Shown here: positions 1 through 64,000 of the stretch, one piece after another
How positions within the stretch are numbered: position 1 is the stretch's first letter
Layout: every line of letters begins with the position of its first letter
Notes under the pieces: generated by a model
The model's database searches: none
Told to the model about the DNA's origin: nothing
Seen by the model: only the letters and a program-made list of their open reading frames with translations
Made by a program: the position numbers and the translations under genes
Origin: a virus
Length of the DNA: 64,000 nt
Reading direction: 5' to 3' (one strand)
IMG/VR virus record: IMGVR_UViG_3300031963_012969

Positions 1-2022
1 AAATTGCTTTTTCTTCTCTGGAGTCTCTATTTTCTGGATTATATCCGAAAAATTACTTTCTACTTCTTTTTCTTGGTCCTGTATTTGATCAGTAAATGTA
101 TATTTAGATTCTTTAAGTCTTTTCTTGAACTCTTGTTTTTTTTCTGGAGTTTCTATTGTATCTATGATGTCAGAAAATTCTGAGTCTATTTTAGAGTCTA
201 CTGTAGACTCAACGTCATCAAATTTTTGATATAATTTGGACCCCTTTAGTTTCTGTATTTTTTCTGTAAAATTTTGTTTTTCTTCTGTAGTATTTAAATA
301 TCGTATTTCATTTGAGAACTTAGACTCTATTTCTTTTACATCATTTTTATTTCTGCGCTCAGATGTATTGCTATCCTCATTTATATGAATTTTCTGTTCT
401 TTATTTATTTTTTGTAATTCCTGACTGAATTGTTTTTTTTCTTCTTCTGTTCCGAATTTCTCTATTACGTTAGATAATTGATCTAGTGTGCTAGTGGCCT
501 TATTCCTTGATTCTGTAGTTATTCTAGGCTGTGTACCTGGGGTCTTATTTATAGAGTTAAAAACCCTTGGATAATTTTCTTGTATGCTATTTTTCTCGTT
601 TTCGTTTATTTTTCCTTGTCGCTCAGCCCTAGATAATACGTCTCTGACTAATTTTGATGGTTCTGTTATGTCTATCGACCTTTTAGATTGCTTGAGTATT
701 GTTTCCTTTTGATTATTGAATGTTTCTATCTCTTGTTTTGTTCCATGCTTCTCTATAATTTTTTGTACCTGGTTTATAGTGGTATCCAGTTTTGGCGTAT
801 CAGCGATTTCTACCGAAGATTCTGGTAAATATGGTGATTCGGTTCTAGTCCTTTTATCTATTTCTTTTATTATTCTATCTACTTTGTCGGTCTTATTTGT
901 GACATTATTGGTATTTGTAACGTTATCTGTATTTGTGACATTATTGGTATTTGTAACGTTATCCGTATTTGTTACGTTATCTGTGCTCTTTGTAACGTTA
1001 TCCGTATTTGTTACGTTACTGATGTTTTCAGTGTTTTGTTGATTTAATGTGTTTATTGCTTCAAGTGCTTCGGAGTACTTAGATATTTCATCTCTGTCGT
1101 TGTCGCTTAGCTTTCCTTCTGTTCCGGCTCTTTCTATTACGTCTTTAGCTAATTTAACCGGTGCCGTTATATTTATTTTATTTGGATCTGTAATACCATT
1201 AGATAGAATATTTTGAGCTTTAGCGTGCTCTTTCCTAGCCTGGTCTATTTCTTGAGCCCTTTGCGGTGTGGGTCCGTATGGCAGTGATGGTCTTTTTAAT
1301 ACCTCTCCAGCTAATTTAGATAAATTACTATCTTTTGATTGCTGGGATCGATCAGTTATTTCGCCCATGAATCCGCCAAATTTTCTGTTAAATGCGGCCA
1401 TGTTTTGAAAAGTTTCCGCTCTACTAAATCCACGTGACTTTGAGTAATCCCAATTACCGTCCTTATCAGACATCAAATTGCTAACATTTCTTACTATGTT
1501 TGCGGCGTGTACAGCATTTGCCTCAGCGTTTCTTATGCCAGGTCCGGCCATATTTTCGGTAAAGTTACCCATTACAACACCAAAAGCATCTGTCATGCTT
1601 CCACCAGGAGTATATTGATCGGCAAACTCTTGAAATAATCTGTTTTGCCCTAAGTCACCTAATCCACTTAACATTGGATTTGCTGCCAATAAAGATGGCT
1701 TTGCTAAATCAAATACTCTGTGTCGCTCTTGCATTGAGGTGTACTGATAGTCGGACACAGAGGGCCTCTTGAAAGACCCAAGCATAGGTCTCCCGCCGTT
1801 AAATGATGACACCATTAAATTAATCATCATATCAAGCATCGGGTTACCTGTAGCGATTGATGAAGCTGGGGCAAAACCCCTATTTGCCTCATTTCTTGCT
1901 ATGTCTATGGGAGACATAGATGGATACCCATATGGTAGATTGATTCCTGGAGGTATTTGCGAGTTTAATCCACCAATTTCTCCAATTTGCCGCTGATTAT
2001 TCAATATATCGTATGGATTCAC
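1..2022 (-). CDS. Tape-measure-like protein, N-terminal part (runs off window start)
   Basis: Not in ORF track. Hand translation from GTG at 2022 (VNPYDILNNQRQ...) stays open to position 1, with helical charged repeats (IEKFGTEEEKKQF, IDTIETPEKKQEF). Lies directly after a frameshifted chaperone pair, the canonical tape-measure position. Confidence 0.7.
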   Translation of the reverse strand, partial: MNPYDILNNQRQIGEIGGLNSQIPPGINLPYGYPSMSPIDIARNEANRGFAPASSIATGNPMLDMMINLMVSSFNGGRPMLGSFKRPSVSDYQYTSMQERHRVFDLAKPSLLAANPMLSGLGDLGQNRLFQEFADQYTPGGSMTDAFGVVMGNFTENMAGPGIRNAEANAVHAANIVRNVSNLMSDKDGNWDYSKSRGFSRAETFQNMAAFNRKFGGFMGEITDRSQQSKDSNLSKLAGEVLKRPSLPYGPTPQRAQEIDQARKEHAKAQNILSNGITDPNKINITAPVKLAKDVIERAGTEGKLSDNDRDEISKYSEALEAINTLNQQNTENISNVTNTDNVTKSTDNVTNTDNVTNTNNVTNTDNVTNTNNVTNKTDKVDRIIKEIDKRTRTESPYLPESSVEIADTPKLDTTINQVQKIIEKHGTKQEIETFNNQKETILKQSKRSIDITEPSKLVRDVLSRAERQGKINENEKNSIQENYPRVFNSINKTPGTQPRITTESRNKATSTLDQLSNVIEKFGTEEEKKQFSQELQKINKEQKIHINEDSNTSERRNKNDVKEIESKFSNEIRYLNTTEEKQNFTEKIQKLKGSKLYQKFDDVESTVDSKIDSEFSDIIDTIETPEKKQEFKKRLKESKYTFTDQIQDQEKEVESNFSDIIQKIETPEKKKQF
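895..1017 (-). repeat. Degenerate 18-bp tandem repeat encoding (NVTNTD/N) x ~7
   Basis: Units such as gtatttgtaacgttatct and gtatttgtgacattattg, in frame within the tape-measure-like ORF. Confidence 0.9.
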
Positions 2023-2079
2023 TATATTACTATATCTTTAATTTATTTAACCAAAAAGACAAAATTCATAAATGATTTA

Positions 2080-2400
2080 TTACTTCATGTCTGGGAACAT
2101 CTTTTTATATTCTTCTATTAACTCATCATTTGTTTTCATTTTCTTTGATTCTGGCTTAATAAGTTTTATGTATGGATAGCAAGATTCTATAAATTTATTA
2201 AAATTTTCTGTCCTATTTGAATTAGCTTTATTTATATTTTCTGGAGATATGAAATTCATTCCACCTAGAACACTTATCTTTGTTGTAAGTATCTCCATGT
2301 AATTTTCATGCTCTAATCCTCCACGAGCCATTTCAAGCCTAACTCTCTCGTAAAGAGAAGGCATGTCATCTGCAGACTTATTACCAGTCAAACCCCGCAA
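2080..2400 (-). CDS. Tail assembly chaperone, C-terminal (GT-like) part reached by -1 frameshift
   Basis: Weak TTG start; the frame stays open upstream to a slippery site in the preceding gene. Confidence 0.7.
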   Translation of the reverse strand: MRGLTGNKSADDMPSLYERVRLEMARGGLEHENYMEILTTKISVLGGMNFISPENINKANSNRTENFNKFIESCYPYIKLIKPESKKMKTNDELIEEYKKMFPDMK

Positions 2401-2445
2401 AAAGGCCTGTCTGGTTAGGAACCTTTTGCGGGTTTCGAAAAATTT
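2390..2445 (-). promoter_or_regulatory. Programmed -1 ribosomal frameshift signal
   Basis: In-frame heptamer A AAT TTT (2445-2439) followed 3 nt later by the stem AAACCCGCAAAAGG / CCTTTTTGCGGGGTTT. Confidence 0.75.
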
Positions 2446-2972
2446 ACATCAAAAGCTTCTTTCGCAAGGTCATACAATTTTTGATTAAATTGTGTCATCA
2501 TTCCCATTAATATATATAAACTAGACGAAGATAATGAACCTACATAACTTTTATCTATAATCGCAAGTAAATTAAAGTCTTTCATTTCCCATACGCTTGA
2601 TGGGTATTCTTTTATTTGCTCCACCCCATTTACAGATGCTAACTGATAGTATAAGCATCCAAGATTAAATAAATTTATATATTCCTGAACCGAATACAGC
2701 AATCCATCATTATATATTTTGTCTACCTGTCTTGAGATAATATCAGTTTCTTTTTTTGTTTTATCCTTAAATTCTACATTAATTTTAAGTTTTTTGTTTT
2801 CAAATTTTTGCCTAAAAACATTTCCTGTTGCTAGGCACTCGGCATAAAGATCTCTATCTTTTTCCGTTATTTCTAGCCTAGGTAACTTAAGTGATGAATT
2901 AGCTGTTTCGTTCCCCTCTATCGTTGGGATAGCGGACTCTTTTATTGATTGTAGTGTTTCTTTTTGTTCCAT
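2415..2972 (-). CDS. Tail assembly chaperone (G-like)
   Basis: 185 aa, upstream of the tape-measure-like gene, ends just after a slippery sequence. Confidence 0.7.
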   Translation of the reverse strand: MEQKETLQSIKESAIPTIEGNETANSSLKLPRLEITEKDRDLYAECLATGNVFRQKFENKKLKINVEFKDKTKKETDIISRQVDKIYNDGLLYSVQEYINLFNLGCLYYQLASVNGVEQIKEYPSSVWEMKDFNLLAIIDKSYVGSLSSSSLYILMGMMTQFNQKLYDLAKEAFDVNFSKPAKGS

Positions 2973-2976
2973 ATTT

Positions 2977-5367
2977 TTACGAATGATATTTTATTTCTGA
3001 ATATTTTAATTTTTCAAATTTACCGCCTTCTTCTTTTTGTTCTTTATAAATCTTGGGGGTTCCATCTTCTGATACATTTTCCTCTTTGTATGTTATCCAA
3101 CATTCTTTAGAGCCATCCAAGTATTCTTTTCCTGGCCATGCCATTTCATCGTACCTGTCTTTATCTGATGAATGGTCCCATGTACTTAAATTGTCTTTAT
3201 ATTGCCTTTGCCAAAAAGATTCAAACCATAAATGCTCTAATGTATTATATTCTTTTACTCTTCTATATCTCCAGTCTATATCTGGGTAGTCTTCTGTCAA
3301 CCACGGACTTCTGCAGTCTCTAATTATCTTAGGCTGTGGAACTTCTTCAGATATTGCTCCGAACGCTGAATATCTTTTGTGCTCCTCTGGAGGAATTTTT
3401 ATCGGCTCCTTTAATGTAAGCACATGTGGATAGTATCTTTTTGATGCGTGCATCCCATTTGACATTACATGGTCAATTGCAATAAGGCTCTTTTCAGCCA
3501 TACAGTAACCCTTAGTGTATGCAGTTTCTTCGAATACACCAAATTGTCCGCACTGTACAGATCCTGCATTGACCATGACCATCCCCCTCCTTTTTGGGGG
3601 GGTTCCATCTTCTGTATACAGAAAATGAACATTATCTGCCCAATGTAATGAAGCGCTAGATCTAACCAGAACAAATGGGCCGGTTTCATCATTCGGCCCC
3701 ATAATTGCAACGGCTACGTCAGCCACAGAGTTAATTACTGGAGCCCTTGAAAGAACATTACCATTAGTTCTTAAAACTATTCCAGATGAATGATATTCAT
3801 CTCCCTGCTTTTCTATTACGCTAGGTCCAGTACTGTTGAGTGCTGTTAATTGTATGCTCCCCCTCTTTGAGTCTATGAGGGTGTGCATACCGGATCTAAC
3901 TCTAATATTTCCTTCTGTCGTGTGTAATTCAGCAGATTTTTTGCTTTTCATTATTAGATCATGTCCAGCAATAGTTATTACATTTTTTCCTGATATTATT
4001 TCCAGGTCTTTTACAGAAGTTAATACAAGCTTACCGCCCCTTAATTCTATGCTGGATCCCCAGGCATCTCTAAGCAATACAGATCCATCAGGTAATACTC
4101 CACAAAACGCCTCTCCCTCTCTTGATTGCTGATAGTCTGGGATTCCTTTAATATCTTGTTTTATTTGATTTACTTTACCAAATGAACAATACTGAGACCC
4201 GCCCATTTCAAGTTTCTTGCCTGGCTCTGGCTCTGGGTCTTTCCAGTCTTTTTCATATTTTTCGTATCTTTTAAATCTATATCCACCAGACATTTGCCAT
4301 GACACATAGTCCCTGGCCATACAACCAAAAGCAGCTGGATGTTGATCTTCTGGGGCTATCTTGAAACCTTTTCTAGATTTATTGTCATAAATTTCTTTAT
4401 CACCTTTTCCAGTAAAGTCGTCTTCTTGTTTTTGTTGCTTAGGTAAATATATACCATTCAATTTTTGCATCCAAGTTGATGAAGTAGTGCAAATAGATTG
4501 TATACCTAATTCATCAAACCATGTGTCAGAGTGAACAGTTCCGTCTTTAATGCTTTTGTTTGACTCTATTGCAACCCCCGAAGACAGCCATCCAGATGTT
4601 AATCTGTTTGTGTGATTTTTTCTTTGGTCTTCTACAAATGATTTAAGATCTGGAGAAAATAATATTTCTAGATTACTTCTTCCAAAGTCACAAAATCCCC
4701 TTAACTTAAAAGATGAATTATATATTTGGGCATTGTGCGCAACAACATCTAATAAATCATCTATTGAATTTAAAGTAACCGACACAAGATTTCCAGCCTG
4801 TGTCCTGTAATAATATTTTCCATGTATTCTCCCTACATGATTTTCTGATATTGAAGAAACTTCACCAGGGATTACATCACTCGGAATAGATGTTTTATCT
4901 GCCTCTAATTTAAGCTCATCGCACTCAAAGGTAGAGGGTTTACCTATGGAAAAAAAGGTCTGCTTATATTCTTTAAAGATTGATGGTGTTATTCTGGATC
5001 CCTTTATTGATTCACCTGGCATTAAAACAGCCGCTATTATCACCCCATATGTTGTGTCTTGCCCCTTTGAAACTATAACATGGTCACCTATTTGAGGCGA
5101 ATAAATTTCTGTTACAGCGCTAACCGAACCGAAACTTGTGCAATTATACAAACATCTTATATAAGCATTGAAACCAACTGACACTAAAGCTGTATTATTT
5201 TCTGGCCAGCTATCTACAACTCTTCCAATTAACACAGAAAATTGTGAGTATTGGTTCGGTTCTCTGTCTACATAGTCGCTGTTAACAGCATTTATAGGAT
5301 CAGATGGAGACGGCATGCCTGAAGACATTGACCGAAAATTTGGAGAAGTTGAGTTTCTTTGTGCCAT
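2977..5367 (-). CDS. Baseplate spike/hub protein (gp5/VgrG/gpV-like)
   Basis: N-terminal OB-fold-like segment (GRVVDSW...PQIGDHVIV) and beta-helix-like run (GSSIELRGGKLVLTSVKDLEIISGKNVITIAGHDLIMKS); tail module. Confidence 0.6.
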   Translation of the reverse strand: MAQRNSTSPNFRSMSSGMPSPSDPINAVNSDYVDREPNQYSQFSVLIGRVVDSWPENNTALVSVGFNAYIRCLYNCTSFGSVSAVTEIYSPQIGDHVIVSKGQDTTYGVIIAAVLMPGESIKGSRITPSIFKEYKQTFFSIGKPSTFECDELKLEADKTSIPSDVIPGEVSSISENHVGRIHGKYYYRTQAGNLVSVTLNSIDDLLDVVAHNAQIYNSSFKLRGFCDFGRSNLEILFSPDLKSFVEDQRKNHTNRLTSGWLSSGVAIESNKSIKDGTVHSDTWFDELGIQSICTTSSTWMQKLNGIYLPKQQKQEDDFTGKGDKEIYDNKSRKGFKIAPEDQHPAAFGCMARDYVSWQMSGGYRFKRYEKYEKDWKDPEPEPGKKLEMGGSQYCSFGKVNQIKQDIKGIPDYQQSREGEAFCGVLPDGSVLLRDAWGSSIELRGGKLVLTSVKDLEIISGKNVITIAGHDLIMKSKKSAELHTTEGNIRVRSGMHTLIDSKRGSIQLTALNSTGPSVIEKQGDEYHSSGIVLRTNGNVLSRAPVINSVADVAVAIMGPNDETGPFVLVRSSASLHWADNVHFLYTEDGTPPKRRGMVMVNAGSVQCGQFGVFEETAYTKGYCMAEKSLIAIDHVMSNGMHASKRYYPHVLTLKEPIKIPPEEHKRYSAFGAISEEVPQPKIIRDCRSPWLTEDYPDIDWRYRRVKEYNTLEHLWFESFWQRQYKDNLSTWDHSSDKDRYDEMAWPGKEYLDGSKECWITYKEENVSEDGTPKIYKEQKEEGGKFEKLKYSEIKYHS

Positions 5368-5381
5368 AAACGATTTAAATT

Positions 5382-5418
5382 AAAATAGGCAATGCGAAAA
5401 AATCACATTGCCTATTTA
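5382..5418 (-). terminator. Intrinsic terminator-like hairpin after the tube genes
   Basis: aaaataggcaatg...cattgcctatttt perfect inverted repeat. Confidence 0.7.
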
Positions 5419-5460
5419 TATTTAATTCTTTGATTGTGTAAAGAATTTTCTTAACTAAAA

Positions 5461-5988
5461 TTAAGCTCCAGCAGCCAATGCAACAGATCTTGCATTAGTA
5501 GCCGAGTTTAATTCTTCATTAGGGTCTTTCTTGGGGACTGCTTCTTGCATAGCAACGAATGTAGCAACTAAGTTTTCTCTTATTAAGAGATCTTGAGTTG
5601 TCATCGAAACTCCGTATTGCGTAATAAACACGCCAGTAAGAGTTTTTCCTCTAAGCGTAGCGGATCCTTGTCCATAGCAACCAGAGGAAGCTTGAATGAT
5701 AACCGTGCCGCCACCTGCGCAAGAATTGAACAACGCTCTATCAAAGTCAACATTACTGAGGATTTTGCCCACAGTTAATTGACCTTGTGCACGCCCAAGT
5801 TGCATGTAAGCCGAATTTGATCCGAGTTCAAACAATTGAGTAACTTGTTGTTGATAACTGCACTCGACGTTTTGAACCAGAGCTCCAACACCAGATGCTG
5901 TTGTTCCCGACACAGTCATTACTGCTGTATCAGATGAGTAAACACCACCAACTGGTACTACTGTTCTTCCGAAAAGGTCATTAGCCAT
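5461..5988 (-). CDS. Tail tube protein, copy 2 (C-terminal extension)
   Basis: About 80% identical to the neighbour by manual alignment; YQQQVTQLFELGS tube-like motif; follows the sheath. Confidence 0.75.
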   Translation of the reverse strand: MANDLFGRTVVPVGGVYSSDTAVMTVSGTTASGVGALVQNVECSYQQQVTQLFELGSNSAYMQLGRAQGQLTVGKILSNVDFDRALFNSCAGGGTVIIQASSGCYGQGSATLRGKTLTGVFITQYGVSMTTQDLLIRENLVATFVAMQEAVPKKDPNEELNSATNARSVALAAGA

Positions 5989-6015
5989 AATTTTATTTCT
6001 TTCTTTATTATATTT

Positions 6016-6462
6016 TTATTCTTCCATGCTCGTGAACATTGCCACGAGGTTTTCTCTTATGAGAAGGTCTTGAGTTGTCATTGAAACGCCATACTGAGTT
6101 ACAAATACACCCTTAAGTGTTTTTCCTTTTAATTTTGAGCTACCCTGCCCCTGACAGCCGGATGAGGCCTGTATAATACAAGTTGCTCCCCCAGCGCAAG
6201 AATTGAACAATGCTCTATCAAAGTCTTGATTGCTAAGAATTTTTCCTATAGTCAAATTACCTTGTGCACGTCCAAGTTGCATGTAGACCTGATTAGATCC
6301 TAGCTCAAATATTTGGTTTACTTGTTGTGTATATGTAGCTTCAACATTTTGGACTAAGGCACCAGCACCTGAGCCAGCTGCCCCGGATACGGTCATTACT
6401 GCCGTATCCGAGGAGTAAACTCCGCCGACTGGTACTACTGTTCTTCCAAAGATGTCAGCCAT
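6016..6462 (-). CDS. Tail tube protein, copy 1
   Basis: 148 aa immediately downstream of the sheath; YTQQVNQIFELGS. Confidence 0.8.
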   Translation of the reverse strand: MADIFGRTVVPVGGVYSSDTAVMTVSGAAGSGAGALVQNVEATYTQQVNQIFELGSNQVYMQLGRAQGNLTIGKILSNQDFDRALFNSCAGGATCIIQASSGCQGQGSSKLKGKTLKGVFVTQYGVSMTTQDLLIRENLVAMFTSMEE

Positions 6463-6485
6463 GGTTTTTCTTTAGTTTTACTAAA

Positions 6486-9242
6486 TTAGATAACAGTAAG
6501 TTTAACTTGAATCACGTTGACTGGGTAAGGCAACGTAAGATTGATGTCAACAAGAACCCTGGTTCTGATCAATGGATCAGTACCAATGTTCGCTATCTCA
6601 AAGTTTAACAATTGAGGACCAGCCTTGACAGTGACAGCTCTTCCTTGTAAGAAGGTGAGTCTATCAACAAGTCTTGTCTTAAGAAGCTGCTGGAAGAACG
6701 GGTGATTGTTCCATTGTCCGATGAATTGTCTCAAGTCTTCTCTGATTAACTTAGAAATCGAGTCAAGATTTGTAGTAATAGACACTTCAGCCATATTGTC
6801 GTCAGTGTAATCTGTCGTCAATTGATGTCTGTTGAATATTTCACCACCATTTCTGTCTTGGTCGATGATCCATGTTCCACCGCCAGCAATTATATTGAGG
6901 TCGGTCATAGTGAAGTAAGGAGTGGACCTATCAGCTCTTGTGAAACCATTTAAGATAACATTAGTAACTGGTTGATGAGGAGCAACGCCAGACTTAAGTC
7001 CAGCAATCGCTGCTGCAGCAAAATACCCAGCAACAGAAAGGTCCCCGTCTCTAAGAATATCTGGCCAGACATTCACAACACGTCTAACTCCGAGTCTTTC
7101 GGATGAAGCAGCAATTTTTTCGGCTTGCTCACGTTTTGTTAAATTTCTGACTATTTGAATTCTGCGAGGCGACGATTCGGATCCAACTGGAGCCGAGAAC
7201 GCAGGAGACTCTAATCTGAGTGTTTGCTCGTCCAGAACTTCAACAACCTTGAAGGATTGATAAACATCATTACCTAATGCGTCAACCGTGAAGTTGGATC
7301 TAAATGTATCTCCTGCTCTAACTCTGTCCGTAAGGAGCGAGGCACCAGGGACAGTGACTCTGTTGTAGACAGCTGGTTCAGAGCCAGGAGCCATTTCAAC
7401 ATAGCCAGTCCATGCTGTTGCACCATCAGCCAATTTATCATAGAGCATTGTAACTGGAGAGAAAGATTGATTGACAATTGCAATTCTTTCGCGTGCAACC
7501 ATTTCATCACTTGCGCTCATTACATGCCCTTTAGCGGCCTGTATAATTCTCTCGTCGCTAGACATTGGAACAATATAGTATGCGGTAACCTCATTAAGGG
7601 TAGCGTCAAACGCTCTATTGTATCCATCAAGGTTGTCTTCATCAACTGGGACAAAGTAAACTCTAGTGCCACCAGAATTTTGAAGAGCCTTAAACACGCC
7701 ATAAGCAATTGGATTCTCTGGAACCAATTTTCCGCATTGAGCTGGTATTAACGATGGCTCAGAGATCGAATTAATTCTAAGAGCATTTTGAAGCTGAAGT
7801 GCTTTGTAACCAATTAATACTCTAGCGCTCTTAATCTCAAGATTAGATAGAGCTCCGCTCAATTCAGTGAATTGAGAGTCATTGATATAAATATCGCTCT
7901 GAAGAGCTAAAGTAGCGTCACCAGTTTCATCGTCAACATCAAGAGACCAAGCATTGTCACCAGGTCTAGGATAACCAGCACGTGGAATTACGATTGAGTC
8001 AACATTGTGGCAGAATTCAACAGATATATCTGTGGAGCTGCTAACACTAGATGGAACTTTGTCGAGCAACTTAATTGTTCTAGCCTCACCAGCTGTAGAA
8101 GCGGTGACAGGGATATAGAATATATCGCCAGTTCTCAAGCCGTCATTCTCGGATACATCAAATTTTCCGACGAGACCCAAAGATCCAAGGAAGAAGTTTC
8201 CATTACTTGTATCAACTTTTTGAGGAGGAAGTGCATCAATCGCATTATTAGTTGTAACAACAACTTCAAGATTTTGACTCCATGTTCCGCCTTTAATTAC
8301 TTCAACTTCGTAAACAGTGTCATATAAACCTGCGTAATCTTTTCCTGGATCAGCGTTGTCAATCGATGGTAAATTTTGTTCAAATTTTTTCGCAACCGAA
8401 ACGACATACGAATCTCCAACGACAAACCCGTTAGTAGAACTAAAGTCAATAGAAAGACCATTTGTTCCAACGGCAAGTGATATACCGGAAATAGAAGAAA
8501 CAGCAACATTGTCGCCATTTAAGCTAGTGACCGAAAACTTAGCAGCAGATCCATTTCCGCCAGCTGTTACTGTTATTGTATATACATCGTCTAATCTACC
8601 GCTTCTGAGATCTCCAGAATAATCACTAGAAACACTTTGAGCAATAGATCTACCGCTACCGGTTGCTTCATTTATTGCGGCAACAGTAAAGGCATCACTA
8701 GCGTAAAATTTATTACTGATGTCTGCAGAGATTGTGCCTATTTGTGCATCAACTCTATCACGGATAATGTCAAACACTCTAGTTTTGAGTTGTGTTACAC
8801 CACCAGAAGAGACAATAACAGAGTCACCAACTTTGACGTCTCTATTCTTGAATGCAGAATTTCTACTCGCGGAAATTTCTGGATATGCAACGAATCCGTC
8901 TGCAGTATCAGATATCTTAAGCAGATTTTGGCTGCTTCCGACATTAATAACTGGAGAGGAGAGTTGAGCATATTTAGCTGTGACGTCTTTTAGATTCACT
9001 AAAACTGAATCTCTTTCAAGGATGTCTAAATCTGTGTATCCTTTGATTTTGTATGTTTGGTCAACTAAATTGTTAAAAGCTCCATAATCAACGAAAGCTT
9101 CGTCTTCTGGATCATTAACGTCTCTGACCAATTTTTGGGGTCCTACGATCACTGCAATAAGATCTTGAGTAGCTGCTGCTGGGAGCGCCACAAAATCTTG
9201 CTGAACGATCACCTGTGGGAGTAAGTATGTTCTTTTAGCCAT
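6486..9242 (-). CDS. Contractile tail sheath protein
   Basis: 918 aa; N-terminal YLLPQVIVQQ; C-terminal AAAIAGL...HQPVTN...HQLTT...EVSI...LPYPVNVIQV sheath signature. Confidence 0.9.
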   Translation of the reverse strand: MAKRTYLLPQVIVQQDFVALPAAATQDLIAVIVGPQKLVRDVNDPEDEAFVDYGAFNNLVDQTYKIKGYTDLDILERDSVLVNLKDVTAKYAQLSSPVINVGSSQNLLKISDTADGFVAYPEISASRNSAFKNRDVKVGDSVIVSSGGVTQLKTRVFDIIRDRVDAQIGTISADISNKFYASDAFTVAAINEATGSGRSIAQSVSSDYSGDLRSGRLDDVYTITVTAGGNGSAAKFSVTSLNGDNVAVSSISGISLAVGTNGLSIDFSSTNGFVVGDSYVVSVAKKFEQNLPSIDNADPGKDYAGLYDTVYEVEVIKGGTWSQNLEVVVTTNNAIDALPPQKVDTSNGNFFLGSLGLVGKFDVSENDGLRTGDIFYIPVTASTAGEARTIKLLDKVPSSVSSSTDISVEFCHNVDSIVIPRAGYPRPGDNAWSLDVDDETGDATLALQSDIYINDSQFTELSGALSNLEIKSARVLIGYKALQLQNALRINSISEPSLIPAQCGKLVPENPIAYGVFKALQNSGGTRVYFVPVDEDNLDGYNRAFDATLNEVTAYYIVPMSSDERIIQAAKGHVMSASDEMVARERIAIVNQSFSPVTMLYDKLADGATAWTGYVEMAPGSEPAVYNRVTVPGASLLTDRVRAGDTFRSNFTVDALGNDVYQSFKVVEVLDEQTLRLESPAFSAPVGSESSPRRIQIVRNLTKREQAEKIAASSERLGVRRVVNVWPDILRDGDLSVAGYFAAAAIAGLKSGVAPHQPVTNVILNGFTRADRSTPYFTMTDLNIIAGGGTWIIDQDRNGGEIFNRHQLTTDYTDDNMAEVSITTNLDSISKLIREDLRQFIGQWNNHPFFQQLLKTRLVDRLTFLQGRAVTVKAGPQLLNFEIANIGTDPLIRTRVLVDINLTLPYPVNVIQVKLTVI

Positions 9243-9264
9243 AATTTTATTTTTATATTATTTA

Positions 9265-9945
9265 TTAGATTTTCTGTTCTGACAAGATTTTTTTGGCAGA
9301 GTCAGAGTAAATTAGGTTTGTAAACACAGATTTAATCCTAAGGTTTTCTGTTTTTACTCCTAATATCTCTTGATATTTTAACTCACATAAAAAATCTGTC
9401 ACGAAAAACTCTTTATATTCTTCTATTTTTTGTGTTTCGGTCATCTGTGACGCTCTGAATTTCTCAAAGCAAAAAGCTTCAGATATTTGATGTCCAAACG
9501 CCGATACAAAATATTTTACTTCTGTAGCCAGTTCTAAACTGGATAGCATATTCTCTGATATACATCTAAATCTTATTACAGATTCAACTATATTCAACAT
9601 ATAAGTTGTGGAATTTTGTAGATCGTGTAAAGAATAATCTCCAAGAGATTGCTGTGGATATGCTATTTGTTTAATACCAACAAGTATTGCAGGTCTTTTT
9701 CCAATCACAGACCTATTCGCGTTATGCTCTTCGCTTATCCACACATTTGATTCTGCTTGGTCTTCTTTCCATAAATACTTAGAGAAATCAGTTGATATTC
9801 TATTTTCTGTACCAAAAAACTGCTTAAGGGTGGCCACAAAAACAGATATTGCATATATAGGACTTTTTATTCTATGTCCTGTGTGCGGTTTTACCGGATA
9901 AAGCCTGACTCCGTCTGGAGCAATCAATGTATCGTCTGTATCCAT
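9265..9945 (-). CDS. Tail terminator/completion protein (putative)
   Basis: KRPAILV motif, size, and position between neck genes and sheath. Confidence 0.55.
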   Translation of the reverse strand: MDTDDTLIAPDGVRLYPVKPHTGHRIKSPIYAISVFVATLKQFFGTENRISTDFSKYLWKEDQAESNVWISEEHNANRSVIGKRPAILVGIKQIAYPQQSLGDYSLHDLQNSTTYMLNIVESVIRFRCISENMLSSLELATEVKYFVSAFGHQISEAFCFEKFRASQMTETQKIEEYKEFFVTDFLCELKYQEILGVKTENLRIKSVFTNLIYSDSAKKILSEQKI

Positions 9946-9947
9946 TT

Positions 9948-10721
9948 TTATATTTTTATTTTGTGGGATGGGTCGGTAACTGGAAGCCTTGAAGCTAAAA
10001 CTTGCTGTTTTATTGTCATTGTTCTGAATTCTATTTCTTCCACTTTTCTTACCTCATACCTAGAATTTGTAAGTGGCGCAACCCAAATGTCTTGAGGTTT
10101 AATAACCGGAAACGGCATAGTAAAAAATAAAACATTGTCAGGTTCCGATATGCCAGTCTCTTCAACTGATAATTGTTTTGTAGTTGTTGGTGGGGCGTCT
10201 GCATATGCAACATGCATTTCTATTGCGGGCCAGTATCCCCCTTTAAATTTTTTTCCGAGCCCAGACTCGTCTTCAGTTCCAACTGGAGAACCTAATATGG
10301 GGTGAACATTATCTGCTACCTCCCCAAATGTTTTTAATCTTAACAAGAATCCTGGGATACCAGAAAATTTTTTAAGTTCTATATTCCATCTTCTAAGCAT
10401 TTCTCTGTATCTAAGAAAATCTTGTTTACTTAATGTATTATTATAAAAACTTGGAGCACTTATGTCCTGAACTCTTCCACCTTCTTTTGCAACAGCCCTA
10501 AACCATATTGGGTCTGTATTGGACAATAATCTATCAGTAAACTTCAGGGTAACGTCTGATACATTAATTACAGTCTTTAACGTTTTCCATGGACCACTTT
10601 CATTTGGTCCCCACTCTATATCAAAACTGAACAATCCGTTACCTATTCCAAACCATGATATATCATAACTCCCCAATAATGTAGAGGGGGAAACGCAAAA
10701 TTTTGTAAATTTGAACGCCAT
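9948..10721 (-). CDS. Head closure/neck protein (putative)
   Basis: N-terminal FN3-like segment and GKKFKGGYW...PVIKPQDIWV...RYEV; synteny. Confidence 0.55.
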   Translation of the reverse strand: MAFKFTKFCVSPSTLLGSYDISWFGIGNGLFSFDIEWGPNESGPWKTLKTVINVSDVTLKFTDRLLSNTDPIWFRAVAKEGGRVQDISAPSFYNNTLSKQDFLRYREMLRRWNIELKKFSGIPGFLLRLKTFGEVADNVHPILGSPVGTEDESGLGKKFKGGYWPAIEMHVAYADAPPTTTKQLSVEETGISEPDNVLFFTMPFPVIKPQDIWVAPLTNSRYEVRKVEEIEFRTMTIKQQVLASRLPVTDPSHKIKI

Positions 10722-10722
10722 T

Positions 10723-11178
10723 TTAGAATGGTCTTAAATAACTATATGGCCCAGAAATAAAGCCAAAAGCTTGTTCAGCGTTTTTTGTCTTCTTTATTTG
10801 AGTGATACGTTGGTCAAACTCCTGCATCATTACATTAGCAATAGATAGGTATTCTCCAGTCTTCTGTTTATCTTGTATAGTTGTTCCATCTTTAGTTGAA
10901 AAGTCTAACCTATTTCTAGTGTAGTTCATCGCCTTTGATCTAAGCAATGATGCAGCAGTTCCGAGTAGCATTTCATATCTATACGGAAAATTTTCGACTG
11001 TATATACGTCAACCATTGGAAGTGTTGAATTATATTTATCTACAGTTAACTGCATACCAGAATGTATTTCTTCGTCAGAAAATTCAACAGAATCCAACAA
11101 GAAATTCTCTGAGGCTGTGCGATCCATCATGAAGAATCGCACATCCTGTGGAGTTACTATCTGGACTTCTGGGGTCAT
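10723..11178 (-). CDS. Head-tail adaptor/neck protein (putative)
   Basis: VRFFMMDRT..N.LL...EFSDEEI helical adaptor-like pattern; synteny. Confidence 0.55.
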   Translation of the reverse strand: MTPEVQIVTPQDVRFFMMDRTASENFLLDSVEFSDEEIHSGMQLTVDKYNSTLPMVDVYTVENFPYRYEMLLGTAASLLRSKAMNYTRNRLDFSTKDGTTIQDKQKTGEYLSIANVMMQEFDQRITQIKKTKNAEQAFGFISGPYSYLRPF

Positions 11179-11183
11179 TATTT

Positions 11184-11672
11184 TTATTTTCCTTGGTAAT
11201 ATTTCAATAATTCACCAATTTGTTGTATGTTCATTTGTGGAACACCTATCGACAACGCTGCAGCTTGTGCATTTTGTTTACTTTTCTGTAAGGTGTTTTC
11301 AACTTTGTCTTTGAATGACAATATAGGAATATTTTTATCTACATTAGCGTTCGCAACCTGCCTTGCAGCATCTAGTCCCGTTTGGAACAAAGAAGGGGCC
11401 GCCGCAGCACCTAGTCCGCCAACAACACCACCAGTTGCACCACCAAGCGCCATGCCCTTCAGAATTTGTTTAACTCTACTTTTTTTGTTTCCTTCTTTGT
11501 CGTATCCTGGGTCACCTGCTTGACTTATGCCACCGATAAGTGCACCGAAACCAGCTCCACCTGCTGCTGCAGCTGGAAGTCCTTTTACCACTGATTCGAT
11601 TTGATTGAATGGTTTATATTCATTGACGGCTTTCGACAATGAATCCATATACGTATTTGCGTATTTATTCAT
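11184..11672 (-). CDS. MNKY-leader glycine-zipper protein (putative internal virion protein)
   Basis: MNKYANTY start; two GxxxG-rich hydrophobic helices. Confidence 0.6.
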   Translation of the reverse strand: MNKYANTYMDSLSKAVNEYKPFNQIESVVKGLPAAAAGGAGFGALIGGISQAGDPGYDKEGNKKSRVKQILKGMALGGATGGVVGGLGAAAAPSLFQTGLDAARQVANANVDKNIPILSFKDKVENTLQKSKQNAQAAALSIGVPQMNIQQIGELLKYYQGK

Positions 11673-11683
11673 AAATTATTGTA

Positions 11684-12055
11684 TTATTCTCTATATAGAG
11701 GAGGTAAAAGTAAGCCACCGAGAGCACCAAGGCTGGCCCCACCTGCTATTCCTAGTGGGATAGAAACTGCCTGCACTCTTGCTTTTGGCATTCTCATTTC
11801 GTTAGCAAACGAAATACCACTTAATAAATTACCTCCATCTGAATTAGCTAGAGCAAAATCTCTTATTACACCAGAGCCCATTCCTCCAGCAAGTCCACCA
11901 GCACCAGCCCCAATTGCAGCCCCAGTAACCGTGTCCCTTAGCATTCGTTTGATTTTTTGAATAGTTGTTAATTTTTTTGTTTTATTTTCGGTAGAGGGTA
12001 GATCTTTTAGTTCTTCCCCGACTTTCTGTATATAAATGTTTGTATATTTATTCAT
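11684..12055 (-). CDS. MNKY-leader glycine-zipper protein
   Basis: MNKYTNIY start; GAAIGAGAGGLAGG and GIAGGASLGALGGLL. Confidence 0.6.
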   Translation of the reverse strand: MNKYTNIYIQKVGEELKDLPSTENKTKKLTTIQKIKRMLRDTVTGAAIGAGAGGLAGGMGSGVIRDFALANSDGGNLLSGISFANEMRMPKARVQAVSIPLGIAGGASLGALGGLLLPPLYRE

Positions 12056-12068
12056 AAGTTATTTTATA

Positions 12069-12608
12069 TTATCCAAACCGCTTTTTAAAAGCAGCTAAAT
12101 TATTTACTGTTTCTGATCTATTGAATCCATGGGATTTTGAGTAATCCCATTGACCATCTGAACCAGCCATAGCTGAGTCCATACTATTTAAAAAGTTTTT
12201 AGACAATTCAGAATTTCTTTCCATGTTCTTTATTCCATACCCTCCAAGAGAGTTCCCCAGACTTGATTTATATGCATCAACCCTGCTTCCACCTGGAGTT
12301 ATTTTATCCAACAATGCTTGAAAAATAGTGTTCTTGCCTAATCTACCAAACATTTTTAGATTTGGATTTGAAGCTAATATAGATGGAATATTTTTACTGG
12401 CAATGCGCCCTCTAGCCTTCATTGACTCATAAGCGTAGTCAGAAACATTAGGTCTTTTCATTAATCCAAATTCTTGCAGCTTAGCATAAAGTGGAGATAT
12501 TTGTCCATGATTTGCTGGATTCCCGGCAGACACAAAAGACCTTGAGTGATCTAAATTTAACCCAGATTGGATTAATTCATTTAAGTAATTTTGTGAGTAC
12601 TTATTCAT
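12069..12608 (-). CDS. MNKY-leader protein paralogous to the N-terminal domain of the tape-measure-like protein
   Basis: Shares KRPxVSDY, TPGGS and WDYSKSxGFxRxET..N.AAF...FG with the ORF at 1-2022. Confidence 0.8.
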   Translation of the reverse strand: MNKYSQNYLNELIQSGLNLDHSRSFVSAGNPANHGQISPLYAKLQEFGLMKRPNVSDYAYESMKARGRIASKNIPSILASNPNLKMFGRLGKNTIFQALLDKITPGGSRVDAYKSSLGNSLGGYGIKNMERNSELSKNFLNSMDSAMAGSDGQWDYSKSHGFNRSETVNNLAAFKKRFG

Positions 12609-13027
12609 TAAATAGAACTTATTATATGCTTGTACTCAATATTGTAAAAGTCAAAAATTTTTAAAGCTTCTTCGCTTCTTTGGTATACCTCTTTGTATAT
12701 AACTTTTTTTATTCCATGTGATGCTATATTCAATGCACATGCTGGGCACGGCATCAAGGTCGAGGCCAATAAGAAACCTTCTCCATTGTTTACGAGTGAC
12801 AATGCATTTGTCTCTGCATGTATTACCAATGGCAGTCGTTTTTCTCTGTCTTCCCAAAAATCATCTGGAGCTACCTTTCCTGGGGCTAAACCATTATAGC
12901 CAGTTGAAATAACTCTATTATTTTTATCAAGAATGCACACACCAACCCTTTTCCATGGATCCTCGCTTCTTGTTCTGGCGACCTCAGCTATTTGCAGTGC
13001 GTACTCTTCCCAATTAATTCTTTTCAT
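12608..13027 (-). CDS. dCMP deaminase
   Basis: HAETNA and PCPAC zinc motifs, RSEDP..RVG, TGYNG. Start moved to MKRINW because the longer ORF overlaps tRNA-Glu. Confidence 0.92.
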   Translation of the reverse strand: MKRINWEEYALQIAEVARTRSEDPWKRVGVCILDKNNRVISTGYNGLAPGKVAPDDFWEDREKRLPLVIHAETNALSLVNNGEGFLLASTLMPCPACALNIASHGIKKVIYKEVYQRSEEALKIFDFYNIEYKHIISSI

Positions 13028-13047
13028 TTTTGTTGTGTTGTGTGTTT

Positions 13048-13122
13048 TGGCATCTCCAAGGGGATTTGAACCCCTACTCTTTCCGTGAAAGGGAAAGGTG
13101 CTAACCATTACACTATAGAGAC
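13048..13122 (-). tRNA. tRNA-Glu(TTC)
   Basis: Cloverleaf; anticodon arm TTTCC-CTTTCAC-GGAAA; GGTTCAAATCC; encoded CCA. Confidence 0.93.
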
Positions 13123-13127
13123 AAAAT

Positions 13128-13202
13128 TGGAGCCGACAGTCGGATTCGAACCGACGACCAGCGGTTTACAAAACCGCTGCTCTACCTCTGAGCTATGTCG
13201 GC
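13128..13202 (-). tRNA. tRNA-Thr(TGT)
   Basis: GCCGACA/TGTCGGC acceptor stem; GCGGT-TTTGTAA-ACCGC; CCA. Confidence 0.95.
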
Positions 13203-13205
13203 AAG

Positions 13206-13281
13206 TGGTAGCGGGAGTGGGAATCGAACCCACCTAAAGAGGCTTATGAGACCCCCCAATTCGCCAGAATTGTATCCCGCA
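13206..13281 (-). tRNA. tRNA-Met(CAT), initiator-like
   Basis: CAT anticodon, T1/T72 mismatch, A11:T24, GGTTCGATTCC, CCA. Confidence 0.85.
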
Positions 13282-13292
13282 ATGTAAAAACC

Positions 13293-13320
13293 AAAATAAT
13301 CGTTTTTATGACATTGTCAA
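13293..13320 (-). promoter_or_regulatory. Sigma70-like promoter for the tRNA/dCMP deaminase unit
   Basis: TTGACA-N16-TATTTT between the capsid terminator and the first tRNA. Confidence 0.5.
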
Positions 13321-13323
13321 AGC

Positions 13324-13359
13324 AAAAAAAGAGGCGGCATTTCTGCCGCCTCAGTTTTT
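13324..13359 (-). terminator. Intrinsic terminator after the major capsid gene
   Basis: GAGGCGGCA-loop-TGCCGCCTC followed by T7 on the minus strand. Confidence 0.9.
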
Positions 13360-13379
13360 ATTTACCAGGAGGGAAACTC

Positions 13380-14372
13380 TTAGAAGAATTTCGCTTTAGC
13401 CACACCAAATGGGTTACCGATAGAGGCACCAATCGAGGAGTAGATAAAGAACTCAACCATGAACGCACGACGATCAACAAACATAGTTGGTTGTTCGAGT
13501 TCGTAGAACTTGCCAAGGAATTGTGGCGCGGAGAAGTAATAAACTTCACCATCCTTAACGATGTCGTCCTTCATTGTGAAGAGGTGCTTATGGCCGAGAA
13601 GTGTAGTGGCCGAAAGACCGCCTTTGAACAACTCAGTCGAAAGATCACCGATATTGACGTGTTGGAACTTGAGGTACTCGCGTCCAGTATTAACATTCAT
13701 GACGATGAGGTCAGTGTTAAGACGGATAGGAGTTTGCTCAGCGCCGAGAACGCCACCACCAGGAGTAAAGCCTTTCGAGAGGATCTTTGTAGCCTCAACA
13801 AGAGATTCACGTGTCCAACCAGTGCTCACACCGAGTGGATTTCTGGAGGTATTCGTGAAGTCATAGTATTGAACCTTACCAGTAACAGGGCTGGCTGCGT
13901 TTCCAGTTGTTCCAACAATAGAATCAATTGTTTGGAAGAATGGAACGTCTTCAGCTGTCATGTGATCCTTAATCGCGTTTTCTTTGAACACGTTACGAAT
14001 ATCATAATCGTATTGCTCAAGTCTACGAACGTCTTGGAAGTAGCTTGGGCTAAGAATGCGAGCAAAGTCAACACGATATCTGTCGCCCTTCATGATACGA
14101 TTTTTAGGAAGTGTAGCAAAACCAACGCTCATCGAGAGTGGTTGCGAAACTTCTTTGTCAACGATCTTGACTGGCTCATCTGTATCGAGCTGCTTATCGA
14201 GCTCAGCGGCAGTGATTGTTTGAGGTGGGAGGATTTTACGAAGAAGACCCTCTTCACGGAGAGTTAAGCGTGTGAAGTCAGTTGCGACTTCAGCAGCCTT
14301 ATTGAGATCGTTCGAGGCGATCTTCTCCATGAATTTATCATTAATAAGTTTAGCTGGGATATTAGTATTCAT
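13380..14372 (-). CDS. Major capsid protein
   Basis: 330 aa; LREEGLLRKILPP motif; strong codon bias; GGAGG RBS; own terminator; follows protease, scaffold and decoration genes. Confidence 0.88.
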   Translation of the reverse strand: MNTNIPAKLINDKFMEKIASNDLNKAAEVATDFTRLTLREEGLLRKILPPQTITAAELDKQLDTDEPVKIVDKEVSQPLSMSVGFATLPKNRIMKGDRYRVDFARILSPSYFQDVRRLEQYDYDIRNVFKENAIKDHMTAEDVPFFQTIDSIVGTTGNAASPVTGKVQYYDFTNTSRNPLGVSTGWTRESLVEATKILSKGFTPGGGVLGAEQTPIRLNTDLIVMNVNTGREYLKFQHVNIGDLSTELFKGGLSATTLLGHKHLFTMKDDIVKDGEVYYFSAPQFLGKFYELEQPTMFVDRRAFMVEFFIYSSIGASIGNPFGVAKAKFF

Positions 14373-14389
14373 TTTAAATTATCCTCCAA

Positions 14390-14866
14390 TTATTTGGTTC
14401 TGTTTTCTCTTGGAACAAACGTAAGATACGTTTTTGTACCCAAGGAGTATGGTGCACGTGTAACAGTACCAATAACAACTTCAGTGCTGGCAGCAGCGCA
14501 AAGTTGACCATTTTTGGCGGTAAGCTCTGTTCCAACATTGAATGTGTCAGAGGTCTTATAATTGGTTGTTTCGATTTCGAGGGCATTGTTAAACCCAATT
14601 CCATGAATAGCGCCATATGGTAATTGACGGTAGCTGGATGGGCTGTGAGATCCACGATTTGTGGATGGGTCTGCGCTATCAACCATTATGATAAATGGAA
14701 GAGCGCTGATTGTTGTCGTAGCTGGTTTAGACCATTTGCCTGTTGAATCCACAACAGCGACATCACCCTGAGAGAGGGTAACACCTGTAGCGGCTGCAAG
14801 GCTTTTCTCTACGACGGAAGGATTTGGCCAACCCTTCACGATATTTACATTAACTTCGAGAGACAT
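14390..14866 (-). CDS. Capsid decoration/cement protein (putative)
   Basis: 158 aa, small-residue and beta-rich, directly upstream of the capsid gene. Confidence 0.6.
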   Translation of the reverse strand: MSLEVNVNIVKGWPNPSVVEKSLAAATGVTLSQGDVAVVDSTGKWSKPATTTISALPFIIMVDSADPSTNRGSHSPSSYRQLPYGAIHGIGFNNALEIETTNYKTSDTFNVGTELTAKNGQLCAAASTEVVIGTVTRAPYSLGTKTYLTFVPRENRTK

Positions 14867-14906
14867 TTTTTGTTTCCTTTTTTTAAGTTTTGCTCCTACT
14901 TCATGT

Positions 14907-14942
14907 TACTCATGTAACATCGTCTCGTGAGCCTGACGAGAT
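14907..14942 (-). promoter_or_regulatory. Tandem hairpins in the leader of the decoration/capsid genes
   Basis: ATGTTAC-ATGA-GTAACAT and TCTCGT-CAGGCTC-ACGAGA stems in an otherwise AT-rich spacer. Confidence 0.45.
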
Positions 14943-15012
14943 CAACTTAAACTCTTGAATAAATTGATTTTTAATATTTTGTTATATTAATTAAAAATAA
15001 TCAATACTTTTA

Positions 15013-15405
15013 TTATCCTTCCATCACTAATTTCTCAAATGGATCTAATTCCGAAAGAGACTGCAAGTTGCTTGGTTGCCCAAAGCTTTCGGCTTTAAGC
15101 TCAGAAGCAACTTTGTCTAACACGTTAAAGATTTCAGTTGGGTTATCAGCAATTGAAGAAACAAATGCTACTTTATTCGACTCCTCTAATATACCTCTTG
15201 TAACTAAAGTGTCGGCTATTTTATTTAATCCAGATCTAAAGCTTTCTTTCTCAGAAGAAGCAATTTTTTCGAGTTGTTCGGCTTTTTTTACTGCACTTTC
15301 ATAAAGCGGCTCGATTTGCTTGAGTTTTTCTTGATCCTTAAATGCTGGGATAGCTTGTTCAGCAAGCTTCGCAGCATTTTCGATTAATTCTTTAAAATTA
15401 TTCAT
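15013..15405 (-). CDS. Small scaffold-like head assembly protein
   Basis: Helical and acidic, with six K-x-A motifs; AAGGAG RBS. Confidence 0.55.
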   Translation of the reverse strand: MNNFKELIENAAKLAEQAIPAFKDQEKLKQIEPLYESAVKKAEQLEKIASSEKESFRSGLNKIADTLVTRGILEESNKVAFVSSIADNPTEIFNVLDKVASELKAESFGQPSNLQSLSELDPFEKLVMEG

Positions 15406-15426
15406 ATTTATTTAACTCCTTTTTAA

Positions 15427-17085
15427 TTAAGCAGCCTGTGGTGGAACTGGAGCTTGGGCCTCAGGTTCAGCTGGGGCGGATTGAGCTTCTTCGCCTCCAC
15501 CAGATAATCCTAACTCTTGTAACACCTGCATAGCTTCTTCTTCGCTAATTTGTCCAGATTGAAGAAGTGCTTCAAGAGCTTGAAGAATTTGCTGAACTTC
15601 AGGTGGAACATTAGCTATTTTTTGCTCTCTCTCTTGAGCCACCTTGCTCAAAATGGCGTTCTGAATATTTTCCTGTTCCATTGCCGACTTGATCAATTTA
15701 GCGTCTTCAATGGCTGCCTGATTAAGGTAATCAGTGATTTCAGAATCTGTTTTTCCAGCTTCTTTCAATTCAGCAACTTTATCGCAAACCATTTTATCAA
15801 TAGCTTGATTTAATTCATCTTGCTGTTGCGCTGTCTTAAAATATTCTTGTATTTCTTGAGTTGAATAACCAAGTTCAACAAGCGCAGCAAGTTTTCTATT
15901 TGCTTCATCAGCTGCTATATTTTGAGCTGTTTCTCCGTTAATAATTTGAGCGTCATTTTCAGCAGCTTGCTTAACAAGTTCTGTTATTTCTTCATCCGTT
16001 TTACCTTCGGAAACCCACTCAGCAACCTTGCTATTGATATTGGACTCAATCTCTTTGATCTCTTGTTCAGAAAAGATAGAAGCTGTCTTAGGTTCCTCTT
16101 CAGATTCCTCTTGTTCTGTAGCCTCCTCTTGTTCTGGAGCTTCTCCTTCTGGAGACTGACCGCCTTCAGTTGCGGCCTGAAGTTGCATCAAAACTTGTTG
16201 TGCTTGTTCCTCGGAGATTTGACCTTCTTGAACTAATTCCTGTAAGGCTTGCAAAATGAGCTCTATTTCAGATCCTTCTTCTCCAGCTTGTGGAGCAGCC
16301 TCTTCTGGGGCAGCAGCTGCAGCTTCTTCAGCCATTTTGTCTTCAAGTGTCTTAAACAAGAATTTTCCTAATTCATACCCAACAGAAACATTTCTGTAAT
16401 GTGTCGCAATTTTTTCGGCTAATGCGTCTTCATCTATTTCAATTGCACTAGGCTCTTTAACATCTTCACTCGCAACCTTAGATTCATCCTTTTTTCTGAG
16501 GGCTTCCAGGTCTTTAGAGTCAATCTTGTTATTAGAATTTACGTCAATTTTTTTTTGAGCTTCTGTCAATTTTTTTTCAGTAGCCTCTTTATCTTCTTTC
16601 TTGCCTTCTTCCTTTTCTTCTTCCTTGTCTTCTTCAGTAGAATCACCTTCATCTTCGGATGACTCTTCTTTTTTTTCCTCAATTACTTTTTTTAATTGCT
16701 CTGGCATTTCAGCTTGTTTCTCAAGCTCCTCTGTGGCGAGCTTGATATTGCCTAAAAGTTTGTTGACAAGATCAGCGGCAGATCCTTCTTCGGCTATTTT
16801 GCTAGAAGGTGAGCATTCTTTTCTGGAACGCTCTTCTGTAGATGGTTCTTTTGTTCCTGGAGCCTTCTCCGTAGCTTCGACACCCATGGTCAAACCCTTA
16901 TCTGAGTTCGAACCGGTTGCTTTTCCAGATCCTGGTAAAACCTGGTTAACCTCGGAATCGCTAGTGCCTTTAGATACGGACGTTTCATTATTTCCTTGCG
17001 ACTCTTCAGCTGTTTTAGATTCACCTATAAACCTGCGAAAGTCTTCAAGGACTGTATTAAATTTGGGAGCTTTTCTTTTACTCAT
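15427..17085 (-). CDS. Scaffold/prohead core protein
   Basis: 552 aa, E/K/Q/A-rich, internal repeats, ~16 K-x-A motifs, between protease and capsid genes. Confidence 0.7.
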   Translation of the reverse strand: MSKRKAPKFNTVLEDFRRFIGESKTAEESQGNNETSVSKGTSDSEVNQVLPGSGKATGSNSDKGLTMGVEATEKAPGTKEPSTEERSRKECSPSSKIAEEGSAADLVNKLLGNIKLATEELEKQAEMPEQLKKVIEEKKEESSEDEGDSTEEDKEEEKEEGKKEDKEATEKKLTEAQKKIDVNSNNKIDSKDLEALRKKDESKVASEDVKEPSAIEIDEDALAEKIATHYRNVSVGYELGKFLFKTLEDKMAEEAAAAAPEEAAPQAGEEGSEIELILQALQELVQEGQISEEQAQQVLMQLQAATEGGQSPEGEAPEQEEATEQEESEEEPKTASIFSEQEIKEIESNINSKVAEWVSEGKTDEEITELVKQAAENDAQIINGETAQNIAADEANRKLAALVELGYSTQEIQEYFKTAQQQDELNQAIDKMVCDKVAELKEAGKTDSEITDYLNQAAIEDAKLIKSAMEQENIQNAILSKVAQEREQKIANVPPEVQQILQALEALLQSGQISEEEAMQVLQELGLSGGGEEAQSAPAEPEAQAPVPPQAA

Positions 17086-17145
17086 AATTTTTATATTTTT
17101 TGATTTTATTTTGTATTTAGTTTTGTGTCCACTCTTTTTTGAAGG

Positions 17146-18474
17146 TTAATTCAACATGAAAGCATTGAATATTACATCATCATTAGCGGATATATCGTTT
17201 AAAGCAGCAACCTTGTAGGCTAGGTATTGTCTTACCATAGCACGAGACTCTGGCTTTATAGAAGTTTTTTTATCATTTAACTCCTCGTTGTAAAGAACTG
17301 CTTTTTTTATTTTTTCGTCCTGAACATCGGGAGACAAGATAAATTTGTTTATTTCGTTTTTTGTGTTTTGGGTAATGGAAGTATTCCCATTACAAGATGA
17401 ATCAAAATCATGAATAGATGCAATTTTTTCTAGATTAGAAGCCTCTTTCAACTCCAATCTTACACACTCACTTATCACATCCTCTGTTTCGTCTATTAAA
17501 TTTTTGAAATCATTAAATCTGGATCCAGAAGCAAGTTTATAAAAAACCCTAAACGGAAGTATAGATGCATTTTTAGATAAACAGCTAAACATATCTTTTG
17601 GGTTCTTTTTCTGTAGCTCCCTTATTGCAGACTCAGATAGATCTGTTTTATCTAAAACATTTTTAGGGGCATTAATGCCGACTGCATCAATATATTTTTG
17701 TATCTTAGATAGCTTTTCGGCTATAGCTAACTTCGGGGTAGATAGAATTCTGTTTTCTATTAATTCCGCTAATTCAGCCCCGCCCATTGGCTCACTTGTG
17801 TCAATACCAGCAATTTTAGCTAAATCCATAGCGATCATGTCTGCTCCGCGATCAACAAATGATATATCATTCCAATACCCATCTCTATTATATACAAAAC
17901 ATTTTCTTCCATCTGGCAATATCTTGTTTCTTCCAAATGGGTGAGGTGCCGCTTTTTTAACGTGAACACAGTATTCAGATGGCGCTTTACTTACATTTCC
18001 GCATATAGAACAAACATCATTATCACAATGCCACCCCATAGAAAACTTAACGTCTCCACCTCTTTCAACTCTACCAAGCCAATCAGCACACTTATCTATA
18101 TTAGCTGCAATAGCTAATTCTACTCTTCCCATTTTTTCGTTATAAGCAGATTTAATTACGTCTCCATCTCTCTGCTCATGTGGGACTTTACTATTATGAT
18201 GCCTGTATAATTTAGCTTTCTTCACGAAAGTTGGATGAGATTTTTTACAAACCTCCTCCTCAAAAGCATCAAAGTTTAAATTACTTCCAGTCTTCTCAAA
18301 TGACCCTAAAGCAATTAGATGAATTATAGCGTGATTTTTAATTGGCTCTATGTCTCCCCAGCTATGTCTAACAGACGAAGCTATCTTATCTCTCCTTTGT
18401 GGATCGTCAATTATTTGAACCAGATATTCTGCATCTGGATATTCGAATGAGTCGTTGAAAATTAATTTTCTCAT
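17146..18474 (-). CDS. Prohead maturation protease with zinc-finger insert
   Basis: N.N.DAF...LYRHHN (His), FSMGW (Ser), CSICGN...CVH, DISFV..GAD; position in head module. Confidence 0.8.
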   Translation of the reverse strand: MRKLIFNDSFEYPDAEYLVQIIDDPQRRDKIASSVRHSWGDIEPIKNHAIIHLIALGSFEKTGSNLNFDAFEEEVCKKSHPTFVKKAKLYRHHNSKVPHEQRDGDVIKSAYNEKMGRVELAIAANIDKCADWLGRVERGGDVKFSMGWHCDNDVCSICGNVSKAPSEYCVHVKKAAPHPFGRNKILPDGRKCFVYNRDGYWNDISFVDRGADMIAMDLAKIAGIDTSEPMGGAELAELIENRILSTPKLAIAEKLSKIQKYIDAVGINAPKNVLDKTDLSESAIRELQKKNPKDMFSCLSKNASILPFRVFYKLASGSRFNDFKNLIDETEDVISECVRLELKEASNLEKIASIHDFDSSCNGNTSITQNTKNEINKFILSPDVQDEKIKKAVLYNEELNDKKTSIKPESRAMVRQYLAYKVAALNDISANDDVIFNAFMLN

Positions 18475-19422
18475 TTATTGAAATGCTGGTTGGTCAAAAA
18501 ATTTATCCCCTAAATACAATTCATTTAAAGCCGGTAGTGCAGCGGCTCCAGCGATAGGAAGCAAACCCTTTCTTGATAGTGCACTCCGCAAAATCGAAAG
18601 AGTTGTTTTACTCAATGGACGTAAAATACTTGACTTTAGTCCACCCTTAAGTGCTTCACTAGCTGTAATTTTAACTCCACTAGCACGAGCCATTTCTTTG
18701 TACATTTTTTCCTTAATCGCTTTTGTATCTATTGAATTTATTAATTTATCTATTTTTTCTCCGCCAAAATACGGGTGAGCGCCAACGGCTTTAATAAATT
18801 CATCTCCCCCATCTTTCCTGACGTTTTCCGGTAGTGCCGCCAAATTGTTTTTTGTTAAATAATTGTTTAAAAATCCACCGCCTGCAGCTCCACCAGTTGC
18901 TAATATTGTAGTGGGATTTATTATATCCTTTGCTTTATCTTTTAGAGTTTTTTTTTGCTCGCCTCCCCCAGACACAAGGTTTTGTGTTACGCCGCCCAAG
19001 GTATTTAATATAGATGGAACAGATGCTCCAATAGCACCACCAGCAACCAATCCGCTAAGTGTTGAATTTCTTTTTCTTCTATTGAAATCTTCGTCTGTTT
19101 CGAATTCCCCCTTTGATGAAGAAAGATTTCCAAATAAACCACCCAATGCTGCTCCACCTAATCCACTCGCTATATTTGCACCACCTGGAGTGTCTTTGAT
19201 TTTATCTTTAGCGGAATTTAATCCACTCAATAAAATATTCTTTATTGAGTCTAGTTTGCCGGTTTGGGGGGATCCAGCCGAATTGTCGGCTCTTTTTTGT
19301 CTTAAGCAGGTTAAAGCAAATTCACCCATTTCGGAGTCAAATTTTTGCATAGCTAATCCAATTTCATCACTGGCTAGTTTTTCATGCACTTTTGTCAAAA
19401 CGTTTTCTAAGGTCATATACAT
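18475..19422 (-). CDS. Glycine-zipper protein with KLA leader
   Basis: EKLAS near the N-terminus; several GxxxG helices. Confidence 0.55.
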   Translation of the reverse strand: MYMTLENVLTKVHEKLASDEIGLAMQKFDSEMGEFALTCLRQKRADNSAGSPQTGKLDSIKNILLSGLNSAKDKIKDTPGGANIASGLGGAALGGLFGNLSSSKGEFETDEDFNRRKRNSTLSGLVAGGAIGASVPSILNTLGGVTQNLVSGGGEQKKTLKDKAKDIINPTTILATGGAAGGGFLNNYLTKNNLAALPENVRKDGGDEFIKAVGAHPYFGGEKIDKLINSIDTKAIKEKMYKEMARASGVKITASEALKGGLKSSILRPLSKTTLSILRSALSRKGLLPIAGAAALPALNELYLGDKFFDQPAFQ

Positions 19423-19438
19423 TTTGTAAAATTGTTAA

Positions 19439-19819
19439 TTAAATATTGGTTATAGATTCACTTGTATATGAATCTTGTTGAGATCTAAGCACAGACATTG
19501 CATTTTGTATTCTTGTAGTTATTGTCTCAGCTAAATAATTAGCTCTGGTCTGAGCATCAGAAAATGACCTTTTATCAAAAAAACACACAAAAGGCAAAAA
19601 CCCTCTTTTCACTTTTACAAATCTGTTTGGTAAAATCCAGTCAGCAGTTGGGCTAGGTGGCTGACCCTGTACAGTTTCCTCTCCATAAAGACCTCCAACA
19701 TTTATCTCGGGTTCACCAAATTTTTGAATTAGTTTATTGTCCTCCTCAGAAAAATCTTCATTTCTGATTTCTATAAAAAACTTTTGATCGGAAATATATT
19801 TTAATATTCTAGTCTTCAT
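19439..19819 (-). CDS. Hypothetical protein
   Basis: ORF in operon with ATGA overlap. Confidence 0.7.
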   Translation of the reverse strand: MKTRILKYISDQKFFIEIRNEDFSEEDNKLIQKFGEPEINVGGLYGEETVQGQPPSPTADWILPNRFVKVKRGFLPFVCFFDKRSFSDAQTRANYLAETITTRIQNAMSVLRSQQDSYTSESITNI

Positions 19820-21306
19820 TTTTGTGGAGTTTGACCTTGCCCAAGTTGTTTAGTTTTTAATAAATTGTTCTCTAATTCTACAAGTGAATTGGCAAAATGT
19901 GGATCAATTACTTGAGCTGTACCTTGTCTTAAGACAGACCTGGCTATATCCTTAATCATACTGGCATTAGGGGCTAACTGGATAAGTGCGTTGTAAGAGT
20001 TTTCTATTTCTGATGGATCTTGCTGAGATATAATATCGTCATTCATTAACTCCCTCAAGATAGCTTCTCTTTTTATGTTTTCTATCTCTTGTTTGTCTAT
20101 TTGGTATTTTTTAGGATTATCTATTCCCCTTAATTTTAAGGAGTACCCATTTGCCGCTGTATCAGCCATAGCAGAATCTGAGGACATTAGTTGAGATTTA
20201 AAGTTGTTAGACATTTGATCTAACACCATTTTGCCTGGACTAAATATTTGTGGATATTCTGTGGGTTTTTTCTTTGTTTCCTTTTTGTCGCTACTATGTT
20301 TAGTGCTATTATTAACTAAATCTGAAGCGCTTTTGTTTAACTTAACTTCATTTTTTTTTAAATCACCAAATATAATTTGGTCAAAGTCAGAAATCAAATC
20401 TTCTGGGAATTCGGCAAATTTTTGAGTTGCTGCAATATTCCCTCTGCCTGGACTCCACAAGTAATTAGATGCTGATGCCTCTTTATTTATCCCGCTTGCA
20501 TCGCAAATTAAGTTTCTCAATTCGGCTTCTTTTGCAGAACAATCTCTGACAAGACTATTAAATCCAGTCACACTGTTAGTGTACATGGACTCAGAATCAA
20601 CCAACCCAGAGAAACACCTTAAAAATTTATTGTCATCGTAATTTACATCACCGGATAAATTCTCAGATAAATCATCTATAGTTATTTTTGCAACCTTAGC
20701 TATCAAACCAAGTATTCTCCCAGCGGGTTTATTGTCTTGATACTCGTAAAAAATTTGAGCAGCATAATCGGCTACCTTCTCTCTCTCTTCGGTAAACTCA
20801 AGTATTTCTGAAGCTTCTTTCATGCCCTTGTAGAATGCCTCTCTGCTGTCTATGATTAAATCCCTCTTTTCACTTAAATCCCTGTTTTGTTCATTAATAG
20901 CAAAGAACGCTGTTTTGATTCTGGATTCTAGTGGGATGGACGAGGTGCTTGCAATATCAAACTCTTCTTCTGAAGCGGTCTTAGACACTTCTTCAGTAGC
21001 AAGAAAATCATTCAAGTCCTCTTTCATTTCTGAAACAACAGAATTAGGAGCAATTTGAGTTTCGTTGAAGACGCTATTTATTACTGTTTTTTTGTCTGCT
21101 ATGTCAAAGTCTGCTGACTTGTCTTTAGCTATTTTTACATAAGCTTTTGTCTTCGCAGTATTGAAAGCTTCAATTACCCTGCTAATAGTCTCTGGGTTAA
21201 GTTCATGCTCTCTAGCTACTTTTATAATACTATCATTAGCATTTATACCAGAATTATGGAGTTTAATAGCAGAGTTAAGTGCTTTTTCAATACGCTCGTA
21301 AATCAT
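19816..21306 (-). CDS. Helical K-x-A-rich putative head protein
   Basis: About a dozen K-x-A motifs (KVARE, KTASE, KEASE, KEASA, KSASD). Confidence 0.55.
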   Translation of the reverse strand: MIYERIEKALNSAIKLHNSGINANDSIIKVAREHELNPETISRVIEAFNTAKTKAYVKIAKDKSADFDIADKKTVINSVFNETQIAPNSVVSEMKEDLNDFLATEEVSKTASEEEFDIASTSSIPLESRIKTAFFAINEQNRDLSEKRDLIIDSREAFYKGMKEASEILEFTEEREKVADYAAQIFYEYQDNKPAGRILGLIAKVAKITIDDLSENLSGDVNYDDNKFLRCFSGLVDSESMYTNSVTGFNSLVRDCSAKEAELRNLICDASGINKEASASNYLWSPGRGNIAATQKFAEFPEDLISDFDQIIFGDLKKNEVKLNKSASDLVNNSTKHSSDKKETKKKPTEYPQIFSPGKMVLDQMSNNFKSQLMSSDSAMADTAANGYSLKLRGIDNPKKYQIDKQEIENIKREAILRELMNDDIISQQDPSEIENSYNALIQLAPNASMIKDIARSVLRQGTAQVIDPHFANSLVELENNLLKTKQLGQGQTPQK

Positions 21307-21330
21307 AAGTGTTTATTATATTAAGATAAA

Positions 21331-22227
21331 TTATAATGGTTGTGGAGAAAAATATGTCAATTCTTTAATTTCTTTTTTGTCTACTCCTCTTGATTCTCTT
21401 TCTTTATCTCCAATTATTTTTCTAACTGGGTCATCGTAGCTAAGCGTCGATGACACCTCTGTTATGCTTTCCCAAAGTGCTTTTCTGAATAAATCTGAAT
21501 TTAAATTTTCGTCTCCTTGTTTTGTCTGCTCGGATAGACTTAATGCATTCGTATAGGATATGTGTCTATCGAAGTCACTTGGTCTAGCGTGATTTATTAA
21601 TCTGACTCCAAGTATATATTCACTTGCCTGAAGCTCCAAGCAATTCTTCATTGAACTTACGAGCTTAGATGCAATGCTATCATTTACGTTTATTCTTCTC
21701 TGTAAAATATATTTAGCTGTTTCCCATCCAAACGCATATGAAATACCCATCCAAATTGAGCTTGCTACTACATCCTGTGGAGTTTCTTTCCATCTGTCGT
21801 ACGGAGATATAATAGAATAAACAAAATTTTCGCTATCAAGGTACCTTGATACATCAAAAAATAATTTAAGGTAACAATCAATATTTTCTTCTTTTGTTTT
21901 AAACTCTGAAGATATTTCTTTAACTGTTTTTTTTCCAAGTAACATTGACTGTATTTGAGTTCCAAAACCCCTTGTGTGGTTACTTACAAAGCAGGAGTGA
22001 GCATATTTAACCTGTGGTAATCTACATGCCCCGTGAACTAGATACGAAAAATAGTCTATTACGTATTGGTCATCCTCATCTTCTGGGATAACAACAAAAT
22101 TTTCTTCTCCTCTAGTTAACAATTCTCTGTGAACTCTTCTATACTCAAAAGCTTGATTAGCCCTCCATGATGGAGAGTAATCTGGGTCATCACTAAAATC
22201 TCTTGAAAATCTTTTAATGTTACTCAT
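21331..22227 (-). CDS. Hypothetical protein with possible HTH segment
   Basis: KTVKEISSEFKTKEENIDCYLKLFFD resembles a helix-turn-helix. Confidence 0.5.
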   Translation of the reverse strand: MSNIKRFSRDFSDDPDYSPSWRANQAFEYRRVHRELLTRGEENFVVIPEDEDDQYVIDYFSYLVHGACRLPQVKYAHSCFVSNHTRGFGTQIQSMLLGKKTVKEISSEFKTKEENIDCYLKLFFDVSRYLDSENFVYSIISPYDRWKETPQDVVASSIWMGISYAFGWETAKYILQRRINVNDSIASKLVSSMKNCLELQASEYILGVRLINHARPSDFDRHISYTNALSLSEQTKQGDENLNSDLFRKALWESITEVSSTLSYDDPVRKIIGDKERESRGVDKKEIKELTYFSPQPL

Positions 22228-23276
22228 GAATTTGTCCAGTCGCCAAGAACCCTCTGAGGAATATTTGTATTGTCTTTGAGGTGTTGGAAGACCCTTAGTT
22301 TATCCTTAGACGATAGTCCAGATATTTCATTTACTAGGTCTTTTCCAATTATGTCACCAAAAAGGCTACTATCCATCATTGAATTCATTTGGCCACTTGG
22401 GCTATGTGAGTACATTAACGAGCCTGCTCCAGATAATCCCAGGCCAGCTGTTATATTGGGCGCTGAGTTGCCCACCATTTTTATCGCATTTCCACCCAGT
22501 CTAAGTAAGTTCGATGGGTTTAAAGAATTTTTACCAGGTTGAGGCTTGGTATATTTAAAAATGTTTTTGTTTCCAGTCAGAGTATTTAAAACTGGAGTTC
22601 TCTTAAGAAGGGTTATTGGCGCTCTCAAAAACTTTGAGGAAACGGCTCCAGCTCTATTAATTTTATTCGCGGCGTTAGTTAATTTTAAGGCTTTTGCCCC
22701 AGCTCCAGTGAATTTACTTAATAGCCGAATTCCCTTACCTGCAGTCCCCAGTGCGGGAATAAAAGACGAACCAGCTAGTAAAGCATTACCAACACCAGAA
22801 AGAAGCTTTCCCCCAGCTCCAGCAGAGTCTCCAGAATAAACTAAGTTTGCTGATGACGACAAATCTTTTACAGCGTCCACGGGTGGATCTAATACTATCT
22901 CTTTTGTTAATTGACCTAAAAACCCAGGAGTACTTTGACCTCCTGCAATTGATTGATCGTTTCCACTCTTCTTATAACTTTTTGACTCAACCATTTTTCC
23001 GAATCTAGATCCAACAGCCGTTCCAATAGAAGAAGAGATTAACGCCTTAATTAATATTTTTTGAACCTGCTTTTTGGAAGTAGGTAATATGCCCTTAGAC
23101 ATGAGCATACCTATTGGTGCCGTTATGCCGCCAGTACTGCCGTAAGCACCAAGTACATCTGCGCCCTGCCTCACAGACATTCCGCTTGGAGGCTCCATTC
23201 CACCATATATTGATCCACCAAATACTGGAATGAAAGACGCCGCGCTGGCTAAAAAATCTGATTTTTTATTTATCAA
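22224..23276 (-). CDS. Gly/Ala/Lys-rich putative internal virion protein
   Basis: Hydrophobic Gly-rich helices; GNALLAGSSFIPALGTAGKG resembles pre-toxin TG-type motifs. Confidence 0.5.
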   Translation of the reverse strand: MINKKSDFLASAASFIPVFGGSIYGGMEPPSGMSVRQGADVLGAYGSTGGITAPIGMLMSKGILPTSKKQVQKILIKALISSSIGTAVGSRFGKMVESKSYKKSGNDQSIAGGQSTPGFLGQLTKEIVLDPPVDAVKDLSSSANLVYSGDSAGAGGKLLSGVGNALLAGSSFIPALGTAGKGIRLLSKFTGAGAKALKLTNAANKINRAGAVSSKFLRAPITLLKRTPVLNTLTGNKNIFKYTKPQPGKNSLNPSNLLRLGGNAIKMVGNSAPNITAGLGLSGAGSLMYSHSPSGQMNSMMDSSLFGDIIGKDLVNEISGLSSKDKLRVFQHLKDNTNIPQRVLGDWTNS

Positions 23277-23281
23277 TTTTG

Positions 23282-24121
23282 TTACCTTGTTCTTTTATTT
23301 CTGTTTAAGAAATTTTGATAATCTTGAATGTATCTTTTGTCGGCGTATATTTGATTTGGAGTTACATTTGAATTCTCTTTGTATATTTGTCTAACTATGT
23401 CAGCCCTTCTTCTATCTGCAACAGATTTAGAATTGTAGCTTCCCATGACTTTAGACAAAAAGGCATCAGTTGGACCAGTAGATGTATTTACTCCAGCAGC
23501 AGATTGTTGATCTTTCCTGACTGGCTGCGCTCTTCTTACTTCAACCATTCCGTTTGTGGTATTCATTTTTGGGGACGTACCCACTGCTTTAGGTAAAAAG
23601 CCAGGTGCATCGTTTATAGCGGAATTTATATTTGCCTCGTTCTGAGTATTATATTGCTGTGTAGCATTTTCAACTAAAGAAGACCCTGAATTTCCTCCAA
23701 AAAATGAAACAGCGCCAGATGGAAGATTCTTATTTAAGCTACCCTTCATTGGAGACGCATCTGCAACCGGTAAATTATTTTTGAGGTAATTTCTTCTTTT
23801 TTCTAATCTTTTATTTTCGAGTCCCATTATAGCGCCTCTTGCAGCATCAGTGGGGCTTTCTTTACCGTACAGGTTGTACGCAAAATCTCTTGCTTTTCCA
23901 AGCATAGTATCCGTTCCAGTAAGTTGATCATAGAGTCCAACTCCACCAGCTCCAGTAACAGCTGCGCCGCCAATTCCAGCCATTAGCTTAGGGTTAGAGG
24001 AAATAGCCCCTCTTGCAGCGCTTATGGCCGGAGAAATAAATGGTTTAGCAGCACTAAATATAGATGCTGTTTTGGCTTCTTTAGTTAATGTATTTTTATA
24101 TGTTTCGGTATATTTATTCAT
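23282..24121 (-). CDS. MNKY-leader protein
   Basis: MNKYTETYKNTLTKEAKTAS leader followed by a Gly-rich helix. Confidence 0.6.
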   Translation of the reverse strand: MNKYTETYKNTLTKEAKTASIFSAAKPFISPAISAARGAISSNPKLMAGIGGAAVTGAGGVGLYDQLTGTDTMLGKARDFAYNLYGKESPTDAARGAIMGLENKRLEKRRNYLKNNLPVADASPMKGSLNKNLPSGAVSFFGGNSGSSLVENATQQYNTQNEANINSAINDAPGFLPKAVGTSPKMNTTNGMVEVRRAQPVRKDQQSAAGVNTSTGPTDAFLSKVMGSYNSKSVADRRRADIVRQIYKENSNVTPNQIYADKRYIQDYQNFLNRNKRTR

Positions 24122-24123
24122 AG

Positions 24124-24462
24124 CTAATTTAATGATGCAGTGGTTAAACCACTTAATTCTTGTAATCTATCTCTTAGCAATCTTGCATAATCAGACTGAA
24201 GGGATCTAGTAAAAACTGTATCTTTTTTAACGCCGTCTTCTAGTATCATGTCCTTTAGACTATTTGCGGTTCCGGTAATCTTATCTATTGGCTTAGTCAG
24301 GTCAATCATTTTTCCATGTGTTCTAGAGAAAATAGATTTAGGAGTATTTTTTACGGCATTATATGCGGTTCCAATAAGTTTAAGTGCCATATCACCTCTA
24401 CCAGCCGTTTTATTAAGCTCTATGTCAAGCCTACTCAAATATGTATGTGTATCTTTGTTCAT
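24124..24462 (-). CDS. MNK-leader protein
   Basis: MNKDTHTYLSRLDIELNKTAG leader. Confidence 0.6.
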   Translation of the reverse strand: MNKDTHTYLSRLDIELNKTAGRGDMALKLIGTAYNAVKNTPKSIFSRTHGKMIDLTKPIDKITGTANSLKDMILEDGVKKDTVFTRSLQSDYARLLRDRLQELSGLTTASLN

Positions 24463-25022
24463 CTATATTTAATGCTTCTTATGTTTATGTCACTCCATAA
24501 ATTATTTTGAGTTTCGTCTTGATTTTGTGGCTGATCTCCAAATGCCGAATCAATACCTGTATCAATAGCGTTATTGATAGCCAATCCAGGTGTTGCAACA
24601 CCAAATACGGTTCCAATATCTTTAGCAGATATATTCTTGATTCCTCCCCTTTCCTTCGCTATTGCAGTGGCTGTGTTCCATGGCTGAGTAAATGTATTAC
24701 TCATTATCGACATTGCCTTATTTTTAATTGGCTGATTTGATTCTAATATGCCCCTATACCCTCTTGCCATTGATCCAATGCCTCCTGTAATTCCGCTACT
24801 TAGATTGCCAACGCTTTTTATTGTTTTTTGCGTTAATGGCTTTGCTGCACTAACGCCTTTTTGAATTGCGCTAGAAACTATTGGCTTGGCTGTATTTAAT
24901 AAATTTTTTACACCAGCGGAAACAATTGGTTTTGCTGCAGAAAATGCGGCCCTGGCGGCTGGCACCACAAATGCATTTTTTTGATTTAATTCATTAAAAT
25001 AGATTTTTGAGTATTTATTCAT
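24459..25022 (-). CDS. MNKY-leader protein with AKP repeats
   Basis: Start moved to MNKYSKIYFNELNQKNAF; three (A)AKPIV-like amphipathic repeats. Confidence 0.6.
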   Translation of the reverse strand: MNKYSKIYFNELNQKNAFVVPAARAAFSAAKPIVSAGVKNLLNTAKPIVSSAIQKGVSAAKPLTQKTIKSVGNLSSGITGGIGSMARGYRGILESNQPIKNKAMSIMSNTFTQPWNTATAIAKERGGIKNISAKDIGTVFGVATPGLAINNAIDTGIDSAFGDQPQNQDETQNNLWSDINIRSIKYR

Positions 25023-25023
25023 A

Positions 25024-27231
25024 TTACTGAAGTACGTCTGTACCACTGGATGAGCTCTCTACAGCTCTTTGCTTAAGGAATAAAACAACTTTAGCTGTTG
25101 ATTTTATTGTGGATAAAATTAAATCCTCAAAATCCGCCATTTCATCGATACCATATTCTTCTGCGAAGTCCGAATTGTGCCAATAAAATAAAAGAAGCAA
25201 TCTGCACATTCTATCTAAGTTATCTACTAGTTCGGGGATATATTCCTGAACTATAGACTGAGACCTAGATGTTCTAACGATCACCCCTATCATTGCTGGG
25301 TCAAAAACCTGTCTAGAATTGCTATCGCTTGCTCTTTCCAAGAATTTCAAATCTTCATCAGTAATTTGATTCCATAAACCAATGTCCATGTCTGTTGCTG
25401 GCCTTGGTCCAGGGCTTGACTCAGTCATTTGAGTTCTCAATTGTTGCTGTGTTTGAACTGGAGTGCCATCCCTATTTACCCCAGCTGCACCGTCTGGGGT
25501 TTCAAAAGACGGGAACGCTAGTTTTTTATTTGTTCTTGGTAAGTACCACCCAGAAACTCTAGCCTTCTTTTTGTCAAATATCTCTGATGCCACTTTTTCT
25601 GAGTCTTGTTGAGAGAACCCAGCTCTATTCATTAAATCAACAACCACTTCGCTTTTGTCTCTATAGGACAAAGAAGAACCGTCAACAAATACGTTAATGT
25701 CGAATGCAGCAGATTTTTCTACCAAAATCTCTCCAGCTCCCCTACCAATTAACAAAGATTGAAGAGTTTTGTCATCACCTGGCTTGACGTCATTTATTTT
25801 GCTTGAGTCAAATTCTGGAGTCTTAACCTCAATAACCTTGCAACACTTAGGTACAAACACTACATTGCCTTTGGTGAACTCAGGCAATCCATGATCTTTA
25901 TCTATTGATCTAAGGTACCCCTTATCCCCCCAGCAATGACCGCAACATCCAGACGACAAACAAGAAGAATTTCCACCATCGGTTAAGAAATTACTATTGC
26001 TGAATGGCACATAGTCTTGTTCGACAAGTACAGTTGTCCTTTTATTTTCTGTTATTTTGTTTGTAACATTAAATGGACCATAAACACTTAATTCATGATC
26101 TACCAAGAAATACTTTTTGCCAACAACACATGAATTAAGATCTTTTCCTGTATTTTTAAGAATTTCATCTTTCTCTTCTTTTGTTAGTTCCTGTGTGGTA
26201 CCTGAATTAGACTTGTAGTAAACAGGCTGCTTTGCCCACTCCATATTTCCATTACTTGGGTCAATAACAACCTGTGGAGAATAAGATTTGCCCATTGAAT
26301 GCATGGACTGGTCATTTGATCCAGTATTGATCGCCCTTGCAGAAACAAAAACCATCGCCTTAATAATGTCGCCGTTATGGTTTAGAATATCATATAGACC
26401 AGTTTCGGTAACTTGACCAAATTCTTTTCTATAATCCCCTAAGTATAAATCGCTTTTATCCTTTTCGTCCCTGTTGTCGTCAATTCTATATCCATTTTTA
26501 ATTATTTCAGTTTTTTCTTCTGTGGAAAGATTTGACAGCTTTAGCAGAGCGTCACCAGACTTAATCAACGTTATTGGGTCTTTTGTGTCTTCTTGCTTTG
26601 CCTCTTTTTTAGACTCAAAAGTTATCTTAAGGTCATCCAGTTCATAAAACTTAGATATATATGAAAATATTTCTGGAGTCTCAAGAGCGTATTTTATGAA
26701 ATTATCATAATTCTCTTTTCCAGACTTTTGAAGAAAATCGATTAAATCACTATCAGTTTCAGATAGTGCCATTTTTGTATCAATAAAGTCATCAACAGTT
26801 ATGTCATAAAAATTCTCCAAAGATGCAGCTTTGCTGTTTGCACTAGCTGGTGGTCTTGAAAATATTCTTAATGTGTTACTCGTTTCCCCATCTATTACAG
26901 GACTTTGTTTGGCTGGTTCACCAATGTCTTCTGGGTTTTGACCGGATAGATAGTTAACCCATTGTTCGTTGTTTGCTACAAATGTATCAGAATTTTTTAG
27001 ATACATAACCTCCATTCCCTTTACCTTTCCATTAAGGAAAAATACTGGAATGTAGATTAGTTGTCCGCCTAACTTGAAGCCCATTATACCAGCGGCTCTT
27101 GTGCCATCATCATTTTTGTCTATGATGTCAAAACCCAAGTAGTGGTTCAATAAGTTGGGGTTTTTTTCTGATATTTTAGCTACTGCTATTTCGGATAAAT
27201 TTTGTTCAACCTGTTGTAATGGAGTCGGCAT
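25024..27231 (-). CDS. Large putative virion/head protein
   Basis: 735 aa; K-x-A motifs at apparent domain borders (SKAAS, EKSAA, KKLAF); no recognised family. Confidence 0.5.
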   Translation of the reverse strand: MPTPLQQVEQNLSEIAVAKISEKNPNLLNHYLGFDIIDKNDDGTRAAGIMGFKLGGQLIYIPVFFLNGKVKGMEVMYLKNSDTFVANNEQWVNYLSGQNPEDIGEPAKQSPVIDGETSNTLRIFSRPPASANSKAASLENFYDITVDDFIDTKMALSETDSDLIDFLQKSGKENYDNFIKYALETPEIFSYISKFYELDDLKITFESKKEAKQEDTKDPITLIKSGDALLKLSNLSTEEKTEIIKNGYRIDDNRDEKDKSDLYLGDYRKEFGQVTETGLYDILNHNGDIIKAMVFVSARAINTGSNDQSMHSMGKSYSPQVVIDPSNGNMEWAKQPVYYKSNSGTTQELTKEEKDEILKNTGKDLNSCVVGKKYFLVDHELSVYGPFNVTNKITENKRTTVLVEQDYVPFSNSNFLTDGGNSSCLSSGCCGHCWGDKGYLRSIDKDHGLPEFTKGNVVFVPKCCKVIEVKTPEFDSSKINDVKPGDDKTLQSLLIGRGAGEILVEKSAAFDINVFVDGSSLSYRDKSEVVVDLMNRAGFSQQDSEKVASEIFDKKKARVSGWYLPRTNKKLAFPSFETPDGAAGVNRDGTPVQTQQQLRTQMTESSPGPRPATDMDIGLWNQITDEDLKFLERASDSNSRQVFDPAMIGVIVRTSRSQSIVQEYIPELVDNLDRMCRLLLLFYWHNSDFAEEYGIDEMADFEDLILSTIKSTAKVVLFLKQRAVESSSSGTDVLQ

Positions 27232-27302
27232 ATTTTTAGTTATTCTTACTGATAATCTTCACAAAAGAAAGAAGTTTTTTGTAATTATTAGCTAGTAGCT
27301 AA

Positions 27303-27337
27303 AAAAAAGCGAGAACATTTTGTGTTCTCGCTTTTTT
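27303..27337. terminator. Bidirectional intrinsic terminator closing small-gene cassette A
   Basis: A-tract GCGAGAACA-loop-TGTTCTCGC T-tract. Confidence 0.85.
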
Positions 27338-27340
27338 CGT

Positions 27341-27691
27341 TTAAAACATAGAAGCAATTGGATTTGCTTCTATGTTTCGTTTTCTTATGTTTCGTACCTT
27401 ATCTTTTATTGTTAAGATACTGTCTGGTTTTATTCCTAAGTTTATACATCTCATCGTTGCTGCCTCCTCTGCAAGAAACCATTGGTCCTCTGAGAGTACT
27501 ACATTACTAAGCTCATTGATTAGAGTGAACAGGAAGACTAATATCTCCTTGTCTAATGAGCTCAATGATTCTTGACCTTTCTGTATTGAAGAGTGGTTGA
27601 CAGCATCCAGCTCCAAAAGCTGGATAGATCTCCCAGTCTGGTACACTTTGCTTAATTTTTTGGTAATTTCCGCATTCATATACGGTAACAT
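27341..27691 (-). CDS. Hypothetical protein (true start probably downstream of the called one)
   Basis: Fills the gap to the terminator; the 5' half overlaps the upstream gene. Confidence 0.45.
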   Translation of the reverse strand: MLPYMNAEITKKLSKVYQTGRSIQLLELDAVNHSSIQKGQESLSSLDKEILVFLFTLINELSNVVLSEDQWFLAEEAATMRCINLGIKPDSILTIKDKVRNIRKRNIEANPIASMF

Positions 27692-27800
27692 TTTTTATGT
27701 GATGTTTTACTTTGAGATGTTTGCATTTTGTTTTATCATTATTCCATTCGCCGTAAGCGCATGGAATCCGACAACAATGGCCGGATCCCATGCAACTCAT
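27513..27800 (-). CDS. Cys-cluster protein (YkgJ-like Zn/Fe-S binding)
   Basis: CMGSGHCC..PC...CKHL...C.NY...GCC pattern. Confidence 0.6.
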   Translation of the reverse strand: MSCMGSGHCCRIPCAYGEWNNDKTKCKHLKVKHHIKNVTVYECGNYQKIKQSVPDWEIYPAFGAGCCQPLFNTERSRIIELIRQGDISLPVHSNQ

Positions 27801-27985
27801 TTTGGTATTTCTCCTGGCATCCTAGCACTATTCATCATTGCGCTATTACAGACTGGACACTTATATATTCCAGGCCATGTATAGCTCTGAACTATTCTAT
27901 CAATTGGGCAATAATATATGTATATCATTGATGCCATGCAAGCACTTGTTGATAATGCTATTACACTTAATATAAATGTTTTCAT
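27797..27985 (-). CDS. Small protein with signal-like N-terminus and CPVC motif
   Basis: Start moved to MKTFIL; ATGA overlap with the next gene. Confidence 0.55.
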   Translation of the reverse strand: MKTFILSVIALSTSACMASMIYIYYCPIDRIVQSYTWPGIYKCPVCNSAMMNSARMPGEIPK

Positions 27986-27992
27986 ATTAATA

Positions 27993-28199
27993 TTAATTTT
28001 TATTGTTATCTTTTTCGGTAATAAATAAAGTAAAACCATAAATGGCTGTAAGTACTAGTACCCAGAACATCAATGGTAGAACCAGACTTATTACTTTTAT
28101 TAAAGCCTTTATAGCTATAACTATTATTAAAGCAATAAACGCAATTTTTGAAATTGCCTTTATTACTGTGATTACTGTGATCACTTCTTCTTTTTTCAT
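27993..28199 (-). CDS. Small membrane protein
   Basis: 68 aa, two hydrophobic stretches; first gene after the conserved promoter-like motif. Confidence 0.6.
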   Translation of the reverse strand: MKKEEVITVITVIKAISKIAFIALIIVIAIKALIKVISLVLPLMFWVLVLTAIYGFTLFITEKDNNKN

Positions 28200-28233
28200 A
28201 GGATTTATGATTTATAGAATGAGGTACATCCTA

Positions 28234-28273
28234 CAATATATTATGGCTTTTATTTGTATTGTTTTAGGTACCC
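28234..28273 (-). promoter_or_regulatory. Candidate phage-specific promoter, copy A
   Basis: GGGTACC-N18-AGCCATAATATATTG; second copy at 41239-41277. Confidence 0.65.
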
Positions 28274-28284
28274 ATACATAAATA

Positions 28285-28319
28285 TAAAACACAACCACAA
28301 TAAACATGGTTGTGTTTTA
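28285..28319 (-). terminator. Hairpin after the oxygenase gene, insulating promoter A
   Basis: taaaacacaacca...tggttgtgtttta 13-bp inverted repeat. Confidence 0.65.
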
Positions 28320-28341
28320 CTTTGGAGGGAAATTTATTTTA

Positions 28342-28932
28342 TTATCTAAAATGATTGCCGCCAACCCATAATACTAGACTTTTTCTTATCCCAGACACTA
28401 CTGGCGTAACCCTATGTAGCAAATAAGACGGAAATAAAATAACTGCACCTTTGTCTTTTGGCAAGTCTTGTGACATTGATGACTTCATTATTTGTAAAAC
28501 TCCACCTTCGTATTCGGTTGGATCAGATAACTGTACAACCATACTTAATTTTCTTCTTGAAGTTAATCCTGGACCCAAGTCAAGATGCCAACCAAAATGA
28601 CCGCCACCTCCCAGATACTTTGTATATTGTATCGATTCATTTATACAATGAATATCAAAGTTCCATAAATCTTTGTTTGCTCTAAATGCGAGGTCGATCA
28701 TTTTATCATATAGCCACACAAAATTAGGATCTTCTTGGGGGATCCAACTAATTTTACTGTTTCTATGTTGCAAATTGGGTTTATCTGCACCGTAAGTAAC
28801 AGCATCCTGAGTCTCGACCCCTGAGAGTGATTCTTCAATTTTCTGTATTTCTTCTAAAGAAAACCCTGTTTTATACCAATACCAATTAGAAATATCTATA
28901 TCTTTTTGAGGAAAAATTGCTCTTTTGTCCAT
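28342..28932 (-). CDS. 2OG-Fe(II) oxygenase (prolyl-4-hydroxylase/PKHD-like)
   Basis: WHLD...RKLS...YEGG...FPSYLLHRVTPV..G.RKSLV.W. Confidence 0.93.
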   Translation of the reverse strand: MDKRAIFPQKDIDISNWYWYKTGFSLEEIQKIEESLSGVETQDAVTYGADKPNLQHRNSKISWIPQEDPNFVWLYDKMIDLAFRANKDLWNFDIHCINESIQYTKYLGGGGHFGWHLDLGPGLTSRRKLSMVVQLSDPTEYEGGVLQIMKSSMSQDLPKDKGAVILFPSYLLHRVTPVVSGIRKSLVLWVGGNHFR

Positions 28933-28996
28933 ATATTTAATGTTGTTGTGTTTTATTAATTGGGTATATATAAAAAATAATTTAATTCAAGTGTTT

Positions 28997-30853
28997 TTAA
29001 TAACCAATTACATTCTTTGGCGGTTTACCAAATTCTTTGCCGTACGCTAATCCTGGTAACGGATTAGTACCATGTATATTAGATGTTACGTCACCCTTTA
29101 TGATATTTTTCTTTAAATTTTTTTGAACATAAGATGTTCCAAGTTGAGACATCCAATCTTTATCGTGAGATGGATTCTCCATTAATCTAACCATATTTGG
29201 CTTAAAGCTTGGTTCGTGATCTGAAACCAAAACTTGTTTTTCCTCCATGTCATTCAATTCCTTCGCTACACTTTTAGTGATCTTTGTTCCAATGCTATAA
29301 TTTAGTACTGGTGCTTCTAGAAATTTTCCAATAGCTTTTTGTGGCTCCAAATTTAATGAATCTTGCCTAGGAACATAGCTTTTACTGAAAGAGCTATACT
29401 CTACAACCTCATCCGGTAAGTAATGACTAGATTCATCAGCATCAGTAACTGTAACGTGATCAACAACGGCTCTAGCTACTAACTCAGCATTTCTCCTGGA
29501 TACATCTATACCATTATCTTTGAATGTATCCTGTATTTGCTTCAGTAAGCTTAATCTTCCAGCACCAATACCCTTTAATCTTACTACGTCAGCTGGGTTC
29601 ATCAATCCGCTTGACAGTCTGTCTCCTGGTTCTACCGTGTCTCCCCTTTTTACTAAAATTTGGTGATCTGGGGATACATAGTGTTCTTTTCCAGATACAA
29701 TAATACTTGATCCGCCTTGAGGTAATTTATCTACTCTATCAACTACGCCATCCGTCTCAGAAATAGAAGCTTTGTCTGGAAAAGTTTCCGGTACCTGAAA
29801 TAGTGCGTTTATTGCTTTAAAGCCAGTTACTTTTGCCACATTGGCTACGCCAGCTGAGTGCTTAGTGGAAAGAAGACTTTGGCTAAGTGGCTCCGTTAAT
29901 GCACTTGCAGCAGAAAGACCAACGGCATCCGATAAACTTGGCAACGTCCCACGCTCTCTGATACCACAGCACTTTGAGCATACACCGTTGTGCGCGTTGC
30001 ACGTCATTGCAGACCTAACCAATATTTTGCTTTTTCCCTGTTTTTGTATATCTTTTATAATTTTGGGGGTAATCAATGTGCCCGCAGGATATCCAGAAAT
30101 GCCCTTAGCCAAAACAGATCCAGCATTGTCCTTGTCATCAATTGTAACTGGAATACCTGAAGAAGTTTTGCAGTCGTCTTCAGTGACCAATAAATCCATG
30201 GCAGCTGCATTTATCTGTTTCGCTAAAAACCCAGAATTTTGAGTGGAGAATTTTGTAGCTATCAATCCGGCTCTAGTTCCATAACTAGCAGCGAAGTATT
30301 CAGCTGGGGTCATCCCTTGCGTGTAGGAACTTTTTATTCCTATAGGGACTGGAGTATTTGTTTGGTCCATAACCAAGAAGTCGGCACCTATATTACTATT
30401 TAATTGACTCTTGTTTCCTCTTGCTCCAGATGCAACCATTTTTGCCAAATTTGAACCCCTTTTAAGAGACGCGTCAAATATCATATCTGGCATTTTTGAT
30501 GAATATTTGTTGTACAACTTAATTAACTTATTTTCCTTCTCTTCCTGTGTCAAAGTTTTGTCCGAAAAAATACTATTTTCTTCGGTCGTAACTTGGTCCA
30601 TCAAACTTTTTTTATCTATAGGAGATTCAAGGTCTTTCATCGAGAAAGAGCTTCCAGTCTCCACCGCCCCTTTAGATCCTAGTCTAAGTAACTTAAAAGA
30701 TATATCTCTATATTTTTCTGGTTCGTTTTCGGCTATTCTTTGTAGGACATCTTTAACCTCTTTGCTACCAATAGGCCTATCGTCAGGAATATCATTTCTG
30801 AACCCTTCTGGGACAATAGAATTAAAAATAAGTCTAGCTACTGTAGTAGTCAT
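28997..30853 (-). CDS. DNA-directed RNA polymerase, beta' C-terminal part
   Basis: SGARGN, bridge helix (YFAASYGTRAGLIATKFSTQNSGFL), TEDDC, VRS..TC....GVCSKC zinc site, trigger loop EPLSQSLLSTKH. Confidence 0.93.
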   Translation of the reverse strand: MTTTVARLIFNSIVPEGFRNDIPDDRPIGSKEVKDVLQRIAENEPEKYRDISFKLLRLGSKGAVETGSSFSMKDLESPIDKKSLMDQVTTEENSIFSDKTLTQEEKENKLIKLYNKYSSKMPDMIFDASLKRGSNLAKMVASGARGNKSQLNSNIGADFLVMDQTNTPVPIGIKSSYTQGMTPAEYFAASYGTRAGLIATKFSTQNSGFLAKQINAAAMDLLVTEDDCKTSSGIPVTIDDKDNAGSVLAKGISGYPAGTLITPKIIKDIQKQGKSKILVRSAMTCNAHNGVCSKCCGIRERGTLPSLSDAVGLSAASALTEPLSQSLLSTKHSAGVANVAKVTGFKAINALFQVPETFPDKASISETDGVVDRVDKLPQGGSSIIVSGKEHYVSPDHQILVKRGDTVEPGDRLSSGLMNPADVVRLKGIGAGRLSLLKQIQDTFKDNGIDVSRRNAELVARAVVDHVTVTDADESSHYLPDEVVEYSSFSKSYVPRQDSLNLEPQKAIGKFLEAPVLNYSIGTKITKSVAKELNDMEEKQVLVSDHEPSFKPNMVRLMENPSHDKDWMSQLGTSYVQKNLKKNIIKGDVTSNIHGTNPLPGLAYGKEFGKPPKNVIGY

Positions 30854-30863
30854 TTAAAGTAAA

Positions 30864-32168
30864 CTATACCCTATGGTAATATATACACTCAAGTCCCTTA
30901 TTTTTGTCATACAAAAAAGCTTGAGCACACCTATTTGATGTAACATACCCAGAGTTGCTATGCCAAGCATCAGGTGCAGATAAACTTGGAATAACTCTTG
31001 CTATCACTCCACCCTCTTCAATTGAAGACTCTCTATGTAAATGGCCAAGATGCCACTCACAATAAACTGTTTTTCCCCACAGCTCTCTTTGTTCAACTTG
31101 AGCTATTCTAGTGAGTTGATTTAATTTTATTTTATCTCCGTGAGTGAAACACAAAAGCGTATTTCCAACTGCATGATATTTTCTAGATGTAGCTGCATTA
31201 TCTATTGATATGGTTTTAGAACCCTTGAAAAATGCTCCAAGGAACTCACCTAAATAAAAAGTTCTCTCTATGTCGTGGTTTCCTGGAACTATAATAACCT
31301 TTACTGGTGCAATTGAGTTGCATTGATTTATTGCCCATGTAGACAATTCACAACCTCTTCTAAAAGATTTTTGCCAACGACTATCTTCGTTCTGTGGAGT
31401 TCCATTACCTGTAGTATTTTCCTTGTTATTTACATTAAAGAAATCATTACCTATTGGTAGAATTATCTCCGATATTTTTTCGCCTTTGACTTTATCTAAA
31501 AAATCCAGCAAAGCTGATCTAAATTTTTCTATAGCCTCTGCAGAATTATAATTACTGTGTCCTGTTTCTTCTTCCCAAGCAAGTTTCCCCAAGTGTAGAT
31601 CTGGGATTGAAATTTCAAAAACCTTTCCACCAGAAACATTGTGCTTCTTTTGTGTAGTTAAAGAATTTTTTATGCCAGATATACAGCTATTAAAAATATC
31701 CGAAATGTTTTCTCGAGTTAATTGATTTCTTTTGAGCTGTGCTTTTACTTGGTACAAGTTCTTAGTTACAACGTCTCCGTCCTTTGATTTCATTCCAACT
31801 GGCCAAGTGTTAGCTGTCCACCTTTCGATTTGCCATTTTTTTAGGTCTATATTACAGGCGCTAATCAAGTCCTCCAATGTTTTAATATCTTCTGTTACCG
31901 ACTCTGCCTCCATTTCGTTCTCGTCTCCAACGCATCTAGTTTTGCTTTGTTTTTGAGGTACATGTTGTAATCCTTCCTTGGCGAACTCAAACGATTGTGA
32001 AAATTTTTCAAATAAATTAGATGAAGGTCTAAGTGCGTGTTCCACAGAGCTAAAACTACGCATTAATTTTTTTGCTATTTTGTCATACGTCAGACCATTG
32101 TTTTTGTAGTTGCAGGCTTTTTCAAACTCGTTTTTTGTCCAGGATGTGTTGTTTTTTTTGTTTATCAT
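30864..32168 (-). CDS. Calcineurin-like metallophosphoesterase with N-terminal HTH
   Basis: DLHLG, GND, GNHD, THG and GHLH motifs. Confidence 0.85.
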   Translation of the reverse strand: MINKKNNTSWTKNEFEKACNYKNNGLTYDKIAKKLMRSFSSVEHALRPSSNLFEKFSQSFEFAKEGLQHVPQKQSKTRCVGDENEMEAESVTEDIKTLEDLISACNIDLKKWQIERWTANTWPVGMKSKDGDVVTKNLYQVKAQLKRNQLTRENISDIFNSCISGIKNSLTTQKKHNVSGGKVFEISIPDLHLGKLAWEEETGHSNYNSAEAIEKFRSALLDFLDKVKGEKISEIILPIGNDFFNVNNKENTTGNGTPQNEDSRWQKSFRRGCELSTWAINQCNSIAPVKVIIVPGNHDIERTFYLGEFLGAFFKGSKTISIDNAATSRKYHAVGNTLLCFTHGDKIKLNQLTRIAQVEQRELWGKTVYCEWHLGHLHRESSIEEGGVIARVIPSLSAPDAWHSNSGYVTSNRCAQAFLYDKNKGLECIYYHRV

Positions 32169-32169
32169 C

Positions 32170-32394
32170 TTATTGTTCTTTTATTTTTATACCTAAATTT
32201 TTAGCCACTTGGTCAAAATCTTCCTGATCATCTCTTGATATAATCATTACTGGGCTTGGAGGCATTAACAATACTAACGCAACAAGGGTATTTGTATTAT
32301 CCCTTATCTCTATTGTTTTAACCTCTTTTGTATCTAGCAGTGGCTCTTCTAGGGGGTTATTTTTTGCAATAACTCTCAAAGAATAATCTGGCAT
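32170..32394 (-). CDS. Hypothetical protein
   Basis: 74-aa ORF tightly packed in the operon. Confidence 0.6.
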   Translation of the reverse strand: MPDYSLRVIAKNNPLEEPLLDTKEVKTIEIRDNTNTLVALVLLMPPSPVMIISRDDQEDFDQVAKNLGIKIKEQ

Positions 32395-32399
32395 GTTTT

Positions 32400-32858
32400 T
32401 TATTGTGCTGGTTGTACCTCAGTATTTGCTTGAGCCTGTTGATCGGCTGAAGCAGATTGCTGCTCTTGTTGAGCTGCTGCTTGCTGTGGATCTGCACCAG
32501 TTATTTGTGCCATCATTTGCTCTATTTGGTCAAGTCTTTCTTGAACACTTTTTTTCTTTTCCCCCTTACCACCCATTTTCATTGCCTGTAATTCCATACC
32601 AATTTGTTGAACAATTTGCATTGTTTGCTGCTGCATTTGTGCTAACTGCTCTAGCCCTCCCTGTATTAATTGTGCAAGCTCTGGAAATCCTATCTGAGGC
32701 TGACCATCAGTTCCTGGAGCTGGTGGAGGTGGCTGAGGAATTGATCCTTCTTGTTGAGCCTGTGCTATTGCTTGTTGTGTTTGGGGAGAGGACACAAAAG
32801 CTTTTTTATCTATCTTGTTTAATATTTCGTTTAATAACTCTGTATTAAAATTTAACAT
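32400..32858 (-). CDS. Gln-rich protein with KKA leader
   Basis: MLNFNTELLNEILNKIDKKAFV leader; Q/P-rich. Confidence 0.6.
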   Translation of the reverse strand: MLNFNTELLNEILNKIDKKAFVSSPQTQQAIAQAQQEGSIPQPPPPAPGTDGQPQIGFPELAQLIQGGLEQLAQMQQQTMQIVQQIGMELQAMKMGGKGEKKKSVQERLDQIEQMMAQITGADPQQAAAQQEQQSASADQQAQANTEVQPAQ

Positions 32859-32869
32859 ATATTTATTCC

Positions 32870-33487
32870 TTATCTAAAAAGTAACCTACAGGTCATAAAT
32901 TCTCCTGGGGATGTGTCGGCTACAGAAATTACCTTCAATCTTATTTGATCCTGTGGGTAAAATTCTTTTTCTTTTGTAAAAATCTCGTAATAAAATAACT
33001 TACTATCTTCTATTATAGTTTCATTTATAGTTGAGTTTGTATTCTCCTCTTTTAGTTGTATTACAGTAGAGCCGCCAACTGGGCTCATAAAAAAACTTAC
33101 CTGCATTCCGTAACAGATCAATGATTGTGTCCCAGGTATGTCAAAATAACCAAAAGTTTTCCCAGCAAATAAAGCTCCAGGAAAATAAAAATCTACAAAT
33201 CCAGGGGCCGAAGCAGAACCAGATGTAGTTCCTGGACCGGCACTCAGTGTTACTAATGAATTTATTGGTCTCCATACCACATTTCCGTCTAAGTCTAGTG
33301 TCGGAACCCAACCCTCGGTAGCCAAAGAAGATGGCTGACTTATGAACTCTTTCCAAACCTTACCGCCATCTTTTGTGTATTGTATAGAAAGAGACCCAGA
33401 GGAGGGGTTCCTATAAAATCTAGTTTTTTGGCTATCGACCAATGGGTTTGGTATAAAATGTTGGTCCCCTAAAATTGGATCTGGCAT
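32870..33487 (-). CDS. Hypothetical protein, possibly structural
   Basis: Beta-rich C-terminal domain; ORF packing. Confidence 0.5.
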   Translation of the reverse strand: MPDPILGDQHFIPNPLVDSQKTRFYRNPSSGSLSIQYTKDGGKVWKEFISQPSSLATEGWVPTLDLDGNVVWRPINSLVTLSAGPGTTSGSASAPGFVDFYFPGALFAGKTFGYFDIPGTQSLICYGMQVSFFMSPVGGSTVIQLKEENTNSTINETIIEDSKLFYYEIFTKEKEFYPQDQIRLKVISVADTSPGEFMTCRLLFR

Positions 33488-33490
33488 ACC

Positions 33491-34114
33491 TTAAATATTG
33501 AATAATTTTTTAATTAAACCCTTTGGTTTTTCTTCTTGTTTACTTAAATCCTCTGATTCTTCTTCTGGAAGATCTATTACCCCCACATTCAAATCAGTGT
33601 CTTGATTTGGTCTCTTTCTAAGACTTGTGCTAACCCTAATAACTTTCCCTTCCCCTACCCTCTTGGCCGCTCTACTCATGTTTAATATCATGGGGATTAA
33701 AGCAGCAGTCCCAAGTACCCCAGCTCCACCAATAATTGTTTTTTCTGTGGGGGACAATTTATCTAGGAATGGTTTTCTTATATGTTCTTGTGTTTTTGCA
33801 ATTTCATCTTGTGATTTTTGCAGTCCATGTAATGCAGGAATCGCTGCTAGAGCCACATCTTTTGTGGGTGCCAATAGAACAGTTCCAAGTCCTTTTGTTA
33901 CATCACCTTTTCTAATTAGATTACCACCAAGGGCTCCCGTAAGTAGATTGACTACACCGAGCCCAATTCTGGATGGGGTTACATCGCTATAGTTGTCTTT
34001 ATTCTGAAGGTAATCCAGTCCGCCAGCGGTTACACCACCTGTAATTAATGGGGTAAGCAAATTCTTAGCAACAGATGCATTTTTACCAAATAACACTGAG
34101 GGCTTCGTATTCAT
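33491..34114 (-). CDS. Glycine-zipper protein with KNA leader
   Basis: Start moved to MNTKPSVLFGKNAS; three Gly-rich hydrophobic helices. Confidence 0.55.
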   Translation of the reverse strand: MNTKPSVLFGKNASVAKNLLTPLITGGVTAGGLDYLQNKDNYSDVTPSRIGLGVVNLLTGALGGNLIRKGDVTKGLGTVLLAPTKDVALAAIPALHGLQKSQDEIAKTQEHIRKPFLDKLSPTEKTIIGGAGVLGTAALIPMILNMSRAAKRVGEGKVIRVSTSLRKRPNQDTDLNVGVIDLPEEESEDLSKQEEKPKGLIKKLFNI

Positions 34115-34121
34115 TTTTATA

Positions 34122-37100
34122 TTATGCACTAATTTCAACTGGTGTGTCGATTGATATTTCTCCCCTTCTGTATGCAGATATTACTTCTGATGCGTCTTTG
34201 AATTTTACTGAAGGTTTATTTTTGTCTATATTCGTTGTGTTGTAAAGTCCTAAAACAAATTCCTGAGATGGGGTATAAAATATCTTATTATCTTTTATTG
34301 ATAGTAAGTTTTTCGACGGCATTAATTTTTTATTAGCCTCTTGTATGGCGTCATCGGATACAGGTACATGTACATTCATTTGATCTCCATCAAAATCTAA
34401 GTTAAATCCTTTGACTATTAATGGGCTAACCTGAATAGAATCTCCTGTAACGAGTCTTGGGGTAGCGGCCATAATATTGAATCTATGTAGAGCTGGTGCT
34501 CTATTGTATAGAACTGGCCTTTCGGACATTTCATCAAGCAAGAATTTTTTAGCATAATCGCTTTTTCTTTCGACGTTTAATGCTGCTTGAGTAGATGGCA
34601 TCCCATTCTTAACCATTCTTCTCATCACAAATGGAGCATATAATTTCCATGCCATTTTTTCTGGAATACCTATGCTGTCCATATCTAGGTCGTCACTAGG
34701 AATTGTCACACCTCTACCGACTGTATTTACGGTGTGCCCAATTACCTTAGATAAAAACATTCCAGTCTTTGGGCCACCAGATCCTGCTAGTGATTTTATA
34801 AAACCTTTTACACCTTTTTGCTGTAATTTTGGGTGAAGTGGATCTCCAAGCCCCATCACAGCAGTTAATGCGTCATATACAGAAAGTTTTTCATCTCCAG
34901 CCTCTGATTCTCCAAACGCATCTTTAGATTCTCTATGAAGATCTCTAGCTGTCATTAAGTCTTTATATAAATAATTTGCATCAGCACTTAACATCATTTT
35001 ACCAGCCATCGATACAGGTCTATAGCTTGGGGGCAACACAGGAACTTTTTTCATAAAAAAGTCATCTTTATCTAATCCCTGTTTTCTTATTCCAGATAAA
35101 ATATTTAATTTTTTTACTGCATCATTCCTAGATGTTTTTGATCCATTTCTTATTGCGGATCTCAAGTCTTCTTCCATTCTATTGAAGTCTATAGATTGGT
35201 ATGCATTAACTAATGCCTCGGGTCCAGTTCTTCCATCAATCATTTCTTTTCCAGATAGAACGTCCCTCATTTTGTTCTCAGTGAGCCCAAGTAATTTTCT
35301 TAGTGGTTCTTCTAATATTGGATTTGGAATTGGCTCGTCCAATGATATGAAGCTCCAGTTTTTACCGTCTATGCCGTGCAACGATTGATCCATTAGACCA
35401 CCTTTTACGGGCTCCCCAGTTCTAGGGTTTATTGTTTCAGCATTGCTAAGTTCTCTGTTTTCAACTAATGAATCTATGTCCGCTTTTTTTAAAGCTTTTA
35501 TTGTTATATTTGCTCCCCTTTTGTCTGGATTGATTCCAGCCGCTTTTAGTGTGTTGGTGAATTTTTCATAGATAAAGGGGGTTTTTGGTGCTGGTAATGA
35601 CATGCCCATTTTTATAGATCTCCACATATCCACGTTTGCACCCGTCCTATAATTCTGAATATCGAATAAATTTTTAACAGCACCATGAGAAAGTAATGCC
35701 ATTGTATCTAACATACCTATTCTTTTTGCACTTTCTGATCCACCTGGTTTACCTGGTTGTTCGTTTAGGTCTGGATTACCCTCATCTATCGCGCTAAGCT
35801 TTGCGTCTGCTGTATGCTCTAGCTTTAGAAAATTTTGTATACCAGTGAGAACTTTTGGTATTACTTTATTTGTTTCTGGGTCCAGTAAGTCTTCTGTATC
35901 TGATACCTGATTAAGCTCTAATTCATTTTTTACGAAGTCGTGAAACGAGTCAGAAGAAAAGGATGGAAGTGTATATCTTTTTCCAGTCTTTGTGGCGACT
36001 TTTCCTAACAAAGCTTCATATACCATGCCTGGGTTAACTCTTCCAATCATGGCAGCTGGATTGATCAATATATCCACTGTGTTTCCGTCTTTATCCTTAA
36101 ACATCTTATCATCAGGAATTATTCGACCAATAACCCCCTTAGCAGCAAATCTAGATGATATTTTATCCCCAGGCTTTGCTGGAAAATTTGCTGATATGTT
36201 TACAGACAAACCTCTTCTTGTTTCTATGGCATCTATAACGTTACCATTTACGTTTTTTTCCCATGTTTGGCTTTTATCTATAAAAGATTTTTTGAGAATT
36301 TTATGTAGATTTCCCTTAGCTCTGTCTTCTGCCCTTAGAATCCTAGGAGCAACAGATAAAAATACTGGATCACCAGGATTTATTTCTGCGCCTGGTTTAA
36401 TCATTCCATTGTCGTCTATCTTGTTTAGCTGTTCCTTTGTGTATTTATTTGGGAACAATTGTATAAATTTATTTTTATTGGAAACTACTCCGTCCTTATT
36501 CTCTACATCAAATCCATATAAATGCGATGACGTAAGTTTAGATGCAGCGCCTTCACTAATTGTAATAGAGTCCTCAAACGTACCGCCCTGTTTTCCTGGC
36601 ATAAAAGCTACCCTAAGATTCTTGCCTATAGATAGTTCTCCATCTTTATTTACATAATTTGAATGAGCTAATGCTTGTCCGGTTTTAACTTGATCGCCTG
36701 GCTTAACTAATGGAGTATCTGTAGTAAATGTCTTTCTGTTGTGTGGATAAAAATATCTTAACTCCATGTCCACATCTTTTTTGTCTAACCCAGTTATTGT
36801 TATTCTATCGTTTGTTATTTTTTTAACTACCCCGTCAGTTGGGGACGCGACAACCCCTATTTTAGACCCTATGGTCTTTTCTAGTGGTTGTTCATTGTCT
36901 TCGTCTAATGACATTACAAGAGGTGGCTCTGGTTGTGCCATCGGCAAAGCTTGAGTAAAATACTTGCCAGCCATAAATGCTCTAGCCCCCTTCATTGTAC
37001 TAAACATTGGGGCTAGATTAATAGAGTCTGTATACACGTGCGAAGGGGACAATATTTTGTATTCCACTTCGTCTGGGGTAGCATAAGTTAACTTACCCTT

Positions 37101-37214
37101 TTTCATTGCTGGAACCGGGTAAGACGATTTTGATCCGTTAGGATCTATTACTTGTGGTAACGCATTCTTCTGGACAAAGTCTGGAAAAAGCTCTGAAAAC
37201 AAATCTTTTTTCAT
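34122..37214 (-). CDS. DNA-directed RNA polymerase, fused beta C-terminal + beta' N-terminal (catalytic) subunit
   Basis: beta motifs GKNLRVAFMP, FEDSI, GDKISSRFAAKGV, LKLEH; beta' motifs ETINPRT, PVLPPSYRP, NRAPALHR, FNLDFDGDQM. Confidence 0.95.
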   Translation of the reverse strand: MKKDLFSELFPDFVQKNALPQVIDPNGSKSSYPVPAMKKGKLTYATPDEVEYKILSPSHVYTDSINLAPMFSTMKGARAFMAGKYFTQALPMAQPEPPLVMSLDEDNEQPLEKTIGSKIGVVASPTDGVVKKITNDRITITGLDKKDVDMELRYFYPHNRKTFTTDTPLVKPGDQVKTGQALAHSNYVNKDGELSIGKNLRVAFMPGKQGGTFEDSITISEGAASKLTSSHLYGFDVENKDGVVSNKNKFIQLFPNKYTKEQLNKIDDNGMIKPGAEINPGDPVFLSVAPRILRAEDRAKGNLHKILKKSFIDKSQTWEKNVNGNVIDAIETRRGLSVNISANFPAKPGDKISSRFAAKGVIGRIIPDDKMFKDKDGNTVDILINPAAMIGRVNPGMVYEALLGKVATKTGKRYTLPSFSSDSFHDFVKNELELNQVSDTEDLLDPETNKVIPKVLTGIQNFLKLEHTADAKLSAIDEGNPDLNEQPGKPGGSESAKRIGMLDTMALLSHGAVKNLFDIQNYRTGANVDMWRSIKMGMSLPAPKTPFIYEKFTNTLKAAGINPDKRGANITIKALKKADIDSLVENRELSNAETINPRTGEPVKGGLMDQSLHGIDGKNWSFISLDEPIPNPILEEPLRKLLGLTENKMRDVLSGKEMIDGRTGPEALVNAYQSIDFNRMEEDLRSAIRNGSKTSRNDAVKKLNILSGIRKQGLDKDDFFMKKVPVLPPSYRPVSMAGKMMLSADANYLYKDLMTARDLHRESKDAFGESEAGDEKLSVYDALTAVMGLGDPLHPKLQQKGVKGFIKSLAGSGGPKTGMFLSKVIGHTVNTVGRGVTIPSDDLDMDSIGIPEKMAWKLYAPFVMRRMVKNGMPSTQAALNVERKSDYAKKFLLDEMSERPVLYNRAPALHRFNIMAATPRLVTGDSIQVSPLIVKGFNLDFDGDQMNVHVPVSDDAIQEANKKLMPSKNLLSIKDNKIFYTPSQEFVLGLYNTTNIDKNKPSVKFKDASEVISAYRRGEISIDTPVEISA

Positions 37215-37217
37215 GTA

Positions 37218-37823
37218 TTAATAAATTAAATATCTACGTATAAACATATTCAAAGAGTTCAAACATCTTTCAGATCTATATATTAAATAACTTATAGATT
37301 TCCAGAAATGTTTCCAGCCAGCTTTATTTAGCAACTTCCTAAATCTATTTATTAGTTTTTTATCCTTTTCCTTTTGTTCATGTATTAGTCTTTCAAAGCT
37401 AATTGAATGTTTTTCGGTTGTTTTTACCTCAACTAATAAAATCTTATCTAATTTCCCGTAAATAAAGTATGCATCAAAATCCATCCAGGTTTCCTCTGTG
37501 TCGGATGAGTCTATGCTACTATAAAATGTTATTTTGCCGTGATAGTCTATTTTCTTTGTATATCTATCTTTCTCTATTACTTCTTTCCAGATATTCCACG
37601 GTCTAACGTCTTTACTTTTTCTCTCTTCTTCAGAGAATGGTATGTATTCTCTTTCTACTATCTCTTCTACTAGATCTCCAGTTTCTGTTATGAAGTATTG
37701 ACTTAAACAATTATCTAAGTCTTTTGTTTGAAAATTTATTTCACTCCAATTAATTGAATGTTTCTTTAATTCGTCATTAAGTGGTAATTCTACACTGACT
37801 TTAATTTCATCGAACATCCCCAT
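37218..37823 (-). CDS. Conserved phage hypothetical protein
   Basis: MGMFD...FQTKDL.NCL..Y.I pattern, which I recall from phage proteins of unknown function. Confidence 0.6.
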   Translation of the reverse strand: MGMFDEIKVSVELPLNDELKKHSINWSEINFQTKDLDNCLSQYFITETGDLVEEIVEREYIPFSEEERKSKDVRPWNIWKEVIEKDRYTKKIDYHGKITFYSSIDSSDTEETWMDFDAYFIYGKLDKILLVEVKTTEKHSISFERLIHEQKEKDKKLINRFRKLLNKAGWKHFWKSISYLIYRSERCLNSLNMFIRRYLIY

Positions 37824-37828
37824 ATGTA

Positions 37829-38827
37829 TTAAGTTATATTTGCTGTGTTTATTGAATTATTGGAAACATTCTTAAATGCATCTGGATTCCTAATTATAGC
37901 GTCTATTATTGTTTTTTTAGGAACTTTGTTTCTTAGAGAATTTAAGTATGGATCTGGATTTTGCTGAGCTTTTCTTGCTACAGTTCTCGCAAGGAACCCA
38001 GGAACGCCTGGTATTTTCCAGTCGTGTTTTATAGCGTTATTAAAGAATTGGTCAACGTTTAAATTTTTAGACAAAATTCTTTTGTATAATCCCTCTGGTG
38101 TTTCATTTGGAATACTGGTCTGAAGTTGCGGCAATTGAGCGTTAGACTTTTTCTGGAACGGTTGTCCAACTGGCTGAAATTGATTTGCCTGTTGAGGCAT
38201 TTGTTTCATGGGAACAGACACATTAGATGGAATACCTGGTCCAGTGGATGTAGCGCTAGATGTATAAGTTGGTGTATAATTTTGATTTATCTGTCCAGGA
38301 TTACGCGCAGCCTCGTCCATGGAGTTTTGAACATTAAGTTTACCTAGCTCGCCTAACATTTGTCCTGTACCTGCTATAGTTTTAATAGGGTTAGCAAATC
38401 CATGCCAAGCTCTACCCATGACACCTTTATCTGCAACCTGTTGAGTTTCTGCTAAATTTTTTGCGGGATCCATTGCGACATCTACCCCTTGCAACGCCAT
38501 ATTTCCGGCCCATGCCCATGGTGCCGCTTTAGAAGCAAATCCCAATGCTTTCCCAGCCACTCCAGCTGCGTTAGATGATTGAGCCATCGCTCCAATTGCG
38601 TTATTCATTCTAGGAGCAACCTTTGACAAGTGATGACGTCCTTCGTGCAACAAACTGCTGGCTCCTGTACCGCCTTCGGCAATACTAACTGCTTGATGTA
38701 GTCCATGCCCGTGTCCAGTGTTTGCTACGGCAAGACCGTCACTTACAGCAGAAATTGGCTGACTAATTAATCTTGGAATGCTGCCAAATCCAGCCTTTTT
38801 ACTTAACAAAGATAATATTTTTTTCAT
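37829..38827 (-). CDS. Gly/Ala-rich protein with KKA leader
   Basis: MKKILSLLSKKAGFG leader; amphipathic Gly/Ala helices; Q/P linker. Confidence 0.55.
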   Translation of the reverse strand: MKKILSLLSKKAGFGSIPRLISQPISAVSDGLAVANTGHGHGLHQAVSIAEGGTGASSLLHEGRHHLSKVAPRMNNAIGAMAQSSNAAGVAGKALGFASKAAPWAWAGNMALQGVDVAMDPAKNLAETQQVADKGVMGRAWHGFANPIKTIAGTGQMLGELGKLNVQNSMDEAARNPGQINQNYTPTYTSSATSTGPGIPSNVSVPMKQMPQQANQFQPVGQPFQKKSNAQLPQLQTSIPNETPEGLYKRILSKNLNVDQFFNNAIKHDWKIPGVPGFLARTVARKAQQNPDPYLNSLRNKVPKKTIIDAIIRNPDAFKNVSNNSINTANIT

Positions 38828-38839
38828 ACAATAATGTCA

Positions 38840-39733
38840 TTAACTGCATCTGCATCTCCACTTCCTTAGAGCTTTGTTTATTCTACTATCTGGATCATTT
38901 TTTGTTTCAGCCCCAGTTCTTCTTTTTTTCATCCCACACATTCTGGAGCAGAAACTGTTTTGTCTGCTTTCTCTTTTACCTTTTGGATTTTTTTCAGTAA
39001 CTGGAGCTTTTAGGTTGCCGCCAGTTTGTTTATTGTAACTTGCTCTACCTTTTGCATTTAATCCGCCCTCCGAGTTTTTCCCTTCAGATCTTTGCCACGC
39101 CGGAGACTTTGCCATCTTATCTGGCAAAAAAGTTACAGCTTGTTCAGCCGATTTCGTCAATCTATTCCACTGCTTTTTGTCTGGATAATCTTTATCCCCA
39201 GGTTTAGCTGGTTTTTCGCCCCTTTGTCTTTTTGCTCTTATGTTTGCCCAAAGGCCAGGTTTTTCATCTTTTGCTAACTTGGGAAGAAAACTAACTTTAT
39301 TCATATTTTTATTATATTTCTTGGTTTTATATTCGTCCATAAGAACTTTTAATGCTTCTGGGTCTTTTACTAATTTAGTTGGGTCAATGGCCCAATTCCT
39401 CAGTGCATACGCTCTTCTTGGGGTTGGATTAGACTGAAACATTTTACCGCCGTGCCTAGCCTTAAAAGCAATCCACCTTTTAATTTGCCTTTTGTCGTCT
39501 TCCATTCTTCTGCCCTCGGAGTATCTTTTGTACCACTGCAGCCACCCATGAGGATCAGCTGGATGGTACCAGTGTTGTGGCCACTCAGGTAAACTCGCTA
39601 GTCTTGGTGCATCCTGGGGGCCGTATACCTCTCCGTATACCCCTATTTCCTTAAGTTGATCTGGAGTAAAATCTGGCAAAAAACTGGTTTCTACGTCTTG
39701 CTGCTTTTCTTTATTGTCTTCTGGATTGCTCAT
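38840..39733 (-). CDS. Modular polyprotein: DPHGWLQWY domain + PGLWANI module + DUF6321-like domain
   Basis: Three recognisable basic modules separated by KLA, KSA and KMA; start moved to MSNPED. Confidence 0.65.
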   Translation of the reverse strand: MSNPEDNKEKQQDVETSFLPDFTPDQLKEIGVYGEVYGPQDAPRLASLPEWPQHWYHPADPHGWLQWYKRYSEGRRMEDDKRQIKRWIAFKARHGGKMFQSNPTPRRAYALRNWAIDPTKLVKDPEALKVLMDEYKTKKYNKNMNKVSFLPKLAKDEKPGLWANIRAKRQRGEKPAKPGDKDYPDKKQWNRLTKSAEQAVTFLPDKMAKSPAWQRSEGKNSEGGLNAKGRASYNKQTGGNLKAPVTEKNPKGKRESRQNSFCSRMCGMKKRRTGAETKNDPDSRINKALRKWRCRCS

Positions 39734-39790
39734 TAAACAGATTAAATTAACACATTTAATGTATATATACAAATAAGATATCTGTCATCT

Positions 39791-39833
39791 AAAAAAAAGG
39801 TGGAAGGAGCTTTCGCCCCTTCCACACTTTTTT
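39791..39833 (-). terminator. Intrinsic terminator closing small-gene cassette B
   Basis: GTGGAAGG...CCTTCCAC stem around a GCGAAAGC loop, then T8 on the minus strand. Confidence 0.88.
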
Positions 39834-39990
39834 AGCTCAACTGTTTTATTCCCAGTATTGTAATTGGGAATTTTTTGTTGAGCTGTTTCCAGGCCTGGGC
39901 AACATGCCCACGGCTTTCTCCATACCTAACTGCCTTAAGTAGTTTAATGGGGTTAGGCTGTTGTCTATATGATATTTCAAATAGCTTCAT
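39832..39990 (-). CDS. 52-aa hypothetical protein (not in ORF track)
   Basis: Hand-translated MKLFEISYRQQPNP...GIKQLS; ends exactly at the terminator. Confidence 0.6.
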   Translation of the reverse strand: MKLFEISYRQQPNPIKLLKAVRYGESRGHVAQAWKQLNKKFPITILGIKQLS

Positions 39991-40387
39991 CTTTTTCATA
40001 TAGTATTGTGCAAGTTGACCATACTACAGACGCCAAAAATACATTAACAATCAAATAGATGGATAATGTAATTGGTGACAGTAGTGCGATTACTGCTCCC
40101 CAAAGGGCCACTGCGGGTACCTCTGTGTAGCAGATTTCGTCTGCTATCTTTCGGCACATCCACCCTGGGACATTGTATTTGTCTAGTCTTTTGCCTAGAA
40201 AAATAACAATTGCTATTAATGGGGTAAAAACCCCAACTAGTATTGAGGGTACAAAACCAATCTTCAGTAAATCTACTGCAGATTGCCATGTGTCGTTAAT
40301 GGCAGTGTATCTCATTATAATACCAGATATAATACTTATTATAAGTACATAAGGAAAATACAATGCTAACTTTTTTGCTATTTTCAT
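39977..40387 (-). CDS. Multi-pass membrane protein
   Basis: Start moved to MKIAKK (ATGA overlap); about four hydrophobic helices. Confidence 0.65.
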   Translation of the reverse strand: MKIAKKLALYFPYVLIISIISGIIMRYTAINDTWQSAVDLLKIGFVPSILVGVFTPLIAIVIFLGKRLDKYNVPGWMCRKIADEICYTEVPAVALWGAVIALLSPITLSIYLIVNVFLASVVWSTCTILYEKDEAI

Positions 40388-40590
40388 GTTTTTATTTTGT
40401 AGCCGTATTCTGCGCATAGATCCGCAAACGCAGATACGCAGTACCCAGCAATAAAGTCACTTGCGTGACTTTCTTCCCAGTGAGGATGTCTCTCAAGCAA
40501 AATGGTTTTAAAGTTTTGGATGTTTTCACATCCAAAATCATTTGCCAGCTCTTGCTCTATTACATTATATGTTTTTTGAATACTACTCAT
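40384..40590 (-). CDS. Hypothetical protein
   Basis: 68 aa, ATGA overlaps at both ends. Confidence 0.65.
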   Translation of the reverse strand: MSSIQKTYNVIEQELANDFGCENIQNFKTILLERHPHWEESHASDFIAGYCVSAFADLCAEYGYKIKT

Positions 40591-40748
40591 TTTGTGTAAT
40601 ATCTATACATGTTACCCTGTCTACTGATTTGCTGTAGCCATGTCTCCGACCCGAAAGTATAAACGGGTCTCGGATCTGGATTCCTGAATGGAAATAATTT
40701 TTCCATTCCTCTTGTCACGGCAAACACTAATATGTTTTTGATCTTCAT
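40587..40748 (-). CDS. 53-aa hypothetical protein (not in ORF track)
   Basis: Hand-translated MKIKNILVFAV...YRYYTK; ATGA overlaps with both neighbours. Confidence 0.65.
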   Translation of the reverse strand: MKIKNILVFAVTRGMEKLFPFRNPDPRPVYTFGSETWLQQISRQGNMYRYYTK

Positions 40749-41095
40749 AATGAGACAATGTATGTTTTAACTTTATTGTATGTATCTATGCACTTATCCT
40801 TGATGTGACTTACAATACCGCTATCATCTTTTTGAAGGCGGATTGTCTGTATTGCCAATTTTTCATTAGCAGTTAGATTGTTTAGATCCAACTTATTGAA
40901 CTCCTCACTGGAGCCCTGTGAAGCTACGGTGAGCGCGACTTTAAAGTCGCCGCTAACCGTGTTGTCTTTGATTTGATTGTTTACGCTGTAAATGTACAGC
41001 ACTGCACTGAACAATAGGCAGAGTACTGCGCTATTGACTAGGATTACGTTGCTCATCATTTTAGCTATTTTTATTACTGGTTTCATGGTGTTCAT
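40745..41095 (-). CDS. Membrane-anchored hypothetical protein
   Basis: One N-terminal TM helix; CAA-rich leader. Confidence 0.65.
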   Translation of the reverse strand: MNTMKPVIKIAKMMSNVILVNSAVLCLLFSAVLYIYSVNNQIKDNTVSGDFKVALTVASQGSSEEFNKLDLNNLTANEKLAIQTIRLQKDDSGIVSHIKDKCIDTYNKVKTYIVSL

Positions 41096-41238
41096 GTTGT
41101 TTGGTTTTGTTGTTGGTTGTTATATAAAAAAAATCGAGTTTTGCCACTGGCCGATTTTTTAGAGCCAGCTATTATTTTTAGGACACTTTTAAATCTTTTT
41201 TAGGGATCCGATAGGGTGTATCCTAGAATATTTCCTAT

Positions 41239-41277
41239 CAATATATTATGGCTAAAAACACCTGTTTTTTGGTACCC
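41239..41277 (-). promoter_or_regulatory. Candidate phage-specific promoter, copy B
   Basis: GGGTACC-N17-AGCCATAATATATTG. Confidence 0.65.
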
Positions 41278-41280
41278 CTA

Positions 41281-41308
41281 TTGACTTTTTCGATATAACT
41301 GATATGGT
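41281..41308 (+). promoter_or_regulatory. Sigma70-like promoter for tRNA-Gln and the glycosyltransferase
   Basis: TTGACT-N16-TATGGT with a TG extension, 17 nt before the tRNA. Confidence 0.5.
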
Positions 41309-41325
41309 TTTCTAATTACCACCAG

Positions 41326-41398
41326 TGCCCTCTGGGGGAATGGTAGACCCAACCGGCTTTGAACCGGTCTTTTCTAGGTTCGAGTCCTAGGGGGGCAG
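41326..41398 (+). tRNA. tRNA-Gln(TTG), CCA not encoded
   Basis: TGCCCTC/GGGGGCA acceptor stem; ACCGG-CTTTGAA-CCGGT; GGTTCGAGTCC. Confidence 0.88.
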
Positions 41399-41414
41399 CA
41401 TACAAAAACAAAAC

Positions 41415-42425
41415 ATGAAAAAAGTATTATTTTGGCCATATAAATATAATAATATGGGAGCAGATTGGTCTATTCCAGTATTGCACTTAATTAATTGCTT
41501 TAAATCTCACAATTTTCAAGTGTTAAGACATCCTAACTTTAAATTTACTAATGACATAGATACAGAAATTTATGACTTCAATAAACACAGGGATGATATA
41601 GATATTTGTATATACAATCATACAGATATATCTTTAATAATTGGAAACGTAATAAAATGCCGCAAAAATTTATTTTTTAAGCCCACAGTCCCTGAGCGCG
41701 GCTATACAACATTAGATGAATTAGGGTATGGGCCGTATTCCTCAATTACATACGAAAAACCAAAATTTGATATTTATTCAACGGAAGAAATAAATAATTT
41801 TTACGAAACTGAAGTTAAAAACTGGATAGACATGAGGTCCAATAAATGGTTTAAAGATTTTAATCCTGTAGAAAAAACAATAGAAGAAGATGATTACTAT
41901 TTAATAGTAGGACAATGTTATGGGGATGAAGTCATAAAAAGACATGAATTTGGATCATACAAAGAAAAAGTAGAACAAATCATAAAAGAAATAAGTAGAA
42001 TAGATACAACCAGAAAAATTATTGTTAAACTTCATCCATACGTCAATGGGGCAAAAGAACCAATGGTGGGTGGATTTGGCGAGCAAATAAAAAGTGAAAT
42101 AGAAAAAATTTCAAGCTCTGTAGTTGTATATACAGGCAATTTAAGTATTCATGATTTTTTACCTAAAGCTCGTTGTGTATTTATTGCTAATTCTGGGGCT
42201 GGGATAGAAGCGATGATGCATAACAAGCCAATAGTTTCTTGGGGAAACCCAGAATATCACTGGGCAACATATAGACTTATTCACCTAGCAGACATAATAA
42301 GAGCTATTCGAGTAGAGGACTGGTTCGATAAATTTAAGCAACAACAATTTTTGTATTGGTATACAAAACACTACTGCTTCTATAATTATGAAAGTTGTTA
42401 TAGAAGAGTAGGAGAAGTTATTTAA
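41415..42425 (+). CDS. Capsule-synthesis (KpsC/KpsS-like) glycosyltransferase
   Basis: VKLHP and SIHDFL...V...NSGAGIEAMMHNKPIVSWG.P.Y motifs. Confidence 0.75.
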   Translation: MKKVLFWPYKYNNMGADWSIPVLHLINCFKSHNFQVLRHPNFKFTNDIDTEIYDFNKHRDDIDICIYNHTDISLIIGNVIKCRKNLFFKPTVPERGYTTLDELGYGPYSSITYEKPKFDIYSTEEINNFYETEVKNWIDMRSNKWFKDFNPVEKTIEEDDYYLIVGQCYGDEVIKRHEFGSYKEKVEQIIKEISRIDTTRKIIVKLHPYVNGAKEPMVGGFGEQIKSEIEKISSSVVVYTGNLSIHDFLPKARCVFIANSGAGIEAMMHNKPIVSWGNPEYHWATYRLIHLADIIRAIRVEDWFDKFKQQQFLYWYTKHYCFYNYESCYRRVGEVI

Positions 42426-43863
42426 ATTTTAGGTATTGAGTTGCTCCAGGAGTCAAACCAGAAACAGAGTCTAATGGAGCCTGGGTTAGTATCTTTCTAG
42501 ATTCGGGGAATGCAACAACCGATTGGCTCATCTTAATTGCATTAATATATTCGTTTTTACCAGTTTTAACATTCTGTACCGGAAAATATATATTCCCATC
42601 GCTACCTTTTTTAGCAACCATTGAAAATCTCTGGTCTACTCCAATGTTTTTAGATTCAGAGCTTCTTATTGGGTCTATAACCATAACCTGGCTGGGAGAA
42701 ACATTTCTGCTTGAGACAGGTATTGCGTCAGAAGACGTAATAGCTCCCTCCCCTGTCTGCACAACCCTTTTTTGGTAGTCGTATATCTCAATGGGATTTA
42801 TCCCAGCTATATGATTGCTCAAGCTATTCCCCACAATAAGTCCCTCTAGTTGCGGAGAAAAATATCCAGCACGCAATCCCTTAAGAGTTCTGTTATATGT
42901 GGACCTATACAATAATGTAGATGCCAGCTTACCAGTATCTTTAGATACCCTCTCGGAAAATAGATCTTCTGGACCAACAAAATTTTTGTTAGCCATGCTA
43001 TCTCTGTCATCCTCGTCTTCTAGCCCCTTTTGTATATTAAGTAGTTTTTGACTAGCTCTAAGCATCATCATTGGAGATAGATTTTTATCGCTAGTACCAA
43101 GCGTTCTTTGTCCTACCTCTGGATCTATCTCTGATTTATTTAATTCTGAAATTAGGTCTTTTAATTTTGTTTTATCGTCTGCATCTGGATTAGCTTTTCT
43201 GCCTAGTAATTTGTCGTAAAACTTATAGAAAGACCTATCATCATCTTGCCCCTTATTAACATCCAGGATTTCAGGACCCCAAAATTTCATTATCTGATCA
43301 TCATCTACTCCCATTCCCTTTAAGACTGGATATAGCTTGATTCTGCTTTTTCCTATCATAACTCTATACACACCCGTTTCTGGTTCCATAAATATTCTCA
43401 TTCCAGATCCAGTTCCGGCTACAGTATTTACGTGACTCTCTAGCTCCCCGTTGTCTTTTCTCCTAGCGTACACTCCAGGCTTAAGTCTTTGCTGGCCAGC
43501 AACCAAACTATATTCACTACCTCCATTTATAAAAGTACCCCTATGAGTCATCCACGGGACTCTCGCAAGCACACCATCAAATTGGTCTAATACTTCATTA
43601 TTTTTTTTATCTATCAGTGATACCTTTCCGTAAAGAGGAACAGATAGTTTATCCCCCATCAATAACGCCCTTTTTTCGTCTGAAAGAGAAAAAGGTTTTT
43701 TTAAATCATATCTAATGTCAGAAGCCTCTATTCTTACTTTATCATTTTCTAGCGGAAATCTGTTTTGATAAGCAGATAAAACTCTATCCAAAATGTCTTG
43801 TCTGAGAGACGATGGATTATCGAATCCCCTAAGTTTTACTCCTTTGGGTTCTTGTATTACCAT
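42418..43863 (-). CDS. DNA-directed RNA polymerase, beta N-terminal part
   Basis: PWMTHRGTFINGGSE...RLKPGVY, DDRDSMANK, INP...KRV..TGEG, RNVSPSQ...DPIRSSESKNIG. Confidence 0.92.
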   Translation of the reverse strand: MVIQEPKGVKLRGFDNPSSLRQDILDRVLSAYQNRFPLENDKVRIEASDIRYDLKKPFSLSDEKRALLMGDKLSVPLYGKVSLIDKKNNEVLDQFDGVLARVPWMTHRGTFINGGSEYSLVAGQQRLKPGVYARRKDNGELESHVNTVAGTGSGMRIFMEPETGVYRVMIGKSRIKLYPVLKGMGVDDDQIMKFWGPEILDVNKGQDDDRSFYKFYDKLLGRKANPDADDKTKLKDLISELNKSEIDPEVGQRTLGTSDKNLSPMMMLRASQKLLNIQKGLEDEDDRDSMANKNFVGPEDLFSERVSKDTGKLASTLLYRSTYNRTLKGLRAGYFSPQLEGLIVGNSLSNHIAGINPIEIYDYQKRVVQTGEGAITSSDAIPVSSRNVSPSQVMVIDPIRSSESKNIGVDQRFSMVAKKGSDGNIYFPVQNVKTGKNEYINAIKMSQSVVAFPESRKILTQAPLDSVSGLTPGATQYLKFK

Positions 43864-43875
43864 TTATAATTAAGA

Positions 43876-44910
43876 TTAAGAATTAAATCCTACTGCAAAA
43901 CTTTCGAGTATTCTCTTTTTGTATTTCTCAAGCTTTGCTAAAGCCTCTGGATCAAGAGCGTCCAATTGAACATTACCGGAGTCAGTGGTCATAACCATAG
44001 TGTTAGGGTCAACTTTTTGAATATCCTCGCTTGAAACTATTGGGTTTCCCCTTCTGCTTTCTCTGGCTTTCTCTTGTGGGTCCTGTTCACGACTATTTAA
44101 GTTGGAATCGGGATTAACAACTTTTTCAATTGTATCTATAATTGATGTTGAGGCGCCTTTTGTTAACAACATGTCTTGTTCAGATTCTTCTTGGACTGGC
44201 TTTGAGACTATTTTTACAAATTTAGGGGCACTCTTCATCTCAGAAGCTTCCTCTTTTTCAATAGCTCTATCTATATTTTTTTGTCTATTGTAATAATAAT
44301 TATGAGCGCCTATTCCAGCAAGTAATGCAGCAACTCCAGGTAAACTTGTTAAAATCGTACCAACTGTCTCTCTACCTGATCCATCGCTAGGATTAGCTTT
44401 TTTTATTAAATCTTGAGCAGCATTCTTTCGGTAATCCTCAGAAGGAGTTCTGTGAACTTTGTCAGCAATAGATAAAATCAAACCATCTAGCACTGGATAC
44501 TCTGCTGTCTTTGAGTCAACAGTCATTTGCTGTGACATGTAATCAGCATATTGTTTTTTAAGCGACTCCAGTTCATTATCTAGTTGTTTCTGCCTCTGTT
44601 TCTTTAATATACTGTTTACAATCGCGTATCCAGCGCTGCCGCCAGCCAATGCAGATCCAGCAGCAAGTGGAGCGTCCCATAAATATTGTCCAAGTTCTGG
44701 AGCGGCTGTTTTAGACGGTACCTCTATCACAATGGTGTCTCCGTCTTGCTTTTTTTTAGTTGCCTCCTCTTGTCTTTTTTTTAACGCTAGTATGTGGGCT
44801 ACTCCAGCTAACCCAGCACCAATTCCTGCTGCAGGTAATCCGTGTCTAGATAAACTATCCTTTAACATATCAAATGTTAATCCTGGTACTGATGCTGCTT
44901 CTTTTCTCAT
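43876..44910 (-). CDS. Glycine-zipper protein segmented by K-x-A motifs
   Basis: Three hydrophobic helix + basic coil units preceded by KEA, KTA and KKA. Confidence 0.55.
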   Translation of the reverse strand: MRKEAASVPGLTFDMLKDSLSRHGLPAAGIGAGLAGVAHILALKKRQEEATKKKQDGDTIVIEVPSKTAAPELGQYLWDAPLAAGSALAGGSAGYAIVNSILKKQRQKQLDNELESLKKQYADYMSQQMTVDSKTAEYPVLDGLILSIADKVHRTPSEDYRKNAAQDLIKKANPSDGSGRETVGTILTSLPGVAALLAGIGAHNYYYNRQKNIDRAIEKEEASEMKSAPKFVKIVSKPVQEESEQDMLLTKGASTSIIDTIEKVVNPDSNLNSREQDPQEKARESRRGNPIVSSEDIQKVDPNTMVMTTDSGNVQLDALDPEALAKLEKYKKRILESFAVGFNS

Positions 44911-44956
44911 AATTTAAAGTACATTTTATATTTAAACTTTATTCATTTCAATAAAG

Positions 44957-45451
44957 TTATTTCTTTTTAACTACAGTATATCCTGTTCCGCTCTTTTTGT
45001 AGCACTCTATTGGTTTAGTTGTTTTTATAGTTATTAAAGCTCTGAATCCTTGTGGTGCAGTTTGATCTAGTAAATAGTGCGGCTCTTTAATTGGCTCCAC
45101 CAATTGTACCCCGCTCTCTGGATCAAAAACTGAGTCTAGTATTTGTTCATATTTTTCTAGATCTGATTTTTGAGTTATATCTAATAAAAAAATCTGGTTA
45201 TTCGTGAATTTGACAAATTTCTCAATCGGGTCCTTTTTTTTGACGAATTCTTCTTGAGAGCTTTTGCCAGCAAATGCAGCTCCCTTAAAGTTCGGAGCAG
45301 CCTGAGGATTTGGCGTGAATTCTTCATCAAATGACTTTGGCCTATTTCCAACAATTACTGTTAAAGCCTCTCTAATTTCTTCGGGAAAATCTTTTTCGTC
45401 TATTTCGTCTACTGGGTCTTGTGTTTTTTTACTGTTTGTTGTTTTGCTCAT
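44957..45451 (-). CDS. Hypothetical protein
   Basis: 164-aa ORF in operon. Confidence 0.6.
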   Translation of the reverse strand: MSKTTNSKKTQDPVDEIDEKDFPEEIREALTVIVGNRPKSFDEEFTPNPQAAPNFKGAAFAGKSSQEEFVKKKDPIEKFVKFTNNQIFLLDITQKSDLEKYEQILDSVFDPESGVQLVEPIKEPHYLLDQTAPQGFRALITIKTTKPIECYKKSGTGYTVVKKK

Positions 45452-45453
45452 AC

Positions 45454-45837
45454 TTAAATTAATCCACTAGTGTCTAGTTCTTCTTTGTGTGTATTCAAGT
45501 TTTTTTCGTCTCTAAAATTTTGTATCATTTTTTTGTAAGCTTCGACCTTAGCCTTTGTAGCTTTGATGTCTTGAGTCTCCGTACCCTTTACGGCTTTTTC
45601 CATTTTATCTCTGATCATTGCAGTACCAACCCCAGTTAAAGCACCTGCACCAGTTAAGAACACTGCATACTGTTTAGCTAAATCAACTGGATCAAGTGCC
45701 ACTTTGGATAGCATTTCATTTGCCTCTTTTGGAGTAAAACCTTTTTCGCTTAATATTTTGCAGAAACCTAATTTAATTGATCTGTAGCATTGAGCCTTGT
45801 TATCTTCTTCTATAATTTGTTTAGCAATTTTATTCAT
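45454..45837 (-). CDS. Glycine-zipper protein with KVA site
   Basis: Start moved to MNKIAK; SKVA followed by GAGALTGVG helix. Confidence 0.55.
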   Translation of the reverse strand: MNKIAKQIIEEDNKAQCYRSIKLGFCKILSEKGFTPKEANEMLSKVALDPVDLAKQYAVFLTGAGALTGVGTAMIRDKMEKAVKGTETQDIKATKAKVEAYKKMIQNFRDEKNLNTHKEELDTSGLI

Positions 45838-45841
45838 ATAT

Positions 45842-47314
45842 TTAATAAGTATAGTAACCTTTTGAGTTAAATTGTGGACCACCCTTTCTACCCCCAAATG
45901 TGCTTCCTATCGCGCCACCAATCGCACTAGACACAATAGCGCCCATTCCTCCAAATCCCATAACCTTTGACATTATGTATCCAGCAAGCATACCCAAGCC
46001 CATATTCTGCAAAGAACCAACGGAGGCCCTCCCACCAGAAGATTGCATAGCTCTTCTAGCTTGCTGTATTAATATGTTCCTATCTCCCTGGGTTAGGCTA
46101 GGGTCTGCACCTAGAATACTTTGAAGCGCTATCAAATCAACAACTTGATTACCTGTGCCAAAAGCAAGTTTGTTTCTTTCTTGGCTTTTCTGGATTGCGT
46201 ACTCTTGTTTTATAGCTTTTTGTCTGGTTGGGTGCCTACCTAAAACTTTTTTATTATCTTTTGTGTACAGTATGTACTCTCCGTCTTCCTTTTTTATTAC
46301 AGCAATTTTTTCATCCAAGCACTGTTGAGCTTTTTTTGCTCTGTTCAGCAGTTCAAGATAGTTTGGATCTTTAAACATTTTTTCTTGAAACACCATTGGT
46401 TTATTGACGTCCATGTTATCAGACATCAATTTTTTGTTCATCTTAGTCATTATAGGGCTATTTGGGGAACCAAGTAGCTGGAATAATGCTGAACCACCGC
46501 CTCCTATCGCTGCGCCAGTTAGTAAATCTCTAATCATGGATGGAGATTCTTTTCCAAGAGCTTTCTGTCCCAAATTCTTTAGACCCATGGCTGCAGCGCC
46601 TATCCCGGCTGCTACCGGCAATGAACCTATTCCACCAGTAAGTGGATAAGTAAGAGTATCTACACTAGGTAATTTAAACTTAGTAGTTTTTATCTTATCC
46701 CAAATAGACGTATCTATATTGTTAGTTAAACCAGTATTTTGATTAACGTTTTTTATTTCCTTTATTACTCTATTTAAGTCGTAAGATGCTGATTTTTTTT
46801 GTTTTATTGATTTAGATATATTTTTCTCTAGAATAGCGTTAACAAATGTCTTAATATTAGCTTCAGGATGTTTACGAGGGTGCACAGTCCAACTATCCCC
46901 ATTTTCGGAAGACTTTGAAAGTTCAAAAGTCATATTGTTCTTTCCAGTTTGGAAAGTTCCTACAACTTTTGAGGGAGAAGACTTGTGTATCTGAGCCCGT
47001 CCCTTAAATGAGTTTCCACCGACACCAAAGTCACCGGATTCTGTATCTGGCAATCTTGTTGCTGATATTGATCCACCTAATTTCTCGGGCTCTGCTAAGC
47101 GGAAATTAACTGCCCTATTGTTGACTAAGAAAGACAATAACCTATTGCCACTGCCATCTTCAGTAATTGAGAAATCCCACATCTTGGATTTATCATGAGA
47201 TGGAATACCGCTATACACACTCCTAGAACTTTCTCCAGGGGATAACATAAAAGAACCTAACTCCACTGGAGACAGTAGAGACTTTATTTCTTTATCGTCT
47301 ATCAACTGAGCCAT
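45842..47314 (-). CDS. Modular polyprotein with glycine zippers and a small basic module
   Basis: Segments bounded by KSA, KIA and KLA; C-terminal GMLAG...GGAIG zipper. Confidence 0.55.
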   Translation of the reverse strand: MAQLIDDKEIKSLLSPVELGSFMLSPGESSRSVYSGIPSHDKSKMWDFSITEDGSGNRLLSFLVNNRAVNFRLAEPEKLGGSISATRLPDTESGDFGVGGNSFKGRAQIHKSSPSKVVGTFQTGKNNMTFELSKSSENGDSWTVHPRKHPEANIKTFVNAILEKNISKSIKQKKSASYDLNRVIKEIKNVNQNTGLTNNIDTSIWDKIKTTKFKLPSVDTLTYPLTGGIGSLPVAAGIGAAAMGLKNLGQKALGKESPSMIRDLLTGAAIGGGGSALFQLLGSPNSPIMTKMNKKLMSDNMDVNKPMVFQEKMFKDPNYLELLNRAKKAQQCLDEKIAVIKKEDGEYILYTKDNKKVLGRHPTRQKAIKQEYAIQKSQERNKLAFGTGNQVVDLIALQSILGADPSLTQGDRNILIQQARRAMQSSGGRASVGSLQNMGLGMLAGYIMSKVMGFGGMGAIVSSAIGGAIGSTFGGRKGGPQFNSKGYYTY

Positions 47315-47323
47315 ATAAATACT

Positions 47324-48010
47324 CTATTGCTGTCTATTTACTGGTGTACTTTTGAATGTGTCTGCAATTTGCTTTCTTAAGGAATCAAGTGCGGCTCTGC
47401 CCGAATTTGTTATAGAATCTTTATTTTCCGATACATATCTACCTAATAAAGCTCCACCTGCTGCACCGAGCCCAGACGCAATGGGTCCCCCGCCAAATGC
47501 TTTGGGCGCAAAAGCTCCTACCAATCCACCAGCCAACATCGGAGCAACATTGGTTAAAAATTCTGGGCTCTTTAAATAAGACCACGCTTTATCTCCGTAC
47601 TGCTTAGCTCCACCCAATACTTGCTGTATCTTTTCGTTGGCTATATCATTCATGGAAGATCTCATTTTGGGTTCAACAAATGGTCTCCAGAGTGGCGAAG
47701 TTTTGTCAATCACTCCCTGAACCAGTCTGTCTTTAGCTTTACCGATGCTGTCCATTACTCCTTCTTGTGCATCTTTTTTGGGCATCACATAATTTTCTGA
47801 AAGCCACTCTGCACCTTTATCACAAAATGACTCTATTATTCCAAGTGCCATATCACACGAGACATTTGCCTCTTTATGTAGATAATCTACAAAACCCCTA
47901 CAGAGTTGCACTTGAGAATCATTTGACTCAAAATTTAAATCTGTTTTGGCTAGTTTTCCTAACTTTAAAAAAACTTTATCTGTAAATTCTGGAGTAATAC
48001 TAAAAGTCAT
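47324..48010 (-). CDS. Glycine-zipper protein
   Basis: LAGGLVGA...GLGAAGGALLG hairpin; KLA and KEA motifs. Confidence 0.55.
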   Translation of the reverse strand: MTFSITPEFTDKVFLKLGKLAKTDLNFESNDSQVQLCRGFVDYLHKEANVSCDMALGIIESFCDKGAEWLSENYVMPKKDAQEGVMDSIGKAKDRLVQGVIDKTSPLWRPFVEPKMRSSMNDIANEKIQQVLGGAKQYGDKAWSYLKSPEFLTNVAPMLAGGLVGAFAPKAFGGGPIASGLGAAGGALLGRYVSENKDSITNSGRAALDSLRKQIADTFKSTPVNRQQ

Positions 48011-48053
48011 AAGATATATAATGCACTATTTTTGATGTTGTTTCTATAAAAAT

Positions 48054-49787
48054 TTATTGCCCTTGCTGATTTTGTACAATTTGAGGTAATGCTTGATCCA
48101 TTCCAACTGATCTAGCTTGGTTCCTGTACTGATCCATCTTCTTAAGAACCAAAGCATGAAGCGTGTCGTTGTTATTTCTTATAGAAGTGAGCTGTCTCTT
48201 TCTCTCTGTTTCTGGCATCTGGAGCAATTGTTTAGCCATCTCATCCGCTTCTTGGTTTATATCTCCAGGTGTAGATCCACCACCAGAATCTCCAGAAGAT
48301 GGGTCCTCTTCGTTAATAAGTCCCATTTGAGCCATTTGCATTTCCTCTTGCATCTTTCTTGACTGCTCCTCTTCTTTTCTTTGCTCCTCAAGTATTTTTT
48401 TATGTTCTTCGGCTGGATCAGAAATGCCCATGGGGGCCATTGCAGTTTCTTTGCTAAGTATATTTGCAGACATAGCTTGCAATCTCCATGCTTTATTCTC
48501 AATGTCGTCAATTATTCTTACGGATTCAAGTTCACACTCATAGTCTCCACTGCCCATATACGATGACACCTTGGAGACACAATCCTGAGCCAGAAGATTA
48601 AATCCTCTAACTAAACTGGACCAACCTCTCTCAAACACACGCAAACTAATAGGAGCAGCTTGAAGAGTCATTGTGCTTCTATATAGCTCTGGAGGTATGC
48701 CTCTACCATTTAACATTCTATCCTCTTCGTCTTTAATTAAGTCTACTGGAGTAAGTTGTCTTCCTTCGCCTCCTACCGCTTGGTACGTAACCGGAAAAGG
48801 AAAGAAGTTCCAATCTGTTCCATCCTGTCTGTGCCTTACAACTGCGTCTTGCATCTCAGAGACCCAATTTCTCATAAGATTGTTGTAGATGGAATTTCCC
48901 TCTGCGTAATTGCCTTGAGAAGGGCTAATTATTCTAAGTGGGACAATATAATCCATCATTAATACTTCGTTGTATCTTCTTAATACCTGAAGTCTGAAGA
49001 AATTTTTAAAAGACGAAAGTATTGCTGGAAGACCCCAACCACCAAGCCATAAACCAGCCAAATATGGTTCTCTCAAGTGGTGTACATGATTAGACTTAAA
49101 TTTAAACTGTGACTGATTTTTTATTGCTTGTAGAAATGGCAATGGAGTACTTTTTAAGTAAAATTTATCCTGATTTAATACACCAGTTTTAATTTCATTT
49201 GGGATCTCGGTATAATATTCAATATGGTGTGTAAGTCTATTAGCTTTTATGGTAATATGCTTTGGGTTCCATCTAACGAGTTTAATCCCTTTACTATCCT
49301 TCTTTTTGTAGTCCCTCGCAAAATGTTTTGTATCAGAGGAACACTTGCCACAGAATGTAGTAAAAGAGCCATCCTCAGCATTGTATGAAAAATCTACATG
49401 ATCTATATTCACCTCTCTTTTGCACTTTTGGCAAACAAGGACACGAGTAAACGGTAACGATATTGTAGCAAATGAATTTCCGTAGCACATGAAATCATTT
49501 CCAACTGCTTGCAAAGACCCAGACAAATCAAAATCGTTTTTAATTAATTTTTCAAATTTTTTTCTTTCGTCGTCTGCTTGACCCATGAACTTTAAATCAG
49601 TCAAAAAATAATTAACAATTCTTTCACTGGCTTTTCTATATGTTGAATCATTAACATATAGAAATTCGCATAACTCAAGTGCACTGACAATTGTTCTGGG
49701 TGCATAACTAGATGCCAAGTCAATCCATGGGTTCATGAACCCATTATTTGTTCCATTGATCTTCCCACCTATAATATCTATATTCAT
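48054..49787 (-). CDS. Portal protein with zinc-ribbon insert
   Basis: DFMCYGNSF, VRWNPKHI, HHLRE...GWGLPAIL...LRRYNE...IVPLRII, RGIP; CQKC/CGKC insert. Confidence 0.82.
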   Translation of the reverse strand: MNIDIIGGKINGTNNGFMNPWIDLASSYAPRTIVSALELCEFLYVNDSTYRKASERIVNYFLTDLKFMGQADDERKKFEKLIKNDFDLSGSLQAVGNDFMCYGNSFATISLPFTRVLVCQKCKREVNIDHVDFSYNAEDGSFTTFCGKCSSDTKHFARDYKKKDSKGIKLVRWNPKHITIKANRLTHHIEYYTEIPNEIKTGVLNQDKFYLKSTPLPFLQAIKNQSQFKFKSNHVHHLREPYLAGLWLGGWGLPAILSSFKNFFRLQVLRRYNEVLMMDYIVPLRIISPSQGNYAEGNSIYNNLMRNWVSEMQDAVVRHRQDGTDWNFFPFPVTYQAVGGEGRQLTPVDLIKDEEDRMLNGRGIPPELYRSTMTLQAAPISLRVFERGWSSLVRGFNLLAQDCVSKVSSYMGSGDYECELESVRIIDDIENKAWRLQAMSANILSKETAMAPMGISDPAEEHKKILEEQRKEEEQSRKMQEEMQMAQMGLINEEDPSSGDSGGGSTPGDINQEADEMAKQLLQMPETERKRQLTSIRNNNDTLHALVLKKMDQYRNQARSVGMDQALPQIVQNQQGQ

Positions 49788-49793
49788 TTGTAT

Positions 49794-49967
49794 TTATTTT
49801 GTGTTGTCGAGAAATGTTCCAAGCTTAGATTCGCTTTCAATAATCTCTTCAGCTTTTTTAATTAACGTGCTTTCTCCTTTTTCTTTGTTGTCACACTCAA
49901 ATGTAGTAACGCCATTGTCTGTCTCGTGTGGAGTTACGTCTTCTCGCACTATTCCTAATTTATTCAT
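49794..49967 (-). CDS. 57-aa hypothetical protein (not in ORF track)
   Basis: Hand-translated MNKLGIVREDVTP...FLDNTK; fills the gap upstream of the portal. Confidence 0.6.
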   Translation of the reverse strand: MNKLGIVREDVTPHETDNGVTTFECDNKEKGESTLIKKAEEIIESESKLGTFLDNTK

Positions 49968-49968
49968 G

Positions 49969-50229
49969 TCAATTTACTAACCCTAATTGATTAGCTTTTT
50001 CTATTTTTTCTTCTCTATTGGGGTTTTCTTTAGTTGATAATAGAAAGCTTGTTAAATTGTTACTGAAAGTTTGGCTGTCGCCTTCGCTATCTAGATTGGC
50101 CAGACTTGGTTTATCTCTATCTTTAGAGCTAGTGTCTCCAACATTTTCAGCTGTAGATTGACTAGAGCTACTTGATGTTTTTTGCTTTTGGATTTCTTCA
50201 ATCAAATCAACAGGAAAGATAGGATTCAT
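49969..50229 (-). CDS. Hypothetical protein
   Basis: 86-aa ORF in operon. Confidence 0.55.
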   Translation of the reverse strand: MNPIFPVDLIEEIQKQKTSSSSSQSTAENVGDTSSKDRDKPSLANLDSEGDSQTFSNNLTSFLLSTKENPNREEKIEKANQLGLVN

Positions 50230-50257
50230 TTTACAAATAGTTTAATTACTTAAATTA

Positions 50258-50794
50258 CTACGATTCGAGAGTTTCGTCCATAATAAAAAAAATAGACAAA
50301 ATTGAGTCTAAATTCTTTATAGGTATATATAAACCAGATGAATATATTTCATATTTTATATCGTCTATGACTACAAACAATTTTGCTCCTCTCTCTGGTC
50401 TGACCTTGACCCTATCATTTGATGACGTTACGACAGAGATTATACTTTCGTCTATATAGTACTCAATGCAGTCTACAGTTATTTCAGTGTATGGCGTGAT
50501 AAATAACAACTCCTTAGTCTCCACTATTGGCGTTTCTATTGGTTGTGTGATCTGTACTATGTTGTTTTCAAGTATTCGATCAGGTACACCATTTAAATTA
50601 TTTTCTTCTTTCGGTTTTTTGTTTTTTTTCTTGGCCTTAATGGTTGTATTAGGATCTTTGTTTTCAATTAACAACTCAGTTCTAGACATATTTTTCATGT
50701 CAAATATTTCAAACTTATCTATAGCGGTATCATTTCTCTCCGCTAATGTTTGACTTGCTTTTTTTATTACTGTGTAGCCTGGTAGTGATGACAT
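50258..50794 (-). CDS. Hypothetical protein
   Basis: 178-aa ORF in operon. Confidence 0.6.
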   Translation of the reverse strand: MSSLPGYTVIKKASQTLAERNDTAIDKFEIFDMKNMSRTELLIENKDPNTTIKAKKKNKKPKEENNLNGVPDRILENNIVQITQPIETPIVETKELLFITPYTEITVDCIEYYIDESIISVVTSSNDRVKVRPERGAKLFVVIDDIKYEIYSSGLYIPIKNLDSILSIFFIMDETLES

Positions 50795-50801
50795 ATAATA
50801 T

Positions 50802-51095
50802 TTACCAAAAATAAATTTCTACTGAATTAAGCACAGTTGACGGTTTGCTCTTTAGTATGGAGTCCATCTCATTAACTATCTGACTCGATAGTTTTATGCA
50901 AGTATTTTTATATTTTGTTGTATACTGGATGGTTACAGTATTTTGTCCATTTGATATATTTAAATCGCTAGACGCATATGAACCAGTTATCTTAACTGAT
51001 TGGCATGAGCAAAGATACAGACAAACAGAAACTAAAGGAAGCAGACTTAGTCTATTGATATACTTCTTTTTTGTTGCTCTACTTTGTTTTTGCAT
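50802..51095 (-). CDS. Putative lipoprotein
   Basis: Basic N-terminus, hydrophobic core, lipobox-like LCSC. Confidence 0.45.
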   Translation of the reverse strand: MQKQSRATKKKYINRLSLLPLVSVCLYLCSCQSVKITGSYASSDLNISNGQNTVTIQYTTKYKNTCIKLSSQIVNEMDSILKSKPSTVLNSVEIYFW

Positions 51096-51742
51096 ATCTT
51101 GTTTGGTATTTTTATTTCAGATGCGTTACTAAAACATATATCAATAGACATATCATTTATCTTTTTCAATAAAGCAGTCGATGGCAAAAAAATTAAAAAA
51201 GTTTTATCCCACTGTATTCCGTTTGATTCGTCTTGAAATACTCCACCTCTTGTGGACCAAATATCTAGTCCAATAGGTATTATTGTGTGATCTTCGTTGA
51301 TTTTAACCCACTTGAGCTGTTTTTCGCTAGATAAGCTTGTGTCTTTATCGGAAGAGAATACTAGCATTTTAGATATATGTATATCAACTTCATTGAAAAG
51401 AGACATTGACCAATATCTCACCCTTTTCTTTATTTCTAAATAATTTTCTGGATTATTTGAGTTTTCGTTGTTGAATAGATTTTTTTTGTTTCTAGGAATT
51501 GAATTTATAAAGCTTCTAAATACATGCGATCTATTTTTTATCAAAATTGATGAATTTTTTTCTTCTTCTAGTTTTATACCTATTGTTGAAGTAGTCATGC
51601 TTGCATCGTGAATCGTGTCAGGTGAAAAATTATCCCAATAAGTAGTAGTTGTTAATTGTGATGTCACAGCTAAGTCCGAAAGTGGCTGCCATGAAGAAGA
51701 AGGCTGCCATGAAGAAGAATAATTATAGTTATTATTACTCAT
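51047..51742 (-). CDS. Hypothetical protein
   Basis: 231-aa ORF. Confidence 0.6.
   Translation of the reverse strand: MSNNNYNYSSSWQPSSSWQPLSDLAVTSQLTTTTYWDNFSPDTIHDASMTTSTIGIKLEEEKNSSILIKNRSHVFRSFINSIPRNKKNLFNNENSNNPENYLEIKKRVRYWSMSLFNEVDIHISKMLVFSSDKDTSLSSEKQLKWVKINEDHTIIPIGLDIWSTRGGVFQDESNGIQWDKTFLIFLPSTALLKKINDMSIDICFSNASEIKIPNKICKNKVEQQKRSISID
51684..51719 (-). repeat. Perfect 18-bp tandem duplication (SSSWQP x2)
   Basis: ggctgccatgaagaagaa occurs twice. Confidence 0.9.
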
Positions 51743-51769
51743 GCATTTATACCCATTTTTTTTATTTAC

Positions 51770-52705
51770 TTAGAATATTTGTCTACTCTTCATTTCAGAA
51801 AGAATAGCTGCGACACCTATTTGGTCTCTTGATGCATTAATATCATACTTTCCATCGCTTACATATTTACCTGATACCCAAAATTGAGTACCGCTCCATA
51901 AATATGGAGAATTATTATTCTTGTATAAACGATATCCCCAACCATTGTATCTTTCAGCTTGAAACAACATACCAGATATAGACCAGTCAAACCATTTATC
52001 TATCGATTTTATAAATAGTGCATCTCTTGCACTTACATCCCATGCGTATCCGCCTATTGTAGTTGGCTGTCCTTTCGGCCTTCCAGCTGGAACATTCACT
52101 GTTCTAGCGGTAAGCGGGTCTCCATTATGTAAGTGAGTTTTAAAATTAAGTGAAGCCTCTCTGTGGTGTATACATCCGATCCAGTACCAAGGAGCAATAT
52201 CTATTTTTTGATAATTTTCTTTGTTTTTTATTATTTTGTCTACTACTTTAGAAACAGAATCTTTGTCTTTAATTGTTACATCTGAAAACATTTTTTGATA
52301 CTCTTCTTTTATCTTAGAGTAATCATTACTTTTGATTGGAGGAGGAATCTTCATTTTTCTTATGTTTTTTTGAGTTGAACTATGACCCTTGGGGGACATT
52401 CCAAGTGCTGCTGCTGAATCTAATTGACTGTGTATTTTTCTGTATCCATTTTCCCATAAAAAATTAGAAAAGAAAACAGCTAAATCGTAAACTTCTTCCT
52501 CACTCCAGTCAGTAAATAATATATGCAATGACTCGTGAATTAATGTGTCCAAATATTCTTTTGGCGACTGAGTAGGATCTATTTTAATTAATCCATTATC
52601 TTTATACGCTAAACCAAAATATTTTCTTCCATTAGGTTTTTCCAATAGATCAGTGTTTTCCACTATTATTTTATTTGGAAAATTTATTTTTGTTTTTTGT
52701 GGCAT
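51770..52705 (-). CDS. Lysozyme-family endolysin with N-terminal HExxH metallopeptidase-like domain
   Basis: TLIHESLH; C-terminal IHHREASLNF..HLHNGDPL...ERYNGWGY...SPYLWSGT..GKYVSDG. Confidence 0.8.
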   Translation of the reverse strand: MPQKTKINFPNKIIVENTDLLEKPNGRKYFGLAYKDNGLIKIDPTQSPKEYLDTLIHESLHILFTDWSEEEVYDLAVFFSNFLWENGYRKIHSQLDSAAALGMSPKGHSSTQKNIRKMKIPPPIKSNDYSKIKEEYQKMFSDVTIKDKDSVSKVVDKIIKNKENYQKIDIAPWYWIGCIHHREASLNFKTHLHNGDPLTARTVNVPAGRPKGQPTTIGGYAWDVSARDALFIKSIDKWFDWSISGMLFQAERYNGWGYRLYKNNNSPYLWSGTQFWVSGKYVSDGKYDINASRDQIGVAAILSEMKSRQIF

Positions 52706-52707
52706 AA

Positions 52708-55515
52708 TTATGTCTTATTTACCGGACCCCACAAATTAATTGGGCATGATTCGCTTGCTAATCTTAATTTTGCCTGAGTTGAACAACCGCATAATCTGCA
52801 TCTTCCAGTTCCGCCCAGTGCTTGAGAATCCCACTCTTTGCAAGATTTACAAGTCTCAAGCCTTTTTTTGAATTCTTCTGAGTCATCGCTAAGAGTTTCA
52901 AACCCAGACTTTGCCCAACCTATCATACTTTTGCCCAAATTTTTGGCCATGTTAAACACAGTCGGATAATTTGTTTTTTGTATTTTATCGTCTTGTGTAT
53001 CTAAATTGTCTTTATTTATTTGGTATTGTACTTCTTCTATAGGAATTGGTATCTGGTATCTTTCGTCAAGTATAACTCTTTTATTGTAATAATTTAAATC
53101 AACTCCCTTAAGCCAGTAAGGGATTTGAAGTTTTTTATTTGCTTTCTCTATCAAAGCTATATTTTCGTTGTGTAAATTAAAAATATTTGTTGTATCTGGT
53201 CCTTGATAGTTTGAATTACTTTGTTTATCGTTATCTAAATGGTCTTTAAGTTTTTGTATTTTAACTGGTGAATCAAAGAAAGAGTGATCAATAGAAATTG
53301 TCTTTGTACCATTTTCTTCTTCCTTTATTATTGTAAATGGCAAGTAGCTGGCAGTTTTATTTTGATCTACTCCATGAATACTATACTGGGAGGCACTTGG
53401 GTCCCCCAGCATCCCTGGTGTATACTCTTGCCCTAAATGATTTTTAGCCCATTTACATGGAACTGCTGGTAAGTCTATACCGCCTGGTTTAGTGACTACT
53501 GGGTCTGTCCAGGTTCCTTGTGCTGTCTGTGTATTAGGGTTTATAATATAAGGATCCGGCACTGTATAAACCCTGTCTTTTGTTTGACGATATTGAGCTC
53601 CTTCTCCAGGTGCAGGTGATGGATCGCCAAATTTTGCTTCACATTTAGGTCCACAGGAGTACTGCCCACCCCAAAAATAATGATTTGGGCAAAAACAGTC
53701 TGCCGGTAATCCTAGCTCACTACATGTAGTAACTCGCGCATATGTATTGTAACTCTCCACATAAAATCCAGCTGGCTGTGCATTACACCACTGGGAACCT
53801 TTGAATGGATTAATAATAGCACAGTAACTCATGCACCCGCAACCGTCCGCTTGTTTTACTCCAACCCCCTTGGTAAAATTTGGAGGTCCATACCATTTTC
53901 CATTAGATATATAAGGATGATTTTGGCATCTGTTGCATATAGCATTTTGCATTACTAATGAGGTACCGCACCCACTAAGTCCTTGATATACCCCGCAGCA
54001 ACCCGCACGACAATATGCATATAATGTATCTTCAGTTCTTGCATTTTTGAATGGTCCCAAATAACCATTATTACTCCATAATTCTATTAGGGCCCCTAAA
54101 AGCTCATTAAATTGATTTGAGCATATTAATTGCCCGGTTGCAGGAAGATCCGCTAATTGACCGGTGTCGCATTTTCCTTCTGGGTGAGAAAAACCACTAA
54201 CTACGAGTCCAGTGTTAATTACAATATCGTCAAAACTCGAGGGGGTATTAACTGTCTTACCTCTTTTCCTTAAAGTATCAAAACCTAGCCTTTGTTGATA
54301 TCCAGTAACCTTATTTTTCCATGAACACTGGGCACATGCTGTGTGCCATCCATCTGCACATTGCTCGGCTGAAAGATATTGGCAAGCCCTGACAGTTAAA
54401 TCTAAGGTTCTAATTGTGTCCCACATGTAGTTCAATTGAGAGGCCTTTATCGGTTGTGTTACATGGCCATCAAAACCATAGTGTAAATCTATATGTTTTA
54501 TCCTTCTCCTAACCTTTATTGGACCCAATTTCTGGTCTTCATCGCATTTTAATACACTTGTTCCTTGGTCCATTGGATCCCATTCCTCTGTCCAAAAAGC
54601 TTTTGCCGTTTTACCACAACACAAAGTTTCTTGTGTTACATATGTATCAGATTGAAGGGCACATTTTGTTTTTACCCTAAAATGTTCAATAGCTTTATTA
54701 AAATGACTTAAACCAGCATTAGATCTCCACTCAAGCACAATATTACATATACCTGGATGACCAGCCAAAACACTAGGGGACGCTGGGTTATATAATGGTT
54801 GCCAATGCCTATTAATTGGACACGCATCAAAAGCTCCTAAATTATAGTGGTCCTCCAAAACATCTACTACTTGTGATTGATATACTATGTCTTCTTTTCT
54901 GGTGTCACAAACAGGGCTCAATTGAAACGCTGAACACCCATTACATGGATCCTTAAAGACAGCAGCCCATTGACCCATTCCCCTATTTTTTGTAGCATCA
55001 TATTCATATTGTGCTATATTTGTGCATCCACCACACGTTCCGCTATTGCAAGCAGTTCTTGTTTTTTCTAGCCTACCTAATATATCTCCACCAGTTATGA
55101 CGAATGACGCTGAGTCTAAAGACCCGTTGGGGGTTAACCTCAAGCTAATGAACCCATTTATTTTTGCGTTTTTCTCTAATTCCTCCATTCTCCCCCAACA
55201 AGCATCATAGCTAGAATCGTAAAAACCTGAGCACGGCCCATCAATACTTCCCGCTCTTTTTATCCATAGTGGGTTTCCAGGTTCTCGTGCCTGGCCAAAT
55301 GGATATCTTTGCTTTGATATAAGGGGTCCGTCTGCTGCCATGTAACGTCCCTCCCACACCATATTATACCAAAATCTTAACCTTCTTAAATACTTCCAAG
55401 ACACACATTCTTGTTTGCACGCAAAAAATGGAATAGGTATGCCCCCCATTCCGCCCATTGGAGAAACATTACAACCACCTCCAACCCAATCTTTATCATC
55501 AAAGCAAAAAGACAT
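52708..55515 (-). CDS. Large cysteine-rich protein with C-terminal CxxC...CxxCGC...CP..W module
   Basis: About 46 Cys in 935 aa by hand count. Confidence 0.65.
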   Translation of the reverse strand: MSFCFDDKDWVGGGCNVSPMGGMGGIPIPFFACKQECVSWKYLRRLRFWYNMVWEGRYMAADGPLISKQRYPFGQAREPGNPLWIKRAGSIDGPCSGFYDSSYDACWGRMEELEKNAKINGFISLRLTPNGSLDSASFVITGGDILGRLEKTRTACNSGTCGGCTNIAQYEYDATKNRGMGQWAAVFKDPCNGCSAFQLSPVCDTRKEDIVYQSQVVDVLEDHYNLGAFDACPINRHWQPLYNPASPSVLAGHPGICNIVLEWRSNAGLSHFNKAIEHFRVKTKCALQSDTYVTQETLCCGKTAKAFWTEEWDPMDQGTSVLKCDEDQKLGPIKVRRRIKHIDLHYGFDGHVTQPIKASQLNYMWDTIRTLDLTVRACQYLSAEQCADGWHTACAQCSWKNKVTGYQQRLGFDTLRKRGKTVNTPSSFDDIVINTGLVVSGFSHPEGKCDTGQLADLPATGQLICSNQFNELLGALIELWSNNGYLGPFKNARTEDTLYAYCRAGCCGVYQGLSGCGTSLVMQNAICNRCQNHPYISNGKWYGPPNFTKGVGVKQADGCGCMSYCAIINPFKGSQWCNAQPAGFYVESYNTYARVTTCSELGLPADCFCPNHYFWGGQYSCGPKCEAKFGDPSPAPGEGAQYRQTKDRVYTVPDPYIINPNTQTAQGTWTDPVVTKPGGIDLPAVPCKWAKNHLGQEYTPGMLGDPSASQYSIHGVDQNKTASYLPFTIIKEEENGTKTISIDHSFFDSPVKIQKLKDHLDNDKQSNSNYQGPDTTNIFNLHNENIALIEKANKKLQIPYWLKGVDLNYYNKRVILDERYQIPIPIEEVQYQINKDNLDTQDDKIQKTNYPTVFNMAKNLGKSMIGWAKSGFETLSDDSEEFKKRLETCKSCKEWDSQALGGTGRCRLCGCSTQAKLRLASESCPINLWGPVNKT

Positions 55516-55518
55516 GTC

Positions 55519-55794
55519 TTACTTTATTTTTATCAATTTATAACTACCATTAATTTTTACTTCTTTTCCGGTATTCACATCAATAAAGCTTAAGACATCA
55601 TTTTTTATGTCTATTTTTATGGACCCTTTTTTAGGTAGCCAAGTTCTAAAATCTTTTCCGTATTCGTCTAGTTGAACAATATAAGAATAATAATTAATTG
55701 ATATTATCTCTTCTGTAAAATTTTGAGAACATCCACAAAAAGATGAAAACAAAAATAAAATTACAAATAATGGTATTATTTTAAAGCGCTGCAT
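55519..55794 (-). CDS. Putative lipoprotein/secreted protein
   Basis: Signal-like N-terminus ending FCGC. Confidence 0.5.
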   Translation of the reverse strand: MQRFKIIPLFVILFLFSSFCGCSQNFTEEIISINYYSYIVQLDEYGKDFRTWLPKKGSIKIDIKNDVLSFIDVNTGKEVKINGSYKLIKIK

Positions 55795-56459
55795 AATTGT
55801 GCTCCTTGATCTATTAGTTTTTGCATGTCACTAAATTTTACAAAAAATCTTCCATTTTTGCCAAATGACTGTCCCCAGCTATTTACGCAGAAAAAAGTTT
55901 CCCATTGACAATCAACTCCATATATCATCCAAGCATGTCCGCCTTCATAGTTTGATATTGGCCTAGCGAATCCGTTTTGGTCTGGATTAGTCATTCCATG
56001 ATACCACCTACTACTAACAACTATTGGTCCATTTTCAGATATAAATTTTGCTGCATCTTCTACGCTATACCCCCAAACATAACTTGATATTAAATCTAAT
56101 TCCTTTAAAACATTTGCGCCAGCTCTTATGCTGCTTCCGTAATACATTGGCTCTGATCCCGGCCACTCATCTATTTCCTGAGACTTTTTGTATATTTCTT
56201 CTGGAAGTATTTTAGGTTTGTCTTCGTGCGACCATGGTTGAGTTTGCAGAAATTGTGCCCATGAATATCCCACACATTGACTTGAGGTTCCCTGATTCAG
56301 TACGTTGCCTATCTTCCATGAGTGTCTAATTGTGTCGTCTATCTTGGGCTTATTAGCAAACATTGAGAACTTTTTATCTCTTTCGTCGTAACTAAATAAA
56401 AGACCTTTTCCTATTAGTGGTTGCTCTGATTTATATAAACTATTTTGGTATTGTTGCAT
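55776..56459 (-). CDS. Papain-like (C1) cysteine peptidase
   Basis: NQG..SQCVGYS (Gln/Cys), GGHAW (His), NSWG..FG.NG (Asn). Confidence 0.88.
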   Translation of the reverse strand: MQQYQNSLYKSEQPLIGKGLLFSYDERDKKFSMFANKPKIDDTIRHSWKIGNVLNQGTSSQCVGYSWAQFLQTQPWSHEDKPKILPEEIYKKSQEIDEWPGSEPMYYGSSIRAGANVLKELDLISSYVWGYSVEDAAKFISENGPIVVSSRWYHGMTNPDQNGFARPISNYEGGHAWMIYGVDCQWETFFCVNSWGQSFGKNGRFFVKFSDMQKLIDQGAQLCSALK

Positions 56460-56530
56460 TTTAATTAATTATTGGAATTAAGCTCATAAGATGCAAATAA
56501 AATAAATAACAGTCAAGAATAAATTGATAA

Positions 56531-56554
56531 GCGGAGAGGGTTGCCCCTCTCCGC
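56531..56554 (-). terminator. GC-rich hairpin, probable terminator
   Basis: GCGGAGAGGG-loop-CCCTCTCCGC. Confidence 0.7.
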
Positions 56555-56647
56555 CATTAACAACAACACAAACAACAAACAAGACGGATAAATCCGCCAA
56601 AAACAATACTACTAAATTTTTATTACTTAATCAACAACTATTTTTAA

Positions 56648-57139
56648 TTAAGAAGCTATATGATAGATAACTGGGTCTAGAATGGATGGAGTATTGTGTA
56701 AATTTGGTAATGGCGGTTTCCACATCATCATAACTAATCCATTTATAAATGGCTGATGAAATGTATTCGGTTTGTGTTCTATCGTCTCCCCTGACGAATA
56801 AACTTTCTTTGTCGTCATCTCTTGAACATAACCATCAATCACTTTTATTTTTTCGTAATAAGTGTGATAGTGTTTTGGACTAACTGTATTTGACTGACAC
56901 AGGGCTCTAGTCCAACCAGAATCATCGTCAATTAGCATCATTTTAACCCCATCAAATAATTCTATCCATAACCCTCTGACTAATTTTTTTTCTATTACCT
57001 CTTCTTCATTTTTGTCGTTTTTTTCGAAAGAAGACAACAACCTAGAATCATCTATAATACTTGAAGCAGCACGCTGAGAAGCTTCCCTTAGTTTATTGTG
57101 GGCCTCAAGTAACTGCAATTTAGTATTTTGCTCTAACAT
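56648..57139 (-). CDS. Cupin-fold protein
   Basis: PKHYH..YE.I.VIDG...GE.I...PNTFHQP. Confidence 0.65.
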   Translation of the reverse strand: MLEQNTKLQLLEAHNKLREASQRAASSIIDDSRLLSSFEKNDKNEEEVIEKKLVRGLWIELFDGVKMMLIDDDSGWTRALCQSNTVSPKHYHTYYEKIKVIDGYVQEMTTKKVYSSGETIEHKPNTFHQPFINGLVMMMWKPPLPNLHNTPSILDPVIYHIAS

Positions 57140-57141
57140 TT

Positions 57142-57486
57142 TTACTGAGTCTCCTTATTTAATATTTTCTCAAGTATGGAGCACTGATTATTTATATGCT
57201 CCTTTATTCTAAGGACTGATGTTTCGAGGTTATTTTTATTGTCATTAGAGCTTACAGTTATTGCAGGAGCAATGGCTTCTACAACCTGAGTAAGTGAATG
57301 CATTGTCGCAATATTCTCTTTAGATAAATCAAGAAGCTCCTTTGCATAATTTCTTTCTTTTTCTTTATAGTCTTTTACTTCTTTGAGTAAAAAATAAATC
57401 CATCCACACATTGCTGCTACACCTAAACCAAAGGTATTTGCTAATTCGATAAGTGTATTTGGATTAGATGTTACGTCTGGAGCCAT
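57142..57486 (-). CDS. Holin-like protein (single TM + coiled coil)
   Basis: FGLGVAAMCGWIYFLLKE...KERN pattern, BhlA-like topology. Confidence 0.5.
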   Translation of the reverse strand: MAPDVTSNPNTLIELANTFGLGVAAMCGWIYFLLKEVKDYKEKERNYAKELLDLSKENIATMHSLTQVVEAIAPAITVSSNDNKNNLETSVLRIKEHINNQCSILEKILNKETQ

Positions 57487-57553
57487 GTGGTTAAAAAAAT
57501 AAATTAATTGTTATTACGTTGAATAATACATGAAATATCTTTATACAACAAAT

Positions 57554-57584
57554 AAAAAAGCGAGACCAAAAATCTCGCTTTTTT
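57554..57584. terminator. Bidirectional intrinsic terminator
   Basis: A6-GCGAGA-loop-TCTCGC-T6; same stem base as 27303-27337. Confidence 0.8.
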
Positions 57585-57606
57585 ATTTTTGTTTTTAACT
57601 ATTTAT

Positions 57607-58056
57607 TTATCTAACTTTATAATTGTTTGAGAACGCTGGAGATTTTCTTTTGTTTGAATTATTCTTAGTTTTTACTTGATGTAAAGATTTTTGCTTTAAT
57701 GTAGTGGATTGCTGTTTTTTGACCAATTCCCCTGCAGCATCTGCCGTCTTAGATAGAGCGAGACCATCAATTTTAAGTGGCTTGCCTGCCAGAGCGAGAG
57801 AGGTTTGGATATTTTGACCGTATTTCTTAATGATGTTTGATGGCAAGAGATTGATCAAACTATCAATCACTGTCCAGATAATCCCAGTTATTACGGCCAC
57901 ATCTAAGTGAGCCTCAATACCTGGAACTTTTTGAGACAGTAAAGCAACAAGATATGCAGCAAGCAAAGACACACCCTTTTGTATAAAAGGTCCTGACTTA
58001 CTTAAGGCAAACTTGACGATATAAGTTTCGATGAATGATGGTAATTTAAGTTTCAT
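57607..58056 (-). CDS. Two-TM membrane protein with basic tail (holin-like)
   Basis: Two hydrophobic helices and a Lys-rich C-terminus; TTGACA-N17-TACATA upstream. Confidence 0.45.
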   Translation of the reverse strand: MKLKLPSFIETYIVKFALSKSGPFIQKGVSLLAAYLVALLSQKVPGIEAHLDVAVITGIIWTVIDSLINLLPSNIIKKYGQNIQTSLALAGKPLKIDGLALSKTADAAGELVKKQQSTTLKQKSLHQVKTKNNSNKRKSPAFSNNYKVR

Positions 58057-58147
58057 ATATTTTAGTAGAGAACAAATATGTATTTCATTTATTCTATACT
58101 GTCAATTATTTTGTTGAATGTTTTTAAAGCAAGAAATGGGTATACTA

Positions 58148-61100
58148 TTAAAAAGGCAGAGGAGGTTCTCCGTCGTCGCCCCCACCCATAGAATAATACA
58201 CAAAAGTAGAAACAGTGTTCGATTCAGGTGACATTGTTTCATCAACAAAAACCGCTCTAAGCTTGACTCTGAGTTCCCCACCTGCACCCATTATTTGCCA
58301 CCAAGGCCTATTAAATGTTGTAATAAATAATAAACCACTATTATACTGTTGTCCTAATCCTATATCTGTCCAATCTTCGTTTTCATCCCAATAATTAAAT
58401 TTGAAATTTGCTTCATAACGTAATACACCACTTATATAGTTAGATTGCTCTATTTTTATTGTCCACGTAATACCATTACTTACCATAGTATATGAAAGCT
58501 GAGACACGGAGCTTAGTACAGGACCCCCCAAAGGAATAGTAGTATAAAATGATGCAGTATTTGAGTCGTCGCTGTATTTAACTAGAGAGTTGGTGTAAAC
58601 CAACCCAAGTGAAATTTTTATGTATTGAGCCTCTTCAATAACATTATTGTATTGTGGAATAGTTACTGAGTATGAATTTTGCTGAGTTTCGGATTTTGAA
58701 ACAGAAGATGCTGCGTGAGACCATTCTGTATCATTATTTAATTTATACCTAATTACAGTCCTGTTGTAGTTTGGATAATAAACTCCAGAATAGTTAAAAG
58801 AAATAGATAAATTATACGTAGTATGACTCCAGCTAACATTTGTTATTTCTGGAGTTGTCGGACTTGGCAATAAAAGAGGTCCTGTGTTTCCGATAGCGAT
58901 ATCGCTATTTAATCCCCATACTGTTGTATACCTTGACTGGAATTCGGTATACTCATCAATGTTAACAAATTTTTCAAATTTTGCTATCTTGTCATTTATC
59001 TCTACTGCGTCTATTCCCGTCCATGAGTTACTTGAGCTAGGCTTAAATTGAAATCCATTTGGAGTAATTGATTTGAAATCTAAGAAATAAGAAAGAATTT
59101 TTCTAGGCGGAAGATTATCAGAAACAGAGTAAAAAAGATGGTCAATTAATAAGGTACAATTACTAATAGATGGAACATCTAAATTAAATTCAATTAATTT
59201 ACTTTCAGAAGCCAATGAATATTTATTGTCATTTTTAAGTATTCTAACTTTAACTCCCAAATTTTTATCTACATCTATCCCATAATTTGAAGGATACATA
59301 GTTATAAATGTTCCGCTTACATCCTCTGCCGGTATCCCTACAAAATCTAGTGTATTATTCACTGAATATTCATACGATTGTATTTCCTGTGGATTTGCAT
59401 AAGAAATATTCGCTTTTAGGATTTTATCAATATATGAAATTGGTATCAATGACTCTATATTAGGTATTACTGAAAAATTCTCTATTTTAAGTGTATTAGA
59501 AACTTGATTGTATATTTTATTTTGTTTGTTTATTCTGGCTATAATATATCTAACTTCATATTGAGGAACATTTAAATTAAAAATTTGGTTGCTTCCTCCA
59601 CTCCATGATAAATCTTGCCAAGTTATACCGCTGTCTGTGCTTATCTCAATTTTATCTGTACTTGCCGATATGTTCCCAATTTTTCCATACTCAAATTCAA
59701 CCGCAAATGATGTTGTAGTTAATTGAGTATAGTCTATCAGAAATAATCTTGAATACTGCCCAGAAATAAAACTCCAATTACTCTTTGCTAATCTCATTCC
59801 ATATCTAATATCTTTGGTTGAGGGGGACGAATAAATAGATGTTCTATTTGACAGCAACATGTCTGAGGCATTTGACAAATAGTTACCTCCTCTTAGTAGT
59901 CTTTGCTTGCTGTCGCTTGGAATTAAGTTACTCCAAATTTGATTGGAATATTCTTGAGTAGGTACAGAAAAATCAGATGTATATCTTACTGAAGAAGTGA
60001 AATTTAATTCATCTATATATCCATCAAAAGAGTCGTTTAACCATGAGTTCTGGCCTTTGGAAATTTTTATATATTTTTCATCACCTGAGTCTGTTACCAC
60101 AATTCTTTGTTTTAAGGACCCCTGGCTATTCCCATCTAAATAAATTACATTATTGTAAGTTTCTGGAAAATAGCACCAAGCTACGTGTTGCCATTGATTC
60201 AAAGATATTGGAGTAGTACCTATTATTCTTTTTGAATCATCATTGTTGCAGCAATAAGATAAATACCAAAGACCGTCACTTTGATTGTAATACACAGTCA
60301 TTGCATATAATAAATTACCAATCTGAAGTTCTATTAATACTTGCTCTTTTGTAGATAAAAAACCTGTTGGGTAAATCCACATGTCTATCGAAAATCCATT
60401 ACAAAAATCATAGATATTTTTACTATAAAAAATTAATCCAAGTTTTCTTTGGTTGCTACTAGATAGGAGTGAATATCCACCAAATTTAGAGACTGTATTG
60501 ACAGTTATAGGATAAGATGAGCCATACGAACTATAATTATACGGAGATAAATTATATAAACTGCTGTCAACAACATTATTATTGAAATGCAACAATAAAA
60601 CTGTAGATAGGTAATGTGGGTTTGGCTGACTACTTGGCACTGGATCCGATTGGGAATAATTATCCAAAACCCATTCAGATACGTTTCCAGACATATCATA
60701 TATTGCTATCTCGTTTGGTGATTTTAACCCAACTTGTTTTATTGAATTACCTGAGTTGACTGATGACCAGGCTACATCATTTAATGTGTTGCTGCCACTA
60801 TATACATAGTTTTTACTGAAAGCTCCGCCCCTTGCCGCATAATCCCATTCAACTTCAATCGGTAATCTGTACCCGTCACTCGTCCAATAAACAATTGGAG
60901 ATGTTTCTCCAGACCTATAAACTGTTCCATTGGAGTTTCTGTAAACTGGAGACAACCAGTTCATTTCACTCTTTGCGTTGCAAAATTTTATCGCGTCATA
61001 CCAATTAATATTTGATATTGGTTCGTTTAACGAAGAATACACAGAAGCGTCAACCAGGTCATAACCAAGATTGCGTTCATTTACATATGTAACCACCTCT

Positions 61101-64000
61101 TTCCATTCTTTTACTGTAACCTCTTTACTGCAAATAAAAAATGGATTAATTGATTTGAACCCCAAAAAGTCCATCAAAGAAGTATTTACATAAACAAAGT
61201 CATTTAATAGATTTATTGGATAAGCGTTAAAGTTTAATGTTATGTTTCTTACATCTGAGGAGAATTTGTACTCTATTTTTGTTACATTTTTGTTTTGAGT
61301 TAAAAAAGATATTGATTGAGATAATAGCCCCAATGGATTTGTTACCATGTAGGAGCTTTTATTTATTGAATAAGAAAAATAATATTCTTGAGCTCCTCTT
61401 ACGTAAAGTCTTACATAGAAATCATCTTTTTGCGGATTCAGCTCTCTAATTAAAGTAATCGATCCACTATTTCCATATAATGTGTTTAATAGTGTTCCAA
61501 GCCCATTAGAGATAGACATAAAAGGAGAGGAGCTTGAATTGTCTACGCTAAAACCTAAAGAATCTGAGCCAAGAAAACTGTTTTCATAGGATAGAGTAAT
61601 TGGCTCTATGGTAGTGGTCGCTGTTTTTACAGCAGAGTAATCTCCCGACTCATTTTCTTTTTTGTGTTTTATCCTATAATAATATGTTGTGGCTTCCTGT
61701 AAGTAACCGTCACCTGGTCTGATATTTTGATTGCTTACATCAAAATATCTATTAGAACCAGAATCAGGAAAAGAAGATACTACAGTTCCAGTACAATCAA
61801 GATTTGATCTTATTATGTTTGTAAAATCTAAATCTGTAGATATATCCATCGTTGCACCAGTAATTTCAGCCGATCTAGACCATTTTGCCCTAAAGGAATC
61901 ATAGCTTGCGTTACTGGTTAAGACCCTGATCGGTTTAAATGGCTTTGAGTAATCTAGTGTTTTTGGTCCAACAATTAAATTAATGTCACTTACGCATGCA
62001 GATGAATTAAAGCAGACGCCGACATATTTATTTATAAAAATATAATCTTCTATTGTCGCACTGCCGATTGATCCATCTGGGGGATACGTATATCCGTCTT
62101 TTATTTCTATTTTATTGCCGGTTCGTTTTATTGATCTATATACAGAATAAGTTGGGATCTCTTGCGTGGTGCTACTAGGGGGGGTGTGGGATAAAAATGT
62201 TGTGTTTGTTTCGTAATTATATAATTGCACTTTATTAACTATATAAAACGGTGATCGATTAGTTATTCCAATAACTCCATTTGTGCCGGAAGATTTTATC
62301 CCACCCATGCTGCTGTTACCGTAATTGATAAAAAAATCCAAGCTAGATGCATGAAACATTCCCGCATCAAACGCCGTAGTAAAAGTGGTATACCCAGAAT
62401 CAGTAAGTTTAAAATAAAACTCAAAATCGTTATAAGCTATTGAATCAGCTAAATCAAATAATACAAGACAGTTAAGATTACTAAAAGACGGGAAGGATGA
62501 GGCTCCTTGGGTAAAATAATCCGAAGCTGTGCTAGACAAATATGAATTAGGGAGAATTGTTACATATTTTTGCTCATTAACAAAGTCCTTGTAAATATAA
62601 CTTTTTCGGTCAAATAAAATAGGCCTCTTAAAAAAATTACTAGTATGGACAAGGTTTTGAGTTATGTTTACGGAACCACTTAAAAAATTACATTCGCTAT
62701 ATACAGAGGTGTCTCCGTTCTTTATTTGTTTTATGTCTTTTCCCCATCTAATATGTTTTATAAAAGAGCTAGGCAGAGAAGGACTACTAGATATTGTCGT
62801 TCCAGAAATTTGTTTATCTCCACTAATCAATTGGTTGCTTGAGCCAACTATAACATTAAACGTTTTAATTAATTCAAATCCCTGAGAATAACAAACCCCC
62901 GTAAAGGTATATTCACCAGGAATTTTGGGCAACTTCCTTTTTCCGTCATAGTCTATATTAATGTATAGACCATCTACATTAGCAGAGCTTTGGTTTCCGT
63001 ATAATCCATTAATTGATTGTGGGTAAAAATTACCTCCCAATACAACAGTATTCAGCAAATCAGGAAAAATTCCACTTATTTGTTTTGTAGAAGAATCATA
63101 ATAAGCATAAAGAAAATCATCATAAAGTCTTTCTTGTGCTGATGCCATTGGGGACCCAACATTAAGGTATGTTGTTATATCTATAATTGCTTTGTAAAAT
63201 AGAATAGGAGCATACTCTGACAAGAAATTATTAATTGACACATATATTGTATGACTCCCTGCCTTGAATGTTGACCCTGAAATTTTGCCTCTATCAGTTG
63301 TTCTATAGCTGTCAGTACCGGATTCATAACAAAGTGTTCCCTGTGGCAACCCCTTAATTATAATTATTGAAGTTGGTGACACATAAGTACTGTCTTTTAT
63401 TAAGCAAGTTGAATTAGTATTAAATGAGTCTTTAATTATACCCAAAGCTCCCATAGACATATTCGGATACGGGGTTATCTCGCTGTAACTATAAGCATCA
63501 GTTAAAGGTGGGTAATTATTGAATGCATTGGGTATTTCTGTTTTATAGAAATAAAGGTCTTTCATCCAATTTATTGGTTTCGCTTTATTTGAATAACTAC
63601 CAGAGCTTGTTGGCATTAACCCAACTATTCCTCTTTTTGTTAAAACCAAAAAATGGCATGTTGTAACACCGTCAACAAAATTGTGTATTCTTGCAGTAGA
63701 AGAAATAGATACAACATCTCTAACTGGTGAATTTAATAATTGATTTAGATAGGTATAGTTTCCAGACAAAGCTGACTCACCTGTTGCGAGTTTTAAGGTC
63801 CCCGAAGAATCTATTTCAAAGCCGTATTGAAGCATTGGGGGTCTGTCTAAAACAGACTCAAAAACTGGTCTGTTAGTTGTATCAGTTCCTGATCCATGCC
63901 ATCCAGTGGTACCATCAAATTTTTTGTATACAGCGCAACCAGCTGTAACAGGTGGAAAATCGTAGAAATATGAACCACCACTAGAAAAATATTGATAATA
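58148..64000 (-). CDS. Very large tail fibre/adhesin (FN3-like, FGE-sulfatase/C-type-lectin fold, LamG); 5' end outside window
   Basis: Frame open from 64000 through the called Met at 63835; FGE motifs (EVT, YRLPIEVEWDYAARGG, YDMSGNVSEW, RGG, GMRL) and LamG motifs (LLLHF, WQHVA, GYIDE). Confidence 0.8.
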   Translation of the reverse strand, partial: YYQYFSSGGSYFYDFPPVTAGCAVYKKFDGTTGWHGSGTDTTNRPVFESVLDRPPMLQYGFEIDSSGTLKLATGESALSGNYTYLNQLLNSPVRDVVSISSTARIHNFVDGVTTCHFLVLTKRGIVGLMPTSSGSYSNKAKPINWMKDLYFYKTEIPNAFNNYPPLTDAYSYSEITPYPNMSMGALGIIKDSFNTNSTCLIKDSTYVSPTSIIIIKGLPQGTLCYESGTDSYRTTDRGKISGSTFKAGSHTIYVSINNFLSEYAPILFYKAIIDITTYLNVGSPMASAQERLYDDFLYAYYDSSTKQISGIFPDLLNTVVLGGNFYPQSINGLYGNQSSANVDGLYINIDYDGKRKLPKIPGEYTFTGVCYSQGFELIKTFNVIVGSSNQLISGDKQISGTTISSSPSLPSSFIKHIRWGKDIKQIKNGDTSVYSECNFLSGSVNITQNLVHTSNFFKRPILFDRKSYIYKDFVNEQKYVTILPNSYLSSTASDYFTQGASSFPSFSNLNCLVLFDLADSIAYNDFEFYFKLTDSGYTTFTTAFDAGMFHASSLDFFINYGNSSMGGIKSSGTNGVIGITNRSPFYIVNKVQLYNYETNTTFLSHTPPSSTTQEIPTYSVYRSIKRTGNKIEIKDGYTYPPDGSIGSATIEDYIFINKYVGVCFNSSACVSDINLIVGPKTLDYSKPFKPIRVLTSNASYDSFRAKWSRSAEITGATMDISTDLDFTNIIRSNLDCTGTVVSSFPDSGSNRYFDVSNQNIRPGDGYLQEATTYYYRIKHKKENESGDYSAVKTATTTIEPITLSYENSFLGSDSLGFSVDNSSSSPFMSISNGLGTLLNTLYGNSGSITLIRELNPQKDDFYVRLYVRGAQEYYFSYSINKSSYMVTNPLGLLSQSISFLTQNKNVTKIEYKFSSDVRNITLNFNAYPINLLNDFVYVNTSLMDFLGFKSINPFFICSKEVTVKEWKEVVTYVNERNLGYDLVDASVYSSLNEPISNINWYDAIKFCNAKSEMNWLSPVYRNSNGTVYRSGETSPIVYWTSDGYRLPIEVEWDYAARGGAFSKNYVYSGSNTLNDVAWSSVNSGNSIKQVGLKSPNEIAIYDMSGNVSEWVLDNYSQSDPVPSSQPNPHYLSTVLLLHFNNNVVDSSLYNLSPYNYSSYGSSYPITVNTVSKFGGYSLLSSSNQRKLGLIFYSKNIYDFCNGFSIDMWIYPTGFLSTKEQVLIELQIGNLLYAMTVYYNQSDGLWYLSYCCNNDDSKRIIGTTPISLNQWQHVAWCYFPETYNNVIYLDGNSQGSLKQRIVVTDSGDEKYIKISKGQNSWLNDSFDGYIDELNFTSSVRYTSDFSVPTQEYSNQIWSNLIPSDSKQRLLRGGNYLSNASDMLLSNRTSIYSSPSTKDIRYGMRLAKSNWSFISGQYSRLFLIDYTQLTTTSFAVEFEYGKIGNISASTDKIEISTDSGITWQDLSWSGGSNQIFNLNVPQYEVRYIIARINKQNKIYNQVSNTLKIENFSVIPNIESLIPISYIDKILKANISYANPQEIQSYEYSVNNTLDFVGIPAEDVSGTFITMYPSNYGIDVDKNLGVKVRILKNDNKYSLASESKLIEFNLDVPSISNCTLLIDHLFYSVSDNLPPRKILSYFLDFKSITPNGFQFKPSSSNSWTGIDAVEINDKIAKFEKFVNIDEYTEFQSRYTTVWGLNSDIAIGNTGPLLLPSPTTPEITNVSWSHTTYNLSISFNYSGVYYPNYNRTVIRYKLNNDTEWSHAASSVSKSETQQNSYSVTIPQYNNVIEEAQYIKISLGLVYTNSLVKYSDDSNTASFYTTIPLGGPVLSSVSQLSYTMVSNGITWTIKIEQSNYISGVLRYEANFKFNYWDENEDWTDIGLGQQYNSGLLFITTFNRPWWQIMGAGGELRVKLRAVFVDETMSPESNTVSTFVYYSMGGGDDGEPPLPF

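Follow-up and report, generated by a model that had tools for sequence, protein, structure and literature searches.

The main finding from this study is that a 179-aa protein encoded in a 64,000-nucleotide stretch of viral DNA (IMG/VR record IMGVR_UViG_3300031963_012969, hereafter the window) is, by its sequence, a chimera in which a leader and a short variable linker precede a copy of the ~150-residue N-terminal domain of the putative tape-measure protein of the same phage (Table 1). We propose, with a probability of roughly one half, that this small protein would be loaded into the head under the direction of its leader and injected with the DNA, using a partner shared with the head end of the tape measure. 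The source phage belongs to an uncultured lineage of large, contractile-tailed phages from freshwater samples (contigs Ga0315904, Ga0315903 and Ga0214919). The small gene lies in its head block, with the genes presumed to serve head-tail joining directly downstream, and proteins of 151, 257 and 226 aa are encoded in the interval that separates it from the sheath gene.

Table 1. Positions of the features discussed in the text, in window coordinates
Feature	Position	Strand	Remarks
Large gene, first 674 codons	1..2022	-	GTG start codon at 2022; continues beyond the window; tape-measure position
N-terminal domain of large protein, residues about 17-216	1375..1974	-	BLAST core 81-216 = nt 1375-1782
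14-mer TTTGAGTAATCCCA, copy 1	1439..1452	+	exact; WDYSK encoded on minus strand
Tail-assembly-chaperone-like pair	2080..2972	-	185 aa plus 106-aa ORF in -1 frame
Slippery heptamer A AAT TTT	2439..2445		within chaperone-like pair; -1 frame opens just before heptamer
Tail sheath, 918 aa	6486..9242	-	phrog_279 tail sheath, E 2.8e-12
Leader-bearing neighbour, 162 aa	11184..11672	-	Gly-rich, pI 9.6; conserved last cluster member in relatives
Leader-bearing neighbour, 123 aa	11684..12055	-	Gly-rich, pI 9.9
Small gene	12069..12608	-	179 aa + stop; leader, linker and copy of putative tape-measure N-terminal domain
Folded all-alpha domain (predicted), residues 33-179	12072..12512	-	AlphaFold2; net charge about +10
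14-mer TTTGAGTAATCCCA, copy 2	12136..12149	+	exact
Variable linker, residues 13-32	12513..12572	-	pLDDT <50; ends GNPANHG
Leader, residues 1-12 (MNKYSQNYLNEL)	12573..12608	-	consensus M-N-K-Y-x3-Y-x3-(L/V)
Second leader cluster, three genes (24459-25022, 24124-24462, 23282-24121)	23282..25022	-	pI 9.6-10.1

The first-pass annotation had described a collinear domain in the large open reading frame (ORF) that opens the window and in the small gene, and pairwise alignment of the two products bears this out with high significance. BLASTP of the 179-aa protein against the 674-aa open-ended product gives 63 identities over 136 positions (46%, E 9e-39), aligning residues 47-179 of the small protein with residues 81-216 of the large one, and the family profile covers residues about 17-216 of the large ORF and nearly all of the small protein. 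By profile search there are exactly two copies of the domain in the window, in two genes that are both on the minus strand, and two in a 131-kb related record. The 14-mer previously reported as shared by the two genes is indeed exact at both places; since it encodes a conserved WDYSK motif, its presence in both is due to conservation of the protein, not to a recent exchange of DNA, and at the nucleotide level the two domain copies are 57% identical overall. The small gene also stops at the domain end as had been stated, its last residues ...FG closing the domain at a point past which the chain of the large protein continues. About 20 extra hydrophobic residues (TGNPMLDMMINLM...) in the domain of the large protein are absent from the small copy, and the small copy has shifted strongly to the basic side, with a net domain charge of about +10 versus +1 in the tape measure. 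The linker shows weak collinearity in alignments with the Pro/Gly/Tyr-rich start of tape measures.

The large ORF is called a tape measure by gene context only. It is placed directly downstream of the chaperone-like pair, after the sheath and tube genes, and the slippery heptamer within this pair keeps the same register in relative L001 and in a relative of ~50% identity, L013. In L001 the large protein reaches 1807 aa, and a weak Baseplate_J match lies downstream of its gene. Like tape measures, the large ORF encodes a very long protein, and internal repeats make the length variable, the full-size members of its family ranging from 693 to 1807 aa with the extra length between conserved ends. 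The earlier assignment stands as far as position is concerned. The large ORF has no sequence match in Pfam, PHROGs or PDB, eight long family members give nothing meaningful in Pfam and PHROGs, and no family, solved structure or cultured phage in Pfam, PHROGs, PDB and phage records identifies it as a tape measure. Tape measures as a class comprise more than one sequence family, so the lack of a curated-family match is compatible with this identity. In this clade the large ORF begins M-N-P-Y, and a faint leader-like start on a tail protein is possible. A copying of the whole small gene, including its leader, from the tape-measure 5' end was considered and rejected, as other family members start with MSDFF, VFPSL, MFQNA and so on; given these different starts, the M-N-P-Y likeness is probably a coincidence.

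An exhaustive profile search of 1.84 billion representatives returned 39 matches, about 34 of which carry the domain at residues about 10-230 of long proteins, mostly of 690-1580 aa. The small-gene form is found only in four clusters (P0005, P0012, P0020 and P0017), all of which start with MNK(Y/F), and small-gene homologues in metagenomes measure 171-183 aa. The tape-measure lineages P0019 and P0021-P0039 have no small copy. In the tree the small copies form one clade (SH-aLRT 98) within an unresolved group that also contains the window/L001 and L013 tape measures, and this group is nested inside the wider tape-measure tree. The paralogy is real, and because the tape-measure tree contains the small copies as a single clade, the copying of a tail domain into a separate gene, as proposed in the first-pass annotation, is the simplest direction. 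The tree suggests that the small copies have one origin, an old duplication in the ancestor of this phage group. The small copy has been retained alongside the tape measure across the clade, and dN/dS values of 0.07 and 0.12 against orthologues indicate that the small gene is under strong purifying selection. In IMG/VR there are only two related contigs, and P0021, P0025 and alignment A4 as queries brought no further ones; prokaryote genomes gave no match. Among cultured phages (50,697 phage records) neither the window nor the small protein nor two long family members had a match at the DNA or protein level. By these searches the domain defines a family of ~34 putative tape-measure clusters without a cultured member.

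Structure prediction of the small protein by AlphaFold2 with 41 sequences (pTM 0.71) models its domain as a compact all-alpha fold, with pLDDT 80-90 over residues 33-179 and a low-confidence helix at residues 3-16 in the leader; an earlier prediction with 14 close sequences reached pLDDT 47 and was set aside. Searches with the domain model stay at noise level, with a best E of 0.94 in Foldseek PDB, a best E of 0.54 in Foldseek BFVD and a best Z of 5.0 in VIA-align wide, which is noise for helical models, and no solved neck or tail completion chain is among the Foldseek and VIA-align matches. Sequence-profile searches of PDB with the domain and with the whole family gave nothing credible, the ESM Atlas gave sub-threshold rows only, and the small protein had no match in Pfam or PHROGs. 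As modelled, the domain appears to have no recognisable fold relative in Foldseek PDB, BFVD or VIA-align.

The small protein begins with the MNKYxxxY leader previously noticed in its unrelated neighbours. In the window an MNK[YD]xxxY start is found in six genes, which lie in two clusters in the head-gene block and whose products are all basic (pI 9.6-10.1); when the first 14 residues are removed, no two of them are similar (all E > 0.6). Among small-gene homologues N2, K3, Y4 and Y8 are invariant or nearly so, and the leader codons vary synonymously while the protein sequence is kept, for which reason we rejected a nucleotide-level signal. The same leader on six otherwise unrelated bodies, conserved at the protein level, agrees with the earlier suggestion of a portable module. 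Related loci have two to four leader genes each, with a changing middle member, and one relative has two more leader-bearing genes far from the head block.

Such an arrangement resembles that of the T4 internal proteins. The capsid-targeting sequences of T4 are N-terminal propeptides of 10-19 residues, of which residues 4 and 7 are key for targeting (PMC9026906), and they are carried by IPI, IPII, IPIII and Alt (PMC9026906, PMC3012670). In both systems a short N-terminal leader stands on proteins that are otherwise unrelated and for the most part basic, aromatic residues at position 4 and at 7 or 8 are important or conserved, and the genes lie in the head block with a cargo set that varies between relatives. 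The two differ in that there is no sequence homology, that the (L/I)-x-E cut site is not conserved in this lineage and that no T4-type protease family is detected. The site after the leader reads LNE in the window and LNK, LND, INH, VNN, LNV or LNI in orthologues, position 11 being E/K/D/H/N/V/I, and no conserved (L/I)-x-E site was found among the small-gene orthologues. The prohead protease candidate (442 aa, 17146-18474) has a weak match to phrog_18299 (E 7e-4) and no Pfam match, neither search detecting a T4-type protease family. Upstream of the second leader cluster, a gene of 735 aa received no identification as a portal, and a 552-aa protein is scaffold-like. The missing cut site and the weakly identified protease both count against head-loading, as do the lack of a family or structure match for the large ORF and the possible leader-like start of this tail protein. 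A further difference from T4 is that the cargo here has been copied from a domain of one of the tail proteins, and our literature search found no description of such a domain as head cargo. By analogy with T4, we consider the chances about even that the leader targets its carriers to the capsid.

In the mechanism that we favour, the leader would act as an amphipathic docking helix with Tyr4, Tyr8 and Leu/Val12 on one face, and would bring the small protein and the other small basic carriers into the core of the assembling head in the style of a T4 capsid-targeting sequence. The small protein would sit within the packed DNA and, at infection, would exit through the tail behind the tape measure, and its tape-measure-like domain would bind the partner of the tape-measure head end, for which the DNA terminus, the tape-measure oligomer or a tape-measure conduit in the host envelope are candidates. 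The capsid location, the ejection and the partner are what we infer, and by analogy the domain may, as first proposed, have a role in tail passage or neck docking. In T4, the tape measure gp29 has an N-terminus that is head-proximal and captures the DNA end, as 2026 work reports (PMC12929629). The likeness to our domain is one of position and not of sequence comparison: both are at the N-terminus of a tube-filling protein, where a role at the head-tail junction would be expected, and the domain described here differs in being a compact helical fold, as predicted, of ~150 residues that occurs in ~34 clusters and in a separate gene. The Dar proteins of phage P1, among them DarB of very large size, travel in the head and are co-ejected with the DNA, and their loading needs DarA/Hdf and not a short shared leader (PMC12810830). 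They have no sequence relation to the proteins studied here and differ in this way of loading, but they provide a precedent for large head-carried, co-ejected enzymes, of which an enzyme-bearing variant in the relative L016 would be another.

In L016, an intact SNF2 ATPase of about 540 aa is inserted in frame just before the last helix of the domain; the gene is syntenic with that of insert-less relatives, to which its carrier part is 95% identical. The window itself has no SNF2 homologue. This insertion happened once and recently, and selection may not act on it; it indicates that the domain tolerates a large enzyme insert. Together with the strongly basic character of the small copy, it agrees better with a protein that is packaged and ejected than with a fixed part of the neck. 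The latter would be a cork on the head side, fixed or semi-fixed in the portal or neck channel, stacking like with like on the tape-measure N-terminal ring and connecting the end of the genome with the tape measure, as is reported for the tail completion protein of phage 80-alpha. The fold shared with the head-proximal domain of the tape measure, the location immediately before the genes presumed to serve head-tail joining and the basic charge, which would suit DNA-end binding, all agree with a cork, and there is precedent in the T4 tape-measure N-terminus, which binds the DNA end, and in the 80-alpha completion protein, which lies as a cork between the tape measure and the end of the genome (PMC12929629). 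Nevertheless, we regard a cork as unlikely, as a ~60-kDa SNF2 insert in the domain would be too big for a channel ~4 nm wide and the leader is common to five other proteins, which are hardly all neck parts; the lack of a fold match to solved neck or completion proteins in Foldseek and VIA-align is weak evidence in the same direction. Also doubtful is an adaptor role, in which the free domain would stack on or assemble with the tape-measure N-terminal oligomer at the DNA end and couple the head cargo to the tape measure, so that leader-loaded proteins, and in L016 also the inserted SNF2 motor, would be drawn through the tail directly behind it. If true, this would be a physical hand-over between the contents of the head and the lumen of the tail, made from a domain that was duplicated and whose fold is undescribed.

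Paralogous binding domains would be expected to have the same partner, and the small gene is conserved with the tape measure across the clade, as would be expected also of an assembly factor outside the virion, whose free domain competes with or replaces the tape-measure N-terminus on the chaperone, the tube terminator or the tube and so tunes tail-length termination or tail-head joining. Such a factor is rather improbable, since it gives no account of a leader that head-block proteins also carry, of the strong shift to basic charge or of the SNF2 insertion, and its gene is in the head block and does not adjoin the chaperones. It is more improbable still that the leader is no address at all but a conserved N-terminal helix for stability, membrane contact or regulation, on a small protein that acts unpackaged in the infected cell. 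The absence of a conserved cleavage motif after the leader and the two distant leader genes of one relative would suit this, whereas all six carriers in the window are small, basic and in the head-gene block, their set varies between relatives as that of the T4 internal proteins does, and the position on a single helix face of Y4, Y8 and L12, which are conserved in the protein, suggests a surface for docking.

Our preferred reading, a head-loaded and injected protein, touches on two questions, namely how proteins stored in the head exit through the tail and what role the head-proximal end of the tape measure plays. The lineage offers a natural experiment, in which the same domain is found at the head end of the putative tape measure and as a separate, strongly conserved, more basic and tagged protein. 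Foreign proteins may be loadable into such phages by means of the leader and of the loop that precedes the last helix and tolerates insertion, a use already made of the T4 capsid-targeting sequence. Should the small protein be packaged, whatever it binds ought to be bound by the tape-measure head end as well, and this partner could then be searched for with one small soluble domain instead of a protein of 1800 residues.

The product of the small gene aligns with that of the large ORF at 46% identity over 136 columns (E 9e-39), residues 47-179 of the former corresponding to residues 81-216 of the latter. The first-pass annotation had claimed that the two are collinear, that the small gene stops at the domain end and that both share a 14-mer; pairwise alignment bears this out, as the ...FG at the close of the domain is also the exact end of the small protein and the 14-mer, which encodes WDYSK, is exact at both 1439 and 12136. 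By multiple alignment and profile the match extends further towards the N-termini, reaching about residue 13-28 in the small protein and residue 17 in its large counterpart, where both carry a (G/R)N(P/E)AN(H/R)G motif and where the large protein has two additional segments, one hydrophobic and about 20 residues long, that are missing from the small protein. Outside the 14-mer the two copies are only 57% identical in DNA, indicating that the duplication is old. Profile searches, covering all six frames of the window, find just two copies of the domain there and likewise two in a related 131-kb record.

That the large ORF is a tape measure, as had been proposed, is accepted here as a working identity by position: searches of curated families, solved structures and cultured phages gave no support, and the assignment comes from gene order, slippery site, length and downstream genes. 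All genes in this part of the window lie on the minus strand, in the order sheath, two tube-sized paralogues (81.5% identical over 146 aa, neither with a family match), a 796-aa protein, a 185-aa ORF and a 106-aa ORF in the -1 frame. The last two are joined by a canonical slippery heptamer, the -1 frame opening one codon before it, and the related loci L001 (9575) and L013 (19415) preserve the heptamer in an identical register, even though the L013 proteins are only about 50% identical. Such a -1 frameshift pair corresponds to lambda G/GT, the pattern found ahead of tape-measure genes. In L001, where the whole ORF is present, it encodes 1807 aa, and among the genes that follow is one with a weak match to Baseplate_J. 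Lengths in the family, counting full-size members, vary from 693 to 1807 aa through repeats lying between conserved ends. These arrays separate the N-terminal domain from the 550 conserved C-terminal residues, as with the NVTNT repeat of the window and a long PERPEAPEV array in the P0022 cluster.

Features of the window and of related loci
Feature	Position	Strand	Remarks
Large ORF	1-2022	minus	open-ended, 674 aa
NVTNT repeat	894-1018		18/36 nt, in tape-measure gene
Slippery heptamer A AAT TTT	2439-2445 (within 2380-2480)	minus	inside 185-aa ORF, upstream of tape measure
Tube-sized paralogues, tandem	5461-5988 and 6016-6462	minus	directly after sheath gene
Tail sheath		minus	phrog_279, E 2.8e-12
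Small gene	12069-12608	minus	179 aa
dCMP deaminase gene	12608-13108	minus	phrog_174, E 1.4e-40
Variant-leader gene	L006:8798-9328		176 aa, MSKYSSLYLNKI, upstream of deaminase
Small gene with SNF2 insert	L016:10001-12172		723 aa
SNF2 protein of another phage	L004:9266-11560		764 aa
Leader gene MNKYLKTY	L021:1196-1429		77 aa
Leader gene MNKYASEY	L021:1439-2728		429 aa; Gly/Ala-rich hydrophobic and Pro/Thr-rich parts

When 1.84 billion representative proteins were searched exhaustively with the profile, 39 matched. In about 34 of these the domain lies at residues ~10-230 of long proteins, in which some 550 C-terminal residues are likewise conserved, while four clusters (P0005, P0012, P0020 and P0017) have the small-gene form, every one starting MNK(Y/F); the remaining match, P0050 (124 aa), covers a short stretch only and was omitted from the tree. 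Maximum-likelihood analysis of 49 domain sequences places all small copies in a single clade (SH-aLRT 98). The branching order is unresolved between this clade and the tape measures from the phages that bear small copies (window/L001, L013/P0018), and together they fall inside the wider tape-measure tree. The simplest reading is that the N-terminal domain was copied out once in the ancestor of the group, both copies then diverging in parallel; on a tree without a fixed root, an older duplication with many losses is a formal alternative. Strong purifying selection acts on the small gene (dN/dS 0.07 against L006, the closest relative, and 0.12 against L009). AlphaFold2, run with 41 sequences, models residues 33-179 as a compact all-alpha domain (pLDDT 80-90, pTM 0.71), to which no fold is assigned because searches of solved and predicted viral structures returned noise-level rows only. 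The net charge of the domain is +10 in the small copy versus +1 in the tape measure, so that the small copy turned much more basic after duplication, as expected of a protein living in packed DNA.

The MNK(Y/D)xxxY leader opens six window genes, three between the capsid gene and the head-tail genes and three further upstream. All six products are basic (pI 9.6-10.1), and no pair shows resemblance once 14 residues are removed, in agreement with the earlier suggestion that the small copy begins with the leader of unrelated neighbours. In related loci the capsid gene is followed by two to four leader genes: the one with the tape-measure domain is always the first, a conserved gene is the last, and the middle member changes. 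A dCMP deaminase gene lies between the capsid gene and the leader genes, its stop overlapping the small-gene start by one base, and this position is kept in L006 (95%) and in L013 and L016 (56%). The L006 locus is without the window's 123-aa middle leader gene and has an additional variant-leader gene; L021, from the record of L001 (about 109.7 kb), has two more leader genes far from the head block. Among small-gene homologues at 50% identity, N2, K3, Y4 and Y8 are invariant or nearly so, and residues 11-30 are variable. The leader codons vary synonymously, which indicates that selection acts on the peptide. The leader is modelled as a low-confidence helix (residues 3-16), on which Y4, Y8 and L/V12 would share one face.

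The arrangement follows the same logic as the T4 capsid-targeting sequence, a propeptide of 10-19 residues in which positions 4 and 7 are key and which brings unrelated proteins into the head core (PMC9026906, PMC3012670). In contrast to T4, however, the (L/I)-x-E cut site is not conserved among the small-gene homologues, and the prohead protease candidate is weakly identified.

At the syntenic position of contig Ga0214921_10000842 (L016), residues 1-164 of the small protein are followed by an intact SNF2 ATPase (PF00176, 68 bits; PF00271, 53 bits; GSGKT and DEAH motifs) and then by the last 15 residues of the small protein. About 540 aa long, the insert interrupts the sequence between ...GYNRP and ETAKNLVEFKKVFG without a shift of frame; in the model this site is precisely the loop that leads into the last helix. 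The surrounding carrier part shares 95% identity with relatives that lack the insert, and GC is 44% in the insert versus 37% in the carrier. The closest relative of the insert is part of an L004 protein with a different N-terminus, an extension of its own of about 230 aa with Gly-rich hydrophobic stretches; this protein may be another virion-carried form. The insertion is a recent, single event, and selection for it is thus unproven.

We put at about 0.5 the probability that the small protein is an internal head protein, which the leader would load into the head, which would depart behind the tape measure and whose shared fold would let it bind the tape measure's partner. In T4 the N-terminal end of the tape measure lies on the head side of the tail, where it captures the DNA terminus, and in 80-alpha the space from genome end to tape measure is corked by a completion protein (PMC12929629). 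The small protein might similarly be a head-side cork stacked on the tape measure, but this is unlikely, as a frame-preserving 60-kDa motor inside the domain speaks against a close-fitting structural role in the neck. The same insertion would suit a packaged, ejected carrier, for which the P1 Dar proteins are a precedent (PMC12810830). It is rather improbable that the small protein acts outside the virion as a competitor in assembly, and there is only a slim chance that the leader, conserved as a peptide, is no address at all.

Head cargo addressed by a leader is already known from other systems, but searches of the literature gave no description of a cargo that copies the tape measure's own head-end domain, is conserved across a lineage and can carry an enzyme.

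Follow-up and report, generated by a model that had tools for sequence, protein, structure and literature searches.

The window analysed here, a 64,000-nucleotide stretch of DNA from a large, uncultured phage of freshwater (IMG/VR record IMGVR_UViG_3300031963_012969), carries at 13380-48010 a block of genes in which all features described below lie on the (-) strand, with start codons taken from the longest ORF. The major capsid protein (330 aa; 13380..14372) matches the PHROG major head protein (E 8.5e-5), and the proteins assigned as capsid in related loci (BLAST, ~30% identity) share N-terminal sequence with gp226 of Salmonella phage Arash, annotated as major capsid protein. A 130-aa candidate small core protein (15013..15405) is encoded nearby, as is a scaffold-like protein of 552 aa (15427..17085) whose gene lies between those of the protease and the capsid protein. 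The latter is acidic (23% D+E), of low complexity and internally duplicated, and matches no Pfam or PHROG family. The prohead protease (442 aa; 17146..18474), a 315-aa protein (18475..19422) and a 496-aa candidate core or internal protein (19816..21306) come next. Three small Gly/Ala-rich proteins of 279, 112 and 195 aa (23282..25046) lie beside a conserved 735-aa head-module protein (25024..27231), for which a portal or other fold match was sought and none was found. Farther along, the block encodes an RNA polymerase beta/beta-prime fusion (1030 aa; 34122..37214; Pfam Rpb2_6 and Rpb1_1 to Rpb1_3), as well as a 2OG-Fe oxygenase, an SbcD-like exonuclease and a leaderless beta-prime piece of RNA polymerase.

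The protease matches the PHROG head maturation protease family (E 7e-4) and, judged by its AF2 model (pLDDT 83.7), has the fold of T4 gp21 and herpesvirus assemblin. An N-terminal catalytic domain (aa 1-211) is followed by a disordered linker (aa 212-226, pLDDT <50) and a C-terminal helical domain. In VIA-align comparisons, the protease domain superimposed on T4 gp21 (5jbl) with Z 11.5 and an rmsd of 2.8 over 142 aligned residues, and the protease scored Z 5.8, 4.5 and 2.3 against the proteases of VZV, HCMV and KSHV, respectively. The three best Foldseek matches were all to 5jbl. At the sequence level there was no Pfam S77 match, no PDB match and no detectable similarity to gp21. Residues H52, H93, S145, C155, C158 and C169 are invariant among homologues.

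A short motif, K-x-A, is enriched in the proteins of this head module. Measured against 2000 composition-preserving shuffles of each protein, four adjacent proteins hold 51 copies vs 14.9 expected (3.4-fold, P 2e-13): 6 vs 1.4 in the 130-aa protein (z 4.4), 18 vs 6.2 in the 552-aa protein (z 5.3), 14 vs 3.5 in the protease (z 6.2) and 13 vs 4.0 in the 496-aa protein (z 5.0). Part of the count in the 552-aa protein stems from its internal duplication. The 735-aa protein has 8 copies vs 2.7 (z 3.4). K.A ranks first among 1600 gapped dipeptides in the same four proteins and also when proteins are not picked by motif, as in the 14 proteins of 13380-27231 (69 vs 31.4, Bonferroni 8e-6); outside the block it is missing from the list of top gapped dipeptides. 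The original prediction had listed K-x-A instances in the scaffold, the 130-aa and 496-aa proteins, the protease and the capsid protein, all of which are present, and had anticipated an enrichment over shuffled controls with head proteins far above tail and metabolic ones, which was borne out both in the window and in Arash. In its extended form the motif reads [LFM]-[EV]-K-x-A followed by [SAG]. P1' is small (S/A/G in 51%), P2' is D or A, and a hydrophobic P5 and an acidic P4 are favoured. A profile of the flanking residues trained on distant relatives only gave a mean of -0.27 for core sites of the window and -1.14 for leader sites, compared with -3.6 for other K.A and -2.9 for the null.

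Within the protease, the motif occurs as DKIAS (aa 29-33), AKIAG (aa 219-223) and EKIAS (aa 349-353), among others. The KIA at aa 30-32 (18379..18387) is a conserved N-terminal site, with K.A in 93% of homologues, where P5 or P4 is mostly hydrophobic. The KIA at aa 220-222 (17809..17817) lies in the linker that follows the catalytic domain, and its column holds K.A in 87% of 99 homologues with the consensus KVAS; it is a candidate release site of the protease. Placement of the motif at module borders, as originally claimed, was verified for this one case. Homologues carry 13 K.A each, with 3.4 in conserved columns and 6.8 in columns <20% conserved, vs a chance total of ~3.5. Because most sites fall in non-conserved columns, they are kept up by turnover and not simply inherited. 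Some conserved K.A lie in well-folded elements of the model (a strand at aa 108 and a helix at aa 128) and may be structural rather than cut.

Cut at every K-x-A, the 552-aa protein would leave fragments of at most 83 aa. In the 496-aa protein (ESM Atlas model pLDDT 0.44), all 13 copies fall within the first 327 residues, and its 169-aa C-terminal part is a candidate to survive cutting; orthologues conserve a K.A around aa 29-36. The capsid protein carries two sites (14292..14324), KIA (aa 17-19) and KAA (aa 25-27), at the predicted end of a propeptide of 19-27 aa. The EKIAS proposed earlier as the N-terminal capsid motif is present at aa 16-20; the conserved site, however, is the KAA directly before the conserved core and not EKIAS alone. 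A K.A occurs ~8 residues before this core in 36 of 37 orthologues (23-95% identity). From aa 51 to the end, 33 orthologues hold only 7 K.A vs 35.4 expected, a five-fold depletion, with the reverse pattern A.K at an observed/expected ratio (O/E) of 1.07.

Short N-terminal leaders ending in K-x-A were found on further proteins. Residues 2-33 of the non-core proteins contain 24 copies vs 8.5 expected (within-segment shuffles, p<5e-4), and residues 34-65, 66-97 and 98-129 are at chance. The leader endings quoted in the original prediction (EKLA, SKKA, RKEA, GKNA, DKKA and QKNA) all exist. Its larger claim, a 30-kb head-cargo block, was overstated: K-x-A is dense in no more than four or five proteins, 18 of 36 proteins in the block have leaders vs 4 of 26 outside, unrelated enzymes lie inside, and past residue 40, with dense proteins and leaders set aside, the count in the block matches chance (48 vs 47.2). 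An unbiased N-terminal scan of the window alone gave a Bonferroni value of 0.16. Chance alone is expected to yield ~8 leader-type hits, and leader-type K.A also sits on unlikely cargo, namely the SbcD-like exonuclease and hydrophobic small proteins at 39977 and 40745.

The leader of the 315-aa protein ends in EKLA followed by S (aa 14-18), is kept as K.A in 4 orthologues (35-64% identity) and has a flank score of 4.5 vs a null mean of -2.9. The three Gly/Ala-rich proteins have MNKY-type leaders ending in KEA-KTA then S, KTA then G and KNA then F. Leaders in the 735-aa family differ in length, yet each stops with a K.A immediately ahead of the conserved domain; the window copy has no leader, and leaderless orthologues begin where the leaders of the others end. 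The RNA polymerase fusion has a leader ending in FVQ-KNA then L (aa 13-19), and its homologue in locus L048 reads MFG-KRA then S; the fusion is a candidate packaged (virion) polymerase subunit. RNA polymerase subunits are abundant in Arash virion preparations (PMC10585845). Leaders seen in a single genome end in ID-KKA then F on a 152-aa protein (32400..32858), in FG-KNA then S on a 215-aa protein (33491..34138), and in KLG-KLA then K (aa 16-22) on the 228-aa protein that closes the block (47324..48010); a 205-aa protein (32870..33487) between the first two has none. A 332-aa protein (37829..38827) has a leader ending in LLS-KKA then G (aa 7-13; flank score 1.5).

Across 55 related loci and >250 homologues of the protease, at identities as low as ~25%, K-x-A again ranks first, and all 132 further 50%-cluster representatives have a K.A O/E >1.5 (median 3.5). 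Among orthologues of <60% identity, O/E is 3.0 for the protease, 2.98 for the 496-aa protein (n=32), 2.6 for the 735-aa protein (n=32) and 3.5 for the 130-aa protein, vs 1.1 for the whole capsid protein, 0.66 for the RNA polymerase beta-prime piece and 0.9 for minus-strand ORFs. None of A.K, K..A, KA, R.A, K.S or K.G is enriched in the same protein families. Residues 2-33 of the relatives hold 312 sites vs 111 (z 22), and the Lys is found most often at positions 11-40; common descent inflates the P-values obtained across relatives. The cultured phage Arash has the motif in head module gp220-226, with GLV-KEA then G in the major capsid protein, and no excess of it in tail genes or in 57 early-strand ORFs (32 vs 36.8 in the latter). 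The Arash virion proteome lists 116 proteins, and coverage as high as 100% is given there for some that should undergo processing on the present prediction; its coverage figures mismatch the peptide counts. The identical scan on T4 gp67, gp68, gp21 and gp22 returned I.E and L.E as the top two patterns, and I/L-x-E is the known motif of T4 gp21 (PMC12991175).

We consider it likely, from the sequence patterns above, that [LFM]-[EV]-K-x-A|[SAG] is the cleavage and propeptide code of the prohead protease. The enzyme would most likely cut after Ala (P3 Lys, P1 Ala) and not after Glu as in T4. The original proposal that this lineage uses K-x-A in place of a Glu motif is thus supported by the enrichment, its specificity and conservation, the capsid site and the gp21 fold, with cleavage as the step that we infer. 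Inside the prohead, the protease would free itself at linker K220 and N-terminal K30, and peptides of ~5-80 residues, small enough to exit the shell, would result from its cutting of the 552-aa scaffold, the 130-aa protein, the larger part of the 496-aa protein and the helical C-terminal domain of the protease. It would also remove the 19-27-residue capsid propeptide and trim leaders of 10-40 residues off other proteins probably loaded into the head, possibly including the RNA polymerase subunit.

K-x-A could instead serve docking or capsid targeting and be bound uncut, as a short linear motif that tethers core and cargo proteins to the scaffold, the shell interior or the protease. The statistics reveal a selected short linear motif and not a scissile bond, and the preference for a hydrophobic P5 and an acidic P4 could serve binding. 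We regard this as unlikely, since cleavage, and not docking, would be expected to produce 735-aa orthologues that start at leader ends, five-fold depletion of the motif in the mature capsid protein, a site in the disordered linker that follows the protease domain and turnover of high-density sites within the protease, and since the T4 control ties the same signature to a cleavage motif. Similarly improbable is that a different enzyme, either a host protease or a second one of the phage, cuts the sites, or that the cut falls at another bond of the motif, for example immediately behind Lys. The capsid protein of HK97 is cut after a Lys, and enzyme and substrate are linked here by co-occurrence and analogy. 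However, the motif follows the protease family across very different hosts (Salmonella, Vibrio, and uncultured freshwater and marine bacteria), the protease bears the densest site load, as self-processing predicts, and searches of the window found no second protease. As for the bond, the small P1' and the D or A at P2' fit recognition across an Ala-Ser bond, and the spacing of L013 vs L012 in the 735-aa family fits a cut after Ala. That the excess is a functionless by-product of composition, helix-forming Lys/Ala/Glu-rich sequence, repeats or ancestry is very improbable: the scaffold is indeed K/A/E-rich with an internal duplication and relatives are non-independent samples, but this explanation is contradicted by global and within-segment shuffles that control composition, by the unenriched reverse A.K and neighbouring K..A and KA, by turnover of protease sites in mostly non-conserved columns, and by placement at leader ends, capsid depletion and the lack of the motif in tail, early and minus-strand ORFs.

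The proposed K-x-A processing has its closest counterparts in four known systems. T4 shares the catalytic fold, the gene order of protease, scaffold and capsid protein, a three-residue P3-x-P1 motif that is dense in protease, scaffold and small core proteins, one N-terminal capsid site, and short motif-ended leaders on other proteins. It differs in having Glu at P1 and Ile/Leu at P3 where Ala and Lys are found here, in a protease half as long that is without the helical C-terminal domain and invariant Cys cluster, and in a gp23 propeptide of 65 residues as opposed to ~20-27. The giant-phage prohead proteases phiKZ gp175 and SPN3US gp245 recognize (S/A/G)-x-E. Their phages are large too and carry a multisubunit RNA polymerase inside the head, as would be the case here; many of their head proteins start with a propeptide in which copies of the motif recur, and the protease self-cleaves (PMC10052503). 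Those enzymes nevertheless cut after Glu, which the present motif does not have at P1, their capsid protein is ~750 aa vs ~330 aa, and the groups have no close sequence relation. Herpesvirus assemblin, with (V/L/I)-x-A then S as the motif of its release and maturation sites, has a related fold; P1 Ala and an often occurring P1' Ser are shared as well. K220 separates the protease domain from a scaffold-like C-terminal domain, a position like that of the herpesvirus release site. Here, P3 is Lys and not hydrophobic, P1' is relaxed to S/A/G/E, and a virion protein set has dozens of sites vs two. The HK97 gp4 family (clan SH) shares the fold superfamily and removal of the capsid N-terminal part, whereas a separate scaffold protein and a sharply defined motif are present here; we know of no short consensus motif established for HK97. 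On these comparisons, the K-x-A code is probably a variant, new in its specificity, of known prohead-protease processing.

We have identified a strong excess of K-x-A (Lys-x-Ala) in four adjacent proteins of a large, very divergent phage, and a candidate rule for its prohead protease in which the predicted cut follows the Ala. The window has a GC content of about 0.37 and carries nearly all of its genes on the minus strand, and no deposited phage was matched when 20 kb of it was compared with phage records by megablast. Annotated genes include the tail sheath (6486-9242), a dCMP deaminase (12608-13108) and the major capsid protein (13380-14372, minus strand), which was assigned through a weak PHROG match and an N-terminal sequence common to its relatives and to gp226 of the cultured Salmonella phage Arash. 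The same N-terminal sequence is found in the capsid relatives assigned by BLAST in related loci, gp226 being the annotated capsid protein of Arash. The gene order protease, scaffold-like protein, 130-aa protein, 158-aa protein and capsid protein occurs in the window, in 55 related loci, in Arash and in phage G. Other recognizable genes are a 2OG-Fe oxygenase (28342-28932), an SbcD-like exonuclease (30864-32168) and a 310-aa protein (38840-39772) whose C-terminal DUF6321 domain (E 8e-20) has matches in a dozen function-unknown PHROG families. The giant gene product at 58148-64000 continues past the end of the window (more than 1895 aa) and combines an FGE-sulfatase-like domain (aa 896-1069) with a Laminin_G_3 domain (aa 1146-1282); a role as fibre or receptor-binding protein is possible.

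The original prediction was that K-x-A is dense in the head proteins and marks a head-cargo block of about 30 kb (13380-48010). Every K-x-A instance it quoted is present in the window, and the predicted per-protein excess over composition shuffles was strong in the four adjacent proteins. Using 2000 composition-preserving shuffles per protein as the null, K-x-A was counted 6 times against 1.4 expected in the 130-aa protein (15013-15405), 14 against 3.5 in the 442-aa prohead protease (17146-18474, minus strand) and 13 against 4.0 in the 496-aa protein (19816-21306). The 552-aa scaffold-like protein (15427-17085) has 18 against 6.2, part of this count being duplicated, as the sequence has internally duplicated segments (K-V-A-E...G-K-T-D-x-E-I-T and I-L-Q-A-L...G-Q-I-S-E-E, each present twice). 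The excess was moderate in a 735-aa protein (25024-27231; 8 against 2.7). In an unbiased ranking of the 1600 possible dipeptide patterns (gaps of 0-3), K-x-A came far ahead of every other pattern in the four dense proteins (51 against 14.9, P 2e-13). The scan was repeated on all 14 proteins of 13380-27231, which removes the circularity of choosing proteins by the motif, and K-x-A was again first (69 against 31.4, Bonferroni 8e-6); it was not among the top patterns when the same scan was applied outside the block. Within the block, K-x-A beyond residue 40 was at chance once the four dense proteins were excluded (48 against 47.2), and it is therefore not a mark of the whole 30 kb. The part of that claim that stands covers the four or five dense proteins and the N-termini of about half of the proteins.

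These N-termini carry a second, localized signal. Residues 2-33 of the 58 non-core window proteins contain 24 K-x-A against 8.5 in within-segment shuffles (p<5e-4), and residues 34-65, 66-97 and 98-129 were at chance by the same method. Leaders, that is, short N-terminal stretches ending in the motif (K at position 5-40, counted from predicted start codons), were present on 18 of 36 in-block proteins versus 4 of 26 outside (Fisher 0.007), about 8 of the in-block matches being the share expected by chance. In relatives, residues 2-33 hold 312 K-x-A against 111 expected (z 22), and the K positions peak at residues 11-40. The leader logo and the enriched neighbouring patterns together describe an extended motif, [L/F/M]-[E/V]-K-x-A-[S/A/G]-[D/A], with a hydrophobic preference at P5 (L/F/M 54%). 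A score of the flanks only, trained on distant relatives, averaged -0.27 for window core sites and -1.14 for leader sites, compared with -3.6 for other K-x-A and -2.9 for the null.

Leaders ending in the motif occur on otherwise unrelated proteins, as in capsid-targeting-sequence cargo loading (T4 internal proteins, Alt), and we infer that leader-bearing proteins are packaged in the head. The candidates, all on the minus strand, are a 315-aa protein (18475-19422), three MNKY-leader Gly/Ala-rich proteins (23282-25046), proteins starting at 32400, 33491, 37829 and 47324, and a fusion of the C-terminus of RNA polymerase beta with the N-terminus of beta-prime (34122-37214; Rpb2_6 and Rpb1_1 to Rpb1_3). 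A multisubunit RNA polymerase is thus encoded in three parts in the window: besides this fusion there are the N-terminal part of beta (28997-30853; Rpb2_2) and the C-terminal part of beta-prime (42418-43863; Rpb1_4/5), and the fusion alone has a K-x-A leader. RNA polymerase subunits are abundant in virion preparations from Arash; with 116 listed proteins, nucleotide-metabolism enzymes among them, these look impure (PMC10585845). That proteome was considered as a check on processing and rejected as unusable, with 100% coverage reported from two peptides and 116 proteins classed as "virion" (PMC10585845). Six small Gly/Ala-rich proteins of the window start with MNK[Y/D]-x3-Y, three at 11184-12608 and three at 23282-25046. 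K-x-A directly follows the leader in the latter trio but not in the former, so the MNK[Y/D] leader and K-x-A are separable.

Conservation was assessed in relatives from 55 IMG/VR loci (contigs up to 235 kb), with observed/expected ratios (O/E) calculated from orthologues below 60% identity; P-values across these relatives are inflated by shared ancestry. K-x-A was enriched in the 130-aa protein (O/E 3.5), the protease (3.0), the 496-aa protein (2.98), the 735-aa protein (2.6) and the scaffold (2.45), and was near expectation in the whole capsid protein (1.1), tail-side genes (about 1) and minus-strand ORFs (0.9). The beta-prime piece of RNA polymerase was mildly depleted (about 0.65, 32 orthologues). 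In each enriched family K-x-A ranked first of 1600 patterns, followed by L-x-K, EK and K-x-x-S, and the control patterns A-x-K, K-x-x-A, KA, R-x-A, K-x-S and K-x-G were not enriched in the same families.

The protease family comprises 4660 clusters at 50% identity (E up to 1e-3). Nearly all of 120 word-indexed homologues were enriched in K-x-A, down to 26% identity, as were all 132 further best representatives (median O/E 3.5; A-x-K 0.76). When 99 homologues were aligned, K-x-A occupied five columns in more than 60% of sequences, including aa 29/30 (93%) and aa 220, a position in a disordered linker with the consensus KVAS (87%). A structural role is possible for some conserved K-x-A that lie within folded regions of the protease. 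Homologues have 13 sites each, with 3.4 in conserved columns and 6.8 in columns less than 20% conserved; because few sites lie in conserved columns, the density of K-x-A is kept by turnover rather than by inheritance. We looked for protease subgroups that use another motif, which would reveal co-variation between enzyme and code; no alternative pattern was found among the low-K-x-A homologues, and the few sequences with low counts still keep the N-terminal L-V-K-x-A-S/A site.

As a control, the same scan of T4 gp67, gp68, gp21 and gp22 returned I-x-E and L-x-E as the top two patterns, and K-x-A was not enriched in these four proteins. I/L-x-E is the established gp21 motif (PMC12991175). The head module of Arash carries K-x-A at the capsid protein gp226 (...GLV-KEA↓G) and at the protease homologue gp222 (...GLT-KQA↓A), and counts are elevated in gp220 (10 against 3.0), gp225 (7 against 1.8) and gp223 (8 against 3.0). 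No excess was found in Arash tail and baseplate genes or in 57 early-strand ORFs (32 against 36.8; N-terminal site in 4 of 57). The expectation that head proteins would far exceed tail or metabolic proteins in K-x-A is borne out both in Arash, for gp220-gp226 relative to tail, baseplate and early ORFs, and in the window. Bacillus phage G gave a weak K-x-A signal only, and its capsid protein lacks the site.

The capsid protein combines a conserved site with a depleted body. In 36 of 37 capsid orthologues (23-95% identity), the conserved core is preceded by a K-x-A at a distance of about eight residues; in the window this site is KAA at aa 25-27, and the KIA of the original prediction (aa 17-19) is just upstream. 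The rest of the protein shows a five-fold depletion (7 against 35.4), with A-x-K at 1.07, the pattern expected from selection against cutting the mature shell. Members of the 735-aa family have leaders of 5-40 residues, all of which end in K-x-A directly before the conserved domain, and the leaderless members, the window copy and four other orthologues, start where leaders end elsewhere. Spacing in two related loci (L013 versus L012) is consistent with a cut after Ala. This protein, with conserved counterparts in 33 related loci, occupies the place expected of the portal gene. An identity as portal was considered and rejected: no PHROG or Pfam match was obtained, a profile of its orthologues had no sequence match in the PDB, and its AF2 model (pLDDT 65.6) matched neither a portal nor any other fold. 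Since these searches were empty and the Arash portal is annotated elsewhere, as gp204, we do not call it a portal. No usable model of the 735-aa or the 496-aa protein came from the ESM Atlas.

The 442-aa protease was modelled with AF2 from 47 homologues (pLDDT 83.7) as a folded domain (aa 1-211) joined through a disordered linker (212-226) to a C-terminal domain of helices. T4 gp21 (5jbl_A) ranked first in an exhaustive structural comparison (Z 11.5, rmsd 2.8 A, 142/165 residues, model residues 1-209), followed by the proteases of varicella-zoster virus (1vzv, Z 5.8) and cytomegalovirus (8j3s, Z 4.5), and the top three Foldseek matches were all 5jbl (probability 0.99-1.00). Across 47 sequences, H52, H93 and S145 (in FSMG) do not vary. 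As modelled, the protein has the catalytic fold of T4 gp21 and herpesvirus assemblin (clan SH). Sequence searches gave a weak match to PHROG 18299, "head maturation protease" (E 7e-4, 19.9 bits), no Pfam protease family with E of 0.1 or less and no PDB sequence relatives. D153, C155, C158 and C169 are also invariant, and the pattern at aa 153-172, C-x-D-x-C-S-I-C-G-N ... Y-C-x-H, suggests a zinc-binding insertion that T4 gp21 lacks. Of the 132 best family representatives, 43 (about a third) are approximately 750-1300 aa long, most of them 800-890. Such long forms include those of related loci L052 (9377-11977), L043, L048 and L053 and representatives P0121-P0130, and among eight inspected, several are interrupted by an insertion, either immediately behind the invariant FSMGxxC or at a conserved Cys further on. 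The L052 copy matches Hint_2 and LAGLIDADG_3, and the insertions are therefore read as inteins in the Cys cluster of the protease.

In the mechanism that we propose, the protease would co-assemble into the prohead via its C-terminal helical domain and cut after the Ala of K-x-A, a scissile bond that we infer. It would release and later destroy itself, and would degrade the scaffold, the 130-aa protein and residues 1-327 of the 496-aa protein (predicted maximum fragments of 83, 30 and 55 residues, respectively). The capsid protein and other proteins that reside in the head would be trimmed as well, the latter at their leaders. Systems of this type are known from T4, phiKZ/SPN3US and herpesviruses: a prohead protease recognizes a short motif and destroys itself, the scaffold is degraded, and propeptides and targeting leaders are used (PMC10052503). 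As here, the motifs of T4, phiKZ and SPN3US are over-represented in protease, scaffold and core proteins, and a conserved site ends the N-terminal propeptide of the capsid protein, which is predicted in our case. To our knowledge, specificity has been established experimentally for few phage groups only (T4, phiKZ and SPN3US, all cutting after Glu) and for herpesviruses. All characterized gp21-type phage enzymes have Glu at P1, whereas the candidate rule here has Lys at P3 and Ala at P1. It resembles the (V/L/I)-x-A↓S of herpesvirus assemblin at P1/P1' (51% of leader sites have S/A/G at P1', and 21% have Ser), but assemblin has a hydrophobic P3, in place of which we find Lys, with the hydrophobic preference at P5. 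A prohead motif of this kind was absent from the open-access literature searched. The type of system is thus already known, and the specificity, as read from sequence, would be the new part within that literature.

We tentatively propose, at slightly less than an even chance, that a large, mostly uncultured clade of 100-235-kb phages, whose cultured members include Arash, switched its gp21-fold protease from Glu at P1 to Lys at P3 and Ala at P1, and that K-x-A leaders serve as a tag to load a protein into the head and then trim it. If so, the sequence by itself could reveal which proteins are packaged, among them perhaps RNA polymerase subunits injected with the DNA, and the shell protein would owe its survival to removal of the motif. 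The rule would define what defences that sense protease activity must mimic, CBASS activation loops being one such sensor (PMC12991175), and would aid model building in cryo-EM maps. In a family with thousands of members, such a sequence-derived rule would predict the mature termini of capsid, scaffold and internal proteins in uncultured large phages and would point to candidate injected proteins.

Follow-up and report, generated by a model that had tools for sequence, protein, structure and literature searches.

A two-box motif in the DNA of a large uncultured phage, consisting of GGGTACC, about 18 free bases and then GCCATAAT, is very probably a promoter. Our preferred reading, to which we assign a probability of roughly one half on the basis of sequence comparisons, is that it represents a class of promoter with few copies that is used specifically by the sigma factor and RNA polymerase of the phage and would drive insulated accessory or early cassettes. 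The initial annotation of the window (the whole stretch of 64,000 nucleotides that was analysed) had proposed a promoter for the phage RNA polymerase. The promoter part of this proposal is strongly supported by the fixed distance between the boxes, their orientation relative to the genes, their placement right behind terminators and phylogenetic footprints that extend to four additional lineages, and the phage's own transcription machinery is a plausible candidate for the reader. The two exact copies that had been described on the minus strand, at 28273-28234 (W1) and 41277-41239 (W2), were borne out and are composed as follows.

28267-28273, minus strand: W1 upstream box GGGTACC, a -35-like element
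28234-28248, minus strand: W1 downstream box, the 15-mer AGCCATAATATATTG
28245-28240, minus strand: W1 -10-like CATAAT
28233-28230, minus strand: W1 predicted start region TAGG, directly 3' of the 15-mer
41271-41277, minus strand: W2 upstream box GGGTACC
41239-41253, minus strand: W2 downstream box, the 15-mer AGCCATAATATATTG
41250-41245, minus strand: W2 -10-like CATAAT

The 7-mer and the 15-mer are the same in W1 and W2, and the spacers between them (18 nt in W1 and 17 nt in W2) are unrelated in sequence. The 15-mer is followed by TAGGATG in W1 and by ATAGGAAA in W2, where a 144-nt leader extends from it to the ATG at 41095. In relatives with 75-96% identical RNA polymerase the motif is retained at both matching intergenic positions, with invariant boxes and with spacers and flanks that have diverged beyond alignment. 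The upstream box of W1 is preserved as GGGTACC in the orthologue from G001, and the 75% clade has GGGTACT in its place; that of W2 is unchanged at the same position in G002, G006, L244 and L241. In the downstream box, GCCATAATA forms an invariant core in all ten sites compared, CATAAT is unchanged in every site, and the final four bases of the 15-mer, ATTG, are variable. The TAGGA annotated downstream of the two copies is reduced in the relatives to a TAG or TAA, which is conserved 6-7 nt 3' of CATAAT. Eight of ten sites have 18-19 nt between GGGTAYC and GCCATAAT; in the 75% clade, the B site has 27-28 nt. Counted between hexamers, GGTACC and CATAAT are 20-21 bp apart, compared with 16-18 bp in sigma70-family promoters, and a gap of 17-18 bp results only if (A/G/T)GCCAT is taken as the -10 element; with CATAAT in this role, GGGTACC lies about 3-4 bp farther out than a canonical -35 box. 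GGTACC is a palindrome.

While the motif is kept in the relatives, the genes behind it are swapped, which makes it almost certainly a promoter. No homologues of the W1 and W2 cargo genes were found in the 75% clade, where the flanking genes are 56-85% identical, and cassette 2 (see below) is present in the 96% relative L241 and missing from the 75% clade. Replacement of cargo between clades also suits a reading in which the element serves chiefly in regulation or recombination, as an operator for a phage DNA-binding protein or as a boundary at which cassettes are exchanged by homologous recombination, with secondary or absent promoter activity, as do the two copies that form composite terminator-plus-motif units, the palindromic GGTACC and the inverted repeats in several spacers. 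A precedent is provided by the PeSLs of T4-like phages, short conserved terminator-plus-promoter units at the edges of small ORFan cassettes that close relatives exchange (PMC2839356, PMC4122927). We nevertheless regard this reading as improbable, taking into account that the strict two-box layout with a fixed free spacer, a -10-like box and a start-like TAG is promoter anatomy, and that an element of 40 bp, present four times, would be short as a target for recombination. Since PeSLs themselves have promoter function, this reading partly coincides with the preferred one. PeSLs are host sigma70 early promoters, numerous and clustered in hyperplastic regions, whereas here the copies are few, only the promoter part is repeated and the terminators are unrelated. 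The motif marks points of accessory-cassette exchange between relatives, which is useful for annotating early or host-takeover genes in uncultured freshwater phages.

A hairpin of the N4 type was rejected as a requirement, since the inverted repeats in the spacers are not universal: repeats of 7 bp are present in W2 and L244_A (P 0.001) and absent from W1 and G002_A. In the promoters of the N4 virion polymerase, a conserved stem of 5-7 bp with a 3-nt loop is required in every case.

The surroundings of W1 and W2 contain the following features.

28342-28932: 2OG-Fe(II) oxygenase gene, in the unit upstream of W1
28284-28320, minus strand: intrinsic terminator of the upstream unit, 10 nt before W1, with a 16-pair stem and a T-rich tail
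27341-28199, minus strand: cassette 1, ORFs of 68, 80, 95 and 116 aa, the last two overlapping, no family match
27301-27331, minus strand: intrinsic terminator closing cassette 1, GCGAGAAC-loop-GTTCTCGC followed by T8
39832-41095, minus strand: cassette 2, five ORFs of 116, 53, 68, 146 and 55 aa, no family match
39791-39825, minus strand: strong intrinsic terminator closing cassette 2, 11 pairs (7 G-C) and a T8 tail
41281-41399, plus strand: divergent unit back-to-back with W2, promoter-like TTGACT-16-TGaTATGGT and tRNA-Gln
41326-41399, plus strand: tRNA-Gln
41415-42425: capsule-synthesis-like gene, after tRNA-Gln

These bounds agree with the earlier description of each window copy as the head of a cassette of small genes that ends in a terminator. 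A terminator directly precedes the motif only at W1 and at copy 4 (see below). Because terminators or divergent genes are located just upstream, the cassettes need a promoter. An Rfam scan of the window detected tRNAs and nothing else, and the capsule-synthesis-like gene, searched for a clue to the host, matched viral clusters only.

Both cassettes are located within the block of structural and polymerase genes and on the same strand as these genes. This location would be consistent with a promoter of the middle or late class that depends on freshly synthesised phage polymerase and not on an injected one, as would the fact that a virion polymerase with sigma factor is known from phage Arash alone. 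Such a class is hardly probable, given that small ORFans and tRNAs are cargo typical of early units, that terminators on both sides insulate the units from the surrounding operons and that the motif of Arash (see below) precedes non-structural small genes and tRNAs.

GGGTACC occurs four times in the window, where the 15-mer has no third site at up to two mismatches. The pattern GGGTAYC-N18/19-GCCATAAT was found twice in the window and four times in a composite of 171.8 kb, made up of the window and a close relative of about 87% DNA identity, versus 7.7e-4 occurrences expected from base composition. All four composite copies are on the coding strand and point toward downstream genes. The initial annotation had named a lack of further copies as an outcome that would speak against it, and two more were found in the close relative (G001/G007). 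Copy 3 follows a stop codon and heads a unit of tRNA-Met and a Pistol ribozyme; copy 4 is located right after a terminator, behind the replication block, and has unknown genes as cargo. The many copies upstream of early genes that had been expected did not appear: there were just four in about 172 kb, which amounts to about four in a genome of roughly 180-200 kb. If a dedicated polymerase had this as its only promoter class, such a number would be small.

When the window, G001, G002 and G006 were searched for weaker copies (GCCATAATA with up to two mismatches and the upstream box with up to one), none were obtained beyond the known sites. A doubtful site, GGGTAGTAC...TCCATAATAAATTAG, lies 1.3 kb upstream of copy 3. 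Discovery of k-mers in the composite revealed no convincing second promoter class, the region had no megablast match among cultured phages, and a search of IMG/VR with the 15-mer returned more than 119 single chance matches, which were uninformative. Among more distant relatives, with 40-53% polymerase identity, a single doubtful site in L248 is the only instance of the two-box pattern; in G003, a 47% relative with 52% GC, CCATAAT is kept and the upstream box is different.

The RNA polymerase of the phage is encoded in three pieces in the window.

42418-43863, minus strand: beta, N-terminal piece (Rpb2_2, Rpb2_3)
34122-37214, minus strand: C-terminal part of beta fused to the N-terminal part of beta'
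28997-30853, minus strand: beta', C-terminal piece

The gene content of the lineage comprises one such bacterial-type polymerase set and a sigma70-family factor of 237 residues. The gene for the latter is located outside the window and was seen in relatives only, including the close relative G001; five complete or near-complete genomes from the polymerase lineage were checked, and each of them contained a homologue. It was found only through homology to Arash gp10 (tblastn, E 7e-14 in the close relative), and a search of the relatives for Pfam Sigma70_r2 gave no match. The protein scores above the cut-off for Pfam Sigma70_r3 and matches the PHROG 'sigma factor' (E 3e-10), and its top Foldseek matches are all sigma70-family factors, aligned over nearly the full length, the best being a model of B. 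subtilis SigD. In Arash virions beta, beta' and the sigma-like Gp10 were detected (PMC10585845), and Arash is the only phage for which packaging of polymerase and sigma factor is documented.

A sigma70-family factor encoded beside the polymerase suits a two-box promoter, which makes the phage machinery a more specific candidate than before. We suggest that the G-rich GGGTAYC box and the -10-like GCCATAAT box, 18-19 bp apart, would together form the promoter, that transcription probably begins at the conserved TAG/TAA, 6-7 nt past CATAAT, and that each copy would launch a short self-contained unit embedded in long co-directional operons. The most likely reader would be the phage sigma70-family factor, whose region 4 would contact the upstream box and whose regions 2/3 would contact GCCATAAT, most likely as a partner of the bacterial-type multisubunit polymerase of the phage. 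The polymerase may be delivered with the virion, in which case the units would be immediate-early. The B-site box of the 75% clade, 27-28 nt upstream, would be better explained by a separate DNA-binding protein than by sigma region 4. We infer the identity of the binding polymerase and sigma factor, the start site and the timing alike, the early timing only from the cargo (small ORFans and tRNA) and from the virion proteomics of Arash, a distant relative.

We tentatively put forward a fuller scheme, in which a packaged polymerase with its own sigma70-family factor would use about four two-box promoters of unusual geometry, their upstream box displaced outward by about 4 bp relative to a normal -35 box, to launch insulated immediate-early cassettes. 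If true, the lineage would have a sigma-dependent viral polymerase system of its own, unlike the phiKZ/AR9 type and unlike phages that rely on the core enzyme of the host, and one immediate-early cassette would be a unit of a tRNA and a self-cleaving ribozyme. The motif offers a concrete template for in vitro transcription with the three-piece polymerase and the sigma-like protein, for footprinting and for the reading of metatranscriptomes.

A host holoenzyme could use the motif, since CATAAT makes a good generic -10 hexamer for sigma70 and retains the two critical bases, A at position 2 and T at position 6. A primary or alternative host sigma would then read CATAAT, and GGGTACC would be an unusual -35 element or the site of a host or phage activator near -37; its distance from CATAAT, in one clade a helical turn longer, can be found in activator sites, and its palindromic GGTACC and the other sigma70-like sites in the window (13320, 41281, 58105) are in line with this. 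Many phages use the host polymerase for early or moron cassettes. We consider this reading rather unlikely. The lineage has its own sigma factor and polymerase, and the -10-like core shared with G003, of very different GC, fits phage-borne specificity better than host specificity. Shine-Dalgarno motifs were found in 13 of 162 genes and the leaders are A-rich, which we take to indicate a host of Bacteroidota type. The primary sigma of Bacteroidota uses TTTG/TAnnTTTG and not boxes of the TATAAT type, and the motif does not contain this consensus, having neither TAnnTTTG near -7 nor TTTG near -33. The composite contains no intergenic TTTG-N17-21-TAnnTTTG site, and neither host-type TTGAC-N-TAnnnT nor TTTG/TAnnTTTG is enriched in intergenic DNA.

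The motif was compared with known promoter systems. The promoter of sigma-28 (FliA/SigD) is TAAA-N15-GCCGATAA, and the downstream box GCCATAAT resembles GCCGATAA with only GCC-ATAA in common; the motif does not belong to this type, for it lacks the CGA core, has an unrelated upstream box and spaces its boxes more widely. Phage sigma factors with promoters of their own include gp28 and gp33/34 of the Bacillus phage SPO1, gp36 of phiEco32 and gp55 of T4. Such factors redirect transcription toward boxes that are specific to the phage and differ from the host consensus, and the SPO1 classes have two boxes with a fixed spacer. Unlike the factor described here, they use the host core enzyme in phages without their own polymerase; their boxes are unrelated in sequence, and the regulons under their promoters are large and of the middle or late class. 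The phiEco32 factor is named in PMC5312081.

The virion RNA polymerases of jumbo phages, such as those of AR9 and phiKZ, represent another type, for which the AR9 early promoter consensus is AAATATATATTAT-(6N)-G, based on 41 sites (PMC5312081, PMC7598289). The window sequence ATAATATATT resembles the AR9 core. In both systems the conserved part is AT-rich, about 10 nt long, located around -10 and over-represented upstream of small non-structural genes, and both types of phage carry their own multisubunit polymerase. The motif was not assigned to this type: phiKZ and AR9 have a single box in tens of copies and highly divergent polymerases without sigma, whereas here there are two boxes, the upstream one GC-rich, in four copies per 172 kb, and a bacterial-type polymerase in a lineage with a sigma70-family factor. 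Group 1 jumbo phages have no sigma factor, and surveys sort large phages into those with their own sigma-less polymerase and those with sigma factors but without polymerase (PMC7824862). The Arash-like lineage, which includes the window, has both.

Within this polymerase-plus-sigma lineage, other repeated, -10-like motifs were found in the cultured relatives Arash and Vibrio phage D69. The paper on Arash does not contain the word 'promoter' (PMC10585845). In its genome GGTATAAG-N5/6-TGTA occurs 16 times, on one strand only; D69 contains GTTATAAG-N5-TGTA/TAG, with GTTATAAG present about 20 times in a strand-specific manner. These motifs resemble that of the window only loosely: they occur in at least 16 copies per genome, have a TG 'extended -10' instead of GCC, end the hexamer in G and not T, and are not accompanied by a GGGTACC box. 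They share an S-Y-ATAA core with TG-TA(A/G) 5-6 nt later, and they precede small genes and tRNAs, often directly after terminators.

The initial annotation had described two copies of a bipartite motif made up of GGGTACC, a free spacer and a conserved downstream 15-mer with a -10-like CATAAT. Both copies (W1 and W2) were found on the minus strand where they had been placed, with identical 15-mers and with spacers that, as claimed, bear no relation to each other (18 vs 17 nt):

W1, minus strand: GGGTACC at 28273-28267, 18 nt, AGCCATAATATATTG at 28248-28234, then TAGGATG
W2, minus strand: GGGTACC at 41277-41271, 17 nt, the 15-mer AGCCATAATATATTG at 41253-41239, then ATAGGAAA

A scan of the whole window for the 15-mer yielded no other match at two or fewer mismatches, and GGGTACC itself occurs only four times in the window.

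Two contigs, G001 (99 kb) and G007 (131 kb), represent the same phage, a close relative (99.97% mutual identity, ~87% DNA identity to the window) and were joined to the rest of the window to give a composite of 171.8 kb; from completeness figures, the full genome was estimated at roughly 180-200 kb. It had been predicted that the motif would be present in many copies, and a lack of further copies was to count against the proposal. The composite contains exactly four copies, so that the prediction fails but the refuting outcome did not occur. Every copy is on the coding strand, and two of them lie outside the window:

Copy 3: GGGGGGGTACC-N18-TGCCATAATATAATG-TAGA, directly after a stop codon
Copy 4: GGGTATC-N19-GCCATAATAATATG-TAAG, directly after a terminator

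The relaxed pattern GGGTAYC-N18/19-GCCATAAT was observed four times against 7.7e-4 expected in 172 kb, and a search for weaker two-box copies detected none. Downstream of copy 3 there is a leader of ~170 nt followed by a tRNA-Met and a Pistol self-cleaving ribozyme, the latter located in G001 ~31 kb to the left of where the window begins:

L158 8992-9064: tRNA-Met of the copy 3 unit, Pistol directly after
L158 8864-8929, minus strand: Pistol ribozyme RF02679, Rfam score 44.5 bits (gathering score 34.5)

Past the ribozyme the DNA continues for ~300 nt without ORFs and is rich in hairpins. The terminator preceding copy 4 ends a block containing a UvsX-like recombinase gene, and the genes downstream of this copy are without family match.

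Relatives were gathered by polymerase-protein searches of IMG/VR and metagenomes, and their polymerase identities fell into tiers of 96%, 75-79%, 47-53% and ~40%. In the clade with ~75% identical polymerase (G002/L121, G006/L132, L243, L244 and L250) the motif is kept in both of the intergenic regions that correspond by synteny to those of W1 and W2. GGGGTACC and GCCATAATATA are invariant at the W2 position, and apart from them neither the spacer nor the sequence on either side can be aligned. At the W1 position (B site) the downstream box is retained as GGCCATAATA[C/T]ATTAG-TAG, with GGGTACT 27-28 nt upstream of it, compared with 18-19 nt elsewhere. The four minus-strand intergenic sites GGTGAAAAACAG-N9/10-CCATAATACTTTGA(A/T)GG of G003, a 47% relative with 52% GC, show that in this phage the -10-like core is common with the window motif, whereas the upstream box is different. 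We conclude that this two-box, promoter-like element is real, conserved and present in few copies, and we consider it very likely to be a promoter.

Nearly all genes of the window are carried by the minus strand, in an order colinear with that of Salmonella phage Arash. The RNA polymerase genes constitute one bacterial-type set split in three pieces, which are located between portal-like and capsid-like genes:

42418-43863: RNA polymerase beta, N-terminal part
34122-37214: RNA polymerase beta-C/beta'-N fusion
28997-30853: RNA polymerase beta', C-terminal part
6486-9242: tail sheath gene

Among cultured phages, the fused polymerase protein has its closest relatives in Vibrio phage D69 and Arash (~33% identity).

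The unit with a 2OG-Fe(II) oxygenase gene ends in a strong terminator (28320-28284) 10 nt before W1, and behind W1 four small ORFs without family match are followed by a terminator at ~27331-27301 (cassette 1). A divergent promoter-like site on the plus strand, back-to-back with W2, serves tRNA-Gln and a capsule-synthesis-like gene. Downstream of W2 come a leader of 144 nt and five small ORFs without family match (cassette 2), which end in a strong terminator at 39825-39800. These terminators and the divergent site show that W1 and W2 each head an insulated unit inside long co-directional operons, in agreement with the initial annotation, in which each copy heads a cassette of small genes ending in a strong terminator. 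None of the nine cassette ORFs had a tblastn match in the 75% clade (E 1e-3 or better), and the genes flanking the cassettes are 56-85% identical there; cassette 2 is retained in L241, a 96% relative. The combination of a conserved promoter and exchangeable cargo is reminiscent of PeSLs, the promoter-terminator units of T4-like phages (PMC2839356, PMC4122927).

Two ORFs of cassette 1 (27341-27691 and 27513-27800, minus strand) share 179 nt in different reading frames, and both are 99-100% conserved in G001. Immediately past the terminator of this cassette lies a palindrome, TTAGCTACTAGCTAA (27288-27310, minus strand), ~55 nt ahead of a 735-aa gene (25024-27231); the palindrome is a candidate promoter or operator of another class. 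The long 5' leaders at the W2 position (window 41096-41238, minus strand; L121 4971-5059) each harbour a stable hairpin and, behind it, a T-run and an A/C-rich stretch ahead of the start codon. The sequence of the hairpin differs from clade to clade, and it could serve as an attenuator or stabilising structure.

Numbering CATAAT as -12 to -7 puts the conserved TAG/TAA at +1 to +3 and GGGTACC at about -40 to -34, so that the latter lies 3-4 bp farther upstream than a canonical -35 box would. Because of this displacement, and because the B site has an extra helical turn, a separate activator may be involved. Several spacers contain inverted repeats, each of a different, unrelated sequence: AAAAACA-GG-TGTTTTT in W2 (41254-41270, minus strand; 7 bp, shuffle P 0.001), TTAAATG-GGCG-CATTTAA in L244_A (L244, about 4300-4320; 7 bp, shuffle P 0.001) and a 6 bp repeat in copy 3. 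An inverted repeat was also looked for in the spacers of W1 and G002_A and was absent from both, thus a spacer hairpin as a requirement of the motif was ruled out.

The standard reader of a two-box promoter is a three-domain sigma factor. A gene for a candidate sigma factor, homologous to Arash gp10, was found in the close relative, about 6-7 kb past the left end of the window:

L159 13831-14544, minus strand: sigma70-family factor gene of G001, 237 aa, Gp10 homologue

The protein was matched by Arash Gp10 in tblastn (E 7e-14), exceeds the Pfam Sigma70_r3 cut-off and has a PHROG match to the 'RNA polymerase sigma factor' family (E 3e-10). The top 50 PDB matches of its AlphaFold model (mean pLDDT 77.6) are all sigma70-family proteins aligned nearly full-length, and the best structural match is a B. 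subtilis SigD model. The gene block is syntenic with Arash gp8-gp11, and the neighbours of the gene are annotated as structural in Arash. Gp10, annotated as a sigma factor, was detected with 100% coverage in purified Arash virions, alongside beta and beta' (PMC10585845). Each of the five genomes of the polymerase lineage that are complete or nearly so (the composite, G004, G005, Arash and D69) encodes a sigma homologue. In a survey of jumbo phages, the polymerase-bearing phiKZ-like phages lacked sigma and the sigma-bearing phages lacked the polymerase (PMC7824862); possessing both, the present lineage therefore falls outside both groups.

Shine-Dalgarno sequences are nearly absent from the composite (GGAG or GAGG upstream of only 13 of 162 genes), and its leaders are A-rich and G-poor, as exemplified by the A/C-rich ACAACCAACAACAAAACC ahead of the ATG at 41095. 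Such leaders with few Shine-Dalgarno sequences are typical of Bacteroidota and their phages, and suggest, by their composition, a Bacteroidota-like host. This bears on the main rival explanation, according to which the motif, with its -10-like CATAAT, is a promoter of the host polymerase. The primary sigma factor of Bacteroidota is not known to use TATAAT-type boxes; the motif does not match the TTTG/TAnnTTTG consensus, and this consensus was not enriched in intergenic DNA. Given the putative host and the misfit of the motif, phage-borne specificity is favoured, and recognition by the host polymerase is the less likely reading. The reading that we prefer, with a probability of roughly 0.5, is that insulated accessory or early units are driven by promoters of a class peculiar to the sigma-like factor and polymerase of the phage. 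The motif is akin to known kinds of element, namely phage-sigma-specific promoters, early promoters of virion polymerases and units of the PeSL type.

The Arash genome (OQ632216.1) contains 16 copies of GGTATAAG-N5/6-TGTA between 20.6 and 139.4 kb, all on the minus strand and intergenic, ahead of small genes and tRNAs; the reversed-pattern control gave none. Similarly, (T)GTTATAAG-N5-TGTA/TAG occurs ~20 times in D69 (OZ195729.1), on one strand, in intergenic positions and often directly behind terminators. The word 'promoter' does not appear in the Arash paper (PMC10585845). These motifs probably serve the two phages as their principal class of early or middle promoters. They resemble the window motif loosely, in an S-Y-ATAA core with TG-TA(A/G) 5-6 nt later, and this likeness may be convergent.

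Follow-up and report, generated by a model that had tools for sequence, protein, structure and literature searches.

The closest described relatives of the RNA polymerase (RNAP) analyzed here are found in Salmonella phage Arash and Vibrio phage D69. Arash gp206 (1525 aa) and gp216 (606 aa) were the top mass spectrometry matches in gradient-purified virions, with 3516 and 1210 spectra, respectively; 116 of the 272 Arash proteins were detected in this preparation, enzymes of nucleotide metabolism included (PMC10585845), so carry-over is possible. The Arash paper labels the two chains beta and beta' without describing a fusion (PMC10585845). A second relevant group is mReC, a set of 97 contigs from uncultured IMG/VR tailed phages whose beta and beta' are readily alignable with the cellular enzymes and form a separate clade (Weinheimer and Aylward 2020, PMC7481178); that paper uses beta and beta' as markers and is silent on fusion, splits and inteins in mReC phages. 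The jumbo-phage RNAPs of the phiKZ/AR9 type (PMC7598289, PMC7824862) also have no alpha subunit, and one set is packaged in the virion, but they comprise two enzyme sets of four to five separate chains, show no beta/beta' fusion and are far more divergent in sequence.

The bacterial core enzyme (alpha2-beta-beta'-omega) is built on an alpha platform. Natural rpoB-rpoC fusions, which link the C-terminus of beta to the start of beta' in one polypeptide, occur in Helicobacter and Wolbachia; the enzymes concerned are cellular and full-length, come with alpha, omega and sigma, have no more splits and keep the beta' zinc finger. In cyanobacteria and plastids, beta' is broken shortly past the catalytic barrel (rpoC1/rpoC2), with neither a beta/beta' fusion nor a beta split. 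In T4-like phages, a homing endonuclease is inserted in nrdA, where an essential enzyme gene is cut and the halves reassemble without splicing.

The window, meaning the whole stretch of 64,000 nucleotides from IMG/VR virus record IMGVR_UViG_3300031963_012969, had been annotated initially as encoding a collinear three-piece RNAP from separate genes, and the ORF maps, Pfam and BLASTP bore this out. The pieces of 481, 1030 and 618 aa are encoded by three minus-strand ORFs that are collinear in the direction of transcription and separated by 5,203 nt (beta-N/middle) and 3,268 nt (middle/beta'-C), as follows.

42418..43863, minus strand: beta N-part chain (beta-N), 481 aa, with the protrusion, lobe and fork modules, ~E. 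coli beta 50-617 (Pfam Rpb2_2; BLASTP against RpoB)
42421..42498, minus strand: C-terminal tail of beta-N, residues ~456-481, ending in the conserved G-A-T-Q-Y-L-K-F, with no counterpart in unsplit relatives (alignment; tails of 55 stand-alone beta-N chains)
34122..37214, minus strand: middle chain, 1030 aa, beta C-part (~beta 623-1336) fused to beta' N-part (~beta' 30-552), with both double-psi barrels (Pfam, BLASTP)
37110..37214, minus strand: leader of the middle chain, residues 1-35, D-L-F..L-F-P and then K-x-A at 16-18, predicted disordered (9 closest clusters; pLDDT)
35460..35531, minus strand: beta/beta' junction, where the beta C-terminus runs on into beta' via ~11 linking residues (alignment with E. 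coli and relatives)
34383..34403, minus strand: catalytic N-L-D-F-D-G-D loop, middle-chain residues 938-944 (alignment)
28997..30853, minus strand: beta' C-part chain (beta'-C), 618 aa, ~beta' 572-1407 without SI3, with the bridge helix, trigger loop and second zinc site (Pfam, BLASTP, alignment)

Judged from its sequence, the window enzyme is a multisubunit two-barrel (beta/beta') RNA polymerase of an uncultured phage of ~175-200 kb. The best solved-structure matches of the 481-aa chain were cyanobacterial and plastid beta chains. The 1030-aa chain matched Rpb2_6 (E 1e-39), Rpb1_2 (6e-24), Rpb1_1 and the first third of Rpb1_3 in Pfam, and its residues 644-1028 aligned with beta' 160-550 at 31.7% identity (E 5.5e-47, BLASTP). 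Its AF2 model (pLDDT 88, pTM 0.78) had bacterial RNAP beta chains as the best Foldseek matches, with pLDDT values of 86-94 across the beta/beta' junction, where beta' lacks its N-terminal zinc finger. The location of both barrels and the NLDFDGD motif in one chain, as annotated initially, was confirmed by Pfam and alignment, and the catalytic residues are intact: D940, D942 and D944 of the Mg loop are near-invariant in a multi-sequence alignment (A2), and the equivalents of beta K1065, K1073 and H1237 are retained. The 618-aa chain matched Rpb1_4 and Rpb1_5 (E 6.5e-26), and the alignment placed both the bridge helix and the trigger loop in it.

The breaks were mapped by BLASTP of the window chains against E. 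coli K-12 RpoB and RpoC. With beta-N 451 anchored at beta 617, middle-chain residues 23 and 562 at beta 623 and 1336, and beta'-C residue 3 at beta' 572, the break sites lie at E. coli beta ~618-623 and beta' ~553-570; the earlier estimates by manual comparison were beta ~620-635 and beta' ~555-570. Both breaks fall inside Pfam domains, yet in variable loops, and the split positions were rightly called non-canonical because both interrupt these domains. The beta' break also lies upstream of the cyanobacterial split, as had been claimed, since the gamma chain (8h3v_E) extends ~65 residues past the end of the middle chain, so that the cyanobacterial break is ~65 residues nearer the C-terminus; the beta'-N chain of Ralstonia phage RP13 stops ~35 residues before the beta' break of the window. 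The ~35-residue leader of the middle chain is homolog-free in unsplit relatives and carries the Q-K-N-A noted previously at residues 15-18; K-x-A is invariant across the 9 closest clusters, and residues 1-29 had pLDDT <50 in the AF2 model. The beta'-C chain begins straight in conserved beta' sequence.

Upon comparison with Arash and D69, we found the same fusion of beta to beta'-N, a beta' break at the same hairpin, no N-terminal beta' zinc finger and portal-adjacent genes, with 29-34% identity to the window chains over full length. The two phages differ from the window in that beta-N and beta-C form one chain, hence two pieces, and in that they encode sigma-like proteins. Such proteins went undetected among closer relatives of the window: neither a Sigma70_r2 match nor an Arash gp196 homolog was found in four complete ones. 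In the window and every relative mapped, beta runs into beta' without a stop in one ORF, and on this sequence evidence the window RNAP belongs to an Arash-like phage family whose members invariably have beta fused to beta'. This family is probably the mReC group, a likeness based on the shared IMG/VR collection and on description.

The fused family, which is very large and barely described, comprises >150 clusters at 50% identity with three architectures: one chain (~2080 aa), two chains (the dominant form) and three chains. Of the best 150 representatives (50% identity), 131 were beta-N+mid chains whose junction spans 9-14 aa, while mid-only chains formed ~39 clusters and stand-alone beta-N chains ~55. 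According to ORF maps, the whole RNAP is a single ORF in relatives L005 and L007 (2083 and 2078 aa). True inteins (Intein_splicing, LAGLIDADG_3, PT-HINT) are frequent within the RNAP gene of relatives. Identity between the window and relative L004 was even across the pieces (76, 75 and 77%). Unlike phiKZ-type phages with two unfused sets, the window has the beta-C/beta'-N fusion, and a single RNAP set was present in each of four relatives with complete genomes; from these counts, the three-chain enzyme is probably the sole RNAP of the phage. In contrast to the bacterial core enzyme, no alpha subunit (PF01000) was found in the four complete relative genomes or in a 99-kb near-identical contig, and 14 of 14 control genomes were positive.

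In trees rooted with bacterial RpoB and RpoC, where the root depends on only four bacterial outgroups distant from the phage clade, the single-chain L005/L007 forms were sister to all split forms (SH-aLRT 84 with LG+G4, 97 with LG+C20 PMSF). The fully fused ancestor proposed earlier is supported because the rooted trees order one, then two, then three chains, which takes 3 changes, the minimum. The phage clade (the window, Arash, D69 and IMG/VR relatives) was apart from bacteria with a support of 100, and the three-piece clade, nested within two-piece forms, was monophyletic with a support of 100 (97 with P0210 and P0284 included). On a 210-row tree, the state of the beta junction changed ~8 times, some changes resting on unverified gene calls. 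The joined forms P0013, P0020, P0175 and P0177, with linkers of 53-115 aa, all fall into a single subclade of the split clade, and joined P0013 is a single indel apart from its split sister L057. In the predicted structure of P0013, the linker (residues 473-546) had pLDDT <50 and the flanks >85; the beta junction is predicted to be a disordered loop.

The RNAP genes are located among head genes, as stated in the initial annotation. The neighboring genes and the contents of the two gaps are listed below.

48054..49787, minus strand: portal gene (tblastn against Arash gp204 and the D69, L005, L007 and L014 homologs)
17146-18474: head maturation protease, weaker match (similarity)
13380-14372: major head protein, weaker match (similarity)
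37218..42425: beta-N/middle interval, with ORFs of 201, 332 and 310 aa (the 310-aa ORF with DUF6321) and two small membrane-like ORFs
39800-39825, minus strand: terminator in the beta-N/middle interval
41326-41399, plus strand: tRNA-Gln in the beta-N/middle interval
41415-42425, plus strand: KpsS/KpsC-like gene in the beta-N/middle interval (opposite-strand glycosyltransferase gene)
30864..34138, minus strand: middle/beta'-C interval, with clade-conserved ORFs of 215, 205 and 152 aa and a 434-aa SbcD-like phosphoesterase

Synteny showed that the portal-then-RNAP gene order is kept across the family, and chains of 1450-1550 aa and of ~2080 aa occupy the same portal-adjacent position in relatives. 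The gene content of the beta-N/middle interval is different in the close relatives L004 and L015. A phrog_704 match (E 1e-76) lies in the middle/beta'-C interval, and the SbcD-like phosphoesterase (Metallophos) was present only in the window and L003 among the compared relatives. An HNH endonuclease gene sits in the gap of one relative, which recalls the T4-like genes in pieces, but the window gaps hold several unrelated genes, and annotation of the gap ORFs revealed no endonuclease gene in either. Within their first 40 residues, window ORFs show a modest excess of K-x-A (1.87-fold, p = 0.005), with the motif present there in 21 of 38 head-block ORFs versus 4 of 19 outside the head block.

Taken as a whole, we consider it fairly probable that this is a fused-family RNAP that assembles from three chains, arose by stepwise fission and is probably a virion enzyme. 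The three separately translated chains would assemble without covalent joining, with the lobe, protrusion and fork coming from beta-N, both catalytic barrels and the Mg-binding loop from the middle chain, and the bridge helix, trigger loop and downstream cleft from beta'-C; the beta/beta' fusion may replace the tethering role of alpha. The first break would have cut a ~2080-aa single chain in the beta' hairpin loop (E. coli 553-570) and the later one, in the three-chain clade, the beta loop (E. coli ~618-632), and accessory genes would then have colonised both gaps. The second break would represent a labile, near-neutral and reversible-looking gene fission in a disordered surface loop. Because the RNAP genes lie within a tightly packed head-gene block, the enzyme is probably made late, packed in the head and injected for early-gene transcription, as proposed for Arash; by this homology, virion packaging of the window RNAP is plausible.

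The initial annotation had gone further in proposing that the RNAP was cut into chains small enough for packaging and tail passage. Although the genes sit amid head genes, homologs were detected in Arash virion preparations, the leader carries a conserved K-x-A and the head block of the window is enriched in this motif, a size demand is very unlikely and the claim was not upheld: the most-detected protein of the Arash preparations is the 1525-aa chain, ~2080-aa chains hold the same portal-side place in L005 and L007, two-piece forms predominate in the family, and close sisters interconvert between joined and split states at a predicted disordered loop. N4 and crAss-like phages, moreover, eject polymerases of 2000-3500 aa. 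We regard as somewhat unlikely a non-virion polymerase that serves only middle and late genes, with host RNAP transcribing the early genes and the Arash signal reflecting carry-over of an abundant late protein. Such carry-over was raised by the Arash authors themselves (PMC10585845), Arash and D69 encode sigma-like factors, and the single RNAP set per relative is unlike the virion and non-virion pairs of phiKZ-type phages; however, the polymerase spectral counts top all Arash proteins, exceeding the major capsid protein, the location in the head morphogenesis block adjoining the portal is family-wide, and the four complete closer relatives had no Sigma70_r2 match or gp196 homolog.

A post-translational origin of the pieces from a long-linker ancestor appears quite improbable. 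Here, a linker with two K-A-A-D-L-L-type peptides would have been cut, for example by the head protease, and gene splits would later have replaced cleavage several times independently. The joined forms inside the split clade make such a history possible: the four share 53-115-aa linkers and one subclade, two motif copies are present in P0013 and at least one in P0020, the motif includes K-x-A, and the two copies differ at most synonymous sites. Nevertheless, ~7 or more independent splits would be needed versus one split and at most four re-fusions, the motif stands before or after K-x-A depending on the lineage, and a search for the extended motif on the remaining proteins of the window, on those of 99 kb of a 96%-identical relative and on those of ten related loci was negative. 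Rejoining of the pieces into one or two long chains by RNA splicing or split-intein protein trans-splicing is extremely improbable, even though many true inteins lie inside the RNAP gene of relatives and split-intein fractured genes are known from metagenomes (PMC2677866). Ordinary protein-coding genes, one gene on the opposite strand, a tRNA and a terminator occupy the gaps, the Rfam intron search of the window was negative, and the Pfam intein domain is absent from all three chains; neither the tail (~26 aa) nor the leader (~35 aa) is long enough for an intein half, and beta'-C opens directly with conserved beta' sequence.

Among virus-encoded RNAPs of the cellular type, the fused family ranks with the largest groups, and it is biochemically unstudied. 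Its catalytic core tolerates the beta/beta' fusion, does without alpha and the beta' zinc finger, and withstands breaks at two loops used by no cell. With its one-, two- and three-chain members, its re-joined forms and its inteins, the family offers a natural series of ready-made experiments on modular RNAP assembly. If the enzyme is injected with the DNA, widespread environmental phages would begin infection independently of host transcription, and a single polymerase would suffice, unlike in the two-enzyme phiKZ scheme.

Short amphipathic peptides of a related kind, tethered by a disordered and often proline-rich segment, occur at one or both new ends across much of the three-chain clade and are under selection. 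The amino acid sequences of the tail and leader peptides are kept while their synonymous sites have diverged, which argues against a wholly neutral break. We tentatively suggest, as a rather unlikely reading, that the peptide pair is a dedicated docking module and the break no neutral accident, the peptides either clasping the halves together or loading each into the procapsid with release at K-x-A; if so, they would amount to a device made specifically to deliver or assemble a polymerase of several chains. The end peptide is of the A-A-D-L-L-x-F type in most lineages, and its counterparts in the window are G-A-T-Q-Y-L-K-F in the beta-N tail and D-L-F..L-F-P plus K-x-A in the leader.

The polymerase of the window was encoded by three ORFs, collinear along the direction of transcription and separated by gaps of 5.2 kb and 3.3 kb:

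42418-43863, minus strand: beta-N, 481 aa (Pfam Rpb2_2)
34122-37214, minus strand: middle chain, beta-C joined to beta'-N, 1030 aa (Pfam Rpb2_6, Rpb1_1, Rpb1_2 and the start of Rpb1_3)
28997-30853, minus strand: beta'-C, 618 aa (Pfam Rpb1_4, Rpb1_5)

The break points were set by BLASTP against E. coli K-12 RpoB and RpoC (from locus L039). Residue 451 of beta-N corresponded to beta 617, whereas residues 23 and 562 of the middle chain corresponded to beta 623 and 1336. On the beta' side, residues 644-1028 of the middle chain matched beta' 160-550, and residue 3 of beta'-C matched beta' 572. Each break interrupted a Pfam domain, namely Rpb2_45 (E. coli 591-656) in beta and Rpb1_3 (489-644) in beta'. 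In the alignment, the two positions coincided with length-variable loops, at E. coli beta ~622-632 and in the beta' hairpin 553-569. The multiple alignment also showed that the N-L-D-F-D-G-D loop, both beta active-site lysines, the beta histidine, the bridge helix, the trigger loop and the second zinc site were present. Beta SI2 and beta' SI3 were both absent, and the beta' N-terminal zinc finger was missing, a deletion common to the whole phage family. The predicted fold of the middle chain was confident (pLDDT 88, pTM 0.78); its leader came out as disordered and the beta/beta' junction as well ordered, and its top Foldseek matches were bacterial beta chains. As evident from the ORF map, Pfam, BLASTP and the alignment, the three-piece polymerase described in the initial annotation was correct on every testable point.

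With megablast, the 17-kb region had no match in the phage collection. Full-length collinear tblastn matches in the phage collection were found in Salmonella phage Arash and Vibrio phages D69, D181 and D148. In contrast to the window, Arash gp206 (1525 aa) contains the entire beta subunit together with beta'-N, and gp216 (606 aa) is beta'-C. Architectures were further read from the ORF maps of 13 informative IMG/VR loci (L handles):

One ORF: L005 (2083 aa), L007 (2078 aa) and L012 (2531 aa, with an intein)
Two ORFs: Arash, D69, L008-L011, L013 and L014
Three ORFs: the window, L004, L015 and L006 (beta'-C was not found in the L006 locus)

The 96%-identical relative L003 is also listed in the three-ORF group, its contig being cut before beta-N. 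An exhaustive profile-free search yielded 2267 proteins at E ≤ 1e-30; the top 150 representatives (50% identity) were without exception members of this phage family (E < 1e-210), and 131 of these 150 were single chains in which beta-N continues into the middle part through a junction of 9-14 residues. Middle chains of the three-piece type fell into ~39 clusters at the 90% identity level, and stand-alone beta-N chains formed ~55 clusters.

In-frame insertions of ~1 kb in relatives were found to be inteins (Intein_splicing, LAGLIDADG_3, PT-HINT). They occurred at no fewer than six sites in the polymerase gene (L008, L010, L011, L012 and many further proteins). The maximum was four per chain, the longest chain had 3038 aa, and one recurrent site adjoined the beta active-site lysines (middle-chain residue ~353). 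In L009, a complete 224-kb relative, the beta'-C ORF (19360-22986) spanned no fewer than 1209 aa, roughly double the typical size, and carried a long C-terminal extension. In a more distant lineage with 32-33% identity (P0062, L044:10001-13036, and P0061), the chain consisted of beta-C and only ~95 residues from the start of the beta' part, which suggests yet another break point.

Concatenated trees were rooted on four bacterial RpoB and RpoC pairs and calculated with LG+G4 and, as a quick tree, with LG+C20 PMSF. The one-piece clade was sister to all split forms (SH-aLRT 84 and 97, respectively), and the three-piece clade was nested within the two-piece forms; the minimum number of architecture changes on the tree was three. 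In the one-piece forms the beta' junction was compact, and bacteria are unsplit at the same point. In the simplest history consistent with these observations, beta and beta' would have fused, beta' would then have been split, beta would have been split later, and accessory genes would finally have colonised both gaps. The trees, which gave the order from one to two to three pieces, and the compact beta' junction support the ancestral fused enzyme that had been proposed from the sequence, with a root that rests on distant outgroups.

The initial annotation had also proposed that the enzyme was cut so that its chains were small enough to be packaged. The evidence speaks against the beta cut being an adaptation to size: relatives have longer chains at the same portal-side position, the 1525-aa Arash chain is the most detected protein in virion preparations, and the beta junction switches between split and joined states among relatives. 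A tree of 210 rows gave eight changes of this state, some of which were lost after contig checks. Among the beta splits outside the main clade, P0247 was a scaffold-gap artefact and P0259 started at a contig edge, and only P0052 (L045) looks like a genuine independent split. Inside the split clade, four proteins were joined (P0013, P0020, P0175 and P0177), with linkers of 53-115 residues. P0013 was confirmed on its contig as a single ORF; in its sister genome, L057, beta-N and the middle chain were neighbouring genes, with a stop codon, a single base and a shift of frame between them. AlphaFold2 predicted a confident beta fold for the first 1150 residues of P0013 (pLDDT 85, pTM 0.80), with pLDDT < 50 in the linker (residues 473-546). 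The switching and the low-pLDDT linker indicate that the beta break sits in a permissive loop, predicted to be disordered, in which a break readily arises and is readily reversed. In L053, the beta-split gap contained a stand-alone HNH endonuclease gene (229 aa; 9327-10016), directly upstream of the middle chain.

Most stand-alone beta-N chains ended in a disordered, often proline-rich tail followed by a short terminal motif, which was G-A-T-Q-Y-L-K-F in the subclade of the window and of the A-A-D-L-L-x-F type elsewhere. Many middle chains carried a related motif at their N-terminus or close to it; the leader in the window's subclade was different, with D-L-F..L-F-P followed by an invariant K-x-A. 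In P0013 and L057, the two motif copies were identical or nearly so as peptides although they differed at most synonymous positions, which shows that the peptide is under selection. The motif was not found elsewhere among the proteins of the window, nor on those of 99 kb of the near-identical contig or of ten related loci, and apart from beta-N no ORF of the window or the 99-kb relative carried the terminal motif at its end. A general head-protein code was rejected, as the extended motif (K/R, then A-x-D/E-L-L) showed no enrichment among the remaining proteins of the window or those of twelve related loci.

We considered three possible roles for these ends. A mutual clasp of the two motifs was rejected as a universal rule: L053 has the leader motif without the beta-N tail, L006 has neither in clear form, and the motifs were not docked in the AlphaFold2 model of P0013. 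The ends might also be a capsid-loading signal with cleavage at K-x-A; in the N-terminal regions of window ORFs, K-x-A was modestly enriched, 1.87-fold (p = 0.005), and it lay within the first 30 residues of 21 of 38 head-block ORFs versus 4 of 19 outside. The idea of a sliding-clamp tail was dropped for lack of support, since searches of the relatives turned up no DnaN or gp45-type clamp gene and no replisome protein carried a tail of the beta-N type. Six ORFs (window 11184-12608 and 23282-25046) shared the start M-N-K-Y/D-x3-Y.

The polymerase genes are surrounded by the following features:

6486-9242: tail sheath gene
13380-14372: major head protein (weak match)
17146-18474: head maturation protease (weak match)
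39800-39825, minus strand: strong terminator
39977-42425: accessory island between polymerase genes, with a convergent KpsS/KpsC-like capsule glycosyltransferase gene (plus strand; PF05159, E 1e-16) and tRNA-Gln(TTG) (plus strand)
48054-49787: portal gene, homolog of the annotated Arash portal gp204

Each of the three polymerase genes abutted its upstream neighbour at 3-12 nt, and beta-N and the middle chain belong to different transcription units. The island between them also contained two small membrane-like ORFs and the strong terminator, and no homolog of the glycosyltransferase gene was found in the phage collection. Rfam revealed no intron anywhere in the window, which together with the gene content of the gaps shows that these hold ordinary genes and not intervening sequences. 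This content was fluid: an SbcD-like gene and a 201-aa ORF were found only in the window and L003, and L004 and L015, at 75% identity, lacked the tRNA and glycosyltransferase island. A suspected kinship of the leader module with DUF6321 of a neighbouring 310-aa ORF was discarded, the two being unrelated. Directly downstream of beta'-C, a 2OG-Fe(II) oxygenase gene (28342-28932; PF13640, E 7e-15) was 77% identical in L003 compared with 90-96% for neighbouring genes. The major head protein gene was closely followed downstream by a cluster of three tRNA genes (Glu-TTC, Thr-TGT, Met-CAT; 13048-13281, minus strand). Most window genes had AT-rich sequence and no Shine-Dalgarno upstream (e.g. 43864-43908 and 37215-37259); with a G+C content of 36%, this hints, as a weak guess, at a host such as a member of the Bacteroidota, in which Shine-Dalgarno sequences are not used.

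In sucrose-gradient particles of Arash, gp206 and gp216 were represented by 3516 and 1210 spectra among 116 proteins detected overall, with possible carry-over noted by the authors, who proposed a role of the polymerase in early transcription (PMC10585845). The portal-adjacent position of the polymerase was conserved in relatives, and each of four complete relative genomes contained one polymerase set, no alpha homolog, and neither a Sigma70_r2 domain nor an Arash-type sigma; searches with Sigma70_r2 and Arash gp196 gave no match in five relative records, although divergent factors could escape. The conserved portal adjacency and the single polymerase set tip the balance slightly towards packaging of the polymerase in the virion.

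The mReC paper described the group phylogenetically without mention of fusion, splits or inteins in mReC phages (PMC7481178), reviews of jumbo-phage polymerases did not describe a three-piece fused layout (PMC7598289, PMC7824862, PMC13282480), and the Arash chains were annotated simply as beta and beta' (PMC10585845). The three-piece form is therefore new, within a kind that is known but under-described.

The beta-N of L006, a 47%-identical relative (4101-6518), included, in frame, an inorganic pyrophosphatase domain (PF18823, E 2.7e-49, residues 316-446), so that a pyrophosphatase is built into an RNA polymerase subunit. The beta junction is a hot spot for added domains: an unnamed module of ~65 aa, with the pattern S-D-x-G-N-Y ... 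W-x-V-D-S-E ... T-H-x-P-T-G-x-R-Y-H-L-P, recurred in middle-chain leaders, re-joined linkers and one beta-N tail (P0014-P0016, P0020, P0021, P0060 and P0128, as well as L006 beta-N). In P0027, the leader was 233 aa long and had a HAD-like D-x-D-G-T motif instead.
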